From assembly GCA_036172245.1 (NCBI GenBank), contig JAYWIR010000118.1, positions 1 through 64,000 of the forward strand: DNA of 64,000 bases. Direction: 5' to 3'. Within the stretch, counting starts at the first letter, position 1. Every line of letters begins with the position of its first letter. The stretch comes from Raillietiella orientalis (lineage: Eukaryota). Made by a program: the position numbers and the translations under genes. Shown here one piece after another: positions 1 through 64,000 of the stretch. Under the pieces are notes generated by a model. It had not been told where the DNA came from. It searched no databases and saw nothing but the letters and a program-made list of their open reading frames with translations.

Positions 1-536
1 CAGTCATGTGGACCACCACGGAGCGGTCCATGGATACTGGCAGGATCTTGCGGCCGTCTACGTTCAGCGGCGCATGGATTAGGCGGTGAGCCAAGGTGAC
101 ATCTTTGCAGACCACCTCGACCCGCTGCCCGCCGCTGAGGACGGAGAGGCCGTCCAGATCCTTCTCTGTGACATTCGCGTCGTTCAACGCTTTGCTGAAG
201 GCGGGCGCTGTCCGGCCGTCGAACAAGTTGCCTACCTGGTAGACAAGCGATGGCTTGTACCCGGAGGCCTTGTATGCGGCCATCTCCGCCATGGCTTCTG
301 CGCTGGGTGCGGCCACCATGGCGCTCCATGTCCTCGGCGTGGCCGGGGATGATTCCGGGGCGGCTGCCCCTGCTCCAGTACGCTGTGGGGGCCAACTAGC
401 CTCCCCCACTCCCACCTCCATCGCGGTGTCCTCTGGCGTCGTGGCCATTGGACACCGACGATGTACACAAAACACCACACAGAAGAAAAAGCGCTTTCCT
501 ACTACTCTTTGGGGAGTGAAGGAAAAACACGTCCTC
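1..536 (-). mobile_element. Tx1/L1-type retrotransposon C2: 5' end and ORF1 N-terminus (ATG 448), runs off the left edge
   Basis: Starts GAGGACGTG (536-528) followed by a pyrimidine-rich 5' UTR. Translation MATTPEDTAME...RTWSAMVAAPSAEAMAEMAAYKASGYKPSLVYQVGNLF matches the ORF1 start of copy C (ATG 50709). Inserted sense into H ORF1. Confidence 0.85.
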
Positions 537-1889
537 CAACTAGCCTTGGGGGCAAACGGCTGCAACGAGGCAGCCAGCTCCTATTCGGCGCGCTCGAAGG
601 CGACGTCATCGAGCGTGGGCTCGATGACGGACGCCGCCGCCTCGCTCCCCTCCTTGTTGACTTTGTCAACGGAGGGTTGAGCAGGGGCAGCAGCGAGTTC
701 TTTAGTGCCGCATTCGTCGATGGCGGGAATCCGCTCTACAACGACGCAGCAGCTTTTAATTTTATCGCGGCGCAGAGCGGTTTCGCTCCGTTTCGCCACG
801 TTCTTTCCCTTCTTATGGGAGTTTTTCTTGGGGTCGACCTTCTGCCACCCTGGCTCTTGACCCTCGCCCTCGACCTTTTCGGCGTCTTTCGCCGAAGTCT
901 CGGGGCTGGCCTTCGCCTTGGTGGCGGAGGTGACCTCCTTAGCATCAGCACGAGCTGCCAGCTTCTTTCTCTTTTTTGCCGCGCGCTTTCTCGCGTTTTT
1001 CGCGGACACGACGCGGACTGTGTTTTGGGGGCACACCAGACGGGTGTGCCCCGCTTGTTTGCATTGCTGGCACTGCACGCTCGGACACCTCATTTTAAGG
1101 TGACCAAAGCTGCGGCAGCAGCCGCAAAACTTGGGTTTCCCCACGTACCACACGTCAACGGATTCACCGTTGACGGTGAGTTTGTGGGGAATCTCACATC
1201 CCTCGCGAACCGTCACTCGCGCTGCACCCAGGCCGCCAAGCAACCCGTCGTAATCGACAAAAGGAGTAGGCTTGCCCCACAGCGCGTGGACAGTTGCGAA
1301 TTTTTCCAATTTGTTCCGGACGGCCTCCTTCGTCATCCGGAACGTGATACCGGTCAGGTGAATGATCACCGACCGGTCTTCAGTTATTGGGAGAAGCCTC
1401 CGGCTGCCCATACTTACGGGGGTTCGCAGAAGTCTCTGCGCAAGAGTTGCCTCCTTGCAGATAACTTCCACAAATTGACCCCCGCTTCTGACGGACATAG
1501 CCAGAAGCTCCTCTTTCTGTACGCCGATAACGCGCATCGCCTGTGAGAAGGCGCGCGCGTTCTCGGGAGAATATAGACCGCCTACCTTATATAGAAGGGG
1601 TGGGTTATACCCCTCCTCCAGGTAAGCGCGCATTTCCGCCATAGCCGCTGGCGTAGGTGCCGCAGCCACGGCGTTCCAAGCCCTGGGTAGGGCCGGGGGC
1701 GCATCCATGCTGGCGGGAGCCTCCACTGATGCGGGAGCCCCCACCTCCATCTCCTCCGGGGGCAATGAGGTCATCGCCCCCGGATCCTCACCGGTGGTGG
1801 TATCAGGCATTGCTGCCTAATCCTCCACCCACACCACGCACAAGCACCAACGGAAATGGAACTCAGGAGCAACGAAAAGACACGTCCGC
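537..1889 (-). mobile_element. Tx1/L1-type retrotransposon H (type-E related): 5' end and ORF1, interrupted by C2
   Basis: GCGGACGTG at 1889-1881 and ORF1 at 581-1810. Inserted antisense into F ORF2. Confidence 0.85.
581..1810 (-). CDS. ORF1 (gag-like nucleic-acid-binding protein, two CCHC zinc knuckles), truncated
   Basis: CGCCRSFGHLKMRC and CQQCKQAGHTRLVC knuckles; homologous to the ORF1s at 9470-10273 and 48689-50188. Confidence 0.85.
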   Translation of the reverse strand: MPDTTTGEDPGAMTSLPPEEMEVGAPASVEAPASMDAPPALPRAWNAVAAAPTPAAMAEMRAYLEEGYNPPLLYKVGGLYSPENARAFSQAMRVIGVQKEELLAMSVRSGGQFVEVICKEATLAQRLLRTPVSMGSRRLLPITEDRSVIIHLTGITFRMTKEAVRNKLEKFATVHALWGKPTPFVDYDGLLGGLGAARVTVREGCEIPHKLTVNGESVDVWYVGKPKFCGCCRSFGHLKMRCPSVQCQQCKQAGHTRLVCPQNTVRVVSAKNARKRAAKKRKKLAARADAKEVTSATKAKASPETSAKDAEKVEGEGQEPGWQKVDPKKNSHKKGKNVAKRSETALRRDKIKSCCVVVERIPAIDECGTKELAAAPAQPSVDKVNKEGSEAAASVIEPTLDDVAFERAE

Positions 1890-4800
1890 TCGACGCTCCG
1901 GAATCTCCAGGACTAAGACCTTTTTAAGGAATCGGTCCGGGAGTTCTGCGAGCAGTTCCCCTTGGACCGCCTGCCCTCCGGATTCGGCGAGGGTCCTCGC
2001 AACTATCGGGCCTATTTACAGGCCCGTAGGTACGAGCGAAACCCTAATGTCCGTCGTCTGGCCGAGTACCGCGCCGGGGCCGAACGCCAAGCCTGGCAAT
2101 CCGGGTCGACCAGCTTGCTGGACGACCAGGGCCGGGAATGTTCGTCCCCGGCGTCGGTACGGCATCTCGTGCGGAGTAATTATTCCGCCCTTTACGCCAG
2201 GGCGCCCCCGGATCAAGATGCCTCTTGGCTCTTGCTTCCGGACGGTGCCGCGACAATCGGGGAGGAGGAGTCGTTAAGCCTCGATGAGCCTTTTACCACC
2301 GGCGAAATTCTCGCCGGTATCAAAAGGCTCAAGAGGCGGAAAGCTCCCGGGGAAGACGGTTTGCCTGCGGAGTTCTCTCAGAGCTTCGCGGAAGAGCTGG
2401 CACCCCTGCTGCTTCAGCTGACAAGGCTGATCCGAGGCGAAGGCGATGTTCCCGCCTCGTTTCGTTGAGCCAGAGTGAGGCTCCTTCCGAAAGGGGGAGA
2501 CCTTAGGAATTTGATCAACTGGCGTCCGATCACGATTGTGAATACGGACGCCAAGTTGGTTGCGGGGCTATGGGCTTCGCGTCCGGGGCAGGTGGCAGAA
2601 TCCATAATTAGCCCGGAGCAGACATATGCTGTTCCCGGGCGAAGCATGGATGCCAACCTCTTCTTCGCGAGGACATGGATACACGCGCAGAGGTGTCAAA
2701 AGGAAGGGAGAGGAAAAATCGGCAACCCCAATTTGGGGCCGCAAGCAGGGCAGGGTATGGACCCTCAAGCGGGGAAGGGGGCCTTAGCGCTCGCAGTCGA
2801 TCTCCATAAGGCGTTCGACTGTGTTGACCAGGGGCTTTTGTTGGAGCTCCTGGGTCGCATGGGCTTTCCACCCTCCTTGATCAACTACCTGCGCTATTGC
2901 TGGCGGAATGCGATTATCTCCATCTCTTTCAGTAGTCAGAAGGTGCATGGCGTGCCGGTGCGGCGGGGCATCAGGCAGGGAGATAGCCTGAGTCCCCTGC
3001 TCTTCAGCACCTACTTTGAGTTGGTGCAGAGAGCCTACAGGGTGACTTTGGCCTCCTTGCCGAGCTCGTGTCCCGGCACACCCGTCGTAGCAGCCTATGC
3101 CGACGAACTTTGCTCCTGTTACCTATGTCCACCCCGGCGAAGGCGGGCGGAGACTTCTTCGATCTGCTCAGCCGTGGGACCGGACTGCAAGTTAACAAAG
3201 CGAGGTCGTCGGTGGTGCCAGTAGGTGCGGCGTGGGCAGGGCAGCAGGAATGGGTCCGTCTATGGATCCTCACGGCGAGGTGCATCAAGTACCTTGGTGT
3301 GCCGTTGGGTCACTACTCCCCTGCGGAAGCGTGGTGCAGCTGCCTTGAAAAAGTCGAGACGGCGATTGGCCCGTTCCTGGAAGTCAAGTTTCACTTGCCG
3401 GAACGAGCCGCAGTTTAAAACGCCTTCGCGGCCCCCATCCTCCGCCCCTTGCTTTTTGTTTGCCCCGCCCCAAGAGTTGTTGAAAAGAGGACGAAGGACC
3501 TCCTCCGCATCGCCCTTTGGGGCAAAGGGAGGCCCCGAGTCCCTCTGCAGGACTTGTGGGCTCCGCGTCGGGACGGCGGCCTTGGCCTCCTGACGCTGAA
3601 GCGCGTGGAAATGCAGCTGCGGTGGCGAACCCTCCCCATCGCAGCGAAGATGTGGAGCACTTCTTGGTGCGTTCCGGCCCGCCACCTCGCCAGGCGTGTG
3701 TCCCGATGCGAAGGACTCGCGTCGTTTCTTCTGTGCCCTGGCGGGAAAATCCGAAGATGCGGCCTTATGCTCGGACGCATAGCAACCTTGGCGAAGACGA
3801 ACGGTTGGATGGTTTGTGGCCCCGCCAACTCCTCCGCCTGGTTGGAGGAGTCTGCTAGAACATGGGCTAAGCAGAACCGGAGGAGGGAAAACCACATGAA
3901 CTGCCTGCAAATCGGCCCATACGCCAACCGCACCCTGCGGGAAATACTGGAATTTCCTCGGAGTCGCAGGTGGGCGTTGACGACTTCCCTTGCTACGGCG
4001 ATGCTCTACCTCCTGAGGGCGCTTGAGGAGCGCCAGAAGCCGAGGTGGCAAGTCACCTGCCAGATCGCAGGCAGGGATTAGATGTTAAGCGGCTGGACCA
4101 CAGGAGAACTGGCGGACGCCCCGACCCCGAGCGTCCAGTTGAGTGGATTAATGAGATGGGGCGAGCTGCTCGCCATCCCTACGGATGTGCTGAAGTGGCC
4201 CCCGGTACTGAAGGAATCCAGGATCCTGCCCCTTTAGTGGCAAGAGTCGGCGTTGCTACTGCTGCACTGGGGTTTACCCTGCGAAGCACGCCGCTTCCAC
4301 TGGACGAGGGGAGCTGTGGATCCTGTGTGTGTCAGGTGCGGGGAGCGGGAATCCCTCTCCCACCTTATTGTGGACTGTGCTGCCATCCGACCCCTCTGGG
4401 AACGGTTCGGGGCGACCCTCGGACTCCCTACGGGCAGCACTCCCAGAGACGTTCTTCGGCCCGTCTTCGTGAAGGACGCACTGCATCCAGCCGCTGCCAT
4501 CGCAGCCTTGTGCTGTGTCCGTGTAATCGTGGCGGCATGGAGCGACGCCAACAACGAAGGAGTGGGTCCACACGCGAGGGATGTCATCCCATACGCCCAA
4601 CGCTTCATGCGGAGAGCTGCCGGATGGCCCCAACTGGGGAATATACGGACGGACCTCGAGGGCTTCCTTCAACGGATGGGCCCTCCTCACAGCGTTAAGT
4701 GATCCCTTCATTGCCCTCCAACTTGTTTTTGTCTGTTTATTTTTTTATTTTTCTTTTTGTTTTATCCCCATTTTCCTTCGCTGCTGAGGAACGCTACGCT

Positions 4801-4913
4801 GGGCTGCGTCATGGCGTCCCGGCAGGTCCAGTGCATATGGCCGTGAGCGGGGCCTTGTACCGCGGATGTAGAGTTTTTTAAAAATAGACGCCCCGGGCGT
4901 ACCCGGATGTAAA
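1890..4913 (+). mobile_element. Retrotransposon F: disrupted ORF2 (RT, zinc finger) and 3' end
   Basis: KAPGEDG, WRPITIVNTD, DLHKAFD, GIRQGDSLSPLLF, YAD and CVRCG..HLIVDC motifs spread over frameshifted ORFs. U-rich UTR and terminal hairpin ending GGATG-TAAA at 4913. Confidence 0.9.
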
Positions 4914-7900
4914 CCTGCAAGGCTGGCAAGGAGGCCGTAAGGCGTTCGGCCTCCCCTCAGGAGTCCATCACTTCCGACCTTGAGGTGGAGGCCGGAAGCG
5001 CAGTCTCCCTTTCTACGGCACCGCGCAAGAAGGCTGGACGTAAGTCCACAAAGCCAAGGAAGCTCGTCTCCGACGTCGAAGGGGAAGAGATGGCTTCCGC
5101 AAGCGAGGGTGCCATGAGCGTGGGAAACTCTCGGGACTTGTCGCCCGAGAGACTCTTACGCGCGGACACGGAGGGGATGGAGGGGGTGGAGGCCGAACAG
5201 GTGCCTCAGGTGCCTGAGAAGGCCGAAACTCCCATCGACATCCTGCCTGTCTCGAAGAGGAGGGCTCCCCCACACCTTAATCTTCCCAGCAGTAATGCCG
5301 GGAATCTCCTCCCGCCGTCGTCTGCGCATCGCCGTTTGGAACGTGAACGGCATGACAGACGCCGGCAGGAGACGAGACATTGCCGCCCTTCTCGAGACCT
5401 ACGACCTTGCGCTGCTGCAGGAGATCAACGTGATATCTGCACAACAAGCGCAAGAGATCAAACGGATCTCCGGAGAGCGGCTATGGTACAGGTGGGGGAT
5501 TGCGAAATGTTGCGGTGTTGCCTACCTGCTTCGGCCAGGATTCGAGGCCGCGGCTCGGGGCGTGCGGTTCGACGATCACGGTCGTGTCGGCCAGCTGACT
5601 CTCAGGTGGTCCGACTCGTTCGATCTGATCGTCACGAACGTGTACGCACCAAGAAGCGCGGACCTGATGAACAGGAGGTCGAGGAAAGGGGTTTTTTTAG
5701 CCCTGCGGCGAGACTGGCTGACCGAAGCAGGCGTGCGGAATGCCCATCTGGTTGCAGGCGATTTCAACGTTCGCCTGAAACCAGATGGGCAGAATCCCGA
5801 GCGAGACCTGGTCAACGAGGTGTGGATGGCGCTGCACACCTGTAATTTGTTGGCCAGTGCACCGGGGATGGAAGACAGCACTGACCACGTGTTTCTTGAC
5901 GAGCACCTGGGCCCTCGTGTGGGCAGGCGCGGCAAGTTACCGTGCGAGCTGTCGGACCATCGCCCGCTAGTCCTCCTGATCCATCCGCGATACAGGGGCC
6001 CCCCCTTGTCAGCGTGGCGTCTCCCAGGGCTCTTGCTGAAGCTCCCGAACGCGGCGGAACATCTCCGCACGTTCATACGGAGCTACAGGCTGCGGACACT
6101 CCAGGATTGGGACCGCTTCAAGCGGTCGGTCCAGGAGTTCTGCGACCAGTTCCCTCTGCACCGCCTACCAACGGGTTTTGGGACTGAAGTCCGTAACGAA
6201 CGAGCCTACTGCAGGCCCGTCGTTACGTCTGGACCCCCGACATCCGCAGGCTGGCGGAATACAAAGCGGGTTCCGAGAGGCAAGCCTGGCAGTCCGGATC
6301 GGCCAGCTTACTGGACGATCAGAGCCAGGAGCACTCGGCACGTGCCCAAATCCGAGGCCTGCTGCGGAGTTACTACTCCTCCCTGTATGCCAGGGCACCT
6401 CCGGAGAGGAAAGTCTAACGACTGGTGCTTCCGGAAGGCGCCATAGCGATCGGGGAGGAGTAGAGAAAGACCCTCGACGAGGCTTTCACGATGGACGGGA
6501 CACTCTCGGCCATCGGAAAGCTAAAGAGGCGAAAGGCTCCAGGGGAGGACGGAGTGCCCGCGGAGTTTTATCAAACTTTCGCGGCTGAGCTTAGTCCCCT
6601 GGTACAGCAACTTACTTTGCTGATACGCAAAACAGGTGACGTTCCCGCCTCGTTTCGTTCGGCAAAGGTGCGGGTCCTCCCTAAGGGAGGAGATCTGAGG
6701 AGCATCAACAAGTGGCGTCCCATCACAACAGTGAATGCGGACGCCAAGTTGATAGCTAAGGTTCAGCAAGAGAGATTGGAACAAGTTGCCAACATCTTTA
6801 TCAGCCCGGAACAGACATATGCTGTTCCCGGGCGAAGCAAGGAGGCGAACTTGTTTCACGCTTCCACCTGGCTAGAGCTCCAACAAGGAAGAAGCTTGGT
6901 GCGCAGCCGGAATTTCGGTGCGTGCGCCGGCAAGGGGTTGGATGGTCGGGTGGTGGAGGGAGCCCTCGCGGTCGCACTCGACTTGCGGAAAGCATTCGAT
7001 TGGGTCGTCCAGAATTTTCTTCTGGAGCTTCTGGAACGCTTAAGATTCTCGGCCTCATTAGTGGCCTATCTGCGCTTCTGCTGGCGCGACGCGCTCATCA
7101 ATGTTACTTTCAGCGGGCAGACCGTGCAAGGCGTGCCGGTGCGGCTTGGGATCCGGCAGGGAGACAGCCTGAGTCCCTCGCTCTTCAGTAGCTACTTTGA
7201 GTTGGTACTAAGAGCGTAGAGGGGAACTCTGGCGCACCTGCCGCACGACTGTGCCGGTACGCCGGCCGTTCCAGCATACGCGGACGACCTTCTGCTGCTG
7301 CTTCCTATGTCCATCCCTGCTGCGGCGGTCGAGGAGTTGTTCGACCTGCTGCATCGGGGAACCGGACTTACGGTGAACAGGGCGAAGTCGTCCGTGATGC
7401 CAGCTGGTGCGGCGTGGGCAGGGCACCAGGACTGGGTCCGTTTGGGGATCCCCACGGTGAGGTACTTCAAGTACCTTGGTGTGCCGTTGGGGGACTACTC
7501 CCCTGCGGAAGCGTGGTCCGGCTGCCTCCAAAAAGTAGAGACGGCGTTCGGCCCGTTCCGAGGCGGCAGGTTTTTCCTGCCTGAACGGGCCGCGGTTTAA
7601 AACACGTTTGCGGCTCCGCTCCTGCGCCCCCTGCTTCTTGTTTGCCCTCCACAGAGAGAATTAAAAAGCGGACAAAGGACCTCCTCTGTATCGCCCTTTG
7701 GAGCAACAAGAAGGCCCGATTCCGCTTAAAGGAATTGTGCGCTCCTCGTCGGGATGGTGGTCTGGGCCTCCTGATACTGCAGCGGCTGGAGCTTCAGCTC
7801 CAGTTCCGATTGTCGACACTCGTTCCAGAGTTGTGGTGCACCTGTTGGTGCGTCCCTGCACGTCTCCTTCTCCAGCAAGCCACCGGCAAGACGGGAGTGA

Positions 7901-9091
7901 CGTCGTTTCTTGCACTCCGTCGCCGCGTCAACCGATGCGGACTCCAGCTAGGGAGGGTGGCTGCGCTGTATCGGAAAAACCCAGGATTGTTCACCTGTCG
8001 CCCGGTTAACGGTAGTGCCTGGTTGCAGGAAACCGTACAAACGTGGGGACAGTTCGTCATGCAACGCTCTTAACAGGAACGAAGGTTCCTGTTAAGGGGT
8101 TACAGAAGTTGCACGCTCCGCGAGATTCTGGAGGATCCAAAGAAGAGTGCGTGGGCAGAAAGAACCACCCTCGCTGAAGCGCTTCCCTTCTCCATGGAAG
8201 ATCTAGACAGCGATGTTGCGGCGAAGTGGTTGGTTACAGTAACAATCTCCGGAAAGGAGAAGAAGATAGGAGAGTGGAAGACGGGCCAGTTAACAGACGC
8301 TGCGACCCCGAGTACGCCTCTCAATGGACTTCTGGGCTGTTGCGCGCTGCTCGATGTTCCCATTGAACATCTGAAGTGGACCCCGGTTCTCATGAACACT
8401 TCCGCCCTCCCCTTAAAATGGCAGGAGTCGGCTCTCCTGTTGCAGCACTGGGGACTTTCCTGCAACGCCCGCCGACACCACTGGACCTGGGGAGGGGTGG
8501 ACCGCAATTGCGTCAGGTGTGGGGAACGGGATTCCCTGCCCCACCTGCTAGTGAATTGTGTTTTCATTCGGCCCCTTTGGTTCCGCTTTGCCGAGGCCAT
8601 GGGAATCCCCTGCGGCAACCCCAGGGACGCACTGAAAGCCTCTTCTTTGCCGACGCCCTTCGGCCAGCGGCCTCGTTAGCAGCTTTGTTCTGCCAACGCG
8701 GGATCGTCACTGCTTGGTGCAAGGCTACGGGAGGACAACGCGACCAGAGTGCCATCCAGCCAGCCTCCCAGTTCCTGAGGAGGGCGTCTCGATAGCCCCA
8801 CCTGGATCCAGGAATACAGAAGGAGCTTCCCGGCATCCTGCAAAGGATGCAAAGGCCCCACCAGCAACTGTGATCCCTTCCCTTACCCTCCCAACTTTTC
8901 TTTTCTTTTTTGTTTTGTTTTTTGTTCTTCCCCTTTCCCCCTGCTGCCGTGGTGGACCGTACCGGTCTGCGAACCGGTGACCCGGCAGGCTCTGTGTTTC
9001 TTGGTGCGTGGCTGGAGCAATGCTTAAGCTACCGAACGTCTTTGTAAATGTTTATTTTACAATAAACGTCTTGGCGAAATCAGGGTGAAAA
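4914..9091 (+). mobile_element. Retrotransposon G (type E): ORF1 C-terminus, disrupted ORF2 (APE-RT-ZnF) and 3' end
   Basis: TAATG at 5293-5297; WNVNG, LQE, GDFN and SDH endonuclease motifs; KAFD, QGDSLSP and YADD RT motifs; ends GGGTG-AAAA at 9091. Confidence 0.92.
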
Positions 9092-9316
9092 TCGAATGCT
9101 TTGTGCAAATCTTCTGCTAGTGCCAAGGCTCTTGGCCTTTCTTTCGTCCGTCCGCACTGGCGCACGCAGTCAGCAGAAGGTCTTGCCGCTGTTCGGCTAT
9201 CCGCCGCAACGCGCTCTTGGTGCTACCACCAGGTGCGCGCGAAAAGAAGGTTCGCATCCATGGATCTAATCGGTAAAGCGTAAGACTGCTCCGGGCTTAC
9301 CAAGTACTCCGCAATT
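9092..9316 (-). mobile_element. 225-bp type-A RT fragment ending in KAF(D)
   Basis: Near-identical reverse complement of about 62699-62923 (element K), including a shared premature TGG TGG TAG. Confidence 0.85.
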
Positions 9317-9361
9317 ACATTTTATTTTACAATAAACGCATCGGTGAAATCCGGGCGAAAA
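9317..9361 (+). mobile_element. Isolated ~45-nt type-E 3' terminus (AATAAA plus hairpin)
   Basis: TTTATTTTACAATAAACGCATCGGTGAAATCCGGGCGAAAA matches the end of G. Confidence 0.8.
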
Positions 9362-9384
9362 TCGAACACCTTGTGCGCTCTAGG

Positions 9385-10518
9385 GCGGACGTGTTTTCTC
9401 GGTGCTCCTTCTGCCAGCAATTCTCCCGAAGTGCATGCGTCGTGTGATTCGGTGGTCGATGAGACAGCGATGCCTTACGCGACCACCAGGAATGGCCACG
9501 GGGCAGCAGCAACGCCGCCCCTAGAGGCGATGGAGGTGGAAGCATCCGTTCCAACAGAATCGGTCTTCGCTGCAGCGCGGGCGTGGAGCGCCGTTGTGTC
9601 GGCGCCATCGCCTGCAGCCGCGGCGGAATTGTCGGCCTATGTAGAGGAGGGGTACAACCCCTCATTGTTCTACAAGGTAGGCAATTTATATTCTGTAGAA
9701 AGCGCGCTCGCGTTCTCGAAGGGCAAGCGCGCTCTCGATGTAAAAGAGGAGGAGCTCAGCGATATGACCATCCGCAGCGGGGGTCAGTACGTTGAGGTCA
9801 TCTGCAAACAAACACAGCTTGCCCAAGGACGGCTTAAAACCTTCGTGGTGATGGGGACGCGCAGGCTCCTCCCTATTACGGCGTACCGCAGCATGGTGGT
9901 CCACCTGTTAGGTGTCACTGCGCGGATGCGCAAGGAACAGGTTCGCGCCGCGTTGGAGGAATACGGAACGGTCCACGCGCAGTGGACGAAAGTTAGTCCT
10001 TCCAAAGACTACACGGGGCTGCAACACGACCTCACGGCTGCGCGCGTGACCGTTCGGGAGGGCTGCACTCTTCTCCACAAACTGGTGGTCGAAGGCGTAA
10101 CCGTCGACTTCTGGTATGTGGGGAAGCCGAAATTCTGTGGCCTCTGCAATACGTCGGGCCACCTCAAAAAGAGGTGTCCCAACGTGCAATGCCAAGTATG
10201 CGGCACAATGTGTCACACGAGGGAGGCGTGCCCCAAAGCAGCAGTGCGGGTGGTTTCCAAGAGAAACCTTTAAAAACGCGCCCGGCTTCTGCAGAAAAGG
10301 CTGGCGGCGAAAGCTGCCGCGAAGGCTGTGCCACCCGCGCCCAAGAACCAGGCCGCACCCGAGACCCCGGCCACCAAAGCCGAAAAAGTTGAGGGTGCCG
10401 GCCAGGAGAATATGTGGCAATTGGCAACGGCCAAGAAATCAAAAAAGGAAAGGAGATTAGAGAAAAAGCTCTAAAAATTTATTTTACAATAAAAGCCCCG
10501 GCGAAATCCGGGTGAAAA
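9385..10518 (+). mobile_element. Retrotransposon E2: 5' end and partial ORF1 (9470-10273) fused to a ~45-nt 3' terminus
   Basis: GCGGACGTG at 9385-9393, ORF1 with two CCHC knuckles, 3' hairpin at about 10488-10518, imperfect ~14-bp TSD (9362-9375 and 10519-10532). Confidence 0.8.
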
Positions 10519-13500
10519 TCGAAAACCTTCTGGAGGTCGACTGCGACCGCCAAGGAACCGGGCTTTCCCTCCTGCCTTCGGCGCCGGTTCTTCTTGCCTG
10601 CTGCTGTGACTTTCGCCTAAGCCAGGCTTTGCTGCGCCACGACTTCCTGCAGCTGCATCCAAGTACGCGTGAAAAGGATGTTCGCCTCCATGGATCGTCC
10701 GGGAATCGCGTAGGTTTGTTCCAAGCTCACCACAGATTCCGCGATTGTTCCTAAGCGCGCGACCCACAGCTTGGAAAACAACTTGACGTCCGAGTTCTCC
10801 AAGGTGATCGGACGCCAGTTGTTGAGTTGACGCAAGTCTCCGCCTTCCGGCAGGAGACGCACCTTCGCTGAGCGGAAGGAATCCGGGACATTCCCGGATT
10901 CACTCATCAGCGTCGCGAGTCCCAACATGAAGGGAATGAGCTCCACTTCAAAGCACTGATAAAACTCTGCAGGAAGCCCATTCTCGCCTGGCGCCTTTCG
11001 TCTCTTCAGCCCAGCGATGGCGTACGAAAATTCATCCGCCGTGAAGGGCTCGTTGAGACGTTCGCGTTCCTCCTCGCCGACAACACGAGCATCCTGAGAC
11101 AGGAGTATCTCAGAAAGAATATCCTCCGTCAGGGATTCGGCGTACAGCGAGGAGTAGTAGCGTCTCACAATGCGGTGTACTTCGGCTGGGGCCGAACATT
11201 CCTGGCCCTTGTCGTCCAACAAGCATGCTGCTCCGGACTGCCAGACCTGGCGCTCGGCCCTCGCCTTGTACTTCGAAAGACGCCCGACATCCGCGAGTCT
11301 CGAAAACGTGCGGGCCTGCAGAAAGTCTCTACTGTTGGCAACGCCCTCTCCGAAACCGCGTGGAAGCCAATGCAAGGGGAATTGGCAGCAGAACTCGCGG
11401 ACAGATCTTTTGAGATCGTCCCAGTCCGCAAGTTCTTGAATGGCGAGGCCTCAAAGGTATCCACGTAGATGCTCCGCAGCCTCCGGTTGGCTAAGCCAAT
11501 CCGCCTGCATCCACCAGTTTTGCAACGGAGGCCCCCTGCCTGGCGGAAGGATCTCAAACTCCAACCTGTAGTGGTCAGAAAGCCTAGTCAACAATCTTCC
11601 TCTCCTACCCACACGCGACTGCAGGTATTCATCGAGGAAAACGTGATCGAGCGATCTTGCCATTCCAGGTTCGCCGACCATCAAGTTGACGGCGGAAACG
11701 GACGCGCACATCTCGATGGGCAGCGCGCGCTCCCTCGGGCGGCTCCAATCGTCGGAAAGCAGGCGGACGTTGAAGTCCCCAGCGACGAGGTGTGCCACTT
11801 GGAAGCCGGAGTTGTTGAGATAGTGGCTCTGCACCTCAAAGAAGAAAGCTACTCTTAATTTGAGGTAGCGAGAGCCACTCGGCGTGTAGACGTTCGTAAC
11901 GACGAGATCGATGGACTCGGACCACTTGATGACAAGCTGGCCTATCCGTCCATCGTCATCGAAACGAACACTATGCACCGCTTCCTCTATTTTTCCTTTT
12001 ACGAGGAACGCGACGTCGCACGTGTGTGCGCCGCCGCACCGCCAATGTAGCGTTCCGCCTGCGCGCTCCTCGATTTCGGTTGCCTGCTCGTCGGAGATTA
12101 CGTGAATCTCCTGCAGGAGCGCGAGGTCGAAGGGGCGCAGGGCGTTGGCTACTAATCGCATCTTCTCGTCGTTCTGTAGTCCGTTCACGTTCCAACACGT
12201 CACGGACAGACGACGAGAAGACGCGATTCCACGCATTACTGCTGGGAAGGTGGCAGCTTTTTGCTCGCTTTATCCGGCGAGCAGACGGCGAGTAGCACGA
12301 CTGGCTGGAGAGGACGGTCGCCACCGTCCTCTGTCGTGCTGCATGCATGTAATGCCTCCACGCCAGGCTGAACCCCGTCGGGTTTCGTGGAGACTTCGCG
12401 TTGCTTCGCGGCGAGCGTTGCCTGGCTGCCTACTTTTGATCGGCGCGCACACGCTTTCGAACGAGTTGTCCTCGTCTCGGTGATCGGAACGGCATCCATT
12501 TCGGAGTTCGACCGGCGCATGTTCGATCGGGTTTCGGCCTTCCGCGAAGCAGTGACAGGTTCTGCTGTATTGACATCTGTCCTGTTTTCGTTTTCCGTCA
12601 CCAGAGCATCGCTTTTGGTGACGGCTGCTTTCCCGGCGCGCGCGTTTTCAGCGTGCTCACGCGCAGAAGCACGAGGGACCTTTGCTGAAGTCTTCTTTAC
12701 TTCATTACGGTTACTCACTTCGCGTGGCGCCGTAAATGGAGATTGTGCTCCATTGCCATCTTTGAAGCCATCCGCGTCTTTGGACGGGAGCACTTTGGAT
12801 GGCTTCGACACGCTCGTCATGGACGCTGCCTTCGGAAGGGCTTTTAATCCCTTCGTTGGCATGGCATCCGCGCCAGTCGAGAGCTTGCTCTCCGATTGCG
12901 ACGGCGTGAGATTTTTCTCCGCTTTCGCCGTTTTGGATCGCAACGCGGATTTTTTTTTCCGACTTTCGAACTCGACACGGCACAACCCTTCTTACCCGAT
13001 TTGGGCTTCTCAGCCACTGCAGGAGGTGAAGGAATGGATCTGAAGGTAATGGAAGTGTCCTTACCGCCGTTGTCCATTGACGTCCCCGCCGGTTGCTCGA
13101 ACTCCGAAAGAGCCGGGCGTGCTTGGTTAGGACAGCTATTGCGCCCAGGGGGACTTACCATTGCCCCGGATTCCCCGCACCCTTTCTTTTGCGGCTCCCC
13201 TGCCGCGAGAGGGGGCGCGCAGGGCTTCGCGTGCGAGGTTTCCTGCTGCTTTGGGGCGACATTCCGCCTCGCGTTTCTTCGGAATTTCTGCCGTGGGGTC
13301 TCCAGGTTTTTCGCAGATTTTTTCTTTTTATCCGCGCTTTGTTTCTTAAGATGAAGCTATTCGGCTGCCTTTTTTCGCAAAAGATCCGGGCAATTTTTCA
13401 ATTGATGCCCGGATAGTTTGCAATAACGGCATTTTCCAGAGGGGCATTTATCCAAACAATGTTTCTCCTTCCCGCATTGCTCGCACGTTCTTACTTTGCC

Positions 13501-14231
13501 GACGAACCACAGGTGAACGATTGTGTCTTTCACTTGTAGTGTGGTGGGCAGCAGACGGCGGTCCGGCATTGTAAGCCGGACTCCAGCGACTCCGTTGTGT
13601 ATGTACGGGAAGTCCTTGAGGTTGCTACGCTCCCTCCACAGCGCATGGACCGTGGCGAATTCCACCAACGCGTTCCGAATGTCAATATCGAAGATTTCCG
13701 ACTCGATGTCGAAAATCTCCGCCACAAATGAGTCGTCCATGGCGGCCGGGAAGACCTTCTGGCCACGGATCGACAACGGGGTGCGCAGCAAGCGTTGCAC
13801 AAGTGCAGCGTCTTTGCAACGCACCTTGAAATAGCCCATGTCTTTTACGTGCATAATGGCGAAAAGGTCCTCTTCCCGCACGCCAACACGGGTCAATTCA
13901 TCGTTGAACTGATTCCCGTCGCGCGCAGAAAGAAAGCCACTCACCTTATATCGGAGAGCAGGTCTATAGCCTTGGGCTACGTATGCCCGCAACTCCGACT
14001 CGTCGAGTGGTTTCCCTTTGACGGCTGCTGTGGCAGCAACGTCAGCAAAACTCCTCTCCATTGGTGAGAAAGACGAAGTGGAGGCGGCCGTAGGTTCCGC
14101 GATTGCAGATCCGGATGCTGTTCCTCCAACTTCAGTAGCTTCAAGTTGGGTCGACATCGTCGTCAAAATGTACGACGCCAAGATGAAGCGGATGAAAGCA
14201 CGGAGACGAGAGCGAAGAAAAGCACGTCCGC
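10519..14231 (-). mobile_element. Retrotransposon B (type A): 5' end, ORF1, and ORF2 up to the KAFD motif, where it is interrupted
   Basis: Closely similar to copy A. ORF1 pieces 13357-14181 and 12236-12985, TAATG at 12238-12234, APE 11451-12236, RT start 10617-11375. Confidence 0.92.
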
Positions 14232-14556
14232 ACTCGATTGAAATTTATCACCCGGTCACGCCGGGGCGTTTATTAATAATAATAAACTGGTCAGGGACAA
14301 TGTCCCCAACCAACAGAACGACAGAGAACATAGAAAAATTACCGCCACGCAGGCCTGGTAAACAAACCGCTCGCAGCGTGGGGGGAATGAGGGGAAACAA
14401 ACAAAAATCCAAAACTGGAGGGAAGGGAAAAGGGTTTTTGGTTAGGCTCCGTACTCACGGGGATTTAAACGATGAGCACCTCAAATGTTCCGGAGCCTAT
14501 GGGGACGCGGGTGTAAAAGAAAATACAAATTTAGTTTATGGAGGGTAGGGCAATGA

Positions 14557-17500
14557 TCACCGGGTTGGCCGCTGATGAGGGTGTGTAAACCGGCGGTGTA
14601 TTGCGGCGAGATTCCTCTTTGTCTCCTCTGTCAAATGAGGCCATCTAGCGGATGCTCCCATGTAGAAGGATGCTTTGCTGATTACCTCTTGGTACTGTCC
14701 GTTGATTACCAACGCCTGGCGGACGGAAACTATCGCGCGTATGCAACCGATGGTTGCAATCCTTGCGCTTACTGAAAGCCCGCTCGGCGTGAAGAATCGT
14801 CGCAGCAAGTCTCTTGCGGTGTCCACGGGATGCAATAGTGCTGTTGCCAGCCTACGCCACAGTCCTTGTAGGACACCGCAGTCCAGAAGTAGGTGCGGAA
14901 TCGACTCCGTCGATCCGCACCGAACGCAGTTCGCAGACGCAAGTCCCCCGGAGTCACGATGCCAACGCTCGTTGCACTGAAAACCCCAGTGAACGAAAAG
15001 CAGCACGGCTTGTTTCCAAGCAAGAAGGAGCAGCCAAATGTCCATACACTGTGGAGGGACTACAAGTTCTTCGGGGGTGACAGCAAGTTCTTCTGCCCAC
15101 CGGAGGAGTCCCTTTGCAGTAACACGAGGAGTGGCGGCGTCCGCCAACTCACTTGTCTTCCAGGTGCCAAGGAGTTTGGTTCTTCCCGCTATCGTGCAGG
15201 AAACCTCCCACCTCGCCGGTTGGTAACTATCGTTTCTTGCCCTGAGGGCAGACAGCGCTGCGGCAAGAGGCGTGGCAGCCAGGGTAGAAAACTTCACCTC
15301 GTCCTGCAGTACTTCTTCCAAGGATCGTGGAAAAAATTGGCGCAGGGGGCGAAGATCTTCAGGGCGTATTCCTTGGAACGCCGCCCAGGATTCAACAGAC
15401 TCCTGCCGCCAAGCTTCAAAGTTCATTGGGCGGCAGGAGATCCCAGAGTGTGCTTCCAGAAGTGCGGTCAACTGCCGCAATGGAAACCCGAAACCCCGCT
15501 TCCTGTATTGAGTGCCCGGCAAAAGCGAGAGAAATCCTCCGCTGCCGGCGCATCTCCGCAGGAGAATGCGAGCTGGCACGCACAGGGGGGATGTCCATAG
15601 CTGGGCACACAGTGCCAGCAGTCGGAACTGCACCTGCAGTCCGATTCGCTCCATTGTCAGGATACCCAAACCAGCATCCCGACGCGGAGCTGACAAATCT
15701 TTAAGGCGGATCCTGGATCTCGCCGGACCCCAGAGAACGTTCCTGAGCAGGCGCTTAGCCCGCTGTTTTGCCGCATAGGGGGGGTCCAAAACAAAAAACA
15801 GGGGACGGAGGAGGGGGGCCACAAAGGTGTTCCAAATAGTCGCCCTATCCTGCAAGGTAAACTTGCCGTTAAAGAACGGGCTGATGGCCAACTCTGCTTT
15901 CTGAAGACAGTCCGCCCACGCTTCGGCTGCGCCGAAAGCGCCCAACGGAACGCCAAGGTACTTAAAGTACCCGCCCGTGGGGATCCCCAGGCGGAGCCAG
16001 TCGGACTGCCCCTCCCACGACGTACCCACAGGAACGACCACGCTCTTCTCTCTGTTCACGCTCACGCCCGCTCCCCGACGAATCAGGTCGAAGAAATCCT
16101 CGACACTGGACGCCGGGGTGGACATGAGGAGCAGAAGAAGCAGGTCATCAGCGTAGGCGGCCACGGCAGGCGTTCCCGGGCAGGAGCTTGGCAAGTGAGA
16201 CAGCGTCAGCCTGTATGCTCTTAGCACCAACTCAAAGAAGATGCTGAAGAGCAACGGGCTTAAGCTGTCGCCCTGTCGGATGCCCCTACGAACGGGAATA
16301 CCATACACGCGACAGCCGCTAAAAGTGATGCAGGTTAGCGCGTGGCGCCAGCACGCGCGCAAATACAGCAGGAGTTGCGCCGGGAACCCAAAGCGTTCCA
16401 TAAGCTCCAAAAGCAGCTTCTGGTTTACGCAGTCGAACGCCTTGTGGAGATCGACCGCGACCGCCAAGGCACCTGGCGTTCCCTCCTGCCGTCGGCGCCT
16501 GTTCTTTTTGCCTGCGGCAGTGACTTTCGCAGCAGCCTGGCTTTGCTGCGCCACAACTTCCTGCAGCTGCATCCATGTACGCGCGAAAAGGATGTTCGCC
16601 TCCATGGATCGTCCCGGAACCGCGTAGGTTTGTTCCGGGCTCACCACAGATTCCGCGATTCTTCCTAGCCGCGCGACCCACAGCTTGGAAAACAACTTGA
16701 CGTCCGAGTTCACCAAGGTGATCGGACGCCAGTTGTTAAGTTGGCGCAAGTCTCCGCCTTTCGGCAGGAGACGCACCTTCGCTGAGCGGAAGGAATCCGG
16801 GACATTCCCGGATTCACTCATCAGCGTCGCGAGTTTCAGCATCAAAGGAATGAGCTCCACTGCAAAGCACTGATAAAACTCTGCAGGGAGCCCATCCTCG
16901 CCTGGCGCCTTTCGTCTCTTCAGCCCAGCGATGGCGGACGAAAATTCATCCGCCGTGAAGGGCTCGTCGAGACGTTCGCGTTCCTCCTCGCCGACAACAC
17001 GAGCATCCTGAGACAGGAGTATCTCAGAAAGAATATCCTCCGTCGGGGATTCCGCGTAGAGCGAGGAGTAGTAGCGTCTCACAATGCGGCGTACTTCGGC
17101 TGGGGCCGAACATTCCTGGCCTTCGTCGTCCAACAGGCATGCTGCTCCGGACTGCCAGACCTGGCGCTCGGCCCTCGCCTTGTACTCTGCGAGACGCCCG
17201 ACATCCGCGCGTCTCGAAAACGTGCGGGCCTGCCGAAAGTCTCTACTGTTGGCCACGCCCTCTCCGAAACCGCGTGGAAGCCGGTGCAAGGGGAATTGGC
17301 AGCAGAACTCGCGGACAGATCTTTTGAGATCGTCCCAGTCCGCAAGTTCTTGAATGGCAAAGCCTCGGAGGTATCCACGTAGATGCTCCGCAGCCTCCGG
17401 TTGGCTAAGCCAATCCGCCTGCATCCTCCAGTTTTGCAACGGAGGCCCCCTGCCTGGCGGAAGGATCTCAAACTCCAACCTGTGGTGGTCAGAAAGCCTA

Positions 17501-18150
17501 GTCAACAATCTTCCTCTCCTGCCCCCACGCGAATGCAGGTTTTCATCGAGGAAAACGTGATCGAGCGATCTTTCCATTCCAGGTTCGCTGACCATCAAGT
17601 TGGCGGCGTGCACGGACGCGCACATCTCGATGGGCAGCGCGCGCTCCCTCGGGCGGCTGCAATCGTCGGAGAGCAGGCGGACGTTGAAGTCCCCAGCGAC
17701 GAGGTGCGCCACTTGGAAACCGGAGTTGTTGAGCCAGTAGCTCTGCACCTCACCAAAGAAAGCTACTCTTTCTTCGAGGTAGCGAGAGCCACTCGGCGCG
17801 TAGACGTTCGTAACGACGAGATCGATGGACTCGGACCACTTGATGACAAGCTGGCCTATCCGTCCGTCGTCATCGAAACGAACACTACGCACCGCTTCCG
17901 CCATTTTTCCTCTTACGAGGAACGCGACGCCTCACGTGTGTGCGCCGCCGCACCGCCAATGTAGCGTTCCGCCTGCGCGCTCCTCGATTTCGGCTGCCTG
18001 CTCGTCGGAGATTACGTGAATCTCCTGCAGGAGCGCGAGGTCGAAGGGGCGCAGGGCGTTGGCTACTAATCGCCTCTTCTCGTCGTTCTGCAGTCCGTTC
18101 ACGTTCCAACACGTTACGGACAGACGACGAGAAGACGCGATTCCCCGCAT
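14557..18150 (-). pseudogene. ORF2 of A: APE endonuclease, reverse transcriptase and C-terminal zinc finger, with one in-frame TGA at 17934-17932
   Basis: 72-aa and 1115-aa ORFs in the same frame; B has TGC at the stop position. WNVNG, LQE, GDFN, SDH, KAFD, QGDSLSP, YADD and CVRCG..H...C motifs. Confidence 0.93.
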
Positions 18151-20071
18151 TACTGCTGGGAAGGTGGCGGCTTTTTACTCGCTTTATCCGGCGAGCAGAC
18201 GGCGAGCAGCACGACTGGCTGGAGGGGACGGTCGCCACCGTCCTCTGTCGTGCTGCATGCATGTAATGCCTCCACGCCAGGCTGAACCCCGTCGGGTTTC
18301 GTGGAGACTTCGCGTTGCTTCGCGGCGAGCGTTGCCTGGCTGCCTACTTTTGATCGGCGCGCACACGCTTTCGAACGAGTTGTCCTCGTCTCGGTGATCG
18401 GAACGGCATCCATTTCGGAGTCCGACCGGCGCATGTTCGATCGGATTTCGGCCTTCCGCGAAGCAGTGACAGGTTCTGCTGGATTGACAGCTGTCCTGTT
18501 TTCGTTTTCCGTCACCAGAGCATCGCTTTTGGTGACGGCTGCTTTCCCTGCGCGCGCGTTTTCAGCGTGCTCACGCGCAGTTGCACGAGGGACCTTTGCT
18601 GAAGTCTTCTTTACTTCATTACGGTTCCTCACTTCGCGTGGCGCCGTAAATGGAGAGTGTGCTCCATGGCCATCTTTGAAGCCATCCGCGTCTTTGGACG
18701 GGAGCACTTTCGATGGCTCCGACACGCTCGTCATGGACGCTGCTTTCGGAAGGGCTTTTAATCCCTTCGTTGGCATGGCATCCGCGCCAGTCGAGAGCTT
18801 GCTCTCCGACTGCGACGGCGTGAGATTTTTCTCCACTTTCGCGGTGTTCGATCGCGACGCGGATTTTTTTTTGCCGACTTTCGAAGTCGACACGGCACAA
18901 CTTTTCTTACCCGATTTGGGCTTCTCAGCCACTGCAGGAGGTGTAGGAATGGATCTGACGGTACTGGAAGTGTCCTTACCGCCGTTGTCCATTGACGTCC
19001 CCGCCGGTTGCTCGAACTCCGAGAGAGCCGGGCGTGCTTGGGAAGGACCGCTATTGCGCCTAGGGGGACTTACCATTGCCCCGGATTCCCCGCACCCTTT
19101 CTTTTGCGGCTCCCCTGCCGCGAGAGGGGGTGCGCAGGGCTTCGCGTTCGAGGTTTCCTGCTGCTTTGGGGCGACATTCCGCCTCGCGTTTTTACCGAAT
19201 TTCTGCCGTGGGGTCTCCAGGTTTTTCGCAGATTTTTTCTTTTTATCCGCGCTCTGTTTTTTAAAATGGAGCTCCGCGGCTGCCTTTTTCGCAAAAGATC
19301 CGGGCAATTTTTCAATTGGTGCCCGGATAGTTTGCAATAACGGCATTTTCCAGAGGGGCATTTATCCAAACAATGCCCCTCGTTCCCGCAGTGCTCGCAC
19401 GTTTTTACTTTGCCCACGAACCACAGGTGAACGACCGTGTCATTCACCTGTAGTTTGGTAGGCAGCAGACGGCGGTCCGGCATTGTAAGCCGGACTCCAG
19501 CGACTCCACTGTGTATGGACGGGAAGTCCTTGAGGTTGCTACGCACCCTCCACAGCGCATGGACCGTGGCGAATTTCGCCAACGCGTTCCGAATATCAGT
19601 ATCGGAGATTTCCGACTCGATGTCGAAAATCTCCACCACACATGAGTCGTCCATGGCGGCCGGGAAGACCTTCTGGCCACGGATCGACAACGGGGTGCGC
19701 AGTAAGCGTTGCACAAGTGCAGCGTCTCTGCAACGCACCTTGAAATAGCCCATGTCTTTTACGGGCATAATGGCGAGAAGGTCCTCCTCCCGCACGCCAA
19801 CACGCGTCAGTTCATCGTTGAACTGATTCCCGTCGCGCGCAGAAAGAAAACCACTCACCTTATATCGGAGAGCAGGTCTATAGCCTTGGGCTACGTATGC
19901 CCGCAACTCCGACTCGTCGGGTGGTTTCCCTTTGACGGCTGCTGTGGCAGCAACGTCAGCAAAACTCCTCTCCATTGGCGAGAAAGACGAAGTGGAGGCG
20001 GCCGTCGGTTCCGCGATTGCAGATCCGGATGCTGTTCCTCCAACTTCAGTAGCTTCAAGTTGGGTCGACAT
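18150..20071 (-). pseudogene. ORF1 of A (two CCHC knuckles), with one frameshift in an A-run near 19287
   Basis: ORFs 19070-20095 and 18150-19361 overlap; B has one more base in the same run. Confidence 0.88.
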
Positions 20072-20145
20072 CGTCGTCAAAATGTACGACGCCAAGATGA
20101 AGCGGATGAAAGCACGGAGACGAGAGCGAAGAAAAACACGTCCGC

Positions 20146-21183
20146 ACTCGATTGAAATCTCCCGCTATCAGGTGAGCCTTCCGCACGCTCGTGTTCGCCA
20201 GCCAGTCGCGCTTCAGGGATTCAAGCAGCCTGGTACGGTTGCTGTATCCCTTTTGACCGGTTCGGGCGTACACATTCGTGACGATCAGATCGATCGGGTC
20301 GGACCAGCCGAGAGTCAGCTGACCGACCCGACCGTCGTCATCGAAGAGCACGCCCTTCACGGCAGCGTCGATGGCCGGCTTCACGAAGAACGCGACCCCG
20401 CAGGTGTTGCGGATGCCGCATTGCCAGTACAGCCGACCCCCCGCGATCGTCTCGATCTCCTGGACGTCTACCGCGGTGATCACGTGGATCTCATGCAAAA
20501 GGGCCAGGTCGAACTCCCGCAGAGTGTCGGCTGTATCTCGCCTGTTACCGTCGTCGCGCAGTCCGTTGACATTCCAGCAGGCCGCGCGAATCCGACGGCG
20601 ACTGGCGAGCCCAGGTGTTACTCCTGGGAAGATGGCAGTGCGGCGTCCGCCACCTGCTGGGGCGGGACGCTAGGTGGAGGAGGGGGGTCAGGTGCTGAAT
20701 GCACCTGGTCCCCCTCCTCCATCGGTGCCGGCGCGTCGGCCGGATCATCCGCAGGTGGAGTCGCGCCTACCTGTTCGCCCTTCTCCATGGAGGCGGGCTG
20801 TTCAGGGTCGGCGCCTGCAGGGGGGACTTCATCCCCCTGTTCACCCTCCTCCATGGGGGTGGCCGGATCGACGGCTTGCGAGCGTAAGAATTCCCCCTCC
20901 GGGATTCCCACGCTGCCGCTGCCTTCCTGCTTCTCCTCCTCAATGGTGGAGGGGAGGCGCCTCCTGGGTTTGTGGGACTTGCGTCCCGATTTCCTGGGGG
21001 GTGCCTCCGAGGAGGAGGATGTACTTCCGGCTCCCAGGGCTAACTCACCTGCGAAGGCCTTGTTAGCCGTAGCCGGCCTTCGCACGGCCTTGCGCGAGGG
21101 TTTCTCCCGCTCGGCCAGCGCGACCGCGAGCTCCTCCGCCGCCTGTGTAAACGCGGCGTCCGCGGCTTTGACCGCCGCGTTAA
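20146..21183 (-). mobile_element. Retrotransposon C1 (type C): ORF1 C-terminus and APE N-terminus up to GDFN
   Basis: PMEEG repeats and SSQE stop at 20618, then TPGLASRRR..CWNVNG...HLIAGDFN. Confidence 0.88.
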
Positions 21184-21525
21184 TGAAGGGATGTCATGGA
21201 GTATGTAGCTTGCTTTCTGCGAATGGCAACCTGATAATACCACCTGGGAAATCTGCAGAAGGACCTCTTCGGCATTCTGCAAAGGATAGAAACACCACGC
21301 AGCGAACAGTGTTCACTTCCGCCCATTAAAAGGACTATGGTTCTCTGTGTTCTCAGTTTCGTTTATTTTTATTTTTGTTTTCCTCTTCTGCTTCCGCTGA
21401 CGTGGAGTGTCAAGTCGGTCTGTGCACTGACAATCCGGCAGCTATGTTTTATTGGTTGCAGCGGGGCCCTGTAATGAAAATACCGAAAGCATTTTAATAA
21501 ACGCCCAGGCTTGCCCGGGTGAAAA
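21184..21525 (+). mobile_element. 5'-truncated degraded type-F-like element (ORF2 tail and 3' end)
   Basis: RDVMEYVACFLRMAT..DLFGILQRI resembles the F/N C-terminus; AATAAA at 21496 and hairpin ending GGGTG-AAAA. Confidence 0.75.
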
Positions 21526-22089
21526 CGCCGGTAAATCCTCAGGAAAACCCATGTTCCTGCATCATCCCAGTAACCTGCAGGAATGACCTTCTGCGTCAGA
21601 GTACGCCCTAGCACTCAGAAGAACAGGCAACTGCATGACCAATCAGGCAATGTTAAACTTACACCTTTGTCCTCCGTAGGCAGAAAGATTCTCTGACAGA
21701 TCTTTCAGCAAGCTACGGTTTCCGTCTGTCCTTGAGACAACCGAGGACTCCTACGGACGTCCTTTGGGGACCGAAAAGAGAGACCAACTGCCAGAAACAA
21801 CTCTTTCTGTTGAATCTGGTCTCGGCTCGAAGCGCAGAAAGAGGAAAAAAAGAATAGAGAGGGGAAGCTGTTGTTTTCAGTCTTAGATGTTCAGCATCTC
21901 TTTACTTGTCGCAACAGTCGTACGGGACTTTCAACGATCTGGAGTTTCCCACGCTGGAGCGCCGAATCGCGGACAAACAGACGGTCAGCGACCGCGCAGG
22001 AGGAAGACACGTGGTCCTCTCGAATTTCTCTTCGCATCATTGCGTTTCCTTTCTCGTGTCTGTCTGCCCTCAGGGCAAGCCATGTTAGC

Positions 22090-22330
22090 AGCCAACCGGT
22101 AGGATAAGAGTTCTTCAACATTGCAGGATTCGCGAAACACTCAAACGGCTGAAAAACGAGAGAGTTGGTGAACGCCACCACTCCTCGTTTCCGGGTAAGG
22201 GACTGATTTGTTGAAATGAGTTTCACAGTGTCCCACTTAAAGAACTTGTGGTCCCTTCCCTTTGCGTGGACATCTCCATGTCCCCGTTGGCTTGGAAACA
22301 GGATGCTCAGGATGTCTCCGTGATAAAACA
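22090..22330 (+). mobile_element. Degraded type-A-like ORF2 C-terminal remnant
   Basis: ELVVPSLCVDISMSPLAWKQD resembles EELVVPPQCMDIWLLLLAWKQ of A. Confidence 0.65.
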
Positions 22331-22849
22331 TTAGTAGCTCATCCTCATTGTCGGAGGATAAGTCGCTTGTCCAGACCGTGATTATCTCCTGATGCAGGAC
22401 GCCCTGACAGCAGCCGCTTGTGTTGCGGTTCTCGGCTGCTTACGCGGAATCTCGGATAAATGGACTGCGTTAGGGAGAGGCCGTAGCAGCTGGAATTCAT
22501 TCACTGGGCATCCATCTGCATGGAGAAGGTTTCCCGATGGCACCAGCTCCGAACTGTAAGAACAACACTTGTCCTTATCCGAAACCGGATGCAGAGGACC
22601 ACCCGCGGCGAGCGGTATCCCTTCTCTTACATCTTCTTCCTAGAGAATATTGCTCACCCTTTTTCTTTTTTTTGTTCTTTTATTGTTTTCCCATCCTATT
22701 CGCCAGCGACGAGGCTCTCGGTGATCTGTGGCCTGATGGGTACAGGTGTCGCAAACAGGCGCAATCACGTGTTCTGCCTGGATGAAAACATGAAGACTTT
22801 GTTATAAAATTCAATTCAATTTGTTGAAATTGTAAGAATAAATGCCCCG

Positions 22850-23560
22850 CATATGCGTGTCAAAATCTGGAGCTCGATGTTCTCCGTTGTCAGGATGAGT
22901 AAACCGACATCCCGTCGTATCTCCACCAGATCTTTTACTCATTGTCCGGGACCTTGCAACGCCCCGTAACACTTTACGTAGGAGACGCGGCGCCCGTATT
23001 TATATTCTTTGGAGTGGTGAGCAGACGAATAAGAAGAGGAGGAAGGGAGGGGCAACGAAGCAGTTCCATATGGCCGCCTTTTCCGGCAAGACGAACTTGC
23101 CAGCACGGAACGGACCTAGAGCACGCTCTGCCTTCTAAAGGCTGTCTGACCACGCTTCTCCAGAGCAGAAATCGCCCAATGGTACGCCAAGGTACTTCTA
23201 CTACCTGCCCGTTGGGATCCCCATGTGGATCCCGCAAGACTTCCCACCCACGGCGCTCCCACTGAGACGACTATGCACTTGCTACCGTTGATACTCACTC
23301 ACGCTCCGCAACGAAACAGCTCGGAGGAATGTTTGAGTAAGGCCGTCGGGGTGGACATGGGCAACACGAGAAGGTCATCCGCGTAGGTGCCGAGTCCCGA
23401 TGATGGACTTGTGCGCTCTGCATTGTGAAGGCAGTCCTGAACTCCTGACGCTGGAGCCGGTGAAAATACAGCTGCCATGGCAAACCATTGCCTTCGCAGC
23501 AAAGTACTGGAGCAACCATGGGTGTCGTCGCCTTCCGTGATTCCGTAACAGCAGGGCTTG
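22850..23560 (-). mobile_element. Degraded RT remnant
   Basis: GTYADDLLVLPMSTP near 23350-23390 and a KYLGVPLG-like segment near 23190. Confidence 0.7.
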
Positions 23561-26500
23561 TGTCTCATCTTTTGTGGTCCGACCTGAAGTCTTACTTCTG
23601 GGGTTAATGGCAAAGCAATGGTTGCTTCTTATTTTTTTCTTCCAAGAAAAAAATAAGAAGCAACAGCAAATTGTTACGAGCATTTCTTTTGAGATGCCCG
23701 CTGACAACGTAGTGCAGGACTCGGAACTTTCTCCACTGTGATGCGAATAATTGCATTGCAAAGTGTGTGCTCTTCAGAAATGCTTGTGGTAAGCTCAAAA
23801 GTTGGAGAATATCGGATTGCACATCAAGTCAAACGTCGATTTATTCGGAGCAAGGTCACTTCTAGTAAGGGTGCTCATGCATTTTCACAGCACTTTAGGA
23901 ATGCTGTGATGAGCGTAAATTCGCGTGGTGCCTGCCACTGGATGCCATCTTTCGTTTATGGAATGGGCGAGTCAAGCTGTTCGCTCGGATTGAAATGTTT
24001 GCGGGTGCTCACACATTAATGCCGAAACATAAATAATTATTAATGTGAAACACCTGCTCCGTGCTTGTCAATGAAATTTGATGAAGGCGAACAAATTTTT
24101 AGTGATGCTATACATGCCATTTTTCAACCTTCTACAAGTGCGCGCATGTGTGCCATCTTTGAGAGATCCTCTTTCAGCTGCTCAGAACTGCAGTGGGTTG
24201 ACTTCTGTGCACACGTATTCAGGGCATGGTACACCTCCGTCTGCGCAAAGTGGAGAGAAATGGTTCCGAAAAAGAATAACATAGTAAGAACCACTTGCAT
24301 GTATGCTGCACATAGGTGAAGGTCCACTCCGCCGGTTGTGGTTGTGTGTGTGTTGCCTCAGTGGAGTCCTCTTCTTCAGATCAGCTACAAAGTTTTTTGA
24401 GCTCTTTCCACTGCTTCCGAGGGGAGGCGCCGATTTCGAATACTTTAACTGCTTTGAGTGAATTGGCGCTCTTTGTAAATGCTGCCATGGTGCACGAGTG
24501 GCTTTCTCGTGCTCGAGAATGCGTGCCATCGAAGCGCCAAGAGCAGACGCCGTGCCATCGCTGCTGCGAATGAGCGAACGGCTACTCTCTGAATGGGGCT
24601 GCCCCTACGCAAATTCCACGAAGCAGTGAACGCCGGCGACGAAGCGTCTTCGCTCTGGAAACTGGGCTCTCTTTACACGACCTGAAAAGACGTTTCCATG
24701 CATGCCTCTTTTTGCTTGAAGGTACATGAGAAATCATCATTCGTGATTTCGGACACGTCGTCGTGTCTTCAGCAGACAACGAATATAGCGGAGGTCTGTG
24801 GCTGATGCTTTGCATGCTGACGTTCTAACACGACACTAAGCTCATATGTGCAACGATCCGTTATTACGATCTTATTTTTGACAGTTGAATTCCGAGCCTC
24901 ACTTGAGTGCTCGCCTCTGGAAAGCATCTCTTATCTTCGAAATCGCGGTTGACGGATAGAGTGAGTTGTACAAGTTGCACTTTGGCCACTGCGCTCATCT
25001 CCTTGGAATGTTTGTAAGTTCCTGCAACGCCTAAGGTGGTCGTGGCCGTAAACTGTGGGCGCTGCGAGCCAAAAATTCTGTCCAAGGCCAGTACTGAGGC
25101 CCCCGAGTTTTGGGAATCAGTAGCTACTCTTCTTTTCTTGCGAAATTGAACTGCAAATTGTCAATTTGTCTTTGTCAGTTTTCAAATGTTCTGCTTCTCG
25201 CTGTGACGGCCAACTTACACACTGCTGGTTACTCCTCCGGAAGCGATGCAGATTTTGCTCTTTCTTTCTTGAAAGAGGATGGCCGGAATTGTGTTGTTGA
25301 CCTCGTAAATCCCCAGAAAGGAAGGTCTTCTCGGAAACCATGTTTGCTCCAATGGAGGAGGGCAACCACGGATACGCATAGGCAATCTTGTTATCTCAAA
25401 TTACAGGTACCATGAATGTATATTACGAAAAATGCGATCACTGATTTCAGGAGTTTTGGGGTGAAAGTTACAACGTAACACTCGAAATAAAGGGATCTCC
25501 AGGGGAGTGTCAATGCAATATTACCTGTGTTCAACCAAAAGCAGAGTGAGTCTTCTTTTAGAGTCGCCATAGAAAACACAATGAAGTGTACATGCATGAC
25601 GGTTTGCGATGTGTAAGTTTGAAGGCTTTCCGTAAAAACATAGCTTTTTATGCCTCGTATTCCCAACACTGTGGTCCTCAGTGAACTGCAAATTCCTGTA
25701 ATTTGTTTGGTGCTAGCAGGCTTGTTTGCATAGTGCCCCTTCTGCACAGAATCGTTTAATAACATTCTCAATTGCAAAGTCTATCATGCTTTTTCCTTCA
25801 GCGTTGCCTAGAAACCAGAACCAACTGGATCTTCTGATCCATCAGTGCAGCTGCCTCTCACCTCACTGGAAGCATACAATTTCTATTGAACACTTTCATG
25901 GATGTGAGACATGCAGCAGCCGAGCAGCTGACCGTTTTTCCAAGCGAGAGTCAAATATGAAAAAGTACTGATTTCGAATTCTTTGAAAACCATTTTCGTG
26001 GAGTCTTCGGGAAACTGGGAATCCGCACACACGATACACAGGGCTATCTAAGTGCTGGAGTCCCATCCACTAACGAAACTTTCATTTCAGGGATGCACCT
26101 TTGAATCGAGTTCTTGTTGTGGAAACACCATTCACCATTAACTGTTGGTTTTGGTCTTTGAACTGCGTGGTGGTCATCTCCCGTTTATTACTGAAGAGTT
26201 CAGAGTAGTGTGAATCACCTTTGCTGCTCCGAAATAAAATCAAATAAATGTGCACTGTACATGAGAGCTTCATACTGTATGCTTTTCTAACATTACGAGC
26301 GAAGTCTTGCCCACCTAACGAATGTCGACAAATTCATTTTCGATTTCAATTTTGTGCTTCAGATTTTTCTCTAAGAAAATGCCAAAGGCACACCCACCGT
26401 GCCGGGAGAAAGGAACGACTTCTTTGGAGTTTTAGAAGATTCCATGCTTTTTAGACCCCAGCAGTAAAGAGACTGCTTTAGGAATAACCATATATGAAAC

Positions 26501-29199
26501 TCACGAAGGTTGGGTGAGTTTCTACAATAGGAAACGTGTGCAAAATCCTGGATTTTCAAAGGTCACGGTTCATTTGTTCAGGCACACTCACGGCATACAC
26601 TTAATCTTTCAATGATTCTACTAAAAGGAACAATTTGATCCAAAAATGATTTTCATATATAGGCTCAACTCGCAGATGTGTACGCGCGTGATTCTGTTGC
26701 CATGGTGATGCTTCTTCCTGTCTGGCGTGAACACGTGTCTGCGCGAATACTCCTTAGTAACCTCTTCTTGGCAATTTCGAAGCTCTATTTGTGCCGCCCA
26801 TGGTAAGCTCCTGGTGGTAAAAGGAAGCGAAATGCAAGGACAAGTATTTGTAGGCATTTTCCTTGAGTAAGGTACCCACAGAGAAGATCAGGATAAAGGG
26901 TTTCCCACTGATAACTTTGGCAAGGGCAGCCGTGAAACATTTGCAGAGTTTAGTCCTGGTTACATAAAAATAGAAAACTGCTTCCTCCCTTCGATACCAG
27001 ATTGACGTCATGCATCATGGCAGCATCTAGAGCAGCATTTTTTGCTCTTTCTTTTCCGCATTCCTCTTGGCCCATCCTCGTAAATGTTTCTTTTTCCATA
27101 CTTTTCCTAAGTTCTGGACACCCTCCAATAAACTTTTTTCCATTTCGTCTGGAGAAAAGTCAGAATCCGTCCGATGTTCTCTGTAAACGGCTCTCAGAGT
27201 TCTCATCAGCACATGCTGGGAAAATGAAGACATCGCACGCATCTCTGTTTTCCAGATTCTGGGAAGGATGGCTGCACGTTTTCCAGTTTTCGTTCACACG
27301 CCATGTCTGCATCGCCGCCAAACGAGTGTAAGCAAATTGAGCAACTTCCCGAAATCTACATGCAGTTGCTCACAAGTGTTGCAGCCGTGATGCATCGGTG
27401 CTCTGAGGTTTAGTGAATTGCAGGTTCCGGTTTCCACAAAGTAGAGGGAGATGCTGCTGAAGATGGGTAGCCTGGTAGGAACTCCCTGCATGCAGTTACA
27501 AGATTCCACGGTTTGTGACCGCAGTGGAGTGCGATGTGCTGCAGGAGGGAAGAATTCGTTTGCGCTTCCCCAATGCTAACCTGCCGTACTCAATCTCCGA
27601 CGAGTGAGCCTCCAAAGCAACGCGCGTCGTACAGCCACCATGCAGAAGGATTGCAGGTTGCCTCCATAGCCAGGATGTGGGGAAGGCGGACAGAGGCAGG
27701 CGGTCTGCCAGTATAGGTGGGTTACTGGCTCACGGTCTTCTTTCCAAACTTAGCCATCAAGCAATGTGGACGCCCAATGCGTGGTCGTCGAAAGCCTTTG
27801 ATCTTCGCGTGGCTAATTGGGATGGAATTGCCATTCCTGTTCTCTGTTGACTTTTTCACTCTCCGTCCGCATCATCTGAGAATAACGTTGCCATGGCCGA
27901 CCACGATTTGTAATCGCACCTTTCTGCTTTCTTTATCCGAAATAAGGGGACACTGAGGCCGATGCTATGTTCCTAGAGAACAGCATGAGTGATTTGGATT
28001 CCCGTAACACCGATGTCAATTCCCATAGCTCGCCACGTGCACTCGTCTTCCATAGTTCTCATTGCATTTCCATGCCTCCCCTTTTTGCCAACTCTCCAAC
28101 AGTCCCTCGAGTTCACGGAAGTTGCCCTCTGCATTTCATGAAGGAGTCGCGCTTTATCACGCTCTTCGAAGTAAGAACGACGGTCAGAAAGTGCGCAAGC
28201 TGATAGGGAAGTGAAGCCCATTCCACGGTGCCCTTGTGGCAGCCCGCTTCCACAAGCAATTGGCAAGTGCGCTCCTTACCAATTACATTGCCGTGACCTT
28301 CTTCTTCATTGGTGCCAGCGACAACGTGAGTTTACGTGAAAGTCATCGGCCCTGTGAATTCGACGTCTCCTACGGGAATATTGACAAACGCAGGGAATGT
28401 TAGATAATTTGTGTCCCATTAGGAAATCATACTTGTGACCTTGTGACCAAACGTTTGGAACAAACTTTCACAGCTGACCTCACTCATCTTCAGACACGTC
28501 AATTTCAGTCTCTGTCTTGAATTCCCTATCGAAGCATGATTGTCCATGCGTATATTCAAGTGGTCGTCATGAGTAAGGTTTTTTCTCTTCCGTTTATACA
28601 CACGCTATCCGGAAGACACTACACAGAAAAAACTACCAGTCACAGTACAAGCGGAAACAAGCAAAACGGGAGTTTCTCTGCCACCTATCGCTGGGACTCG
28701 TTCCTTCAGTCAGAGTCGAATCGGTTGAAATCATTAACTAGAAAATCCCATCTGCACACGAAATATGGCCACCAATACTCAGAGGTCGCGCCTTTGACCT
28801 TTTCCATTGGATTGCGAATTCTTTTAAAGTGTACCAGCTGCTGAATGTATAAGCAAAGACGTCAGAGTGCATGATTTTCAACATTCGGACGGCTCTCGCT
28901 GCATTTCCCATGTCCACTGAACCAGCCCATGTAGTCCTTTTCGAAATGCTCTCCCACAACGTAGCCATTTTGTCGGAACACAAAGATCGCAAACATCAAG
29001 CGGCGTGGTAGCAAAGAAAGTGTGTTCTCCATGTGTTAAGCAAACTTCGATTGTAGGGAGACACAACTAGAAAGGGGAGCTGTACTCTGGGCACCATTTA
29101 CCATTTTGTGCGCATTCACAAACGTGCACTGCAACCTGCCGTTCAGAACGTCACGATCATGGAAACTCAGCCTCATTAACAACCTTTGGGTGTTCGAAA

Positions 29200-30010
29200 A
29201 GAATGCGAGGTTGCCGGACGAAGGATGATGTCTTCATACAAAGCGTTTTCATGACAGCACAAATTCGACCGACCCTCAATTCACCTTCTGACCGTCACCC
29301 AACCTCTGCCCGAATTCGTTATGACTCTTGTTCTGACTCGAGAAGAAAAATCGATCACATGGTAGTTGGATCGTGCCGCAGAATTCAGTATAGCTGAGTA
29401 TTCGTTGCACTCAGTCTGACTGAAGGACGCGAAAAGGCCGTCAGACGTCCGGCCCCCACAAAGAATGACCAGAACTCGCACTCCCACCTGTGGAACCGGG
29501 GGCTCACCATTTCTCATTTTCTCATTTCCGTCTCCGGGATGACCAACTCCATCTACGGGATTCCGATCATTGTCTGTTTCAATGGTCTTTGAGTTGGTCA
29601 GCGAAAGCGAAGCAAACATCCACTCGGAACGCGAGTCGTCCGTGCGGCTTGGCAGTCCACCCACGAAGCAGGCGACAGCTGATGGAAAGTTTCCTCATCG
29701 GCTGGTTGTCCCCCCGCGGCATTGCAGGCCAATCTCCTGGACGAGCGCGCTGGTGGACGGCACGCCCGGACGTTCACTATAAAAAATAACAAACAACGAT
29801 GGGTACGGCCGTCGGCCCTACATCGTCCGCAAACGCTCGCAGCCTGGCCAGTCAACGGCACGCACGCCGGCCACGTTCGCCTCGGAAGCGGAGGAACAAA
29901 CAAAAAGAAAAAGCGTGAAAGAAAGCAAAAATGTGCGGCACACGGCAAGCGAGCCCTGTCCGCTGTTGGGCAAGGACGAACATGCAGACTTGCCTTCCAG
30001 CACCCTCCAA
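29200..30010. mobile_element. Degraded APE remnants (+ strand) abutting an antisense element 3' end (29761-30010, - strand)
   Basis: SRRKIDHMVV and ERAGGR on + strand; U-rich UTR and hairpin on - strand. Inverted paralog of 38540-38890 and 39950-40140. Confidence 0.6.
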
Positions 30011-30149
30011 TGAGGTAAGGAAGCAACATCAAGGCTCCGTGAAATCCGATGCTCAACTCGACGGTCCGTCTTCCTGTCTCTTCTGCTGGTGCCTGATCTT
30101 ACAGGCAATCGAATTGCAGCCCAATTTCCGAAAACTGGCCCTGCAATGC

Positions 30150-30570
30150 GATTCAGCGACGACACACCAGATCCTCTGGCATGCACCCGCCATGCGGGTT
30201 CAACTCGGCGCTCACGAGCAGTCGCTGCAGGGTGCACTCGGCGGCCAGTTTGTCTCCTGGGTAGATGGCTACCTTGGTAAAGGGAAGACGCATCTCCTAA
30301 TGGCCGTCCACTTGCAAGGGCACCGCCTTCATCATTAGCCAGCCACAGTTCTTATAAAGAAGCCGAAAAGGTGCAACTGCTCAACGCTACCACCTTACTC
30401 TCGACCCCAACGGGGGAGCGAGTAAACCGGCCAGTCGACGAGCCGTAGAGATTGGCATTGCCGTACACACTCATCGGCGGATGGGCGACGGTCCACTTGT
30501 CCATCGCGTCTATTCCTGGCACGCGAGGTCACAGGCTGTCACCATGCGGGCGGGCCTGCTCAACCTCTGC
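30150..30570 (-). pseudogene. Probable peptidylglycine alpha-hydroxylating monooxygenase (copper type II monooxygenase) C-terminal domain remnant
   Basis: Collinear peptides VTACDLACQE, PMSVYG, FGFFIR, KWTAIRR, VAIYPGDKLAAECT and EDLVC resemble PHM segments as I recall them (NADISCQY, PMHVFA, SGYRVR, QWTLIGR, VTFGDILAARCV, DEMC). Stops and frameshifts present. Confidence 0.45.
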
Positions 30571-31936
30571 AGTGGTGAACTGATGGCCCTTCCCTCCTCT
30601 CCGTGCTCGGACATTTGCGTGCTTTCTATCGCATTGCACTGTAGAAGAACCGTCGACGAGCTTTTCTTCCGAGTGAACGATTAGCGTATGGCCGCAGCAT
30701 TCATAACCGTGCAGCCAAAGACGCGGAATCGCAGTGGCTGTGCTGGCCGCCAGAATACACAGCCGATTCTCCTCATGGCCATTTCCAGTTTCGGGACAGC
30801 TGGACGCTTGTCACCTCGTGCAACTACAAGCAAAACATTTCTCCGGTATCGCAGCAGTCATGCACAACCACGAGATTCCCATGTTCTTCCCATGCTTTCC
30901 CAATGCTCATTTATGGCATTTCCCCTTCCTTACGAGGCATCGAATCGCGCGATGCACAATGTCCCGCTGCAGTGGATGAAGCAAACAGCTCGTTTTCCTT
31001 CATCTGCGCTTATCTGTTTGCACAGAAACGTCCTTGCCACATTTGGGTGAAAATACCTTGTAGCCAAGTGCACCTTACAATACATACTTCTCCTCTGTCC
31101 GCATGTCCATCCACGTCCAGTAGTGCTGCTGCAACGACGCTGCTTTATGCACGTGGAGAAGGCAGAGAATGTGCACAACCTCACCGGTCCTCAACCGACT
31201 TCCTCCTCGTCAAACTTGAAGCCTTGAGAGCTAGAGCTTCCCCTCGAGAAGCTCCCTGCTTACTTCCACACATGCCCTGTCGTGGACGGCTGTTCCACAC
31301 CAACTAACCCCTAGCCACCATCACATCAAGTGCCAAACCACACGAGCCACCACAAAAAGAAATCGTACAGCCTGCCCCCTCGATTGCAGCACGCAACCGT
31401 GCCACGCACGTGTGCTCAATCGCATGCATGGCCTACCGATGAAACCAACGAAAAAACACACGATGAGTGTACGAATCACGCGCAAATACATTTCCACCAA
31501 ACGGAAGAATTGCCTCCACGAGTACTTTCGTGTCGCTCTTCAATAAAATTCCGTTTTCATTGCAGGGTACGCCCTCACATTCGTTCTTCGGCCGATTCAC
31601 TTTCACGTGTGCTCGCAAACGGGCTGCTGATCTACCCTTCAAAAGGCACTTTCCCTCGAACATACGAAACGGAAGTTTGGTAAAACACAATCCATATTTT
31701 CGTGATTCAATTCGGGCCGTCAGAAGATTTTCCACTGCTGCGGTATTCCCAACACCTTTCCAGCAAGTTAGTCAGTCAGTCAACGAAATCAAGAAGGAAG
31801 AACGAAATGCCTCGGTGAAATACCGCATTCAACATGACGTAAGAAATACAAAAACTGCACCCTGCTGATGAAATTCGGCAGCAATTTATTATGGGAACGA
31901 TCGAAACAAAGGAAGCATCTTTATTTTCGTTTTCCT

Positions 31937-34900
31937 TTAATATTCGGCAGCAAACGGATAATACGGATGATCCACAGTCCTGCAGGATCAACTTGCAAGC
32001 ATCTTTACACGTCACGTCATTCCCTACCATGCCAAAGAAATGTATCGCTTCTGTTTATTTAAGGCGAGAAGTCGGCTCATGTCTTCATTGTCCAGCTCAA
32101 AATCAAAAACGTCAATGTTTTCCTCGATACGACCTTTGTTCGCAGACTTGGGGATGACCGCAATGCCACGCTCGATCTACATTGCATCCGCAACGGGCTT
32201 TCCAACCACGTTCTTCCATTTACCTGAAATCGTATCAGGATCTGCGCGACCGTTTTCTTATGTTTCTGTGCAATGGACCGAATGCACTCATCGTCAAAAA
32301 GACTAGCATCATCATACGAAGACCAAGGTCGATCTCTTGATCCCAGTGGACTGTAGGCCGTCAACACAATGTTTTCAGATTCGCAATATTCATGCAATTC
32401 GCTCTGGTTCAGGTATGGATGACATTCCACCTGAAACACACGAGTTCCATCTCACACTACGACGTCCTGCAGCACACCTGATTCACCACAGGTCGAATAG
32501 TGCACACATCCAGAATTCGCTTCATCTGCTGGCTGTTAAAATTCGACACTCCAAGAGAGCGCACCAATCCTTTGCCAACACACTCTTCCATGGCAGTCCA
32601 CGTATCCACATAATCAACGTCACCGTATAAGAGTTTGCCAGAAGCGTCTTTGGGGAACAGCTCGTCTCCTTCCTAAGGAACAAACTGGAAATCAGCTTGG
32701 TGTTCGCCATTTCCTTAACATTCCTTGAAAGCCATGGGCCAATGCATCAGATACAGATCCACGTAATCCAACTGCAGATCTTTTAGACTTCTCTCCAGTG
32801 CAGGTAACACCAGAGCAGGACGATGGACAGTAGACCACAATTTGCTGGTTACAAAAATTTCATCCCTGCTCATCGTGCCATCCTGGATTTTCTCCGCAAT
32901 GGCGCTTCCCACTTCCGCTTCATTTTGATAGACGAATGCACAGTCGATGTGGCGGTAGCCCACGGATAGTGCATGCTTCACTGCTTCATATACTTCTGTA
33001 GGTTTCGACTAACACAAGGATTGCTAATCAGAAAAAAAAAATTGCCAACAAATACATGTTTCAAGTGTTTTCAATAAAACTTTTGTCCAATGACTTTACC
33101 CATCCTTCTTCAGTTTCACTTCAGACTGATCTGCGTCCATTCCAGTTTTCACCATGTTAGTAATTCGAAACGTTTCCTGATTACGATTGCAACGTAAGCA
33201 CCACTAGCAGTGAAGTGTACTATTTCAGAACAACAAAGCATACACACACTCATTTCTGCCAAACAGACTGCTGTCCATTATTGGAAGACCTGAAATCTGT
33301 TACATCAACGTGGCCAGGAGAAAGTGAACTGTTACGTTGTTTGAAATATCTACCAGTGATCAAAATTAGGTTGCAGTTCATGTACTTCCATTCTTACCCA
33401 GAACCGGTAGAAAAAAATAACAAGCGTTACCAACTCGGTTTCAGGGTCGAAATTACACACATGAACACCACTACATGTTAGGTAACACAAGGAATTCTTT
33501 TCACGCCCAAGATTCTCAAAATAAGCAAGAAGCAATTGGTACAACCTATATCTTTCTGCTTCATCCACTTCTTTTAAGAGAACGATCCTTCTCTGTTCAG
33601 AGCATTGCATGTTAGGGTGGAAGATTCCAACAAACATGAAACGAAATACTTTTCGTTTTCATTAAGACCATCATGAGCCCTCTAACATGATGCACACCAC
33701 TGTCAAAATTGCTTCAAATCACTCAAATCAGTACAATCTTTTATGCAAGAAATTCGGATTAGCAATCAACTTAGTTTGCAGTCAAGTAACAAAGAACCAA
33801 AAAACAAACAAATCTCGGCACAAACAGATTTTATTCATCAAAATCCTATGTGAACACTGGTATATTGAATCCACACAGTCACGACCCGAATGCATTGCAA
33901 CTCTTCTTCAGAAGAGAAAAGTAAATTAGGAGCATCTTTCAAGGCCACTTCCCTCATGCTTCCACTCCCAAAAAACTTCAATGTTGCCTTGAATGTTCTT
34001 AGTTTCCAGGTTTCAAAACCTTAAACCAGTGCATTCAATTCCTGGAAATCTCATGCTAAACATATCCAAACTCTCAACATTCCAAAAACACAAAGTCCAA
34101 ACATTAGTCTTCAGTCTTGCAATGTTCTTCTTGAATAAACGGCTCTTTAGAATTTCTCTTACTGCTCTACTATTAAGCTCTTCTTCCCACTTACCCTCTT
34201 CTTGAATTTCATTCTACATAACCAAACTGTTCCCAAAACACAGTTTATGAATTCAAATCATGCACATACTCATAGTCACTATTTCACAGAATTCCATGAT
34301 CACCATGCCAGGGGACTTCCAAATAATGCATTTCATGCATCTCTGGGCAGAAACAAACCTACCTCCCTTGTAGCACTCACTTGCAAACAAATGCAGACAT
34401 TATTGCAAAGCATTCATGCAATTCATGCACTTCTTCTTCTTATCAAAGTATCTTTTCACTTCTCCAATGAGTTGTTCCTTTCTTCCTAACATGGAGAACC
34501 ATTTTCAGCAGCAATCAAGTTTTGCCAGCAGACTCAGCAAGTGTAATCAAGCAAACCAATTGCATTCTCTCTACCGTGTTAACCGAGTGGATCTCCTTTG
34601 GACACTTCATTGATTTTCTTCAACTCAGCCATACCGCTGACCCTTCTACAGTAGCAAAAATCATTGCCTGGCATCGACGTGCAGTGAAAGCATTCTTAAC
34701 CATCTTACTTACGCAAGCCACAAATGCTGCTATTCACTTCAAAAACTTTACTTATTTCCCCTTCACTTGCCATCTTCAAGTCTTCCTTGATCCCAACCGG
34801 ACACACTCCTCTTTTTCAGCACTCTGCGTTCAGTGCTCCGCATAGGCGTTTGCAAACATGCAAACCTTGCCCAAGTGGCAACGAATGCAATCGAATACTC

Positions 34901-35790
34901 TTCCTTTTCCTTTTCTCCTCCCACTTATTTGCTCTGTTCATTCGGCGGTCTTTCATTTTCTGCCATCCCAATCAACGCATTCTCCGCAGTTTCCTTTTGC
35001 TTTCACACACTCACATGCATACAGGAATTCCTTTCAAGCAAGCAAAACAACAACTTACTCCAAACGCACGTGCAAAATCAAAATACCCACACGAATGGAG
35101 AAAATACTTTCATTCTTCTTGCCTACCCTTTACTTATTTCCTAACTGCTTGACATTCGAATTTCAGTAATCACAAGAAAGCAAAGCGCTCACCACTTCTC
35201 CGCATCCTGGCCAACATCCCCATTTGCCAAAGCTCCTCAACAGAAAAGGCTTCTTCAGCTATGGGCAGCATTTCTGTGCAAATAAATGCACGCACTCGCA
35301 TTCCCACTGAGGCATCGGCCTCGAAAACTGCACCAATGCACAGCAACGTCCTTTATCCACACACCTTCCCGAACCGAGAAACATGCTTTGCACATCTTCC
35401 TCCAGGCACCAGCCCTGCTCCCCGCCGCTTTCCTCCAGCAGCCTCCGGGGCCGTCTTTTGCCCAAGTACCACCGACCTTCCGTTGCGTGTGGGTGCCGCC
35501 CTACGCCTCGCACGACCGGTCGCAAGCCCTCCAAGGCTTCCCTCCACTTCCAACTCAATCTTCAAAGGAATCCAACAAAAATCCAACAAGCACCGCCAGC
35601 AGCACGACTGGCAAGCAATGCTCTCTTCGGAAGCGGTCACCACAGCCCCCCTTCCCACGCACGCGCAGCCGCCAGTCGAAACGAAAAGTAAATTAGGATT
35701 GCGTCCCCGAATTACCTTCCACGTTCCCAAACCCACGACCGGGATCGTCAAGCTGTTGGAAAGAGCAAGCTTTCGGCCGGCTTGCAGCAT
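31937..35790 (-). CDS. Aldo-keto reductase (AKR1/aldose-reductase-like), 6 exons, 317 aa: 35790-35716, 33008-32724, 32672-32478, 32430-32224, 32176-32028, 31979-31937
   Basis: [59 protein letters not shown] and [10 protein letters not shown]. Exons sum to 954 nt with no stops. Four GT-AG introns and one GA-AG intron. Confidence 0.93.
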
Positions 35791-36349
35791 CACGTGGCCC
35801 GCGACTCCCACACAACCAGCAAAGGCACTTTCGCGTGTCACCGTCACCCGACCACGTGCACGTACCACCAAGCAGCAGCGCAACACACGCCCCCCCCTCT
35901 GCCTGCTCGCAATTCAGCTCGCCGAATGCATTCGCTCGCCCGAGTTCGTCTCGCGGCCGTGATTTGCAGCACCTTTTTCCTGCTCTTCCCCATTTTCCGT
36001 TCATTCCTTTGCATTTACGAATGCACGAGAAACGTCCAGCAGTTGGCAGAAGAGTCATTCGCAGTGCTCGTCCGACATGGGCTCGAAACCGAAGCTCAAT
36101 GCACAATTCAGGGTTTTCGTCCATTACGCAGCTTTCTCTGATTTCCGGGCACTCGATTTCGTGAAACAGCAGCTTCTCCATTTGTTCACGACCGAACTCC
36201 TTCAGCATCCCGTATGGCAGCTACGAGACCCTTCCCGTTCACGCGTTTCCGATTTCCTGAATCCCTCCTCCTGCCAGGCAGACTGCGCCATTCTTCCTGC
36301 GCACGTGGCCAAGCAGCCCTTTCCTGATTAGGCAAGCAACTCGCCTTTG

Positions 36350-37751
36350 AAGAAACGGACGAAGGACCTGCTTAGAATTGCCCTTTGGGGAAGAGGGAGG
36401 CCCCGAGTCCCGTTGAAGGACTTGTGTGCTCCACGTCGGCATGGCGGTCCCGGCCTCTTGGCGATGGAGCGAGTAGAGATTCAGCTGCGATGGCGAACTC
36501 TCGCCATCGCAGCGAAGTTATGGAGCACCCCTTGGTGCGTTCCGGCCCGACTGCTTGCCAGCCGTGTATCCGGGACGGAGGGTCTCGCGTCTCATCTTCT
36601 GTGCCGTGGCTCGAAGATCAAGAGATGCGGACTTCTCCTGGGACGCATGGCAACTCTGGCTAAGGAAAACGGCTGGATGGTATGCAGCCCCGCCAACTCC
36701 TCCGCATGGCTGGAGGAGACAGCTGGCACGTGGGCGAAGATTAATGAAAAAAATGAAGAGATGTGGAACTGCCTGCGACGCGGCGCCTATTCCCGCTGCA
36801 CTCTGCGGAAGATACTCCAGTGTCCCGCGAGAAGCACGTGGGCCGAGACCACGCCCCTAGCTACGGCGTTCTCCAGCAGCCGCAAGCCTAGGTGCCAAGT
36901 GTCCTGCCGCATCGCAGGCAAGGAGAAGTTGATGAGCGGCTGGTCCATGGGGGAACTGGCGGACGCCACTACCCCTAGTGTCCAGCCGAGAGGACTTACG
37001 AGATGGGGCGAGCTGCTCGGCATCCAGCCGGATGACCTGAAGTGGCCCCCGGTATCGATTGGTTCCAGGATCCTCCCCCTGAAGTGGCAGGAGTCGGCGC
37101 TTCTGTTGTTGCATTGGGGTCTACCCTGCGACGCACGCCGCCACCACTGGACCAGGGGTCGAGTGGATCCTGCCTGCATCAGGTGTGGGGAGCGGCAAAC
37201 CCTCCCCCACCTCCTTGTTGATTGTGCTGCCCTCCGACCCCTGCGGGAACGTCTTCGTGCCTCCCTACGGATCCAGGAGGGCAGCCAGCCCAGAGACGTT
37301 TCTCGGCTTCTGTTCGTGCAGGATGCCCTGCGACCAGCCGCAGCCCTGGCAGCGCTCTGCAGCGTCCAAGGAGTTGTGACGTGCTGGAGCGACGTCGGAA
37401 GACCGAGCCACGACAGGGATGCCGTCGTACTTGCAGTCCGCTACCTGCGGATTGCGACCAGATGGCCCCACCTGCGAATTATGCGGACGGACCTGGAGGG
37501 CATCCTGCAAAGGATGGACCCTCCTCCCAGTGGTCACTGATCGCTTCCCATCCCTCCGAAATTTTTTTTTTCTGTGTTTACGTTTTATTTTCCTTTTTGT
37601 TTTTTCCCCCATCCCCTAACGCTGCCGAGCAGAGTCGCACCGGTCTGCGTACCGGCAACCCGGCAGGTCCTGTTGAGTTGGCCGTAGCGGGGCCTCGTAC
37701 CACGAATTATAGAGAATTTCGAATAAACGCCCCGGCGTGACCGGGTGGCAA
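36350..37751 (+). mobile_element. Retrotransposon N (type F), 5'-truncated, with perfect 17-bp TSD
   Basis: CAAGCAACTCGCCTTTG at 36333-36349 and 37752-37768; uninterrupted 397-codon ORF2 tail with zinc finger; 3' hairpin. Confidence 0.95.
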
Positions 37752-38399
37752 CAAGCAACTCGCCTTTGCCATGTTCCGACGTTCCCGAAAGGGCTCAAAA
37801 CCGCAGCCCACAACTCTCACCCGTTCCCGGAAGGGCTCTACTTGCAAACGAAAAGAGTACGAATGCACAAAGTGCGCAAGCGTGCAGGAGAGAGCGCTAT
37901 TCAAGAAATGACGTGTGCAACGGGCAAGCTGCACACACCTCGAATTCCAAAGAAAACAAAAAGGGCTACTGCATGCTGCAGGGATTTCGAATAGCACTTT
38001 CTTTATGGAACTTCGCTGCGAGGCTGTTTGGGCCTCGTCTTGCCGCATTCTGTATTTCACGCCTTCGTTTCATGCCTTTTCCCTCACAGCACGGCTTCCG
38101 CGTGCGTGGAAAAGTCGGCGCAAATGCCCACCAAGCAAAAGTATGCGGGAAAAACGTGTCAGCAGGCAAGATGACGTTCTTGATGAGCCTTGAAAGAAAA
38201 GCAAAAACCTCAATTTGGAATTCGATTCCTGGATGCTGCCTGCCTCCTGAACGGGAAGGTAGAGTGCGTTTTTCTGCAGTTCTCGAATCGTGGGGGCTGC
38301 CCAAACTTACATGAACGGTTTGCTGATTTGCTGGAGTGGCGATGAAATCTCCAAGTGCGAGTCGCACTCTTCGGGGATAGAAAGGATGGGGTTTGAAAG

Positions 38400-38707
38400 T
38401 ATTGGGGCGGCGCGCCGGGGACGTCCATCTGCCCTTCGCTCTGCTCTTCCTGCAGACGGAACCAAGATGACGGAACGACGTGGGACACACTCGGGTGGAA
38501 CTTGCCGGAAGCCTGGGAAGCATGCAGAGGACGCCCTGCAGCGGACAGCGATCCCTTCCCACATCTTTGCTTTTTTTCTCGCTTTTTCTTTTGGTTTGCC
38601 CCTCCGCTGGCGAGGCGAACCTGGCCTGCCTGCGTGCCGCTCACTGACCAGCTTTCGGGCGTTTGCCAACGTTGTTTGTTCTTTTTTATAGTGAACGTCC
38701 GGGCGTG
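38400..38707 (+). mobile_element. Degraded element 3' end inserted antisense at a host ERAGGR motif
   Basis: ORF2-tail similarity, U-rich UTR and partial terminal hairpin GAACGTCCGGGCGTG. Confidence 0.6.
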
Positions 38708-40140
38708 CCGTCCACCAGCGCGCTCGTCCAGGAGATTGGCCTGCAATGCCGCGGGGGGACAACCAGCCGATGAGGAAACTTTCCATCAGCTGTCGCCTGC
38801 TTCGTGGGTGGACTGCCAAGCCGCACGGACGGCTCGCGTTCCGAGTGGACGTTTGGTTCGCTTTCGCTGACCAACTGCAAGCTCGACAGTGATCGGAATG
38901 CCGAAAGTGGACGCAGGCCATGATCGGGACGCAACTGGACTTCCGGATTGTGGGGCTTTGTGTCGAGTTATGGACGATTGCGTGCTGTGCTCCCGCGCTT
39001 TGCTCTTGCGGCGCTGCACCAGCAACGGACGATGTCCATGCGCAAGCAAAGGACAGCGTCCGTTGCTGCCGCACGCAAGCACTTTCCCCGCCGAGGGAGC
39101 TCGCCTCGCTTCCGGAAGCTCAGTCCTGCATACACTGACATCAAACAAAGTACAACGGGTGGTAGTAGGAACCGCGAGCGATCAATGAGGAGGAGTGGTA
39201 GCTCGTCGAACTTTGTTGCCATGGTGTGCGATGTTTGAGAACCAGGACAAGTGCACTCGCCCTTTGCCGCAACGCTGCCTGCCCCAAGGGCAAGCGTTGT
39301 TAGTCGCATACCAGCAAACTCAAACGTTTCCGGCAGTCTGCTAAGATGAAACTTCAGAAACCACGGTCTCTTGTCTTCTATCGCTTCCCATATCTCTTAG
39401 AAAGTCATCAGTGGTCCCTTCTCTCTCGTTCGGAAGTTTCGATGTTTCCCACTTGCGCGTCGGCATGTTTCCAATCCAACGTCCTTTCGCCCGTGAACTT
39501 TGTTTCTTTTCTTTTCCAGAATGATCCCTTCTTCGCGACCAAATGGTAAACTGCTGACCGTTCTCCAGGCTTTCGATAACTTTCGTATGTTGGGCCAAGC
39601 ACTGGTGGTTCTCCTTGAAGAGCACCAGGTCGACGGCTAGCAGGGAGGGAATGGTGTGTCGTCTCTTGCGGACGTCGCCAGGCCCGTCGACGTTTCATAT
39701 AGCAACGACAAGTTGATTGTAGGTGGCGAGTGTATGGGAAGGTGCTGGGAAGGTGATCCTGCGGCTGGCGCTTCGGGTCCGGGTGGCATGCACCTTCCCA
39801 ATTCGGCGGCAACGCCCTCCGCATTGATCGGCTCGGGCGATGAAGAGTGTCAAGCGAGCATTCCTGCCCAGCCATGGTCGCCGTAGCTTTCTTTCAATAG
39901 GGTTCCCATTCCCCGGAAGACACAATCCCCTAGGGACTGCAGAACTTCCGTCCAGAATTCCCAATTCGTGAGGACGCGGATGGAGAGCCTCCGCCCCACA
40001 GGTGGTAGTCCTAGGTCTGGTCTTTTCGCGTCCTTCAGTCCGACTACTGCACCATCCCACTACCGTGTGATCGATCTTTCTTCTCGAGTCAGAAGAAGGT
40101 CAAATGGAAAAGGTCAAGGGCGCGACCTCTCAGTATTGAT
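38708..40140 (-). mobile_element. Degraded LINE remnants (ORF1/APE junction and APE IDH region)
   Basis: ERAGGR at 38708-38725; SRRKIDHTVV near 40060-40090. Confidence 0.5.
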
Positions 40141-40252
40141 GGCCATATTTCGTATGTAGCTGGCATTTTCTAGCCAACGATTTCATTTTTTATTGCAACC
40201 CGGATGCGAAGCGTCCTCTGGTGGTTGTCAGGGAACACTCGGGATTCGTTTG

Positions 40253-41383
40253 CTCAGTTACGATATTCAAAGGAGAAAGCAAACACAGTCTGGACTGCAG
40301 GCGCGCCTTTCGCAAAGAAGGAAGAACCAGCAAGATATTGATGTGGGGTCTGGAAGCAGCGGCGGCTGCAGCCTGGACCTACCGTGAAGAGGTGTGTGGA
40401 GCCGGTGCGCGGCCGCCTTCGCCCTGGCAGTTGGTTGCGGGTGCCTTCCGACTGCATACCGCAGGGGTGCAGTCCACCTTCGGGTGTGCTCTTTCGCACC
40501 CCCCTTGGCGGTTTTTCTTGCTGCCCCTGTGCTGATGCCGTTTTATTTGCAGATCTGGAGCGCTGTCAAGCGAGCATGCGCAGCAGGGACTGCTAAGAAC
40601 GAGGGCAGCAGAAAGGAAGAGGCTGCCCGCCGTGCTCTGTCGGGGGGCAGAGGACGGCTGGAGTCGGGAGCGCATGCCTCTCGACCGGTCACGTGTGTCG
40701 GAGAAACGAGGGCGTGTTTCCAGTTACTGGCAGGGAGTGGCCACAGGTGGCGGTCGTTGCTGACTCTTTTCGCAGCGATCCGAAGTGCTCCATGAGCTAC
40801 TGATTGTTCTGTAAGGGAGAAGAAGATGCCCTTCGACGCGGCACCGAAGGCACAGCTGAATTTCTTCATGAATGGTCTCCTCGGTTACACTGCAGAATTT
40901 CTTCATCGATGGTTTCCTCAGTTACGATATTGAAAGCAGAAACCAAGCACACGCCGGACAGCAAGCGCGCCTTTCGCCTATCAGCAAGAAGAAACGGGCG
41001 CAATGAACGGACGGAAGATTTTGATGTGGGGTCTGGGCGCAGCGGCGGCTGCAGCCTGGATTTACCGGGAAGAGGTGAGTGGAGCCGGTGCGCGGCCGCC
41101 TTCGCCCTGGCAGTTGGTTGCGGGTGCCTTCCGACTGCCTAGCGCAGGGCAGCAGCCCACCTTCGGGTGTTCTCTTTCGCACCCCCCTTGGCGGCTTTTC
41201 TTGCTCCCCCTTCCCTGTAATGATGCCGTTTTATTTTCAGATCTGGAGCGCAGTCAAGAGAGCCTGCGCAGCACCGACTGATAAGAACGAGGGCAGCAGG
41301 AAGGAAGAGGCTGCCCGCCGTGCTCTGTCGGGGGGCAGAGGACGGCTGGAGTCGGGAGCGCATGCCTCTCGACCGGTCACGTG
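40253..41383 (+). repeat. Tandem duplication of about 450 bp (40253-40695 and 40917-41383)
   Basis: Direct near-identical blocks, e.g. CTCAGTTACGATATT ... CTCTCGACCGGTCACGTG in both copies. Confidence 0.9.
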
Positions 41384-41454
41384 AGTCTCCGACGCCACCG
41401 CTTTTTTCACAAAGTCTGTTCTTTTCCAGGAGACGAGGCCCGGTGAGGCGATAG
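41003..41454 (+). CDS. Putative small 3-exon host gene, 78 aa, with hydrophobic N-terminus (exons 41003-41074, 41241-41380, 41430-41454)
   Basis: GTGAGT donors, polypyrimidine-CAG acceptors, 166-bp and 49-bp introns, in-frame join, AATAAA at 41526. Confidence 0.45.
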
Positions 41455-41539
41455 GCGTGCTGCTATAGCCGCTGTCTGGGGACCCCCTGGGGCACCAAGG
41501 GGGAGGTGTCCCAGGGGAAGGTGTAAATAAAAAATTTCT

Positions 41540-42255
41540 CTTCCGAAAAGGTTGGTTCTTGTTTTTTCCGGGCAATTGGAAGGGGCGGCCGCCATTGCAC
41601 TGTGTTCGTTTCGAGCCCGTGCACTTGGTCGCCGCATTCGTGTGTTCGGAAACGACGCTCTTGGCCGACTGCCAAGTACCGGTCTCCCGAATCAAGTGTT
41701 TGATGAGGAACCGATGTTATCAGGAATGGAGTACGAGATTTTTTCATGAGACGTGCACCGGGAAATCCGGTTGAGAAACATCGGTGGCGGTCGAGCGTCC
41801 CTGGTCCTCATCGTCCAACAGACCAGCTGCTGCAGACTGCCAGACCGAACGCTCGGCCCTCGCCTCATACTCCGTGAGGTGCCAGTCATCCGGGAATGTG
41901 GAAAAAGGGGTGCGAGTCTGCAGAAGCGCTCTGCGGTTGGCCACACCTCCCCGGAAGCCGCGGCAGCAGGTGCAAGAAGAACGGGCAGCAAACTCGCAGA
42001 CCGCTCTTTTCGGATGGTCTCAGTTCGCAAGCTCATGAAGGACGAAGCCCCGGAGGTGCTGGCGAAGGCGTTTTGCGGCCACCCGAGGGCTTGATCTGTC
42101 GGCCTGCATCCTTCGGACTTGCAATCGAGATTCCTTGCCTTACGGAAGAAGCTCCCATTCCAGCCCTGTTTGGTCGGTGAACATGGACGGCACGCCATCC
42201 TTCCCATCCATTCGGGAAAGCCGCCGTTCGTCGAGCAACGCGTGGTCCATCTGTT
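41540..42255. mobile_element. Degraded + strand element 3' end (to about 41778) abutting an antisense type-A APE/RT linker remnant
   Basis: Hairpin CCGG-GAAAT-CCGG at 41758-41770; EYEARAERSVWQSAAAGLLDD on the - strand. Confidence 0.6.
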
Positions 42256-42907
42256 TGTTTTGATTTTGTGTTGTACACGTGGCTTCCCACACCCCTGCAA
42301 GTTGCCTGTTCATTGTTCATCTCAGGGTGGGCAGCAACGGACCAAGAGGTTTGGACGTTGTCCAGTGCACATTCCCGGTCTTCTTCACGCTTTCCGTCAG
42401 CGGCGTACAGCTGCATGTGCTGTTTCGTAGGCAGATGTGTTCTGTACTCGCTCGTGGCGTCGATTTTGTTGTACTCGAAAAGGAACTCTTGCAGACAGCT
42501 TGTTCCGTTTTCGGGGAAGGTGGACATGCAGCCATATCGTTGAATGAAGGAAACCCTTGGACGAAGTTGGCAGCCAAACGTCGGTCGCGATGACCGAAGT
42601 TGCAACCGCTTGTGTACTGGGCGAGCATTCGTACGGGAGTGTACCAAGGTGTCGCACAGCTTGGACGCAAGGGCAAGTTTTCGAAATTCGAACGTGGAAT
42701 CTGTAATGAAGGATGCAAGTGTGAAATTTTGGATTCCATTTCCACAATGAAGAGGAATCCTGAATGGCAATGCTGAAAAATGGTGAGCTGAAAAGGAGGA
42801 AATTTTTTTGGGGTGGATGTGCGATGGAGATGCTGATTTTAAAAGTAGGATGGTGATGAGTGACAGTAATTCTATAGCAGATGGGATACAGGCTGAAAAG
42901 CAGAATC

Positions 42908-45900
42908 ATGGACTCGGAAACGCCCCCACCCCCACTCCCCTCCTCTTCCCTACGGCTGCTCGGTCTGAAGGGGGGGACGCGGACGGACCGCAGGACATTC
43001 CTCCAGCGATCGTCCCGCTTCCCGATCCTACGAGCCAGGGAGGCCCGCCCGGCAAGGAAGATCGGTCGGTCTCCCTGGTTACGGCCAATGAGCTCGTGCG
43101 CCCGTCTTCCTCTCTATGAGGCATCCGAGGAAGGGGAAGGGAAGGATCGAAGCGCGCAGAGAGAAGGGGGGAGGGGGGATCCGCTTCCTCCCCGTGGTCC
43201 CGGAAGCACCCTGTCTCCTCTCCTCTCTGCGTTCCCTCCCTGTCCGCGGGACGGCGCTGCCTGGCGTTCGCCACAGTGCACGCGATGTGGAGGCGCGCGA
43301 ACCCGATCGATAAAGTCGCGCGCCTCTCCTGCGGTCTTGCGACGGCGCGCGTCACCATGGACGACCGGATGCTCATGCCTTCGCAGATCCTCCTCGGTGA
43401 CGTCGTCGTCTATCTCCGGTTTGCCGGGCAAACCCCCGCTTGCGGCAACTGCGGGAAGGAGGGCCACCGTCCGCGGAAGTGCCCAACACGCAGTTGCCGA
43501 TACTGTAAGCTGCTCGGCCACTCGATTAACGAGTGCGCCGAGCTGAAACGAAAGAGGAGGGCGAGAAACCCCCCCGCAACATCGCCGTCCGCGCCGACTC
43601 CATCCGCCCCGTCGTCGGGGAAGAAATCAGGCGCGAACGAGCATTCTCAGCGGAGAAGTGAAAAGTCCGCTTGCGCGGGCGATTCTCGGAGCAATGCTCC
43701 ACAAAAACCCGCGCGAAAGGACAAGAAGCTCCTCCAGGCTGCTTCAGTAAAGCCCCGAGCGACCCAGCCCGCCGATAACATCGGGCAGGCTGCAAAAATA
43801 CCACCGCCGCTTCCGTCCGCTCTCGCTCCGGAGCGAAATAGCGGTGGCACGCCCGGGAAGACCACCGGAGCGTCGAAAAAGGGGTCGCGCGCCCCTTTTC
43901 CCGCGACAGGCAAGCCGGCCACGGCGGGCCGAACGCCAGCAAAGGCTGAAAAGCCTCGCGCGACACCCGAGAATCCCGCCACTGTGCCCGCACCTCCCGG
44001 TAAGGAGGTGCAGAAGGCAGACGTGGCGAAGGAGACACTGGCCTCAGTCGCCGTATCCGAGGCCTTGGAAAGGATGCGAAGGACCCTGGAAGCCCTCGCG
44101 CCCAACCGGGGCAAACAGGAAGGCGGCGAGGATGGCTGGACCTTCGTCGGGGGAAAGAAGGAGCGCAAACCGCGCGATCCTTCCCACTTCCCGATCCAAA
44201 AGGTAGGCGGGGTGAAGAGGCAACCCCGCGCGCCCAGAAAGGCGCAAGGAAAAGTCTCTGCTGCCGCCGCGCGCGCCGCCTCAAACACCCGCGGCGAGAG
44301 GGGAGCTGCCGAAGCCGTGACCCCGAGAGGGGGATCGGCGACGAAGGCACCCTCTAAGAGTGCTGGACCAGCTCCGGGCTGCCAGCAAACAAAGAGGCAG
44401 GCGAAACGTCCGCCGCCGCGCGCGCGCAATTCGGACTCCGAGGTGGAGTCCGAGGGCAGCGCTAAGGCTCGCCAAGCCCCGGTCAAGGCCAGGGCTGCGC
44501 GCAAGCCAAAACTTGCCAGGCAAGAGCCTGATGTCGGGTACGGTTCCCGATGCTCCTCGGAGCCCGAGGCAATGGTCCTCGACTCCACCGAGCCGGCCGC
44601 GAGCGGCGCGGCGGGGACAGGAAGCGCTTGCGCTACCTCATCCGCCGTGCTCCCGGCTGATGCCTCGCCGGACGGGGCGAGGAACGCACCTCCATGTCCG
44701 TAGCAGCAATGCGCGGTCTCGCTTCTTCCCGTCGCGTCCGAGTGGCCTGTTGGAACGTCAACGGGCTGCAGGACAACGAGAAGAGGCGATTGCTTGCCAA
44801 CGTCTTGCGCGACTTCGATCTGGCCCTGCTGCAGGAGATTCACGCACTCTCCGAGCAGCAAGCGGCCGATCTGCAAGTTCGCGCAGGCGGGACGCTCCAT
44901 TGGAGGTCAGGCTCCCAGAATACCTGCGGAGTCGCATTCCTTGTCCGGGGCAGGGTGGCGGGAGCGGTGCGGAGCGTTTGTTTCGACGAGGAAGGTCGTG
45001 TAGGCCAACTTGTTCTCAAGTGGTCCGAATCGATCAACCTTGTCGTCACGAACGCGTACGCGCCGAGCGGATCCGCGCGTCACACCGAGAAACTGGAGTT
45101 TTTCGAGAGACTGCGCGACCGCTGGCTCAGCAACTCCGGCCCCGACGTGGCTCACCTCGTAGCCGGGGACTTCAACGTCCACGCGCTATCGGAGGAGTCT
45201 CACCGTCGCCGGGAGAAACGGCTGGTGAACGAGGTGTGCGCGTCGGTGCACGCCTCGAATTTGCTGGCCGACGATCCCGGAATGCGTGCTTTGCCGGACC
45301 ATGTGTTCCTCGACGATCACCTGCATTGCCGGGTGGGTCGAAGAGGTCCCGTGCCGTCCGAGCTTTCCGACCACTACAGGCTGGAGTTTGAGCTACTCCC
45401 GCCTGGCAAGGGCCCTCCGACGCACGTCTGGAGGTTGCCGGCCGACTGGTTGAGAAATCCGGTGGCTGCGGAGCACCTCCGCCAGCATCTCCGGAGCTTT
45501 GCCGTTCGAGATCTCGTGGACTGGGACGATCTGAAAAGATCGGTCCGCGAGTTCTGCAGCCGGTTCCCCTTGCGCCTGCTTCCCCGTGGCTTCGGGGAAG
45601 GCGTGGCCAACAGCAGAGAGTTTCTGCAGGCCCGCCAATTCTTCCGATGCCCGGACGTCCGGTACCTTGCGGAGTACAAGGCCAAGGCCGAGCGCCAGGT
45701 CTGGCAGTCAGGAGCAGCTTGTCTGCTCGACGACCATGGCCTGGAGTGCTCGGGCGCGGCCGAAGTTCGCCGCCTCCTAAAGCGCTATTACTCCTTGTTG
45801 TACGCTAGGGAGCCGACGGAACGCAGTCTCTCGGAGCTGCTTCTGCCGGCGGATTCCCCGGCGGTCGACGAGGAGGAACGCGCCACTCTTGACTTGCCCT

Positions 45901-48499
45901 TCACGGCGGAAGAAGTGTCTTCCGCCATAGCGGGCCTCAAGAAGCGCAAGGCGCCAGGTGAGGATGGTCTGCCTGCGGAGTTCTTCCAGTGCTTCGCGGC
46001 GGAACTCATCCCCCTGGTGCTGAGGCTTTCTGCGCTGATGCGAGAGACGGGCAATGTCCCGGCCTCGTTTCGCTCAGCAAGGGTGCGTCTGTTGCCGAAA
46101 GGCGGAGACATGCGCCATTTAAGCAACTGGCGTCCCATCACCTTGGTGAATGCGGACGTCAAGTTGTTCTCCAGGCTGTGGGTCGCGCGCCTGGGCAGGA
46201 TCGCTGGATCCGTGGTAAGTCCGGAACAGTCTTACGCTGTTCCCGGGCGGTCCATGGAGGCGAACCTGTTCTTCGCGCGCACGTGGCTCGAGCTGCAACG
46301 CTGCGTGGCGCACGACAGCCAGGCAACCGCGTCTGCGGCTGCCGAGGCTAGGCGTCGCTGCATTCGGCCTGGGGAAGCGCCGGGTGCCTTGGCGGTCGCG
46401 GTCGATCTCCGCAAGGCGTTCGATTGCGTACATCAGGATCTCCTGCTGGAGCTCCTGGAACGCCTCGGTCTCCCGGTGCACCTCGTGGCGTATTTGCGCG
46501 CTTGCTGGCGCCACGCGCTCATTTCCATCTCTTTTAGCGGCTGCCACGTGTACGGCGTGCCGGTGCGGCGGGGCATCAGGCAGGGCGACAGCTTAAGCCC
46601 GTTGCTCTTCAGCATCTTCTTTGAGTTGGTGCTGAGGGCGTACAGGCTGACGCTGGCCAACCTGCCGAGCTCTTGTCCAGGAACGCCGTCCGTGGCGGCC
46701 TATGCTGACGACCTGCTCCTCCTCTTACCCATTACCACCCCGGCATCCAGTCTCGAGGATTTCTTCGAACTGATTCGCCGGGGAGCGGGCATGAGCGTAA
46801 ACCGGAGCAAGAGCGTGGTCGTACCTATTGGTGCGGCGTGGGAGGGGCAGACCGACTGGATCCGCCTGGGGATCCCGACCGCTTCCTCCGTGCAATATCT
46901 GGGCGTTCCGCTGGGGAACATCAGCCCAATGGAAGTGTGGTCGGACTGCCTTCGGAAGGCTTCGAATGCCCTGAGCCCGTTCCACCATGGCAGGTTCGTC
47001 CTGCCGGAGCGGGCCACGATATGGAACACCTTCGTTGCCCCTCTCTTGCGCCCCCTGCTTTTTGTTTGCCCGCCCCCCTACTCGGCCAAGCTCCAGGCGC
47101 ACAGCCTGTTGAGGAACGCTCTGTGGGGACCTGCGAGGTCCAGGATCCGCCTCAAAGACTTGGCGGCTCCGCGTCGGGATGCTGGCTTAGGCATCCTGAC
47201 GCTGGAGAGAATCGAGCTGCAGGTGCAGCTTCGGATGTTGGCCCTGTGCGCCAACCTTTGGTCCACTTCGTGGTGCGCTCCCGCGCGCCTGCTTCTGCGG
47301 CGCTGCACAGGCAGCGATGGACTTCTGTCGCTGCGGCCGCACACGGAGCGCGCCACGAGAAGCTTCGGTTCCCCCTTGAAACCGCTGTATCGGCTCCTGG
47401 AAGCCCAGGGATGGATCTCCTGCCGCCCAACGAACTTTCAAGCCTGGCGGCAGGAACCGTTGCATGGCTGGGCAAAGCACCAGGATGTTTCCCTCCTGGA
47501 ACTCCGTTGCGCTCACCTCTCCCCGTACTGCACGGTGGATGAGGTGTGCAACAGCCAGGAGAAGTGGACCCGCCTGGCCGTCACCCCCTCGAAGACGCAC
47601 TGTCAGCCCTCAGGGCAAGAGATGACAGTTGCGAACCGGCGAGATGGGAGGTCGCCTGCACCATCGCAGGAACAACGCGACCTATTGGCGGCTGGAAGAC
47701 TTGCGAGCTGGCGGACGCCGCCACGCCTCGCCACGTTCCGACGGGACTCCTTCGGTGGAGCGAACACTTGAGTGTGCCCCTTGAAGAACTTGTGGTTCCT
47801 CCCTCGTGTCTGAACACTTCTGTGTTCCCCCTTTCGTGGAAGCAGGATGTGATTATGCTGGTGCATTGGGGTTTTCACTCCAACCAGCGCACGAACCTTG
47901 TTTCCGGGGAAGTCGTCTCCCCAAACTGTAAGCGGTGCGGGGAAGTGGAAACGCTCCCGCACCTGCTCCTGGACTGCGGTGCCCTTCTAGGACTCTGGCG
48001 GAGGCTGACCTCAGCTCTCCTGCACCAGGGGGACACCGCGAAGGAGTTGATGCGCCGCTTCTTCACGCCAGGCGGCCTGTCATTGGGTGCTGTCGTTGCA
48101 ACCGTGTGTTGCACCCGCGCCATCGACAAGGCCCACCGAGAGTTGGAGAAGCTGGCCATCCTTCCTCAACCCACCGGATTAGCCAGCGCAAACATGTCGT
48201 CGGCTGCCCAGTGGGCCCATCTGCCACAGGACGTAAGGAGAGAGATCGCCGGCATCCATCGCCGGTTTTGAAAGGAAGGAACGGATTTACCGAAGACCCC
48301 TGTCCCCTGCCCTCCATATTTTTCTTTTATTTTTTTATATAGTAGTGTGTTTGTGGTCCCTTCCCTCCCGTTCCGGACTTTCGGCATACCGACCTGCGTG
48401 TCGGGGATCCCACCCCCTTCGTCTCTTGTTTTCCCCTTTGTCCGGGAACCCTGTTCCCGGATAGTTTATAATAAACGCCCCGGCGCACCCGGGTGACAA
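42908..48499 (+). mobile_element. Retrotransposon D (type A-related): nearly complete but with deleted or rearranged 5' end
   Basis: ORF1 43276-44703 with knuckles, ORF2, and 3' hairpin ending GGGTG-ACAA at 48499. Confidence 0.92.
44694..48271 (+). pseudogene. ORF2 of D (APE-RT-ZnF), with one frameshift near 47585
   Basis: 1025-aa ORF with APE and RT motifs, plus a 241-aa ORF carrying CKRCG..HLLLDC. Confidence 0.92.
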
Positions 48500-50797
48500 T
48501 TAACCGTCCCCCTGCGATCCTTTCGATCTCCTGGGCGTTCTCCGCGGTGATCACGTGGATCTCCTGCAGGAGTGCCAGGTCGAAGTCACGCAGGGTGGCG
48601 GCCGTGTCCCGTCTGTTGCCGTCGCCGCGCAGCCCGTTCACGTTCCAGCAGGCCACGCGTAATCGACGGCGACAGGCGAGCCCAGGTGTTACTCCTGGGA
48701 AAGTGGCAATGGGGCTCCCGCCACCTGGTCGGGCGGGACGGATGGACGAACGGGATCACCGCGCACCGGTTCTCCCTCCTCCATGGGGGCCGATTCCTCG
48801 GCGGACCGCAACGGTTGAAGGGGGCGGGTTTCACGCACCTGCTCCCCCTCTTCCATGGGGGCCGATTCGTCGGCTGCGTTGGACGGCAGGGGGGAGCGGT
48901 TGTCAGCTGTCTGCTCCCCCTCCTCCATGGCTATCTCCTGGACAGGTTCCTTTGTTGGGAGGGGGCGGCAATCACTCACCTTATCCCCCTCCTCCATGGG
49001 GGTCTCCAGTTGCTCGGTAGCGGAGGGTGGGAAAATCCCTCCCTCCGTTCCCACGCTGCCGGATTCCCCCTCGGCTGATGGTGCGTCCCCCTCCTTCTTT
49101 GTCGGGATGCGCCTCTGGGGATTCTTGGACTTCCGTCCAGTCTTCTTCGGAGGCGCCTCCGCGGAGGAGGACGCACTTCCGGCATCCGGATCGTGGTCAC
49201 CTGTCCGAGGTGCCTTACTCGCGTTCGGCCTTCGCAAGGCCTTTCGCGCGCCGTTCTCACGCTCCGCGAGTTCGGCCGCGAGCTCTTCCGCCGCCTGCTG
49301 GAAGGCGGCGTCCTCGATTGCGGCGAGCGCGTCGCTCGGCTCCCCCTCTGTTTGCACAGAGGGTTCGCCTTTTTCGATCGCGGCTTCGGCGTCAACGAGG
49401 CGGGAGATATCTTCCCCGGTGGAGGTCTCGGGGATCTCCACTCGCTCCAAAGCGACCAAACATTCGCGGAGCAACGCGCGGCGTTGTCTTTTATTTAAGG
49501 AAGACGTCGCGGGTTCCGCTGTCGGTTCTTCGGTTTTCTTGAATTTTTTACTTTTAGGCTTCGCCATATGCCAGCCCTCGCTCTCTCCAGCGTCGTCGGG
49601 AGTACCCTCGACCGGCGCTTGCTGCACGGGTTCGGGCTCTGGCTGTGGGTTCCGCCTCTCGGGTGCCTCCTTAGGCTTGTCCGATCGCCCCGCGCGTTTC
49701 CCTTTGGCTTTTTTCAAAGCAGGGGGAGCCGGGGTTTCACGTTTAGGACACACCTTTCGCAGGTGGCCCTTTTCGCCGCAGTGGAAGCACTGGATGTGGG
49801 GGCACCGTTTTTTCAGGTGCCCTGTTGCATCACAGTTCCCACAGTACTTGGGCTTGCCCACGTACCAGACGTCGACGACCTCGTTGCCGACGTCGAGTTT
49901 GTGGGGCAGCCCACCGTTTTCGTCGACCGTCACACGCGCTGCAGCCATGCCACTGAACAGTCTTCCGTATGTTTGGGAGACGTTGGGCTTGGTCCAGAGC
50001 GCGTGCACCGTACCATGTTTTTGTAACTCTTCCTGCACGCCAGCTTTGGTCATGCGAAGAGTTACACTCGTAAGGTGGGCAACAATGGAGCGGTCCTCCG
50101 TTACAGGGAAGACCTTTCGGCCTTCCAGAGTGATGGGAGTGTTCAGCAGGCGTTGAGCCAGACTTGCATTTTTGCACGTCAGCTCCACCCGCTGGCCCCA
50201 CTCATCACGGAGAGACCTTCCAGGTCTTCCTCTTTAACATCCAACCGCTGTAACTCTCTTTCAAAGTTACGAGCGGTGTTCCCAACAAACAGATTGCCTA
50301 CCTTGTATATCAAGGATGGCTTGTATCCCTGCTCCAGGTAGGCTTTCTGCTCGGCGAGGGCTGCAGGAGATGGGGCTGCAGCCACTGAACTCCAGGTCTT
50401 CGGCGGTGCCGAAGACGCATTCGAGGGTGCAGGTGCCCCCTTTTTCAAGGAGGCGGTTGTGCCCTTTTCCAGGGTTGCGGTTGTCCCCTTTTTCAAGGGG
50501 GCGGTTGCACCCTGTTCCAGCGGGGCTTTTGTTCCCTTTTTCAAGGGGGTCTATGCCCTCGCTTCCGAGGCTGCCGTTGCCCCCGTTTTCAGGGGTGCGG
50601 CGGCCGTCGCCTCCGTGGGGGCGGTTGCCCCCACCTCCGTGGGTTGGGGAGAGGAGTAAGCCTCTCCCCCTCCTATATCCATCGCGGTGTCCTCAGGCAT
50701 TTCTGCCATTGGACACCGCAGATGCTCCACACACAAACACTACCGAAAAAGAACGCTTTACAACAGGCGCAGAGGAGCGCTAGAAAAACACGTCCGC
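48500..50797 (-). mobile_element. Retrotransposon C: 5' end, ORF1 (50709-48689, frameshifted) and APE start up to AGGRL
   Basis: GCGGACGTG at 50797-50789; CGNCDATGHLKKRC and CFHCGEKGHLRKVC knuckles; CWNVNG and LQE motifs. Confidence 0.92.
50425..50620 (-). repeat. 24-bp coding tandem repeat in C ORF1 N-terminus
   Basis: KKGTKAPL-EQGATAPL-KKGTTATL-EKGTTASL-KKGAPAPS. Confidence 0.75.
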
Positions 50798-53150
50798 ACG
50801 CCAAGTTGATAGCCAAGATGTAAGCAGAGCGTCTAAGACGGGTTGCCAACATCTTCATCAGCCCGGAACAGACATATGCTGTTCCCGGGCAGAGCATGGA
50901 GGCGAACCTGTTTCACGCTTCCACCTGGCTAGAGCTCCAACATGGAAGGAGCTTGGTGCGCAGCCGGAATTCCGGTGCGTGCGCCGGCAAGGGGTTGGAT
51001 GGTCGGGTGGGAGAGGGAGCCCTTGCGGTCCCAATCGACTTGCGGAAAGCATTCGATTGCGTCGACCAGAATCTCCTTCTGGAGCTTCTGGAACGCTTGG
51101 ACTTTTCGGCCTCATAAGTGGCCTATCTGCGCCCCTGCTGGCGCGACGCGCTCATCAATGTTACTTTCAGCGGGCAGACCGTGCACGGCGTGCCGGTGCG
51201 GCGTGTGATCCGTCAGGGAGACAGCCTGAGCCCCTTTCTCTTCAGTACCTACTTTGAGTTGGTACTGAGAGCGTACAGGGGAACTCTGGCGCACCTGCCG
51301 CACGACTGTGGGGGTACGCCGGCCGTTTCAGCATATGCGGACGACCTTCTGCTACCGCTCCCTATGTCCACCCCGGCTGCGGCGGTCCAGGAGTTGTTCG
51401 ACCTGCTGCATCGGGGAACCGGTCTTACGGTGAACAGAGCGAAGTCTTCTGTGATGCCAGTTGGTGCGGCGTGGGCAGGGCAGCAGGACTTGGCCCGTTT
51501 GGGGATCCCCACGGTGAGGTACTTGGTGTACCTTGGTGTGCCGTTGGGGGACTACTCCCCTGCAGTAGCGTGGTCCGGCTGCCTCCAAAAAGTAGAGACG
51601 GCGATCGGCCCGTTCCGAGGCGGCATTTGTTTCCTGTCTGAACGGGCCGCGGTTTGGAACACGTTCGCGGCTCCACTTCTTCGCCACCTGCTTTTTGTTT
51701 GCCCCCCCACAGAGAGAATTAAAAAGCGGACAAAGGACCTCCTCCGTATCGGCCTTTCGGGCAACGGGAGGTCTTGAGTGCGCTTAAAGGACTTGTGCGC
51801 TCCTCGTCGGGAAGGTGGTCTGGGCCTTCTGACGCTGGAACGGCTGGAGCTTCAGCTCCAGTTCCGATTGTCGGCACTGGTTTCAGAGTTGTGGTGCACC
51901 TCTCGGTGCGTCCCTGCACGTCTCCTTCTCCAGCAAGCCACCGGCAAGACGGGACTGACGTCGTTTCTTGCACTCCGTCGCCGCGTCAACCGATGCGGAT
52001 TCCAGCTACGGAGGGTGGCTGCGCTGTATCGGAAAATCCCAGGAGTGCTCACCTGTCGCCCGTTTAACGGTAGTGCCTGGTTGCAGGAAACCGTTCGAAC
52101 GTGGGGACAGATCGGCATGTAACGCTCCCAACAGGAAGGAAGGTTCCTGTTTGGGGGTTACAGAAGTTGCACGCTCCGCGAGATCCTGGAGGATCCAAAG
52201 AAGAGAGCGTGGGCAGGAAGAACCCCCCTCGCTGCTGCGCTGCCCTCCCTGATGGAAGATCTGGACAGCGATGTTGCGGCGAAGTGGGTGGTTACAGTAA
52301 CAATCTCCGGAAAGGAGAAGAAGGTAGGAGAGTGGAAGACGGGTCAACTGACTGACGCTGCCACCCGAATTGCGCCTCCTCATAGACTTCTGCGCTGGAA
52401 CACGCTGCTCGACGTTCCCATTGAACGTCTGAAGTGGCCCCCGGTGCTCATGAACACCTCCACCATTCCCTTCAAATGGCAGGAGTCGGCTCTCCTGTTG
52501 CAGCACTGGGGACTCCTCTTCAACGCCCGCCGACACCACTGGACCTGGGGAGCGGTGGACCCCAATTGCTTCAGGTGTGGGGAACAAGAGTCCCTCCCCC
52601 ACTTGCTAGTGGATTGTGTTGCCGTTCGGCTTCTTTGGTTTCGCTTTCCCGCGGCTATCGAAATCCGCTGCGGCAACCCCAGGAACGCACTGAAAGCCCT
52701 CTTCGTTGCTGATGCCCTCCGGCCAGCGGCCTCGTTAGCAGCTTTGTGCTGCCTACGCGGGATGATCACCGCTTGGAGCAAGGCTACGTGAGGTCGACGC
52801 GACCAGGGTGCCATCCATTCAGCCTCCCAGTTCCTGAGGAGGGCGTCCCGATGGCCCCATCTGGATCCAGGAATAGAGAAGGAGCTTAGAGGCATCCTGC
52901 AAAGGATGCAACGGCCCCACCAGCAACGGTGATCCCTTGCCTTATCCTCCCAACTTTTCTTTTCTTTTTTGCTTTGGTTTTAGTTTTTCCCCCTCCTTCC
53001 TGCTGCCGTGGTTTACCGTACCGGTCTGCGAACCGGTGACTCGGCAGGCTCTGTGTTTCTCCGTGCGTGGCTGGAGCAATGATCCAGCCACTGCACGTCT
53101 TTGTAAATGTTTGTTTCATAATAAACGCCCCGGCGAAATCCGGGTGTAAA
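50798..53150 (+). mobile_element. Retrotransposon M (type E): disrupted RT, zinc finger and 3' end
   Basis: Closely similar to G 6741-9091; ends GGGTG-TAAA at 53150. Confidence 0.92.
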
Positions 53151-53542
53151 TCGAGCGCTTTGCAGAGATCGGCGGCGTCCGCGAAGGTTCTCGACGTTCC
53201 ATCGTGCCTTGAACACCGACGCTTACCTTTGGCTGCGGCGATTTCGTCTGCCTGGCTCTGCTGCGCCACGCACTGCGGCAACTCGAACCATTTTCTCGCG
53301 AAGAAGAGATTGGCGTCCATGGACCGCCCCGGAACAGCATACGTCTGCTCCGGACTTACCAAAGACTCCGCGATTCTTCCCAGGCGCCCGATCCATAGCT
53401 TGGAGAACAACTTGACGTCCGAATTCACCAAGGTGATGGACGCCAGTTGCTGAGGTTACGCAAATCACCGCCTTTCCTCAGGAGCCTCACCTTTGCTGAG
53501 CGGAAAGAAGCGGGAACATCTCCCGTCTCACGCATCAGCGAC
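53151..53542 (-). mobile_element. Type-A RT fragment L, cut at KA(L)D by M and upstream by K
   Basis: LMRETGDVPASFRSAKVRLL, NSDVKLFSKLW and DLCKALD. Confidence 0.85.
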
Positions 53543-56500
53543 GGTCGGGTACGGACGTGCTTTTGCATCACTCCGCGGTAGGTTGGCTCTTGTGTGTTTT
53601 TGTTCTGCTGTGCTTCTGTGCTGCAATGGGAGCAAAGAAGAACATGAGCCGCAAGAAGGGAACGCCACCTGCTCCTGAGACGGCTGCTTCGGCTGCTAGC
53701 AAGGAGCCTCTGTCCTCGCCGAAGGCGAGGAAATTCGCCCAGATCGCTGCCCTCGCGTCTACGATGGGACCTTCGCCCGACAGCCCTGAGCTTTAGGCGT
53801 ATGTAGCAAATGGCTACACGCCTGCACTCAGGTATAAGGTAAGTGTCCTTATGCCTGAGCGGATTGCGCGCAAGTTTGGCCAGGAACTCCAACGGATTGG
53901 AGTTCAGAAGGCCAACTGGATTCCATCATGCCCATTAGTGCGTGCGACTACTGAGAGGTGTCCAGTAAGGACGCTCTCCTTACGCAGCGTTTGCTGCAAA
54001 CGCCGCTGCTCATTCGTGGGGAGGAGATACTCCCTGTCACAACGGACCAGTCTTTCGTTGTCCGGCTCAGTGGAGTGTGTAAGGGCCTTTCGGACTTCCA
54101 GGTCGTTGAGGCCCTTGAAAAATTCGCTACCGTCCACGCGCTTTGGAGGCTGCCAAACCCTGCTGAAGGGTTCGAAGACCACCACAGCGTGCTCGCGCAA
54201 GTGCGAGTGACGATGACGTATCGCCGTGCAATGCCCAAGCGACTGCAGGTGGATGGAATGACCGTCCGCCTGTGGTTTGCCGGGCAAATGCGTGTATGCG
54301 CGGAATGCGGGCAGGAGGATCACCGCATTACGAAGTGTCCCTCGGCAGCTTGCCGTTACTGCCACGAGCACGGACACACTAAAGAAAAGTGCTCAAGGCT
54401 CCTTTTAAAAAACGAAAAGCGCAGGAACGAATCGCGTTTCGCATTGCGAAATAATCGCCGCGATGTTTCTCGCCCCGCAAAGAAAGGGTGAAAAACAAAG
54501 AAACTCGTCGCGGCAAAGCCTCCGGCTATCGACCCGAAGGAAGCTCGCGAAGGATGCGACATTTCTACGAGACCTCGCAGCCAATTGTTGAATGCAGGAG
54601 ACATTGTGCCGAAGGTCAAAAAGCCTCCTACTGTCTTCAATCACGACCGCGAAGCCTCGTACCAAGGCCTCGACAAGCGGCGCGGAATGCGGTCGTTCGC
54701 CCGATACGGGAAAAACACGCCCGCGAGCAAAGAACACCGCGCTGTCTGATGCTACCGCGGCCAAGGTGCCCCAGGCGCCGAATGCCACGAAGAAACAGCC
54801 GGAAAACCCGCAGTACTCGCGCGCTGATGCAGCGCCTACTGCGGTCGAGGAAGAAACTGCTAGAGCGAGCACAACCGCTACAGCAGTGCCCCCAACGGTC
54901 GCAAAGGCAACGCGCGAACCCTCCCATCTGGAACAGGCAGCGCCTCTCGCGATCGCTAAGTTTCCCTAAGTCCCACAAGGGGTGGAGTAAGTTTCTTTTT
55001 CTATAAAAATACAATATTTACATTCGCACTCTCATTCACTCAATACAAACATTTTAAACACGGGGGTCCTTGGGTTGCACTAGAGCTCTGCTTTCCAGGG
55101 GGGAATTCCAGCTGGATGGTCCCGGGCGTCGTCCTGGATCCTCTTCAGGATGAATCGGTACGTCCAGGCGTGGATCTTCCCGCAGTTCCTGATGCCGATT
55201 TCCCCCTTCAAGAGCCCTTGTAGGATCTCCATCGGTGGTGCGGCTCTCCTGGGTTTCCTCATTTTCCACCACCGCACAAGTATGGCGGTGATGAAGAGGG
55301 CTATGGTCGTCCTCACCATGGGATTGTAACAGGGAACATTACCATCCCCATGAAACATCCCGGCGAAGATCTCCATAACGGACTTGTTGGTAAGTCCTAT
55401 GATCCTTTTCAATCAGCCAGTCATGCAGCAGTGTGGGACACGTCAAGACGTGAAGTCTCGTGTCGTCGTCTTTACATGCTGCGCAGTCTCGGTCTTCTCG
55501 TCTTCCTGTGAAGTGCTGCAATCGGGACCCACTCTGGATTCCTCCGTGATAAAACATCAGGAGGTCATCCTGGGTGCCCGGCGGAAGGTCACTCCTCCAG
55601 AGCGTCGTGCCTATCGCCAACACGTTGAACCGTTCACTCCCGTAGCGTTCGGTGGCTTCCTGGAGGGCACTGGTGTCACGGTCGTTTTCTTGGATAAGCC
55701 TTCGGAGGTTTGTTCTGGTTACCCTCGACCATGCGAAGTCGTTGTGGTTGAACCACACTTCGCGGGTCCTTTGGGTAAACCTTCCTAACATCATCTCTGT
55801 ATACCGAATTATACAAGTTTGATGTAGGTAGCCTCCTCGCCTCCACTCCTGGATTTGCAGTAGGGTAACTCTGGACCGCTGGTAGATCCAGCTTCTCGTG
55901 TCCGGCGGGACAGGAAGCATCCAAGGGATCACCAGGATGGACTCGTCCTGCCAGAGTTCCCTGCTTCGCGGCACGATCTTGATTTGGTGCTTCCGCACCA
56001 GCCGTTGCTTCCTCCTCCAGGTCGGGTCGATTGTTATCCATTCCCCTACTTTGCCTAGCAGCGCAGTCATCAGGCCTTTCGAGCTGTTAAGCAACAACGT
56101 GTAGGCCCTGTGCGCCGCATACGGCCAGTCATCCCAGTGAGTGGCAATGTTCAGGATGTGTCGCGTATCCATGATTTCCGTGGAATGTGCAAGCGACTTC
56201 ATCCCGGAACCGCCTTCTTCCCTGGGACAACACAGAGGTTTCAGTCTTATCTTGGGCGATAGTGGCCCCAGAGTGTTTTTCTTTGCAGCTTGTCGAACTC
56301 CCTAGTAGTGTCGTTGTTCATCCTCGCAGAGGCCGCCCCGAAGAGCACTTTCAAAAGGAGTACTCCGTTTCATATGTTGGCCATTCGCTTCATCCCAAGG
56401 TCCGTTCGGGTGTACTTGGCTGCTTCCTTGGCCATTTTCCCCAGGATTTCCTTCAACAGCAGCTTCGACGCAGAGTCGTCGCCGATGTAGACGCCCAGGT

Positions 56501-59500
56501 ACTTGACCGTGTTCACCGTACGGAATCCACTACCCGTTAGAGTGGAGAGGTTCAGGATTCCTACGGGCAAAAGCTGGCTCTTCTGGAAATTGATTTTTAA
56601 GCCCAAGCCCTGTTCCATCAGGTCCACCACATCCAGAAACTCACGCTGATTTTTCTCTCTTTTGATGAAGAAGAATAGATCATCGGCGTATGCCAGATGG
56701 GGAAGACGCTGGCCATCGTTGGTAATTTCGCTCAGTCGTCCGCTCTTCTCGATAAAGGACGACAACGCCTCCATATAGATGACGAACAGCATCAGACTTA
56801 GCGAGTCGCCCTGTCGGACTCCTCGTTCCATCATGATTGCTACCGTCTCCTGGACGTTGATCTTGATCCGGCAGTACTGGTTCTGGAGAACCGCCCTCAC
56901 AAAGTTGCTGAAGTGTTCCGGAAGCCCTAGCTTCTCCAGAACCTTCAGCAGCATCCCATGGTCGATGGAGTCGAAAGCCTTCTCCATGTCAGTGAACACC
57001 AGCGCCAGGTTCTCTTTGACGTATCGGCTGAGTCCGACGGTGGCTTGGGCAAACTTGACATTGTCCGACATGTGACGACCAGGGACTGCACACGTTTGGA
57101 CCGCAGAGATGAGCCCCGACAAGAGCTTGCCTAAGCGGTTGGACCAGATCTTCGCCAACAACTCGGCATTGGAGTTTAGGATCGAGATTGGCCTCCATTT
57201 TGCGAACTGGGTAGAGTCGCCTCCTTTCGGCAGCAATCTCATCCGACTCTCGTAGAAGGACTGAGGTAGACTGCCTTCCTCCCGGATGCAGATGGTCAAC
57301 TGGTGGAACAAGCGCAGGTGGGCGTGCAGGTACCGCTAATAGTGCGTGATATGTACACTGTCAGGGCCCGCTGCCACGTCCTTGCGAAGTTGCCCAAACG
57401 CAGTCTTCACCTCTTCTTCGGAGAACTCCTCCTCCAGTCTGTTCCGCTGGAGGTCGTCGGTCCTCTTCTCGAGGTAGCTCAAGATGGCCTTTTGACTTGA
57501 GCGACACAGATGTTGTCGCCTGAAGTGTTTCGTGTAATTCCTGTGAAAGGCATCCACGATGTCCTCAGACAACTGTCGCTTTTGGCCGTCGCACTGGATG
57601 CAGAAGATATCTGTTACCAGATTTCTCTTCTCCAGCACTTCGACTTCCCCTTTTATGTTATTGAGGACGTACCGACTCTCGTGCTGATCGAAGTACTTTG
57701 AGAGGGTGCGATCTTGGATGTTCAGCTCTCGGTACGCCTCTTGCCTCAAGCGCCTATCCCCGAACTGCATGTTCGCAAACAGGTGTATCCTGTGTTTCAG
57801 GCTGTCCCAGTCGCAGATTCTTCGGATTGTTGTTGCCCTTAGAATCGCCTCCAGGACAGGCTGATGTCCGGGATGGGTTTCGAACCAGGCGGGCATGCTG
57901 ATGAGCGCCGCCCTGGTGCCTTGCCTATGCCGAGGATTCTCCGTTCTTAGGGAAAACCGCACCAGGGGGTGATCGGACACCGTAGTCATAGTGTCGCGAA
58001 ACCCCTGGATGCGGTTCCCAAGTTCGGTGCTGTGCAGGACGTGATCGATCGGCTTGTGGCTTGCTGTTCGCCAGACCAGTCCGAACTCGTCGGATAGCCG
58101 TCGATACGCCGTCCTTCCTCTGGCGTCCTCTGAATGAATGATCTCATCCAAGATGTTGAGATCGCCAGCAACAATCACGACGTCCTTAGGGGCAACCTTT
58201 TGCCGGAGTGCTGCATGCAACGCCTCCGCACAACGGTTTTTTAGCCTGTGCGGCCCGTACAAGTTCACCAGGATAAGGTGCACAGTTGCGGACCAGGCCA
58301 GTCGCACGCCTATGGTTCGTCCGGGTTGGGGACAGAACACTTCCAGAATAGTGGGGACTAAGTGGTTCTTTATTAGCACCGCCACACCCTTCTTGTTCCG
58401 TTCTCCTTCGCTGACGAACATCTGCCCGTTGAATCGCCGTTCCATTCGCTGGCTGATCTCGAGACCCATCCTGTGGGTCTCCTGCAGGCACACGATGTCT
58501 TGTTGTGCGGTGGTCCGCACAATCCTTCTTCTATTTTTCTGGTTGACCACACCGTTTGCGTTCCAGGAGGCGATGTTCAGCCTCTTGGCGATCGATAGGG
58601 AAGAGGTCATAAAAGGGGAAGACCTATTTCTTGGCCTTCCTGAGCTTCTTCTGTCTGGGAGAGCGTGATCTTCCAGACGTCCAAGAAGCAGCGGGCTTCT
58701 CGCCGCCGGCGTCACTCTCCGTACCTGTGAGGTCGGTAATTTCCGCCTCCTCCGTAGAGGGTTCCGCCTGCGCGATCAATTTTCGAGATAGCGCCTCTAT
58801 CTCGACCTTGGCGCAGAAGTTCGCCTTCACGTCGAGAAGCTTTTCCTCTAACCTCTCGCGTTTAGCGATCTCCACAACCTGGTTGATGTTCTCTTGTGCA
58901 GTGCAGATCTTCTGCAAGATTTCCTCTTGCTGAGGACCGCTCTGCACCTCCATGATCTCCTCCGCCAGTGTTGCCAACTCCTCCGTGGTCTGCAGAGCCT
59001 CCTGCGACACTTTAGTGGCTTCCTGTCTCTCTTCCTTCACGCCTTCCTGCACTACCTCCATCTTCTCGCCTTCCTGCTCTGCTGCTTTCAGGATTTGAGG
59101 AGTTCCTTGCTCCTTGACGAGCATCCTCCTCTTTCCCTTCTTTCCCACTTCTATGAAGCCGTCACCGGGACGGCTTCTTTCACCTTCTTCGGCCTTCCTG
59201 CCTTCTGAGGCTGTTCGGCCTCCTTGATGTTTCTCTCTCTTACGGGAGAGAGACCTCGAATCCTTCTGCAGTTTTCAAACTCCGGACAGCTCCATTTCGC
59301 ATGTCCGTGTTTCTTGCAGAAGGAGCACACCTCCGGATGCGGGCAGTTTCGGACTTGATGTCCTACTTTGCCGCAGCGGAAACAACGACACGTTGGGCAA
59401 GAGCCGGCCCTGTGACCGAACTGCTTGCACCCGGTGCAGAATACCGGTTGTTGCCGGTAACGCACATTCACTCCCTGGGATTGTTCGTCAATAACGGCCA

Positions 59501-62500
59501 ATCCAAGGATCACCGCTCCCTCCCTCAACTTCATCTTGGCGATCATGTCGCCAGAAAATATATTTCCAGAGAAGTTCTGGAAATCGAGGTCCAGGACTTC
59601 CCCAAACCGCTCCAAGTAATTCCACACCGCTAGTTGCGGTGTGAGGATGAAGATGCCGTTTAAAAAGACGGTTGTGTATGGCATCTCGCCAATACCACAA
59701 ACCATCCGTCCTTGTATATTGATCCCCTTCTGGATCAATCGCTCTCTAATGTTTTCACAGTCTGTAAAGACTGTGAACCCGTTGTTTGATGGAATGATCG
59801 CCTGAATGCGATCAAAGTCTATGTCCGTCTTGTCGAGGGACAAATGGACCTCCCTGATGTTATTAAATTTTATTATCCCGGTCTTGAAGATAATGGGCTC
59901 CACGTTGGGGCCTATTTCGACTATTGGTCGGTCCACTTTTAGAACTTTTCCGCTAAGCGACTTACCAAATTTCCTAGGTGGGTGGACACTCGCCTGTCCA
60001 GCGGCCACCGACGCATAAGAAAAGGGCTGCGACGCCGCAGCCGAACAATATGGCGTCGCTCCCTGTACCGCGTGGACTCCCGCGGGTCCCGCCTATGACG
60101 CCGCCGCCGCGGGCGCAAACCTCGACGTTACCGCCTTTACCGCAGCGGGCGGCACCATCGGCATGCCTGCCGCCACCTCGCCGTTGCCGCACGTTACCTC
60201 CATGGCTTCCATGGGGGACGATGGCCTCACCACTCCTCCAACTCCAGATGTTTGCATCCTAGCAGCTGTTCCGGCTGCTCGGGACGACAACAGGACTTCC
60301 ACCGTAGACTTCTCGGCACTGCTGCTGCTGCTGCTGATGGTCCCCGGTTGCACTCTTTCCACACTGGCGTTCACTCAAACACTTGCCCTCTCAGGGCACT
60401 CAAAAATTGCCTTGACAGTGGTTTTAAACTGTGCCTTGGAGGGGTATTGGGTATAGTTTTAAACTAGCAATAAACACGCCTCCCTTTCGTTCAGCGGCGG
60501 CGATACCGCCCGTGCGCAATGCTCTCGCGATCGCTAAAGGAGTTGCTTAAGCCTGCGTGTAAACAGCACTCCAAGAGGCAGCAAGGAAACGCCTCTTACA
60601 TCCGTGGAAGCAGCGCCATCTCAGGATGGCAAAGATAACTGCGACGCGAAGGAAGACGGCTGGATGCAGGTGAGGACGATCATTAGAAAGAAACCATCAA
60701 GGTCTTCGCAGCTCTGTGTGAAGGTGAGTGGGCAAAAGAAACCCGCGAAACCTTCCCAGAAAAAGATTGCGATTCTTTCCTCCTGCGCAGGCGTGCTCTC
60801 GCGGATGGAGTGGGAAGCTGCTGCTGCGGCAAAAAGAAAGAAAGTCCAAGCCGCAGATGCAGAAAGCGTTAGGAAACAGGCAGCGAACGATTTTTCTAAT
60901 TCCGGGAAACAGCAGCAGCGCCTAGCAAGCCCTAGACTGTCGGATTCTGATCCAGAGTCCGACAGAAAGAGCACACAGCGCGACAACCGCCCGAAACCGC
61001 GCAATCGCCTCCCGAAGACCCGCAAGCGCGTGGTTGCCGAGCAGGAACTGTTGCTGGGGAACAAAGAGTAGGAAAAGGACCACACGTCTGAGCTACCGGC
61101 AACAAGCAGTGCGGCTTCGAATGGAGATTTCCAGTCTCCGAGATCGACCGCTCTGTCTCGTGACCACTCGCCGGACAAGGCGAGAAATCTGTGCTCACCT
61201 CCCCAGCCTTAATGCAGGAAGTCGCCTCTTTTCGTCGATTCAGCGTAGCCTGTTGGAACGTCAATTAACTGCGCAGGGATGGAAAGAGGCGCGACGTGTC
61301 AGACACCCTGCGACATTTCGATTTGGCGGTCCTCCAGGAGATGCATTACATCTCCGATGCGGAGGTTGCCGAAATCGAACAGCGCGCGGGTGGCACCCTG
61401 TACTGGCGAGAAGGTTCTGCACAATCGTGCAAAGTAGGTTTTCTCGTCAACAGTAGTATGGCGGGAGCAGTGCGCAGCGTTCGATTTGACCAGGAAGGGC
61501 GAATGGGCCAACTTGTACTCAAGTGGTCAGATTCAATCGACCTCGTAGTAACGAACGTCTACGCGCCGAGCGGCTTTCATCGGCGTGTCGAAAGAATCAA
61601 GTTTTTCAAACTGCTGAAGAGCCAATGGCTCATAAACTCCGGAGCCAGAGTGGCGCATCTCGTCGCAGAGGAATTCAACGTCCACCTGCTTTCCAACGAG
61701 ACGCGGTCCCTGGCGGAACGGTCGCGGGTGGAAGAGGCATGCGCGTCGGTGCACGCGCGTAAATTGGAAGCCGGCGAGCCTGGACTAGAAAGGTGCGTGG
61801 ATCACCTCTATTTCGATGAACACCTACTCTCGCGAGTGGGAAATAGAGGCAGGGTGCCGTCCACGTTATCGGACCATGATAGGCTGGAGTTCGAGCTACT
61901 CCCGCCGGGCAAGGGACCTGCAAACAATGTTTGGAGGATGCCGGCGGATTGGCTGAGTTATCCGGAAGCGGCGGAGCATCTTCGCCAGTTCCTTCGCGAC
62001 ATTGCCATCCGGGAACTCGCAGACTGGGACCATCTTAAAAGATCGGTTCGCGAATTTTGCGACCGGTTCCCCCTGCACCGGCTTCCACGCGGCTTCTGGG
62101 GAGGCGTGGCCAATAGCAAAGCATTTTTGCAGGCCCGCACCTTCTCGAGACTTGCAGAAGTCCGGCAACTCGCAGAGTTCAAGGCGAGGGCCGAGCGCCA
62201 GTTCTGGCAGTCTGAAGCGGCTATTCTGCTCGACGACCAAGGCCGGCAATGCACGGCTCCTGCCTAAGTGCAGCGAGCACTAAAGCGTCACTTCTCCTTG
62301 CTCTACGCTAATTCGTCGACGGAAAGAGTCCTTTCCGAACTACTTTTGCCGCAAGCTGCACATGGCATCGGCGAGGAGGAACGCGCTCTTCTCGACGAGC
62401 CCTTCACGTTGAAGGAAGTTTCTTCCGCCATCGCAGAACTCAAGAGACAAAAGGCGCCAGGTAAGGACGAACTGCCCGCGGAGTTCTATCAGAGCTTCGC

Positions 62501-62923
62501 GGCGGAACCGGCACCACTGGTGCTTAGAATCTCGACGCTGATGAGGGTGACGGGCGATGTCCCTTCTTCCTTCCGCTCAGCGAGGGTGCTCCTTCCGAAA
62601 GGAGGGGATCTGCGCCAGCTAAAGAACTGGCGTCCGATCACATTAGTGAATACGGACGTCAAGTTGTTTCCGAAGCTGTGGGTCAAGCGCTTAGGGAAAA
62701 TTGCGGAGTACTTGGTAAGCCCGGAGCAGTCTTACACTTTACCGAATAGATCCATGAATGCGAACCTTCTTTTCGCGCGCACATGGTGGTAGCATCAAGA
62801 GCGCGTTGCGGCGGATAGCCGAACAGCGGCAAGACCTTCTGCTGACTGCGTGCGCCAGTGCGGACGGACGAAAGAAAGGCCAAGAGCCTTAGCACTAGCA
62901 GAAAATTTGCACAAAGCATTCGA
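53543..62923 (+). mobile_element. Retrotransposon K (type A-related): 5' end, ORF1 split by J, and ORF2 up to KAFD
   Basis: ACGGACGTG at 53551, knuckles at 54296-54392, TAATG at 61210, APE and RT N-terminus, HKAF(D) at 62910-62923. Confidence 0.88.
54960..60521 (-). mobile_element. Retrotransposon J: full-length (5562 bp) divergent L1/Tx1-type element with perfect 16-bp TSD
   Basis: CTCTCGCGATCGCTAA at 54944-54959 and 60522-60537. ORF1 with three CCHC knuckles (59151-60008). ORF2 SWNANG, LQET, GDLN, SDH, KAFD, QGDSLS, YADD and CAAC..H...C, with several frameshifts. Confidence 0.93.
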
Positions 62924-64000
62924 TTTTCACCCTGATTTCGCCGGGACGTTTATTGTAAAATAAACATTTACAAAGACGTGCGGTGGCTGGACCATTGCTC
63001 CAGCCACGCACGGAGAAACACAGAGCCTGCTGGGTCACCGGTTCGCAGACCGGTACGGTGAACCACGGCAGCAGGGGGGAGGGGGAAAAACTAAAACCAA
63101 AGCAAAAAAGAAAAGAAAAGTTGGGAGGATAAGGCAAGGGATCACCGTTGCTGGTGGGGCCGTTGCATCCTTTGCAGGATGCCGGCAAGCTCCTTCTGTA
63201 TCCCTGGATCCAGATGGGGCCATCAAGACGCCCTCCTCAGGAACTAGGAGGCTAACTGGATGGCACCCTGGTCGCGTTGACCTCCCGTAGCCTTGCTCCA
63301 AGCGGTGACGATCCAGCGTAGGCAGCACAAAGCTGATAACGAGGCCGCTGGCTGAAGGGCGTCGGCAACAAAGAGGGCTTTCAGTGCGTCCCTGGGGTTG
63401 CCGCAGGGGTTTCAAATGGCCGCGGCAAAGCGAAACCAAAGGGGCCGAAGGGCAACACAATCCACTAGCAGGAGGGGGAGGGAATCCCGTTCCCCACACC
63501 TGACGCAATTGGGGTCCACCGCTCCCCAGGTCCAGTGGTGACGGCACGCGTTGCAGGGGAGTCCCCAGTGCTGCAACAGGAGATCCGACTCATGCCATTT
63601 TAAGGGAATGGTGGAGGTGTTCATGAGCACCGGGGGCCACTTCAGACGTTCAATGGGAACGTCGAGCAGCGTGTTCCAGCGCAGAAGTCCATTGGGAGGC
63701 GTACTCGGGGTCGCAGCGTCTGTTAACTGGCCCGTCTTCCACTCTCCTATCTTCTTCTCCTTTCCGGAGATTGTTACTGTAACCAACCACTTCGCCGCAA
63801 CATCACTGTTCAGATCTTCCATAAGGGAGGGCAGCGCAGCAGCAAGGGGGGTTCTTCCTGCCCACGCCCTCTTCTTTGGATCCTCCAGGATATCGCGGAG
63901 CGTGCAACTTCTGTAACCCTTAAACAGAAACCTTCGTTCCTGTTGGGAGGGTTGCATGCCGAACTGTCCTTACGTTCGAACGGTTTCCTGCAACCAGAAA
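62924..64000 (-). mobile_element. Retrotransposon O (type E): ORF2 tail and 3' end, runs off the right edge
   Basis: Similar to G and M; zinc-finger region; terminal hairpin ending GGGTG-AAAA at 62924. Confidence 0.92.

Follow-up and report, generated by a model that had tools for sequence, protein, structure and literature searches.

The window, that is, the whole stretch of 64,000 nt analysed here, is a nest of LINEs of the L1 superfamily. Their ORF2 contains APE and RT domains (PF03372, Exo_endo_phos, E 2.9e-16; PF00078, RVT_1, E 1.4e-21), and their ORF1 encodes a CCHC-knuckle protein. The nearest solved protein to ORF2 is human L1 ORF2p (E 1.2e-43, compared to 1e-16 for R2). At the ORF2 C-terminus, zf-RVT scored 24.8 and 20.8 bits, which is below the cut-off of 27.5. 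In ORF1, zf-CCHC surpassed its cut-off of 20.8 bits in one ORF1 (26.0 bits) and was weaker in the others. An RRM was not found in the Pfam search of the ORF1s; the combination of an RRM with a CCHC knuckle is the composition given for type I ORF1p in the source cited here (PMC5203782). The copies with a hairpin are designated A, D, F, G, H, M, N, O, P and Q; G, M and O form one family, P and Q another. Insertion is target-specific, a trait of the Tx1-like group of the L1 superfamily: The tails of G/O, M, the ORF1-only element X and a short piece at 9317 join antisense KAFD codons in the RT of other LINEs, and A and A' lie head to tail at GDFN codons. In the C-terminal part of ORF2, the families share 33-39% of their amino acids with D, and the closest one, A, 55%. 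A more divergent LINE of the same window, R, has 26% ORF2 identity, and the hairpin was not found in it. In a homologue search, the best match was 62% identical (one JGI protein) and all others were at most 31% identical; the protein Atlas yielded only generic RT/APE clusters.

The 3' UTRs of about seven lineages follow a common plan. Behind the stop codon, a pyrimidine/T-rich tract of 50-70 nt leads to hairpin 1, which consists of a 5-6-bp stem and the loop C-U-G-C-G-U/A, with an outer 6-bp stem added in one clade. A second hairpin of unrelated sequence, AAUAAA and a terminal CCCGG/CCGGG hairpin follow, and the element ends 0-4 A later. The presence of hairpin 1 in ten copies of related L1-type LINEs is confirmed. 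The nine sites listed in a preliminary description of this DNA were all found as written, and Q was added as the tenth (Table 1).

Table 1. Hairpin regions, terminal tails and tail-only pieces of the L1-type LINEs in the window
Copy	Feature	Position	Strand	Remarks
F	Hairpin region	4778..4833	+	Loop 4804-4809 CTGCGT
F	Inner stem	4798-4803/4810-4815, extendable to 4796-4817	+	Outer stem 4781-4786/4820-4825; stem from 4796 has 8 positions, including one G.A mismatch and two G.U pairs
F	Terminal tail	about 4882-4912	+	Same module as G tail
G	Hairpin region	8941..8996	+	Loop 8967-8972 CTGCGA; outer stem CTGCCG/CGGCAG
G	Hairpin	8961-8978	+	ACCGGT-CTGCGA-ACCGGT
G	Terminal tail	9060..9090	+	AATAAA, CCCGG/CCGGG-type hairpin, 0-4 A
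	Second tail-only piece	9317..9362	+	Followed by 16 nt of KAFD-type target, then 5' end of X
X	ORF1-only element	9380-10518	+	RRM-like region by eye, two CCHC knuckles
X	Tail-only 3' end	10472..10518	+	Adjoins KAFD-codon target in A' at 10519
A	Terminal tail	about 14275-14248	-	Same module as G tail
A	Hairpin region	14323..14378	-	Loop 14352-14347 CTGCGT
H	Hairpin region	21394..21449	+	Loop 21420-21425 CTGTGC; element 5'-truncated; GTCGGT-CTGTGC-ACTGAC at 21414, one G.U pair
H	Terminal tail	about 21495-21525	+	Same module as G tail
P	Hairpin region	29836..29891	-	Loop 29865-29860 GTGCGT; CGGC-GTGCGT-GCCG at 29869
N	Hairpin region	37619..37674	+	Loop 37645-37650 CTGCGT; CCGGT-CTGCGT-ACCGG at 37640; outer stem CTGCCG/CGGCAG
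N	Terminal tail	about 37721-37748	+	Same module as G tail
Q	Hairpin region	38604..38659	+	Loop 38630-38635 CTGCGT; not in the preliminary description
D	Hairpin region	48368..48423	+	Loop 48394-48399 CTGCGT; CCGAC-CTGCGT-GTCGG at 48389
D	Terminal tail	about 48469-48496	+	Same module as G tail
M	Hairpin region (G family)	53000..53055	+	Loop 53026-53031 CTGCGA
M	Hairpin	53020-53037	+	ACCGGT-CTGCGA-ACCGGT
M	Terminal tail	about 53119-53150	+	Same module as G tail
O	Terminal tail	about 62955-62925	-	Same module as G tail
O	Hairpin region (G family)	63019..63074	-	Loop 63048-63043 CTGCGA; one outer-stem mismatch
O	Hairpin	63054-63037	-	ACCGGT-CTGCGA-ACCGGT

All ten copies align on the loop without gaps and occupy the same place in the 3' UTR. 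The loop reads CTGCGT/A in eight of them. Its bases U28, G29 and G31 are the same in every copy; C27 and C30 are each found in nine. The inner stem of 6 bp is paired in 85% of the cells, and four of its six pairs display double changes. The closing pair is U-A in five copies, C-G in four and G-C in one, and is broken in none. D has A-U and C-G where G-C and U-A are found elsewhere (A-U is at pair 25-34), in H the pair 22-37 is U-A in place of C-G, and pair 21-38 is either A-U or G-C. Given the family relations, at least five independent double substitutions have occurred in the stem; for F, H, P and Q these relations were taken from BLAST, and F is frameshifted in the C-terminal part of ORF2 and thus unreliable in the tree of that part. 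G.U cells outnumber A.C cells in the inner stem by 5 to 1, which points to folding of the sense-strand RNA. When RNAalifold was applied to the alignment, as the preliminary description had proposed, it recovered exactly the inner stem on its own. The outer stem CTGCCG/CGGCAG is exact in G, N and M, as described before. In F, H and O it is interrupted once by a wobble or mismatch, D does not have it, and its presence in A, P and Q is doubtful. It was rejected as a general feature, since only F, G/M/O, H and N make a convincing case for it. In the A copy, good pairing requires a shift in register to GCC-UGCGU-GGC within UUACC/GGUAA (3 bp, a bulge and 5 bp). Q is a sister of P with 80% identity; its stem has decayed to four of six pairs, and that of P has decayed in part.

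Several controls were applied to this small sample of ten copies from about seven lineages in one window. The word CTGCGW itself is not enriched (90 matches in the window, 84 expected). Five or more consecutive closing pairs were found at six of these 90 sites compared to 0.85 expected, and five of the six are the homologous 3'-UTR sites. In the ungapped alignment of ten rows, 82.5% of 120 cells pair, whereas shuffled alignments yield 71.8% (none of 500 reached the observed value) and slid partners 22-44%. With one row per family and the inner stem only, the seven rows are paired in 83.3% of the cells compared to 72.6% in shuffles (5/500), and the covariation score is 0.556 compared to 0.305 (2/500). 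In the same test, one of the two robust shuffle measures, the number of further pair types, was not raised (255/500), and 24-52% of the cells pair in slid controls. A covariance model search of the window did not find an eleventh copy; the next best score was 16 bits (E 0.29). Together, the position, the conserved loop, the compensatory stem changes and the strand are direct readings of the alignment. They support the claim of the preliminary description that a covarying hairpin with a persistent loop is conserved in the 3' UTR of several diverged LINE families, and they point to a genuine stem-loop that is under selection in the sense RNA.

The support for the hairpin is comparative only. Single 56-nt stretches of the ten copies fold no better than their own shuffles (z -1.5 to +0.84), and the hexaloop hairpin is part of the MFE fold in five copies (F, G, N, M, P). 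Thermodynamic support was therefore rejected. Such unexceptional energies would be expected if the hairpin had no function and shared ancestry along with GC-rich palindromes of the CCGG type mimicked a conserved structure. The rows are indeed related, and three CCGG words in the immediate vicinity offer alternative pairing partners. Nevertheless, this reading is very unlikely: The loop has stayed the same next to UTR and coding sequences whose identity has dropped to about 0.5, four of six stem pairs carry double changes that preserve pairing, and slid partners pair far less often.

The loop might instead engage in other pairings. The preliminary description had suggested that its GCG(U) contacts the downstream AAACGC. 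This pairing is possible in 36 of 40 cells, but by conservation alone: Not a single double change was found, and the changes of the sixth loop base in G, M, O and H are not compensated. A pseudoknot was rejected due to this lack of covariation. Similarly, a switch to an alternative fold (columns 22-25/42-45 and 28-30/37-39) would pair 83.7% of the cells, and the loop change C30>U in H matches G37>A in the same copy. However, this share is barely above that of shuffles (40/500), double changes occur in only two cells, and the fold is stable only in F, G, H and N, with positive energies in D, A, P and Q. The near-shuffle pairing share and the positive energies led to the rejection of a conserved alternative fold. 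Both variants can be regarded as extremely improbable.

Hairpin 1 is not located at the 3' end. The loop precedes AATAAA by 76-79 nt in five copies (F, H, N, D and A) and by 94 nt in the G family (G, M and O), a spacing kept although the intervening sequence is unrelated. Its distance from the 3' end exceeds 100 nt. In Q and P, it precedes the variant signal AGTGAA by 60 nt and 87 nt, respectively. The mean pairwise identity is highest in the last ~44 nt, which comprise AATAAA and the CCCGG/CCGGG hairpin (0.76), compared to 0.60 in the 56-nt hairpin region and only 0.51-0.56 in the adjacent parts of the UTR and in the final 300 nt of ORF2. The 3' ends are precise and carry no long poly(A): At four independent junctions (G/O, M, X and the 9317 piece), GGGTG with 0-4 A directly adjoins the KAFD target.

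Two pieces possess this tail without the hairpin. X retains the 5' UTR, ORF1 and a short 3' tail; it has no ORF2, and both the T-rich tract and the loop hairpin are absent. Likewise, no loop hairpin was found upstream of the 9317 piece. Both adjoin the same antisense target, which codes for an RT motif, as G, M and O. The terminal 44-46 nt are the only part that these two pieces share, which hints that the loop hairpin and the extreme 3' tail are separate signals. Sharing of the hairpin with non-autonomous partners was not seen: X and the 9317 piece, the sole derivatives of this kind in the window, are without it, a weak point with n = 2. Both are single copies, and a deletion that followed insertion may have removed their hairpin.

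These data bear on the main reading of the preliminary description, an ORF2-recognition element. Hairpin 1 would then be of the stringent type, and ORF2p would have to bind it before reverse transcription can begin, on the model of eel UnaL2 and zebrafish ZfL2. Stringent LINE tails have been reported to combine a covarying stem with a conserved loop, as is seen here across diverged elements, and the precise ends with 0-4 A fit as well. However, the recognition stem-loop of such LINEs resides in the terminal ~50-60 nt, a place here taken by another hairpin. Furthermore, the terminal 44 nt are better conserved, two tail-only copies sit at the same KAFD target, and the same loop occurs in families with different target sites, which argues against a family-specific determinant. 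We consider this reading rather unlikely. The distance from the 3' end, the better-conserved tail and the tail-only copies at the same target suggest an accessory protein-binding signal instead of the minimal start signal for reverse transcription. Of the proposal of an ORF2-recognition or processing element, a cis-acting role in the life cycle remains the natural reading; the data do not single out ORF2p as the partner.

With moderate confidence, we favour the view that the elements share a 3' plan with two signals. Hairpin 1, the upstream one, would be a candidate protein-binding handle on the LINE transcript, bound by the element's own ORF1p via its CCHC knuckles or by ORF2p, and might serve RNP assembly or cis-preference. 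The terminal ~44 nt would be the likelier start for target-primed reverse transcription (TPRT), consistent with their being the most conserved segment, with their end 0-4 A before the target at all four junctions and with their presence in the hairpin-less copies. Protein binding, the partner and this division of labour are inferred.

A constant partner could also be a host protein. The pyrimidine tract and the hairpin upstream of AAUAAA might then affect 3'-end formation, export or RNA stability. An identical loop in families with the low ORF2 C-terminal identity to D given above (33-39%; A 55%) would fit such a factor, and so would the constant location between the T-rich tract and AATAAA at a fixed distance. 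On the other hand, upstream polyadenylation elements are usually nearer to AATAAA than this hairpin, and no known motif was matched: Rfam contains no family for the 3' UTR (the sole match in the window at the gathering score is U4 snRNA at 60386-60523), and the literature searched holds neither a description of the hairpin nor a link between its loop sequence and retrotransposons. A host-factor element is quite improbable.

A bolder variant of the two-signal view assumes a pan-family packaging signal that is read by the CCHC-knuckle ORF1p in a guild of site-specific LINEs inserting into each other's genes, while the 44-nt tail alone would be enough for TPRT. If so, families and ORF1-only parasites such as X could use each other's proteins. 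This variant is rather unlikely. Retroviral packaging signals are small stem-loops with exposed loop G residues that are read by the CCHC knuckles of nucleocapsid. Hairpin 1 resembles them in its loop G residues and in the presence of an element-encoded CCHC-knuckle protein, here ORF1p. In contrast to these signals of the 5' leader, it is found in the 3' UTR of non-LTR elements. In mammals, HAL1 (half-L1) elements are ORF1-only derivatives of L1. X is similar in having ORF1 without ORF2; it differs as a single copy whose 3' terminus is not poly(A) but a structured tail of 44 nt placed at a specific target.

Searches for further relatives were negative within their scope. When metagenomes were scanned for the tail pattern, 120 loci were obtained; all were chance-like, none had a T-rich tract, and the only similarity was a single BLAST match of 33 nt. 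Protein-guided scans of viral and genome contig collections did not detect a relative. For the Logan contigs of one public run, probably of DNA (share 0.14; 432 aligned at 80% likeness, 279 of them less than 90% alike), none of the 40 differences listed, out of these and 1358 more, was in a hairpin.

Conserved 3' stem-loops are a known way for stringent LINEs to recognize their own RNA, and L1-clade examples are few. This kind of signal is thus already known from other LINEs, and hairpin 1 is a further case. It adds an L1-type group that keeps one loop across families with different insertion targets, which leaves the current picture unchanged but can help to annotate these elements and to plan binding or mobility tests. 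In ZfL2-1/-2 and UnaL2, the ORF2p of the element recognizes a stem-loop in its 3' tail, with general recognition of the stem and specific recognition of the loop, and ends are precise without reliance on poly(A), as they are here; binding of the cognate stem-loop has been reported for ZfL2 ORF2p (Hayashi, 2014, PMC4176376; PMC1636434). However, these elements belong to the L2 clade, and according to the same sources their loops differ between families and confer cognate specificity, whereas here families with different targets have one loop. Another close case is the monocot-1a lineage (LINE1-1_ZM with ZmSINE2/3), likewise of the L1 clade. A hairpin at its 3' end has been described in which the loop is conserved and stem changes are compensatory (Ohshima, 2012, PMC3472496), and there, as here, conservation of the 3' region greatly exceeds that of the remaining element. 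The monocot hairpin occupies the last ~45-50 nt and is common to the SINEs. Here, the hairpin is located upstream of AATAAA and has another loop sequence, and the hairpin-less copies keep the terminal 44 nt with a different hairpin.

The 3' UTRs of ten LINE copies in the window (F, G, H, N, D, A, M, O, P and Q) carry a hairpin with a 6-bp inner stem that closes a hexaloop of the CTGCGW type. All nine hairpins reported in the preliminary description were found at their sites with the sequences given there. The tenth, in Q, was absent from that list; Q is a sister of P (80% identity across 424 nt). In a MAFFT alignment, all ten loops fall into the same 3'-UTR columns, and anchoring on the loop yields a gap-free alignment of 56 columns and 10 rows. 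Five copies (F, N, D, A and Q) have the loop CTGCGT and three (G, M and O) CTGCGA; that of H is CTGTGC and that of P GTGCGT. Columns 28 (T), 29 (G) and 31 (G) are invariant. The ten rows fall into about seven lineages and cannot be counted as independent: G, M and O constitute one family (85-91% identical), P and Q another, D and A are sisters, and F, N and H are mutually closest in BLAST. A covariance model search found no further hairpin copy in the window.

With the alignment as sole input, RNAalifold predicted precisely the inner stem, pairing columns 21-26 with 33-38. The closing pair 26-33 is UA in five copies, CG in four and GC in one, and is broken in none. Pair 25-34 is GC in seven copies and AU in D, pair 22-37 CG in seven and UA in H, and pair 21-38 AU in three, GC in two and GU in two. 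Across both helices, 82.5% of 120 cells are paired compared to 71.8% in shuffles (0/500 reach the observed value) and 22-44% with slid partners. A second control set was restricted to the inner stem, with each family represented by a single row. Here, 83.3% of the cells are paired vs. 72.6% in shuffles (5/500) and 24-52% with slid partners, four pairs show a double change vs. 1.6 (5/500), and the covariation score is 0.556 vs. 0.305 (2/500); 'further pair types' were not above shuffles (255/500). Placed on the family relations, the stem requires at least five independent double-change events. With five G.U cells and one A.C cell, the inner stem is more compatible with the sense RNA than with its complement. 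The word CTGCGW is not enriched in the window (90 vs. 84 expected). Six CTGCGW sites are closed by at least five pairs (0.85 expected), and five of them are these UTR sites. The proposal of a conserved, covarying 3'-UTR hairpin is borne out by the predicted stem, the double changes and the shuffle and slide controls: on this comparative evidence, the loop hairpin is a real, selected RNA hairpin.

Several observations count against the hairpin. Each of the ten 56-nt stretches folds no better than its own shuffles (z -1.5 to +0.84), and the hexaloop hairpin is part of the MFE fold in F, G, N, M and P only. The A copy pairs in a shifted register only, the stem of Q is decayed and that of P partly decayed. 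The outer CTGCCG/CGGCAG stem, described before for G, N and M, could be recognised with confidence in F, G/M/O, H and N only; D lacks it. An alternative fold that engages the loop bases pairs 83.7% of the cells. It was rejected: 40/500 shuffles reach its paired share, double changes in two cells amount to little covariation, and its energies are positive in D, A, P and Q. Pairing of the loop with a downstream AAACGC, also suggested previously, did not hold up. Here, 36 of 40 cells are paired, through conservation only and with no double change, and the sixth loop base is changed in G, M, O and H without compensation.

The hairpin is preceded by a tract with 70-86% pyrimidine (T up to 80% in 40 nt). 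Its distance to the downstream AATAAA is 76-79 nt in F, H, N, D and A and 94 nt in G, M and O. F, G, N, M and Q all retain a motif, (T)GATCCCTTCCC...CCCTCC, which lies before the T-rich tract and either overlaps the ORF2 stop codon or comes after it. Folding of seven copies (F, G, H, N, D, M and O; A, P and Q were inspected by eye only) revealed, in most of them, a second hairpin of unrelated sequence at one shared place between the loop hairpin and AATAAA. D, M and F show it most clearly; it is weak in O (the weakest) and decayed in G; F has a GGCC/GGCC stem, N and H probably likewise. The element ends with AATAAACGCCCCGGCG...CCGGGTG followed by 0-4 A. For F, G, N, D and A, pairwise identity averages 0.56 in the last 300 nt of ORF2, 0.60 in the hairpin region (56 nt), 0.67 in the inner hairpin (18 nt), 0.76 in the tail (28 nt) and 0.51-0.54 in other UTR segments. 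The tail hairpin varies too little for a covariation test.

Coordinates of features in the window
Feature	Position	Strand	Remark
Loop of Q hairpin	38630-38635
Stretch matching Q, at P	29548-29971	minus
Stretch matching P, at Q	38533-38911	plus
Stop-codon motif sites	4695-4720, 8870-8895, 37538-37565, 52930-52955, 38545-38570
Second hairpin of D	48440-48465		9-14 bp
Second hairpin of M	53075-53105		9-14 bp
X	9380-10518		ORF1-only
Tail-only piece	9317-9362		44-46 nt
KAFD junctions	9090/9091, 9362/9363, 10518/10519, 53150/53151, 62924/62925
A	14245-20158	minus
A'	10519-14244	minus	partial
U4 snRNA (Rfam)	60386-60523	minus	within 54935-60530
R, ORF1	59151-60092	minus
R, ORF2	58643-56250	minus
Low-G+C region	22000-36000		G+C 42-52%
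LINE fragments therein	22122-23406		small
Negative GC skew	32-36 kb		strong

The window is a nest of non-LTR retrotransposons. RVT_1 and Exo_endo_phos are present on long frames, CCHC knuckles on ORF1 frames, and tblastn with two ORF2s as queries mapped, on both strands, 15 or more ORF2 fragments. Among solved proteins, human L1 ORF2p is nearest (E 1.2e-43); R2 reaches only E 1e-16. Apart from one JGI protein at 62%, no database relative exceeds 31% identity. Type I ORF1p (RRM + CCHC) is reported in plant L1 (PMC5203782) and is consistent with Tx1. The low-G+C region contrasts with 55-65% in the rest of the window; its LINE content is confined to small fragments. R, a divergent LINE (ORF2 identity 26%), has a different 3' UTR without the loop hairpin. 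Directly 5' of R lies a U4 snRNA, and one 16-nt string occurs at both the U4 start and the 3' junction of R. This looks like a target-site duplication flanking a U4-LINE chimeric retrocopy generated by template switching. Human U6-L1 chimeras are comparable.

The tails of G, O, M, the ORF1-only element X and a tail-only piece join one place, the antisense KAFD codons in the RT of other LINEs, at the identical nucleotide, as identified against the intact A and D genes. Since G and O have a common flank, four of these junctions are independent. X has two CCHC knuckles, a basic tail, one in-frame stop and, judged by eye, an RRM-like region. Its 3' end comprises the terminal ~44 nt of a G-family UTR and nothing more; the tail-only piece is the same segment alone. 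Their starts fall within ~2 nt of one common point, and neither has the T-rich tract or the loop hairpin. X is preceded by this 46-nt tail-only piece and, after it, 16 nt of KAFD-type target; to the left, the block is flanked by another host, which is broken at K|IAEY. If X and the piece were mobilised as such, the tail would be sufficient for target-primed reverse transcription, leaving another role for the loop hairpin. This inference is weak, because both are single copies and the left flank of the block is uncertain. A and its partial copy A' are arranged head to tail (95% identical), and both 5' ends follow GDFN codons of an APE domain in sense orientation, an arrangement that points to recurrent insertion at a single, retained target. 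P and Q also have ~230 nearly identical nt in common beyond their shortened tails and, therefore, either lie in one kind of repeat or arose by a duplication that included the flank.

The comparison establishes where the hairpin lies, that its loop is conserved, that its stem has compensatory changes and on which strand it forms. We infer that it is a putative protein-binding handle on the LINE RNA. Such a handle might be accessory, acting in RNP assembly or cis-preference, and might be read by the ORF1p knuckles or a conserved ORF2p surface. An accessory role is preferred over a minimal RT start signal, because the hairpin is not terminal and its loop is unchanged across families with differing targets and diverged ORF2 C-terminal parts (33-39% identity to D; A 55%).

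Our literature search found no paper on this loop. An L1-clade lineage has a conserved 3'-end hairpin with compensatory changes and a conserved loop, which it shares with SINEs (Ohshima, 2012, PMC3472496), and in L2-clade LINEs the cognate tail stem-loop is bound by ORF2p (Hayashi, 2014, PMC4176376). The Raillietiella hairpin resembles both on comparative evidence. Unlike recognition stem-loops of this kind, it is not terminal and, judging by X and the tail-only piece, not shared with non-autonomous partners. The loop hairpin adds another case to the known LINE tail stem-loops.

Follow-up and report, generated by a model that had tools for sequence, protein, structure and literature searches.

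The known targets of target-specific LINEs are rDNA, snRNA, tRNA, telomeres, microsatellites and one DNA transposon. Transposons are counted among LINE targets in PMC4640811 and PMC5035012, and Tx1L of Xenopus laevis inserts into the Tx1D DNA transposon, according to PMC6719617. Tx1L resembles the elements called type E below in being an APE-type LINE and in having as its target a specific sequence within another transposable element; the target of Tx1L, however, is a DNA transposon, whereas type E is found in the catalytic-motif coding sequence of a related LINE. An APE-type endonuclease is credited with the specificity of the R1 and Tx1 clades in PMC4640811 and PMC1919474. In R1/R2 of 28S rDNA, TRAS/SART, Keno, Mutsu, NeSL and Utopia, as in type E, insertion is precise and orientation-fixed and hits a single bond in a sequence that is conserved and multicopy; the targets of these elements are host genes or simple repeats, whereas that of type E would be the RT of rival retrotransposons.

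Two further systems involve LINEs within LINEs. The Zepp and Zepp-like L1 LINEs of green algae form GC-rich nests of LINEs within LINEs, as far as the available sources describe them, and such nests are also seen here; the same sources name neither a single-nucleotide target nor a motif for Zepp, while type E, always antisense, has so far been seen to hit other families and not itself. CNL1 of Cryptococcus is reported to prefer its own copies in arrays for insertion, its sequence specificity being stated as undefined (PMC12810828); CNL1 is R2/MoTeR-like and subtelomeric, its target being itself or telomere-like sequence, in contrast to the relative's RT motif hit by type E. In full-text literature searches, whose scope did not extend to the primary Zepp papers, we found no description of a LINE targeted to the RT motif of another LINE.

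The LINE nest and its families

The window, that is, the whole 64-kb stretch of DNA analysed, is a nest of related L1-group LINEs, with CCHC knuckles in ORF1 and an APE endonuclease and an RT in ORF2 (Table 1). The Pfam domains PF03372 and PF00078 were found in A, D and G, that is, an N-terminal APE-like endonuclease and an RT domain in ORF2, as in APE-type LINEs; the Pfam zf-CCHC domain scored in element X only. In the APE domain of the G translation we read by eye WNVNG, LLQE, GDFN and SDH, which in APE-type endonucleases are the catalytic motifs. Among solved structures, human LINE-1 ORF2p comes out best (E = 1.2e-43), with R2 lower (about 1e-16), pointing to an L1-group affinity; an ORF1 with RRM-like and CCHC parts is compatible with the L1 group and the Tx1 clade alike. 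In the tree, type E (G, M) forms its own clade together with C, and the hosts fall into separate lineages. An intact ORF2 is absent from the type-E copies in the window, G and M having stops or frameshifts.

The hallmarks associated with target-primed reverse transcription (TPRT) are present in the window: target-site duplications, 5'-truncated as well as full-length copies, and a defined 3' end. The duplications comprise 17 nt around 36350-37751, 16 nt around U4-X, 14 nt at the junction J3 (see below) and 8-11 nt around A. Strict Russian-doll nesting everywhere, which would account for the absent host halves at the junctions, was considered and rejected, as it fails left of D, where 42266-43260 is unique non-LINE DNA; hence deletions or rearrangements also occur in the nest.

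A protein search with the A ORF2 (8000 candidates scored) yielded 12 matches, with a single close one (P0001, 58% identity, KAFD intact), and a protein-guided scan of metagenome contigs yielded 18 loci, all at just 22-35% identity. A 55-aa peptide across the K junction had no match among longer proteins, and among the metagenome, prokaryote-genome and viral contigs searched, none contained an exact match to the shared 3' motif AATAAACGYCCCGGCG-N3-4-CMGGGTG.

Table 1. Elements, fragments and target sites in the window (J1 to J5, junctions of type-E inserts with their hosts)
Feature	Position	Strand	Remarks
C: LINE, E sister lineage, non-E hairpin loop	1890..4913	+	KAFD site 2808-2818 empty; control 3' end adjoining the linker of G
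G: type-E LINE, linker, ORF2 (APE + RT, frameshifts), 3' UTR	4914..9091	+	Insert of J1; Pfam PF03372, PF00078; 3' end ...GGGTGAAAA; 5' part cut off by the 3' end of C
K': K-family host fragment, RT aa 426-500 (tblastn match, aa 414-500), ends at GA of the KAFD Asp codon	9092..9316	-	Host of J1; 96.9% identical to K 62699-62923
E2: terminal 45 nt of type-E element, decayed hairpin, tail GAAAA	9317..9361	+	Insert of J2; 35-39/47 identical to other E ends; upstream part probably split off by later K' insertion
Left copy of 14-nt target-site duplication from E(h) entry into B (HKVFD codons)	9362..9375	-	Site later used by E2
E(h): ORF1-only derivative, full 5' end (GCGGACGTG...), 47-nt type-E 3' end	9385..10518	+	Insert of J3; open ORF1 with two CCHC-like knuckles; preceded by nine filler nt, 9376-9384
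B: A-family LINE, 5' end to KAFD codon (ORF1, APE, RT aa 2-500)	10519..14233	-	Host of J2 and J3; 90% aa identity to A, stops at aa 500
A: full-length A-family LINE, open ORF1 and open 1124-aa ORF2	14245..20147	-	KAFD site 16433-16443 empty; tandem, upstream of B
D: A-clade LINE, open 1036-aa ORF2	43260..48499	+	KAFD site 46413-46423 empty; unoccupied control; 3' end adjoins antisense APE codons of another element, not KAFD
M: type-E LINE, RT aa 389 to 3' end ...GGGTGTAAA	50798..53150	+	Insert of J4; own KAFD site 51046-51056 empty
L: host fragment, third A-clade lineage, RT aa 369-500, ends at KALD codon	53151..53543	-	Host of J4; 74-76% identical to A, D, B, K
K part 1: 5' end, ORF1, linker of full-length A-clade LINE	53544..54959	+	Split by U4-X insertion; 16-nt duplication flanks U4-X
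K part 2: linker, APE, RT to KAFD codon	60538..62924	+	Host of J5; aa 2-500, 65% to A
E5: type-E LINE 3' part (ORF2 C-terminus and 3' UTR), runs off the window	62925..64000	-	Insert of J5

Junctions of type-E elements with A-clade hosts

Nine element 3' ends in the window share a terminal hairpin motif, followed by a short A-rich tail. Five of the nine have the E-type loop GAAAT, and each of these continues as (A/T)AAA|TCGA, followed by an A-clade LINE's K(A/V)(F/L)D codons in antisense. The flank of TCGA plus antisense KAFD was thus observed at 5/5 type-E ends versus 0/4 non-E ends with the same hairpin architecture (Fisher p = 0.0079). Among the four predicted pairs of the 3' hairpin we observed 0 compensatory changes; the stem is nearly invariant, hence the hairpin is without covariation support.

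Read directly in the sequence, TCGA begins at 9092 (J1), 9362 (J2), 10519 (J3) and 53151 (J4) on the plus strand and at 62923 (J5) on the minus strand, in agreement with the preliminary description of this DNA. The 33-nt pattern proposed there occurs in four copies at up to three mismatches (0 expected, 100 shuffles), and the fifth type-E end (9331-9357) is more decayed, being picked up with a looser motif; the full junction pattern GGGYGWAAATCGARNNCYTT has five matches in the window versus 0.00 expected. When the intact A ORF2 was used as the tblastn query, the antisense host pieces 9348-9091, 12014-10518, 53437-53150 and 61434-62924 all ended at residue 500, the D of KAFD. The central claim made earlier, that type E sits antisense at one nucleotide of the KAFD codons in several A-clade LINEs, is borne out, and all long host pieces stop at aa 500; as in a target-specific LINE, the same nucleotide and orientation are seen in 5/5 type-E ends, the hosts being four copies from three lineages. 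As GAT TG is read past the cut in hosts such as D, G and M, up to two T are assignable to either partner, and hence the nick position is uncertain by 0-2 nt.

Homologous sites are empty where they had been reported to be, both in A and D and in type E itself (G, 6989-6999, and M), and further empty KAFD sites were found in C and in X (56971-56981). Sites are occupied in 4/6 A-clade copies versus 0/4 others (p = 0.076). Type E's own KAFD is unoccupied at two sites only (G, M), and it has the same upstream half-site, AAAGCATTCGA, as K, a host that was hit; hence the two empty sites do not establish immunity of E's own KAFD. The retained half-site has about eight invariant bases over the five occupied sites; these are present, yet unoccupied, in E's own KAFD DNA.

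Independence of the insertions and re-use of a rebuilt site

We count five independent type-E insertions, in contrast to the smaller number counted in the preliminary description. Over about 1000 nt, identity among the E parts is 87.6-91.8% (G versus M and E5, 88-91% over the last 1 kb), whereas among the host parts of K, L and B it is only 68-72%; hence a single ancestral chimera is excluded. One E-in-host chimera as the common source is likewise ruled out by the identity step between J1 and J5 and by the separate host lineages in the tree, and we agree with the earlier claim that insertion was repeated and independent. The groupings of inserts and hosts also disagree: between the hosts K and K' identity is 97%, but the inserts most alike are M and E5 (91.8%) rather than G and E5 (90.7%).

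If J1 is compared with J5, 86-96 positions per 100 nt are identical before the junction in all ten bins (91/100 in the nearest one), and the values past the junction are 98, 95 and then 25/25, the step falling exactly at the junction (Fisher p = 0.0011). The suggestion that 9092 copies the K junction thus has to be abandoned: since the E parts are 91% identical up to the junction and the host parts 97%, J1 stands for a further hit, the fifth, which a second copy of K received independently. Twin priming was considered for the head-to-head pairs and rejected for L/K, as the overlapping RT parts are 68-74% identical and hence belong to different elements. 3' transduction as the sole source of the host flanks was also rejected, as B and K reach their own 5' ends.

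Host B, as had been noted before, was hit twice, by E2 and E(h), with a 14-nt target-site duplication between them. The 14 nt left of E(h) are identical to 10519-10532 at 12/14 positions and to the empty site of the sister element A at 13/14; among the 11 RT sites, A at position 7 (KVFD) is confined to the left duplication copy and B. The order in the window is E2, duplication, E(h), duplication, B, which is the order predicted by TPRT for the re-use of a rebuilt site. The far side of an insertion is documented by this duplication at J3 alone (14 nt, two mismatches).

Proposed mechanism, alternative explanations and wider readings

On the evidence of this single 64-kb window, and with good confidence, we interpret type E as a target-specific APE-type (L1-group) non-LTR retrotransposon, whose target, judging from the junction sequences, would be the DNA of K(A/V)(F/L)D, RT motif A, in A-clade LINEs. 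The E endonuclease would nick the sense strand of the host element after ...AARGNNYTCGA, in the Asp codon (to within 0-2 nt), and the freed 3'-OH would prime reverse transcription of an E RNA ending in the conserved short hairpin and G(A/T)AAA; since the primer would be supplied by the host sense strand, E would always be antisense to its host. The second strand would be cut about 14 nt off, so that the HKAFD codons are duplicated, and the complete site may be rebuilt on the side keeping the downstream host half, hence becoming open to another hit. In this scheme we infer the E endonuclease as the source of specificity, the strand that is nicked first and the joining of the 5' end. The duplications of similar size (17, 16 and 8-11 nt) elsewhere in the window support mobility by this route. 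An intact host half downstream of KAFD was found beside none of the E 5' ends in the window.

It is unlikely, in our opinion, that E has only a short nicking preference (e.g. YTCGA) combined with regional targeting to LINE nests, the KAFD hits then reflecting the abundance of the motif in RT genes. This would agree with the limit of about eight invariant bases on the retained side of the five sites and with the enrichment of AARGNNYTCGA in the window (15 matches versus 3.0 expected, 11 of them in RT context), and the occupancy of 5/11 RT-context versus 0/4 non-RT sites does not differ significantly (p = 0.23). However, a 5-nt motif would occur roughly a hundred times in 64 kb (an estimate from length and base composition), whereas all five insertions occupy one homologous codon position in a single orientation, and the second use of B's rebuilt site points to a reading of the sequence on both sides of the nick. 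We regard as very improbable a history of few real events, with one or two ancestral chimeras multiplied by segmental duplication or read-through retrotransposition (3' transduction). The very different divergence of the E parts and the host parts speaks against it, and transduction cannot yield hosts such as B and K, which include APE and ORF1 and reach as far as their own 5' ends. For J1 and J5, such copying is favored by the 97% identity of the host flanks, by the match of the last 47 nt of G and E5 (45/47) and by the size of K', which at just 225 nt is feasible for a read-through tail; still, a transduced K' would mark a separate E-in-K event, as its E part is 9% off E5.

The junctions could also have arisen without any endonuclease targeting, by template switch, by recombination at a fragile or transcription-start position antisense in A-clade RT genes, or through repeat assembly errors, and to this we assign a very small probability. 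Template switching does occur in this DNA, as U4 snRNA is fused to element X within one duplication; at least one part of the nest, left of D, has been rearranged, and the downstream host half is not seen beside an E 5' end. On the other hand, a switch between sense RNAs would place both partners in the same orientation, not antisense, and insertion is consistent with both the 14-nt duplication at J3 and the order in which E2 and E(h) stand in tandem. As for assembly errors, the E 3' ends and antisense KAFD have no homology by which an assembler could be misled, and collapse errors do not look like one breakpoint repeated five times in diverged sequence.

If type E indeed targets the DNA coding for the catalytic RT motif of its relatives, this would be a new kind of niche for a LINE: such a target would be multicopy, harmless to the host, renewed by the amplification of the victims, and hard to mutate away owing to functional constraint. 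It would also be a concrete case of competition between transposon families, would provide a testable sequence rule for the origin of Zepp-type nested clusters, and would add a further APE endonuclease, open to biochemical characterisation, whose target is defined and spans roughly 11-25 nt. In the reading of the preliminary description, type E might thereby gain a safe harbour, destroy a competitor and place an antisense transcription unit in it.

Much more tentatively, there may be a network of LINE families, each landing in catalytic-motif codons of another, with E entering KAFD of the A clade (antisense) and the A family entering the GDFN codons of APE in an E-like element, k. In this rather doubtful reading, the A family would have entered the GDFN codons of k twice in succession (B, then A), in sense orientation, with a ATTTCAAT(CGA) duplication. 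If families target one another in this way, at sequences that a victim can hardly alter, this would amount to transposon warfare, and could offer a sequence-level mechanism for nested LINE clusters of the Zepp type.

Apart from the LINEs, an aldo/keto-reductase-like exon sits between the two LINE nests.

Type-E 3' ends and their flanks

In the window (G+C 55-65% at both ends vs 42-52% in the middle), related non-LTR retrotransposons are clustered in two nests (about 1-21.3 kb and 43-64 kb), separated by DNA holding few LINE pieces. Since this lower-GC spacer carries an aldo/keto-reductase-like exon (32077-32451, minus strand; Pfam PF00248, E = 3.7e-07), both nests flank ordinary genic DNA. In translation, ORF1 of the elements shows two CCHC-like knuckles, and ORF2 combines an APE-type endonuclease with a reverse transcriptase (RT) (Pfam PF03372, PF00078). 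The best solved relative is human LINE-1 ORF2p (E = 1.2e-43), with R2 far behind; thus, these are L1-group LINEs. The N-terminal coding part of ORF1 in one minus-strand element (48500-50797) includes a 24/48-nt tandem repeat (50437-50549; 2.4-4.7 copies). All families share the 5' terminus G(C/A)GGACGTGYTTTT (seven copies in the window) and the 3' terminus AATAAACGCCCCGGCG-loop-CCGGGTG followed by a short A-rich tail (nine copies).

Type E was defined by the loop GAAAT, carried by five of the nine 3' ends. According to the preliminary description, these ends directly adjoin antisense codons of the conserved RT motif KAFD, and this held for all five junctions read: each end is directly followed by TCGA and then by the reverse complement of K(A/V)(F/L)D codons. 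For the junction pattern GGGYGWAAATCGARNNCYTT, five matches were counted in the window vs 0.00 expected. In a tblastn search with the intact 1124-aa ORF2 of element A, every antisense host piece ends at the D of KAFD (residue 500). The KAFD flank was observed for 5/5 type-E ends vs 0/4 non-E ends (Fisher p = 0.0079). As some relatives read GAT TG past the cut, and up to two T can be assigned to either partner, the nick is placed only to within 0-2 nt.

The 3' ends in the window and the sequences that they adjoin
Feature	Position	Strand	Loop	Adjoining sequence
Type-E 3' end of G	9061-9091	+	GAAAT	host K' (9092)
Type-E 3' end of E2	9331-9361	+	GAAAT	host B (9362)
Type-E 3' end of E(h)	10488-10518	+	GAAAT	host B (10519)
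Type-E 3' end of M	53120-53150	+	GAAAT	host L (53151)
Type-E 3' end of E5	62954-62924	-	GAAAT	host K (62923)
Non-E 3' end of C	4913			linker of G
Non-E 3' end of D	48499			antisense APE codons of another element
Non-E 3' end of A	14245			5' end of B
Non-E 3' end	37751			non-LINE DNA, with 17-nt duplication

An internal control is provided by a 5'-truncated LINE copy with a non-E hairpin loop (36350-37751), which lies in non-LINE DNA (36333-37768 including duplications) with the perfect duplication CAAGCAACTCGCCTTTG on both sides: insertions outside LINEs, with duplications of the ordinary kind, do occur among relatives of type E.

Independence of the insertions

If all junctions descended from one ancestral chimera of type E and a host, the insert and host parts would be equally diverged. 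Among the three long type-E parts (G, M, E5), identity is 87.6-91.8% over about 1000 nt; among the parts from hosts K, L and B it is only 68-72%, and hence a single chimera is excluded. Between host B and the intact A, identity is 92%. In the maximum-likelihood tree of 390 nt upstream of the site, type E (G, M) forms a clade with its sister lineage C, and the hit hosts (K+K', A+B, L) fall outside this clade, as does their unoccupied relative D. The junction at 9092 had earlier been regarded as a copy of the K junction, and this we reject. Before the junction, G and E5 are identical at 86-96 positions per 100 nt in all ten bins (91/100 in the last one), whereas past it K' and K match at 98/100, 95/100 and 25/25 positions (Fisher p = 0.0011 for the step); the nearer relative of E5 is M, residing in host L, not G. 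Thus, two diverged type-E copies entered two near-identical copies of K. In all, five insertion events hit four host copies: one each in K', L and K, and two in B.

Host B was hit twice, as also proposed initially, with E2 lying on a probably rebuilt site beside the E(h) insertion. The E(h) junction is the only one whose 5' junction falls inside the window. To the left of the full 5' end of E(h) (9385) there are nine filler nucleotides and then the 14 nt TCGAACACCTTGTG (9362-9375), identical at 12/14 positions to the site of B (10519-10532) and at 13/14 to the empty site of A, the sister of B. The A at position 7, converting KAFD to KVFD, occurs only in this copy and in B among 11 RT sites. 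We read 9362-9375 as the probable left copy of a 14-nt target-site duplication, a length within the range of other duplications in the window (17, 16 and 8-11 nt). The type-E end E2 (9317-9361) is placed exactly on this copy; as a duplicated copy retains the downstream host flank, the site would have been rebuilt. For the re-use of a rebuilt site, target-primed reverse transcription predicts just this arrangement: E2 - duplication - E(h) - duplication - B. In E(h) itself (9385-10518), seen as a single copy, a full 5' end and an open ORF1 are followed by only about 47 nt of the type-E 3' end, and ORF2 is missing; the element may represent a non-autonomous partner with ORF1 alone, having only the terminal recognition module in common with type E.

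Site recognition and a second candidate target

Site-specific antisense insertion of type E into KAFD codons is very likely; the sequence directly shows where and in which orientation the copies inserted, that the events were independent, and one duplication. The type-E endonuclease would recognise the KAFD-coding duplex and nick the host sense strand after ...AARGNNYTCGA. The freed 3'-OH would prime reverse transcription of the type-E RNA from its G(A/T)AAA tail, thus fixing the antisense orientation, and the other strand would be cut about 14 nt away. We infer that the site is read by the endonuclease rather than by another part of ORF2p or by RNA, and likewise the nick order and the role of the 3' hairpin, for which the alignment fold yielded no covariation. 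The APE domain of G passes Pfam, and its translation contains WNVNG, LLQE, GDFN and SDH, the catalytic motifs of APE-type endonucleases; ORF2 is not intact in any type-E copy of the window.

About eight bases of the retained half-site are invariant. AARGNNYTCGA occurs 15 times in the window vs 3.0 expected, with 11 of these occurrences, including all five occupied sites, in RT genes. KAFD sites of type E itself have the same half-site as host K, yet are empty. Occupancy is 4/6 for A-clade copies vs 0/4 for the others (p = 0.076), and self-avoidance by type E is not established.

LINEs with specific targets are well known. Such targets comprise rRNA, tRNA and snRNA genes, spliced-leader exons, microsatellites, telomeric repeats and transposons, among others (PMC4640811, PMC5035012), the latter exemplified by Tx1 in Tx1D (PMC6719617), and CNL1 is reported to insert into its own copies, its specificity being undefined (PMC12810828). 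Full-text literature searches retrieved no description of a LINE aimed at the RT motif of another LINE, primary descriptions of the algal LINE Zepp lying outside these searches. The shared 3' motif had no exact match in public contigs (metagenome, prokaryote-genome, viral), a protein-guided scan of metagenome contigs yielded distant loci only, and in protein searches ORF2 of A retrieved one close protein and a peptide spanning the K junction had no match.

Elements A and B lie in tandem, head to tail, on the minus strand. Both are preceded by ATTTCAAT(CGA) (14234-14244 and 20148-20158, minus strand), a sequence encoding GDFN in the APE domain of k (20151-21330), an E-like element; the remaining GDFN sites of the window (G, D, A, B, X) are unoccupied. 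It looks as if the A family had hit one rebuilt site twice in succession, in sense orientation, and an endonuclease motif may be the specific target of this family as well. Should this case be general, codons of catalytic motifs would be mutual targets of several LINE families here.

Nesting and the missing host halves

In the tblastn search with ORF2 of A, no host piece beginning at residue 501 was found in the window. Nesting accounts for most of the missing downstream halves; every insertion would shift older left-hand parts beyond the window edge. In the right-hand nest, K inserted into L, M into L, another element into M, and E5 into K. The left-hand chain consists of B, E2, K', G, C and two more minus-strand elements, one (5' end at 1889) inserted in C and the other (5' end at 536) in the former. 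Nesting fails to the left of D, and thus deletions or rearrangements occurred too: the 3' end of D (48499) adjoins antisense APE codons of the split element (from 48500), and the region where the latter ought to continue (42266-43260) is unique non-LINE DNA. The flanks of D suggest an insertion-associated deletion or a later rearrangement. The insertion reading is weakest at this point and in its data basis of one window.

Three full-length 5' ends adjoin another LINE head to head, within its antisense body: inside C at about aa 169 (1881-1889), M at aa 389 (50789-50797) and L at about aa 367 (53544-53559). As these positions differ, no common target is evident; for the pair L/K, twin priming is excluded.

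Host K is one full-length element (53544-54959 and 60538-62924), since the unit splitting it (54944-60537, minus strand) is flanked as a whole by the 16-nt duplication TTAGCGATCGCGAGAG (14-16 nt, as its last AG overlaps the first two U4 bases). This unit joins a complete U4 snRNA (60386-60523; 73.5 bits) to the 5' end of the more distant LINE X (ORF1 59151-60092, ORF2 55339-58775, minus strand), resembling the template-switch snRNA-LINE chimeras of mammals.

Follow-up and report, generated by a model that had tools for sequence, protein, structure and literature searches.

Within a 64,000-nt stretch built largely of related LINEs, positions 9317–10535 hold two 3′ ends of one LINE family, E, arranged head to tail and each followed by a 14-mer that matches a site in the reverse transcriptase (RT) gene of other LINEs. 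The question raised by this locus is whether the site in one host element, B, was used at least twice, as a preliminary description had proposed, and what such re-use says about the specificity of E. The whole stretch (the window; C118:1–64000) begins at base 1 of the 109-kb contig C118, so that no contig sequence precedes it on the left, in an assembly of 210 Mb and 491 contigs. The family letters A, B, D, E, F, and G are working labels, in part taken over from the preliminary description. Apart from the LINEs and unrelated to them, the window contains a direct repeat of about 470 bp in two copies (40248–41387) and inverted matches between 28726–29971 and 38533–40185.

E is an APE-type non-LTR retrotransposon, i.e., an L1-like LINE with an APE endonuclease followed by the RT in ORF2. 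Full-length E measures about 5.58 kb and comprises a gag-like ORF1 and the endonuclease-RT ORF2, with Pfam matches to Exo_endo_phos (43 bits, cut-off 24.5) and RVT_1 (79.6 bits). CCHC knuckles in ORF1 and a C-terminal zinc motif in ORF2 are visible in the translation; the Pfam scores for zf-CCHC_4 and zf-RVT lie below the cut-off. For the sister element C, the best PDB match is human L1 ORF2p (1e-43 vs. 2e-16 for R2). The combination by which LINEs are recognized, 5′ truncation and flanking direct repeats without LTRs, was found in 20 of 20 selected truncated copies of E. Protein relatives of E are only 21–31% identical, except for one protein at 70% (named relatives: 24–29%), which points to a lineage-specific radiation of L1-like elements, and the RT regions of the sister LINE families are 50–68% identical to that of E. 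Genome-wide, a strict pattern for the E 3′ end gave 61 matches (reversed control: 0), a looser pattern gave 359 (control: 12), and the 5′ motif of E gave 283. A hairpin at the E 3′ end was predicted as a short stem that was no better than in shuffled sequences (z-scores of −0.65 to +0.11).

In the window, the E 3′ end and the two 14-mers at 9362–9375 and 10519–10532 lie exactly where the preliminary description had placed them. To their left, E1 (4911–9091, plus strand) covers E positions 1400–5584 with 92% identity to full-length E and contains the Exo_endo_phos domain (43 bits, cut-off 24.5); its 5′ part is cut off at an insertion site of family F, and this junction at E 1400 recurs. E1 is followed by a fragment of host D (9092–9316, minus strand), i.e., pre-KAFD RT sequence with its target 14-mer at 9092–9105, which is homologous to 62699–62923 and breaks off at about 9316, whereas D continues in the homologue. 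The junctions at 9092 and 62923 are possible duplicates of each other: the D flanks are alike, but the E parts have only two rare variants in common. Joined to host D without a TSD is E0 (9317–9361, plus strand), a 3′-terminal stub ending in GGGCG AAAA, of which BLAST aligns 41 nt from 9321 onward and which comprises up to about 46 nt.

The 14-mer at the E0/E2 junction (TCGAACACCTTGTG; 9362–9375, plus strand) has an A at position 7 (A7) and forms the first 14 nt of the 5′ end of E2. The following bases, previously counted as about nine extra nucleotides, number 11 (9376–9386, plus strand) and are nucleotides 15–25 of E's own 5′ terminus, as indicated by a 25-nt spacing before GGACGTG (here at 9387) that recurs genome-wide. 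E2 continues with its 5′ UTR and the first part of ORF1 (9387–10471, plus strand; 87% identity to E 1–1148, supported by the translation), in which an ATG at 9470 opens a frame with two CCHC knuckles (zf-CCHC_4 weak, below cut-off) that closes at 10273; GCTC in E2 is a subfamily variant. E2 (9362–10518) is not a whole element but internally deleted, with E 1 to about 1152 fused without microhomology to the 3′-terminal 47 nt of an E (10472–10518, plus strand). The starts of the two 3′ stubs of the window, E 5538 and E 5544, are about 6 nt apart. Short 3′ stubs as a recurrent class were considered and rejected: matches of <380 nt apply to 13 of 109 distinct E 3′ ends, and matches of <60 nt only to locus L100, a doubtful case (L088), and the two window stubs. 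Among the same 109 ends, no further comparable stub without a TSD was confirmed, the 38-nt match in L088 being doubtful.

The second 14-mer (TCGAAAACCTTCTG; 10519–10532, plus strand) belongs to host B, is antisense to its K-V-F-D codons, and carries three changes from the empty target site of the intact element A (TCGAACGCCTTGTG; 16433–16446, plus strand). Host B (10519–14244, minus strand) is the 5′ half of an A-family LINE with ORF1, endonuclease, and RT up to KAFD, and is 95% identical to 16433–20158, as also seen with tblastn. Neither the window nor C118 up to 82 kb contains its post-KAFD half. At 14228–14260 (minus strand), an A 3′ end leads into the short motif also seen at the A 5′ junction of 20142–20170 and then into the 5′ end of B, i.e., an A-B head-to-tail stack at 14244. 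Read on the minus strand, the 14-mers correspond to the KAFD codons of the LINE RT. That both 14-mers of the stack carry A7, against G in the site of intact A, was correctly noted before. A7 is the sole deviation from the majority sequence common to both junctions; the upstream 14-mer lacks the other two changes of B (positions 6 and 12). The idea that the two 61-nt junctions are one duplicated repeat is not favored, as only A7 is shared and 7 of 55 positions differ between them.

Genome-wide, E targets the TCGAA within the KAFD codons of LINEs related to it and lands there antisense. Next to the first 30 of the 61 strict E 3′ ends, an unselected set, we found host KAFD in 20 cases (hosts from several families), the 5′ end of another E in seven, and other TCGAA sites in three. 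LINEs have been called target-specific if >20% of copies share one flank type (accessible text of PMC4494074), a proportion exceeded by E with 20/30 copies in host KAFD and 7/30 in E 5′ ends. Among the looser 3′-end matches listed, 74 of 100 continue exactly with AAAATCGA, counted by eye. Furthermore, 20 of 20 loci chosen for their non-standard flanks contain a 5′-truncated E between direct repeats with at least 12 matching nt (with a further 30-nt alignment, in L088, left out of this set). These repeats begin with TCG in 18 of the 20 loci, which identifies TCGA as target DNA and the insertions as independent. Of 893 genomic matches to the KAFD-site pattern, the first 100 listed include 17 with an E end (by-eye count). 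Within the window, other E 3′ junctions are located in a G-type host (53151–53164, plus strand) and in a D-type host (62910–62923, minus strand). Several host families and dispersed TCGA sites support the conclusion that the specificity of E does not depend on segmental duplication. In this respect, the preliminary description was right on the basis of the genome-wide data, whereas the stack from which it had argued does not carry the point. Self-avoidance by E, whose own site reads TTCCG, was rejected, because E is present in E-type KAFD sites (L041/L072, L043, and L100). At L100 (G000:C14 near 225540), the E insertion in the KAFD site comprises 23 nt and is flanked by a 12-bp TSD. A far more distant LINE in the window (55339–60092, minus strand; 26–35% identity) has an intact KAFD and a different downstream codon, and is without an E insertion.

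Whether the two 14-mers of the stack record a duplication of B's site depends on where the upstream copy comes from. At E 5′ ends throughout the genome, a target-like 14-mer and 11 conserved bases make up 25 nt, followed by GGACGTG. In 87 distinct 5′ motif matches, including seven unclassified ones, some of which are not E, position 13 of the 14-mer and position 15 of E vary together (p = 6e-16), and 14 of 87 E 5′ ends vs. 0 of 54 host junctions have a C at position 5. We then compared upstream and downstream 14-mers in the 23 copies that are flanked by host sequence on either side; this set excludes tandem and nested elements as well as L105, which lacks a 5′ motif match, and the fetched loci were in part chosen rather than random. 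The two 14-mers were identical in one of the 23 copies, host variants were found upstream at 4 of 28 positions, and position 13 tracked the E subfamily in seven of eight conflicts. The total of 28 is inflated, since some downstream variants post-date the insertion and could not be copied. Thirteen pairs were host-concordant, and two of their seven family-diagnostic variants had been copied upstream, both in L101; the other 10 of the 23 remained without assignment to a single host family, some being recombinants and others having no close reference. Host bases in the upstream 14-mer of L101, and in part of L104 and L126, demonstrate that true TSD copying does occur. We conclude that the upstream 14-mer in full-length E is usually E's own, i.e., a target mimic, and sometimes partly the host's. 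As a caution, what looks like a TSD at a full-length 5′ end can stem from the element itself.

These data bear directly on the claim that A7 marks the two 14-mers as TSD copies of B's site. According to this reading, the site already carried A7 when the first E inserted, and the second E used the upstream copy. A7 is indeed common to both 14-mers and rare elsewhere (3 of 143 E 5′ ends and 0 of 71 empty sites examined), and host bases at positions 6–9 were copied upstream in the minority of pairs named above (L101, L104, and L126). However, upstream 14-mers are mostly derived from the E subfamily, and L102 has A7 at its E 5′ end over a host with G7. A TSD pair would also require that B's change at position 6 arose after the insertion. 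Finally, the upstream TSD and the continuation of B expected left of 9317 are absent locally, with pre-KAFD RT of host D in their place, an outcome that the preliminary description itself had named as speaking against its proposal. We therefore regard this reading as rather unlikely. As the upstream 14-mer is usually E's own, the shared A7 lends weak support to a TSD pair; it offers modest support for an origin at B, with a rough likelihood ratio of 2–4.

In contrast to the TSD pair, the head-to-tail re-insertion itself is real, and the second E 3′ end lies at exactly the same nick position. A genome-wide search for further E/14-mer/E arrays, as suggested by the preliminary description, revealed 27 head-to-tail junctions including this stack (reversed control: 0), i.e., about a tenth of the 5′ ends. 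Cleaner tandems with the host anchor kept are L007 and L164, of which L007 retains host flank, TSD, truncated E, 14-mer, and second E, and three E copies lie head to tail in C32 (L106–L107; G000:C32:89468–100624 and beyond). Damaged as it is, the stack in the window is a genuine tandem of an ordinary kind, such as a site-specific element would be expected to leave.

The damage raises two further possibilities. The stack could be a composite, with E0 and the 5′ half of E2 originating at a different locus and linked to an E 3′ end in B through recombination, deletion, or template switching; B would then have been hit once. Both internal joints lack a TSD, host D forms the left flank, and different host families are found on the two sides of some E copies elsewhere (L116 and L108). 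On the other hand, single internally deleted E copies exist (L122 and L078), and the shared A7 tilts slightly toward one site, and we consider a composite distinctly improbable. An assembly artifact, affecting either 9317–9385 or the entire stack, might be suspected near the start of a 109-kb contig built largely of related repeats, all the more as no independent record bridging 9316–9362 or 10471–10472 was found. In one DNA run (word share of 0.12), contigs bridge neither of these odd joints; one contig bridges the junction of the E end with D-type sequence at 9051–9245, with 25 differences. Yet the stub and E2 have private changes and no near-identical partner (the best other E2 copy reaches 91%), at most two of 43 rare variants are common to any other copy, and the same geometry is found at 26 other junctions. 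We give an artifact almost no credence.

With reasonable confidence, we thus favor a site-specific L1-like LINE that uses a fixed nick and carries an element-borne 14-mer, with the stack as a scarred re-insertion, probably at B's site. Integration would occur by target-primed reverse transcription at the fixed nick, where cutting of the host sense strand after ...TTCGA in the KAFD codons would place E antisense in the RT of a sister element. By analogy with Tx1L, E's own endonuclease may set this nick. While 5′-truncated E copies have an ordinary TSD of about 14 bp, the first bases of full-length E are the element's own target 14-mer, usually in place of the host's upstream TSD. The cDNA end probably anneals to the target overhang, for which R2 5′ junctions provide a precedent, and transcription would start at the 14-mer. 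Every insertion thereby rebuilds the target, the nick is used again by later copies of E, and head-to-tail stacks form, re-use of rebuilt sites being observed. At 9317–10535, two deletions or template switches may have left the scars, by which the middle of E2 was lost and E0 was cut to its last 41–46 nt and joined to host D; the stack probably formed at B's site, and its left anchor is lost. Regarding priming, 88 of 94 E 3′ ends have an A-run of precisely four. This near-invariant tail suggests priming aided by pairing with read-through target RNA; a poly(A) tail would fit it less well. For R1Bm, the I factor, and R2Ol, pairing of the RNA with the target is described as helping to prime (accessible text of PMC6007223); the precise, invariant 3′ junction of E fits such pairing, which in E is deduced from the constancy of tail length.

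The closest known systems, as far as the accessible parts of the sources extend, are the self-nesting Zepp elements and members of the Tx1 clade with targets in DNA transposons or LTR elements. Tx1-clade LINEs target other transposons, which applies to Tx1L in Tx1D and to Tx1-Mar and SINEU-3 in Mariner-N4_AMi, to Tx1-8_Crp and Tx1-4_AMi in LTR elements, and to Tx1-9_AMi in Harbingers (PMC4494074, PMC1950540). Tandem copies around the TSD are described for SINEU-3 (PMC4494074), and nicking by the element's endonuclease for Tx1L (PMC1950540). E shares with Tx1 the APE-type LINE organization and the fixed target within a different mobile element. Unlike in Tx1, its targets are coding motifs of sister LINEs, in reciprocal and cyclic relations, for which no Tx1 case was found in the accessible texts; the two are likened by targeting habit and not by tree, the named relatives of E being 24–29% identical. 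Zepp and ZeppL, L1 elements of green algae, form nested clusters by insertion into existing copies and thus have their own copies as target (PMC8226300, PMC3446292, as far as accessible). E resembles Zepp as an L1-type element with nested clusters, but differs, compared by description, in that it enters mostly other families, antisense, and at one nick. Own-copy targeting was not the main habit of E: its own 5′ end accounts for 7/30, and its own KAFD is used occasionally (L041/L072 and L043). Zepp clusters are also characterized by a centromeric position, one per chromosome; in the present assembly of 491 contigs, matches on contig C5 fall into several separate stretches. As for the tandem, double insertion at a preserved target is known from R1 tandems and P-element dimers, and target-preserving insertion is expected to yield head-to-tail dimers with the target in between (bioRxiv 10.1101/158386, accessible part). 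As framed by the preliminary description, the tandem is this already-known phenomenon; E tandems differ in that the intervening 14-mer is mostly element-borne and not a copy of the local site. The accessible part of a centromere atlas (10.64898/2026.09.17.752431) revealed no comparable case.

Beyond E itself, the wider system includes fixed breakpoints in E copies, which cluster at 1200–1214 (14 distinct junctions), 1400–1412, 1939–1949, 3229–3246, and E's own KAFD. Family F has 36 strict 3′ ends in the genome; among 30 fetched loci, 20 lie at position 1400 in E ORF1, one in a similar ORF1, four before an F 5′ end, and five elsewhere. Family G has 69 strict 3′ ends; of 30 fetched loci, 13 lie at E 1214, two were scored as lying before a G 5′ end, and 15 as other, several of the latter being weaker matches to the E 1214 site. 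F and G are also hosts of E. A-type 3′ ends were found at the GDFN codons of F at four loci, with a matching 5′ junction at window position 20158, evidence that is thinner than for F and G. Since A enters F, F enters E, and E enters A, targeting would be cyclic, and it would be reciprocal for E and F and for E and G. KAFD in the RT and GDFN in the endonuclease are what we take to be parts of the catalytic motifs.

Several junctions in the window and elsewhere are of the same kind. An F-family 3′ end is joined to E position 1400 at 4862–4925, and an F-type 5′ end lies at 515–560 (minus strand) in the ORF1 of another family (581–1816), at a position homologous to E 1400–1412. At 20142–20170 (minus strand), an A 5′ end is located in an F element, at the GDFN codons of its endonuclease. 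The 5′ end of an antisense element is found at E 3229 (50780–50810), with matching breakpoints at 3242–3246 in L076 and L136; an inverted 7.6-kb match with about 91% identity, between window 45867–53543 and C118:62533–70157, includes the E cut at 3229. In L066, L130, L131, and L132, a further family is inserted antisense at E 1939–1949, where the endonuclease is encoded. A CCCGG...CCGGGT motif is common to the families and precedes a short 3′ tail that differs from family to family.

With moderate confidence, we propose a web of at least six sister LINE families, each with a sequence-specific site in an ORF of another, in reciprocal and cyclic relations, and with 5′ target copies that would make the system self-renewing and partly RNA-assisted. 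This reading includes that two sites lie in catalytic-motif codons and that the families possibly read into the target at their 3′ end. Such a web is probably undescribed: our literature search revealed no description of LINE families that target each other sequence-specifically, with subscription journals, Repbase Reports, and supplements (including the Tx1 target lists of PMC4494074) lying outside the search. If the proposal is true, these mobile elements use and disable each other as their sole safe landing ground. The system would show repeated change of target specificity among LINEs whose RTs are 50–68% identical to that of E, and with such close relatives, the acquisition of new sites by APE endonucleases or by RNA-target pairing would be directly testable. 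As the motif codons are hard for a host to change, and as each insertion disrupts another family, the web would represent a concrete conflict among transposons.

Follow-up and report, generated by a model that had tools for sequence, protein, structure and literature searches.

Target-specific LINEs are known from rRNA, snRNA and tRNA genes, microsatellites, telomeres and a few DNA transposons. In the R1Bm/R2 system, read-through flanks can pair with the target, and Zepp elements carry a poly-A tail. Conserved catalytic motifs, where mutational escape is hard, are targeted by homing endonuclease genes, inteins and group I/II introns. In the available text of two sources, transposons stand among the listed targets of target-specific non-LTR elements (PMC5035012; PMC6719617) and, in that of two others, the Zepp/ZeppL elements of green algae (Chlorella/Coccomyxa, Chlamydomonas) form clusters of L1-type LINEs that are GC-richer than the surrounding genome (PMC8226300, PMC3446292). 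The targeting of transposons by LINEs is already known (Tx1L; Zepp nests). A limited literature search returned no account of LINE insertion aimed at the codons of the endonuclease GDFN motif or of RT motif A.

In the window (the whole stretch of 64 kb that was analysed), LINEs of the A- and E-type appear to home in on other LINEs, since a site in the GDFN codons was reused by the A-type and RT motif A was repeatedly hit by the E-type. Compared by description, Tx1L/Tx2L of Xenopus laevis (L1/Tx1 group, targeting the DNA transposons Tx1D/Tx2D) are likewise APE+RT LINEs with a specific target inside another transposable element. Unlike in Tx1L/Tx2L, the putative target is here the coding sequence of another LINE, in catalytic-motif codons, and at least two sister lineages are concerned, with two motifs and opposite orientations. 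As for R1/R2 and other multicopy-gene-specific LINEs (Utopia, Keno), the target is conserved, multicopy and constrained, the junctions are precise, the orientation is fixed, and the 3' end is defined and lacks a long poly-A, the present elements ending in a hairpin and 4 nt, in contrast to the poly-A tail of Zepp. The target would, however, be the enzyme gene of a rival retrotransposon and not a host RNA gene, so that each insertion disables a competitor. By analogy with homing endonuclease genes, inteins and group I/II introns, the most constrained codons may serve as target, although those systems work by machinery unrelated to the TPRT of an APE-type LINE, and the target here is a selfish element too. 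With Zepp/ZeppL, again compared by description, the nested-cluster habit alone is in common, that is, nests arising from insertion into existing LINE copies, and head-to-tail arrays; the available text names no nucleotide-level target for these elements (PMC8226300, PMC3446292), whereas base-precise junctions are found here in the GDFN and ..AFD codons.

The features of the A-type locus are as follows.

20151..20669, minus strand: C1, a 173-codon open frame from the ORF2 of a C-type LINE, covering the N-terminal half of its APE endonuclease and ending exactly at GDFN
20158-20151, minus strand: upstream copy of the target ATTTCAAT, the last 8 bases of C1, from sequence reading
14245..20150, minus strand: copy A, an A-type LINE present at its full length of 5,906 bp
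14237..14244, minus strand: middle copy of the target ATTTCAAT, the sole sequence between the 3' end of A and the 5' end of B
10519..14236, minus strand: copy B, A-type and older than A, extending from the 5' end as far as ORF2 residue 573 (..QKVFD in RT motif A)

Reading of the minus strand gives the order C1-ATTTCAAT-A-ATTTCAAT-B across the window, which confirms what the first-pass annotation had described, namely two type-A copies lying head to tail at the same site in the GDFN motif of a type-C endonuclease. The C-type endonuclease ORF reads ...CAC CTG ATA GCG GGA GAT TTC AAT (HLIAGDFN) and breaks off exactly at the last four of these codons (GGA GAT TTC AAT, GDFN, 20151-20162), with 20151 as stop point. 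It is followed by CGAGT-GCGGACGTG..., the 5' end of copy A, from 20150. The terminus of copy A, ...AATAAACGCCCCGGCGTGACCGGGTG-ATAA at 14245, is in turn followed by ATTTCAAT (14244-14237), after which CGAGT-GCGGACGTG reappears as the 5' end of B at 14236. The duplication is indeed all that separates the copies; its length, first put at 8-13 bp, is 8 bp, or 9 bp when the following C is counted as shared. The break had also been placed in the Asp codon of GDFN, which holds for the downstream (3') junction only (G/AT), the upstream one lying after the Asn codon (AAT/C).

C1 is a genuine endonuclease half: it matches Pfam Exo_endo_phos at model positions 3-155 of 225 and is 52.6% identical to residues 3-156 of A ORF2. 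A second C-type copy, at 48.5-50.8 kb, is homologous to the region upstream of C1. In copy A itself the GDFN codons are GGGGACTTCAAC, three wobble positions of which differ from the target. The sequence ATTTCAAT occurs four times in the 64 kb, against an expectation of 1.7, and half of these occurrences coincide exactly with the two junctions; by simple arithmetic, the odds of the 8-mer recurring by chance at the second junction are about 1 in 65,000.

Copy A contains an ORF1 (20071-18150) with putative CCHC knuckles and a single 1-bp frameshift near 19284-19290, and an ORF2 (18150-14560) encoding APE, RT and a candidate C-terminal Cys/His motif, in which a single TGA lies in frame at 17934-17932. 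The 3' end consists of AATAAA, a hairpin and then GGGTG-ATAA. Pfam matches were obtained in ORF2 for Exo_endo_phos (residues 15-222, E = 6e-14) and RVT_1 (463-734, E = 2e-21), zf-RVT scoring 17.2 bits (E = 0.0085), under the cut-off of 27.5 bits; for ORF1, no Pfam family was found. In the translations, a CX2C...HX4C string is seen in ORF2 and two CX2CX4HX4C knuckles in ORF1. The closest solved structure to the A-type ORF2 is that of human LINE-1 ORF2p (E = 1e-40), R2 proteins being matched at 1e-15 or weaker. LTRs are absent, an 8-9 bp duplication flanks A, and 5'-truncated relatives occur in the window, all of them LINE hallmarks. With an APE endonuclease followed by an RT within one ORF2, the A-type would be classed as an APE-type non-LTR retrotransposon (LINE) of the L1-like kind.

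Sequence beyond the window's junctions was provided by X1, the only public run found that contains the window's DNA (no RNA run was listed). At a loose end at 14236 (2 contigs, agreement 0.98), an A-like 3' end with ATTTCAATC precedes a flank which reads DFN-LRLLSVDPKT in the host frame, to be compared with GDFN-VRLLSDD in A itself. The endonuclease reading frame is thereby restored directly past GDFN and, to judge from this frame, the flank provides what was missing, the half of an endonuclease beyond GDFN. A third target copy followed by the rest of the endonuclease, which the first-pass annotation had suggested looking for, is what X1 supplies: an A-like 3' end, then ATTTCAAT-C, then the remainder of the endonuclease ORF. 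Instead of a third event, this flank could represent the 3' junction of B itself, which, at the same locus, lies outside the window. When the 3' half of C1 was searched in the window with the letters of the X1 flank, only chance matches of 9-10 nt were obtained. One X1 contig spans the 5' junction, 29 nt into C1-like sequence, and at a second loose end, at 14243 (2 contigs, agreement 0.86), an A-like 3' end continues into another flank, which could not be related to GDFN. The assignment of CGAGT to the 5' end of the element, proposed earlier, is supported: related 5' ends have a comparable 5-nt leader before GCGGACGTG, and the host in X1 continues as C-TCCG, so these bases would be part of the element and not of the target. 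An apparent X1 joint from 9111 to 16760, one side of which is only 20 nt long, was attributed to the way in which a related copy aligns. Positions 10524-13971 of B are without X1 cover and were not counted as evidence.

By blastn, B (14244..10519) matches positions 13-3738 of A with 95.1% identity, i.e. 182 substitutions in 3,726 bp (4.9% divergence), and nowhere else in the window does the identity to A exceed 85%. When the 52 amino-acid differences over ORF2 residues 1-573 were polarised with an outgroup, 37 were derived in B, 6 were derived in A and 9 were ambiguous (37:6, binomial p = 1.6e-6). The dN/dS ratio between the copies is 0.44 for ORF2 and 0.42 for ORF1. Spectrum-matched simulations, 5,000 for each of two versions, gave the neutral expectation for synonymous differences. 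In ORF2, 40 of the 99 differences between A and B are synonymous, compared with 27.8 ± 4.3 expected in one version (40 being reached by 14 of 5,000 simulations) and 24.8 ± 4.1 in the other (reached by none of 5,000). The excess is weaker in ORF1 (15/36, reached by 467 and 272 of 5,000 simulations). Disabling lesions number four in the 3.7 kb of B (two stops in ORF2, one stop and one frameshift in ORF1) and two in the 5.9 kb of A. The excess of synonymous differences and the skew of derived changes towards B therefore show that A and B are independent insertions made at different times, B being the earlier, and that no local duplication took place.

The first-pass annotation had also envisaged the opposite outcome, in which A and B are each other's closest relatives and other A copies show no preference for GDFN. 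The evidence available points the other way: an A-like contig of run X1, about 99% identical, sides with B against A at 13 of the 15 variant sites displayed. A local DNA duplication, unequal crossing-over via the 8-bp repeat or an assembly artefact, already disfavoured, is scarcely credible. Slippage during replication or misassembly can give head-to-tail repeats, and the A-B junction is covered by none of the listed X1 contigs; however, a divergence of 4.9% excludes a collapsed or expanded repeat artefact, and the asymmetric decay, together with the synonymous excess, contradicts co-born copies decaying neutrally. Moreover, unequal crossing-over needs more homology than the 8 bp present here.

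Taken together, we consider it probable that a site-specific L1-like LINE inserted by TPRT on two separate occasions, as A and as B, at one and the same 8-9 bp site in the C-type GDFN codons. The earlier suggestion of one site used twice by a target-specific non-LTR element, with the target duplication regenerating the site, finds support in the 37:6 polarisation, the synonymous excess and the X1 flank. The target would be ATTTCAAT(C), in the GDFN catalytic-motif codons of the C-type endonuclease gene. B would have inserted first, leaving ATTTCAAT duplicated on either side, and A later, into the upstream copy of the regenerated site. From the junctions we infer a specificity by which the A-type endonuclease would nick the antisense strand of the C-type just past ATTGAAAT, releasing a 3' end that would prime cDNA at the defined 3' terminus of the element (hairpin-GGGTG-ATAA, without poly-A), possibly with help from base pairing to read-through RNA in which the old target is included. 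The duplication would then result from a second nick, in the sense strand and 8-9 bp off. Site-specific A-type copies would be expected to be flanked by ..GGAGATTTCAAT on the 5' side and by ATTTCAATC followed by TCCG.. on the 3' side. For the A-type, the small sample behind this proposal consists of two junction sets (A and B, independent, at one site) and one matching X1 flank, with one occupied C-type site visible in one window; it has the appearance expected of a target-specific element.

The same strategy is probably followed by the E-type, a sister lineage, the features of which are listed below.

9380..10518, plus strand: E3, a short element that combines the family 5' end and a frame resembling ORF1 with the 3' module of the E-type, ...CCCGGCGAAATCCGGGTG-AAAA, and lies antisense in the motif-A codons of B (TTCGA/)
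9318..9379, plus strand: E2, an E-type 3' end fragment of about 44 bp, AAAA and an 18-bp motif-A remnant of another host (..HKVFD on the minus strand)
9092..9317, minus strand: H1, a G61-type LINE RT fragment (residues about 487-573), ending in ..HKAFD against the inverted 3' end of E1
5295..9091, plus strand: E1, an E-type LINE, ORF2 and 3' end, whose terminus GGGTG-AAAA adjoins H1 at the motif-A site
53129..53170, plus strand: E-type 3' end (GGGTG-TAAA at 53146-53150), next to the motif A (..CKALD) of a third type of host, in antisense
62903..62945, minus strand: E-type 3' end (GGGTG-AAAA), adjoining motif A (..HKAFD, ending at 62923) of a plus-strand G61 LINE (61212-62923)

Copy B thus breaks off at 10519, within RT motif A (..FD), where it is cut by an E-type element in inverted orientation. 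Motif-A junctions account for 5 of the 10 identified 3' ends, at ..FD or ..LD and all antisense. The hosts at these junctions are 61-67% identical to one another, except for H1 and G61 (95.6%), and at least four host contexts are represented, the 18-nt remnant included. At 9092, a loose end in X1 shows the uninterrupted host, DLHKAFD-CVDQD. Motif-A sites are intact in 6 of 11 cases across the window, some of them with TTCGAC, and a near-cognate site in E1, ATTTCAAC (5757-5768), is unoccupied. The E-type copies, which appear to be independent, sit at an identical nucleotide of a repeated target and all face the same way. The E-type would insert in antisense orientation into the RT motif A of other subfamilies, that of B among them, at TTCGA^C within the ..AFD codons.

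It could be argued that true sequence specificity is absent, and that the elements merely prefer LINE-rich chromatin or existing copies, as Zepp does, A coming to lie beside B through a structural hot spot at a copy junction or a very short nick preference. Outside 22-36 kb, most of the window is nested LINE sequence, so that LINE-in-LINE nesting as such is expected and only the reuse of the same nucleotide is not. Zepp clusters are described, in the available text, as nested insertion into existing copies (PMC8226300). In addition, other family members of the window lie at non-recurrent sites (4909, 21521, 37747 and 48495), and one of the two X1 flanks of A-like 3' ends is not recognisably GDFN. 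On the other hand, the same phosphodiester was reused by A, with an identical 8-mer, the other X1 flank resumes the endonuclease frame just after GDFN, and the sister E-type is equally precise, to the single nucleotide, at five junctions in different hosts. A general preference of this kind is in our opinion unlikely.

The E-type spacers bear on another explanation, according to which the tandem was made in a single event, either from a read-through dimer RNA of a donor array or by the RT switching, once at the 5' end of a B RNA, to an A RNA with 8 nt of read-through flank. The head-to-tail E-type pieces are split by host fragments unlike the local host, of 18 bp (9362-9379) and 226 bp (H1), and H1 has an in-frame stop in common with the G61 host at 62.5-62.9 kb. 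The likeliest origin of these fragments is 3' read-through, transduction or template jumps, which means that the family does undergo events of this kind. However, equal-age copies at one locus should decay equally, while B has about six times the derived amino-acid changes of A (37 vs 6) and more disabling lesions; to suppose that B was already dead in the donor array merely shifts the two hits at one site to the donor locus. A single event is accordingly judged very improbable, and two separate TPRT insertions remain the preferred explanation.

As a tentative and less secure extension, the window may record a guild of L1-like LINE subfamilies parasitising each other in an under-sampled eukaryote, with endonucleases that would home on the catalytic-motif codons of rivals (GDFN for the A-type, ..AFD for the E-type). 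The C/E lineage would be hit by A and the A-type by E, each escaping its own nuclease through its choice of synonymous codons, in a codon-level arms race building LINE-only nests. If LINEs do target rivals in this way, the catalytic-motif coding sequence of competing LINEs would be a safe haven and a new target class for LINEs, and a clear direct conflict between retrotransposon lineages would be at hand, every insertion killing a competitor. It would also offer a nucleotide-level mechanism for the growth of LINE-only nests, centromere-like ones included, and naturally re-targeted APE endonucleases of 8-bp-scale specificity, of practical interest for programmable TPRT insertion.

Few relatives were recovered by database searches. 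With A ORF2 as query, the protein database gave seven hits, only one of them close (P0001, 58% identical, a metagenome fragment consisting of an uninterrupted RT piece without the junction); the remaining hits are 25% identical or less, bar one short partial match. No hit was obtained in this database for the 204-codon ORF spanning the C1-A junction. A protein-based scan of metagenome contigs yielded 18 loci, all distant LINEs of 22-35% identity and none informative, and the family 3' terminal module had no match in the metagenome, prokaryote-genome or viral collections. At the 5' end of A, no ribozyme or other known RNA was detected, the only hit being a sub-threshold one to a miRNA family. 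Ten element 3' ends of the window have AATAAA-hairpin-GGGTG plus 4 nt in common; comparison of the ten sequences gave no compensatory pairs in the hairpin.

As to the surroundings of the nest, the GC content of the LINE blocks is 55-65%, compared with 42-50% at 22-36 kb; as in the Zepp/ZeppL clusters, the LINE sequence is the GC-richer part. The exons of a neighbouring aldo-keto reductase have best identities of 64-71%, spread over animals and bacteria.

The first-pass annotation had proposed that two A-type LINE copies lie head-to-tail at the GDFN catalytic motif of a type-C endonuclease, and the junction sequence together with blastn comparison confirmed this arrangement. The two copies are referred to as A and B and the endonuclease half that hosts them as C1.

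Features of the A-B locus
C1, ends at 20151, minus strand: open frame of 173 codons with an Exo_endo_phos match, GDFN at 20162-20151
Copy A, 20150-14245, minus strand: 5,906 bp, directly after the AAT of C1's GDFN
Second ATTTCAAT, 14244-14237, minus strand: between the 3' end of A and the 5' end of B
Copy B, 14236-10519, minus strand: starts CGAGT-GCGGACGTG, as A does

C1 covers the first 155 of the 225 positions of the Pfam Exo_endo_phos model, and its frame breaks off exactly at GGA GAT TTC AAT, the codons of GDFN (20162-20151). It shares 52.6% identity with residues 3-156 of A ORF2. Its closest relative in the window is the second C-type copy (48.5-50.8 kb; 85% nucleotide identity over 239 bp), which has a family 5' end at 50797 and an ORF1; E1 (5.3-9.1 kb), a member of the sister lineage called E-type, comes next. 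A 24/48-bp tandem repeat of 2.4-4.7 copies (50437-50549) lies within the 5' region of the C-type copy starting at 50797.

Copy A begins with CGAGT-GCGGACGTG and ends with AATAAA, a hairpin and GGGTG-ATAA. Its ORF1 contains two CCHC knuckles and its ORF2, of 1,197 codons, contains APE and RT domains and a weak zf-RVT match, with human L1 ORF2p as the best solved-structure relative. Relatives of this ORF2 are nearly absent from the protein collection: one fragment is 58% identical, and the remaining matches are at 25% identity or less, bar one short partial match. Copy B is 95.1% identical to positions 13-3738 of A (blastn). The 8-mer ATTTCAAT occurs only four times in the window, two of these being the junctions. 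The break had been placed in the Asp codon of GDFN; this is correct for the downstream junction (G|AT), but at the upstream junction the break follows the Asn codon.

Over 3,726 bp, A and B are separated by 182 substitutions and two 1-bp indels, a divergence that contradicts local duplication or misassembly as the origin of the pair. When the 52 amino-acid differences in ORF2 residues 1-573 were polarised with two window elements (44709-46424 and 61212-62924) as outgroups, 37 were B-derived, 6 A-derived and 9 ambiguous (37:6, binomial p = 1.6e-6). The lesions are also unequal: B carries two stops in ORF2 residues 1-573 and one stop and one frameshift in ORF1, whereas A has one frameshift in ORF1 and, in its entire ORF2, a single TGA. 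Copies arising together, through DNA duplication or a single retrotransposition, would be expected to accumulate similar damage, which is not the case for A and B. Formation in a single event, as a dimer or by a template jump, is contradicted by the 37:6 asymmetry unless the two hits occurred at a donor locus, and we consider it distinctly unlikely.

Furthermore, A-B dN/dS was 0.44 in ORF2 and 0.42 in ORF1. In permutations preserving the observed substitution types and CpG context, 24.8-27.8 synonymous changes were expected in ORF2, where 40 of 99 were seen; this number was reached in 14 of 5,000 simulations with A as reference and in none of 5,000 with B. The ORF1 signal was weak (15 of 36, reached in 467 and 272 of 5,000 simulations). 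Both dN/dS and the synonymous excess imply that some of the differences had accumulated in source elements that were functional. The excess and the 37:6 asymmetry likewise contradict local duplication or misassembly, which is thus highly improbable. From these sequence comparisons we conclude that the insertion of B came first and regenerated the site, whose upstream copy was later the target of A. The earlier suggestion that the same site was used twice is therefore backed by the asymmetry, the unequal lesions and the ORF2 synonymous excess.

The window was compared over 8800-21700 with contigs, rather than reads, of the one public run containing this DNA (X1; 0.68 of sampled words present). 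A contig of 3,755 bp matches 16426-20179 with 36 differences, spans the A 5' junction and extends into C1-like sequence for 29 nt. A's TGA is absent from this contig (different letter at 17932), which also has one extra base at A's ORF1 frameshift. Fifteen of its 40 displayed variant rows lie in the part shared with B, where 13 agree with B and 2 with A (p = 0.007). These three features place the contig closer to the ancestor than A, and it fits better as a family consensus or another copy than as a simple ortholog.

Two further X1 contigs (agreement 0.98) contain the A 3' end followed by ATTTCAAT-C and then depart from the window sequence. Their loose letters, translated in the host frame after reverse complementation, give DFN-LRLLSVDPKT, where A's own endonuclease has GDFN-VRLLSDD. 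By its translation, this flank encodes the endonuclease half that was missing after GDFN; it establishes ATTTCAAT(C) as a target-site duplication and CGAGT, perhaps minus its first C, as element sequence. The first-pass annotation had suggested looking beyond B for a third ATTTCAAT followed by the remainder of the C1 endonuclease; in these contigs such a continuation stands after an A-like 3' end, and it may represent either a third insertion, in a different C-type copy, or the far end of B itself at this locus. A second loose end, at 14243 (two contigs, agreement 0.86), joins an A-like 3' end to a different flank, unrelated to B and to the GDFN continuation.

The sequence GCGGACGTGYTTTT is common to eight element starts from several subfamilies, mostly a few bases inside the start (8 matches against 1.1 expected).

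Positions of GCGGACGTGYTTTT at element 5' ends
536(-), 1889(-), 9385(+), 14231(-), 20145(-), 50797(-), 53551(+), 54724(-)

The clearest of these starts also have a similar short leader before GCGGACGTGYTTTT, which, with the X1 downstream flank, upholds the assignment of CGAGT to the element 5' end. Judging from its conservation, GCGGACGTGYTTTT may be a 5'-terminal promoter or end-recognition signal. No match to a known ribozyme was obtained at the A 5' end.

The 3' end of a different element, in inverted orientation, abuts B in RT motif A and ends it at the Asp of ..QKVFD, residue 573 of ORF2. Ten element 3' ends in the window have AATAAA, a hairpin and GGGTG plus 4 nt in common, and the five with the loop GAAAT were defined as E-type. 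In each of the five, the next bases are TCGA(A/G)..; on the opposite strand these read ..TTCGA or ..CTCGA, part of the motif A codons ..(A/V)(F/L)D.

E-type 3' ends and interrupted hosts
3' ends: 9087, ~9357, 10514, 53146, 62928
Host: copy B
Host: H1, 9092-9317, fragment of a G61-type LINE RT
Host: 53151-53541
Host: G61, 61212-62923, plus-strand LINE
Host: 18-nt remnant, 9362-9379

The hosts are pairwise 61-67% identical (228 nt), except for H1 (-) and G61 (+), which are 95.6% identical, share an in-frame stop (W*HQ) and are each capped by an E-type 3' end. This host-plus-insert composite seems to have been copied, by 3' transduction via read-through or by segmental duplication. With H1 and G61 counted once, the divergence of the hosts implies at least four host contexts.

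At 9092, an X1 loose end represents the uninterrupted host, DLHKAFD-CVDQD, which carries GAC at the motif-A site. Hence the 4-nt tail of the element supplies the T that follows TTCGA in filled sites, and priming takes place at a nick in the host sense strand, TTCGA^C. Motif A of copy A is intact and ends in TTCGAC (16432-16437); at the homologous position B is cut (10510-10520) and reads TTCGA and then a T run from the element. The window contains six further motif-A sites that are intact. The 1.1-kb E3 (9380-10518, plus strand) starts with the family's 5' end and finishes with the E-type terminal ~45 nt; it contains an ORF1-like frame (31% identity to A ORF1) but no ORF2, and its last 200 nt are only ~48% identical to other E-type copies. 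It is possibly a non-autonomous, ORF1-only derivative.

In this one window, with two A-type junction sets and one external flank, the sequences of two sister lineages show base-precise, fixed-orientation insertion in catalytic-motif codons of other LINE subfamilies: A-type elements lie in sense orientation at GDFN of a C-type, and E-type elements lie antisense to the ..AFD codons in A-type and further hosts. In L1 enzymes the D and N residues of GDFN and the motif A Asp are catalytic, and they presumably have this role here.

Tx1 elements insert into Tx1d (PMC6719617), 'transposons' are among the listed targets of target-specific LINEs (PMC5035012), and Zepp/ZeppL LINEs nest into existing copies and form tandem arrays (PMC8226300, PMC3446292). 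In the literature searched, mainly abstracts, no description was found of LINEs directed at the GDFN or motif-A codons of fellow LINEs. A Zepp-like preference for LINE nests, free of sequence specificity, would agree with the nest seen here, but it does not fit the repeated single-nucleotide precision and is unlikely. The likeness to Tx1 is that of a target-specific LINE with a transposon as target, the target here being the motif codons of other LINEs.

Precise targeting could be achieved if a sequence-specific APE domain initiated target-primed reverse transcription. In the case of A-type elements, the first nick would fall after ATTGAAAT on the C-type antisense strand, cDNA synthesis would begin at the fixed terminus GGGTG-ATAA, and the second nick would lie 8-9 bp from the first. 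With the target lying downstream of every resident copy, read-through transcripts would include target sequence and could pair with a freshly nicked site. Such pairing has been proposed for R1/R2. Read-through clearly occurs in this LINE family, since host pieces that mismatch the local host (18 bp, and the 226-bp H1) lie between head-to-tail E-type elements. The own GDFN codons of A and B, GGGGACTTCAAC, differ from the target at three wobble positions, which would spare the family from itself, although this is suggestive only.

The window looks eukaryotic. Related, nested non-LTR retrotransposons fill most of it outside 22-36 kb (tblastn with A ORF2 and ORF1). Within 22-36 kb, GC is lower (42-50%) than in the LINE blocks (55-65%). 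Exons of an aldo-keto reductase (AKR1-like) gene (32077-33008, minus strand) lie in this stretch, between the two LINE blocks. The element at 44.7-48.5 kb has an ORF2 69% identical to that of A, and its 3' end (48490-48510) lies, in antisense orientation, within the N-terminal endonuclease region (..IAGGRL) of the second C-type copy; as a single case, it allows no claim of site preference. Finally, a full-length U4 snRNA (Rfam RF00015, 73.5 bits) was found at 60386-60523 (minus strand). On the same strand, ~130 nt downstream, the ORF1 frame of a distant LINE opens near 60256 (ORF1 match to A, 59882-59205; ORF2 match, 58598-56250), which could reflect insertion of a LINE beside the U4 gene or a template-switching U4-LINE chimera.
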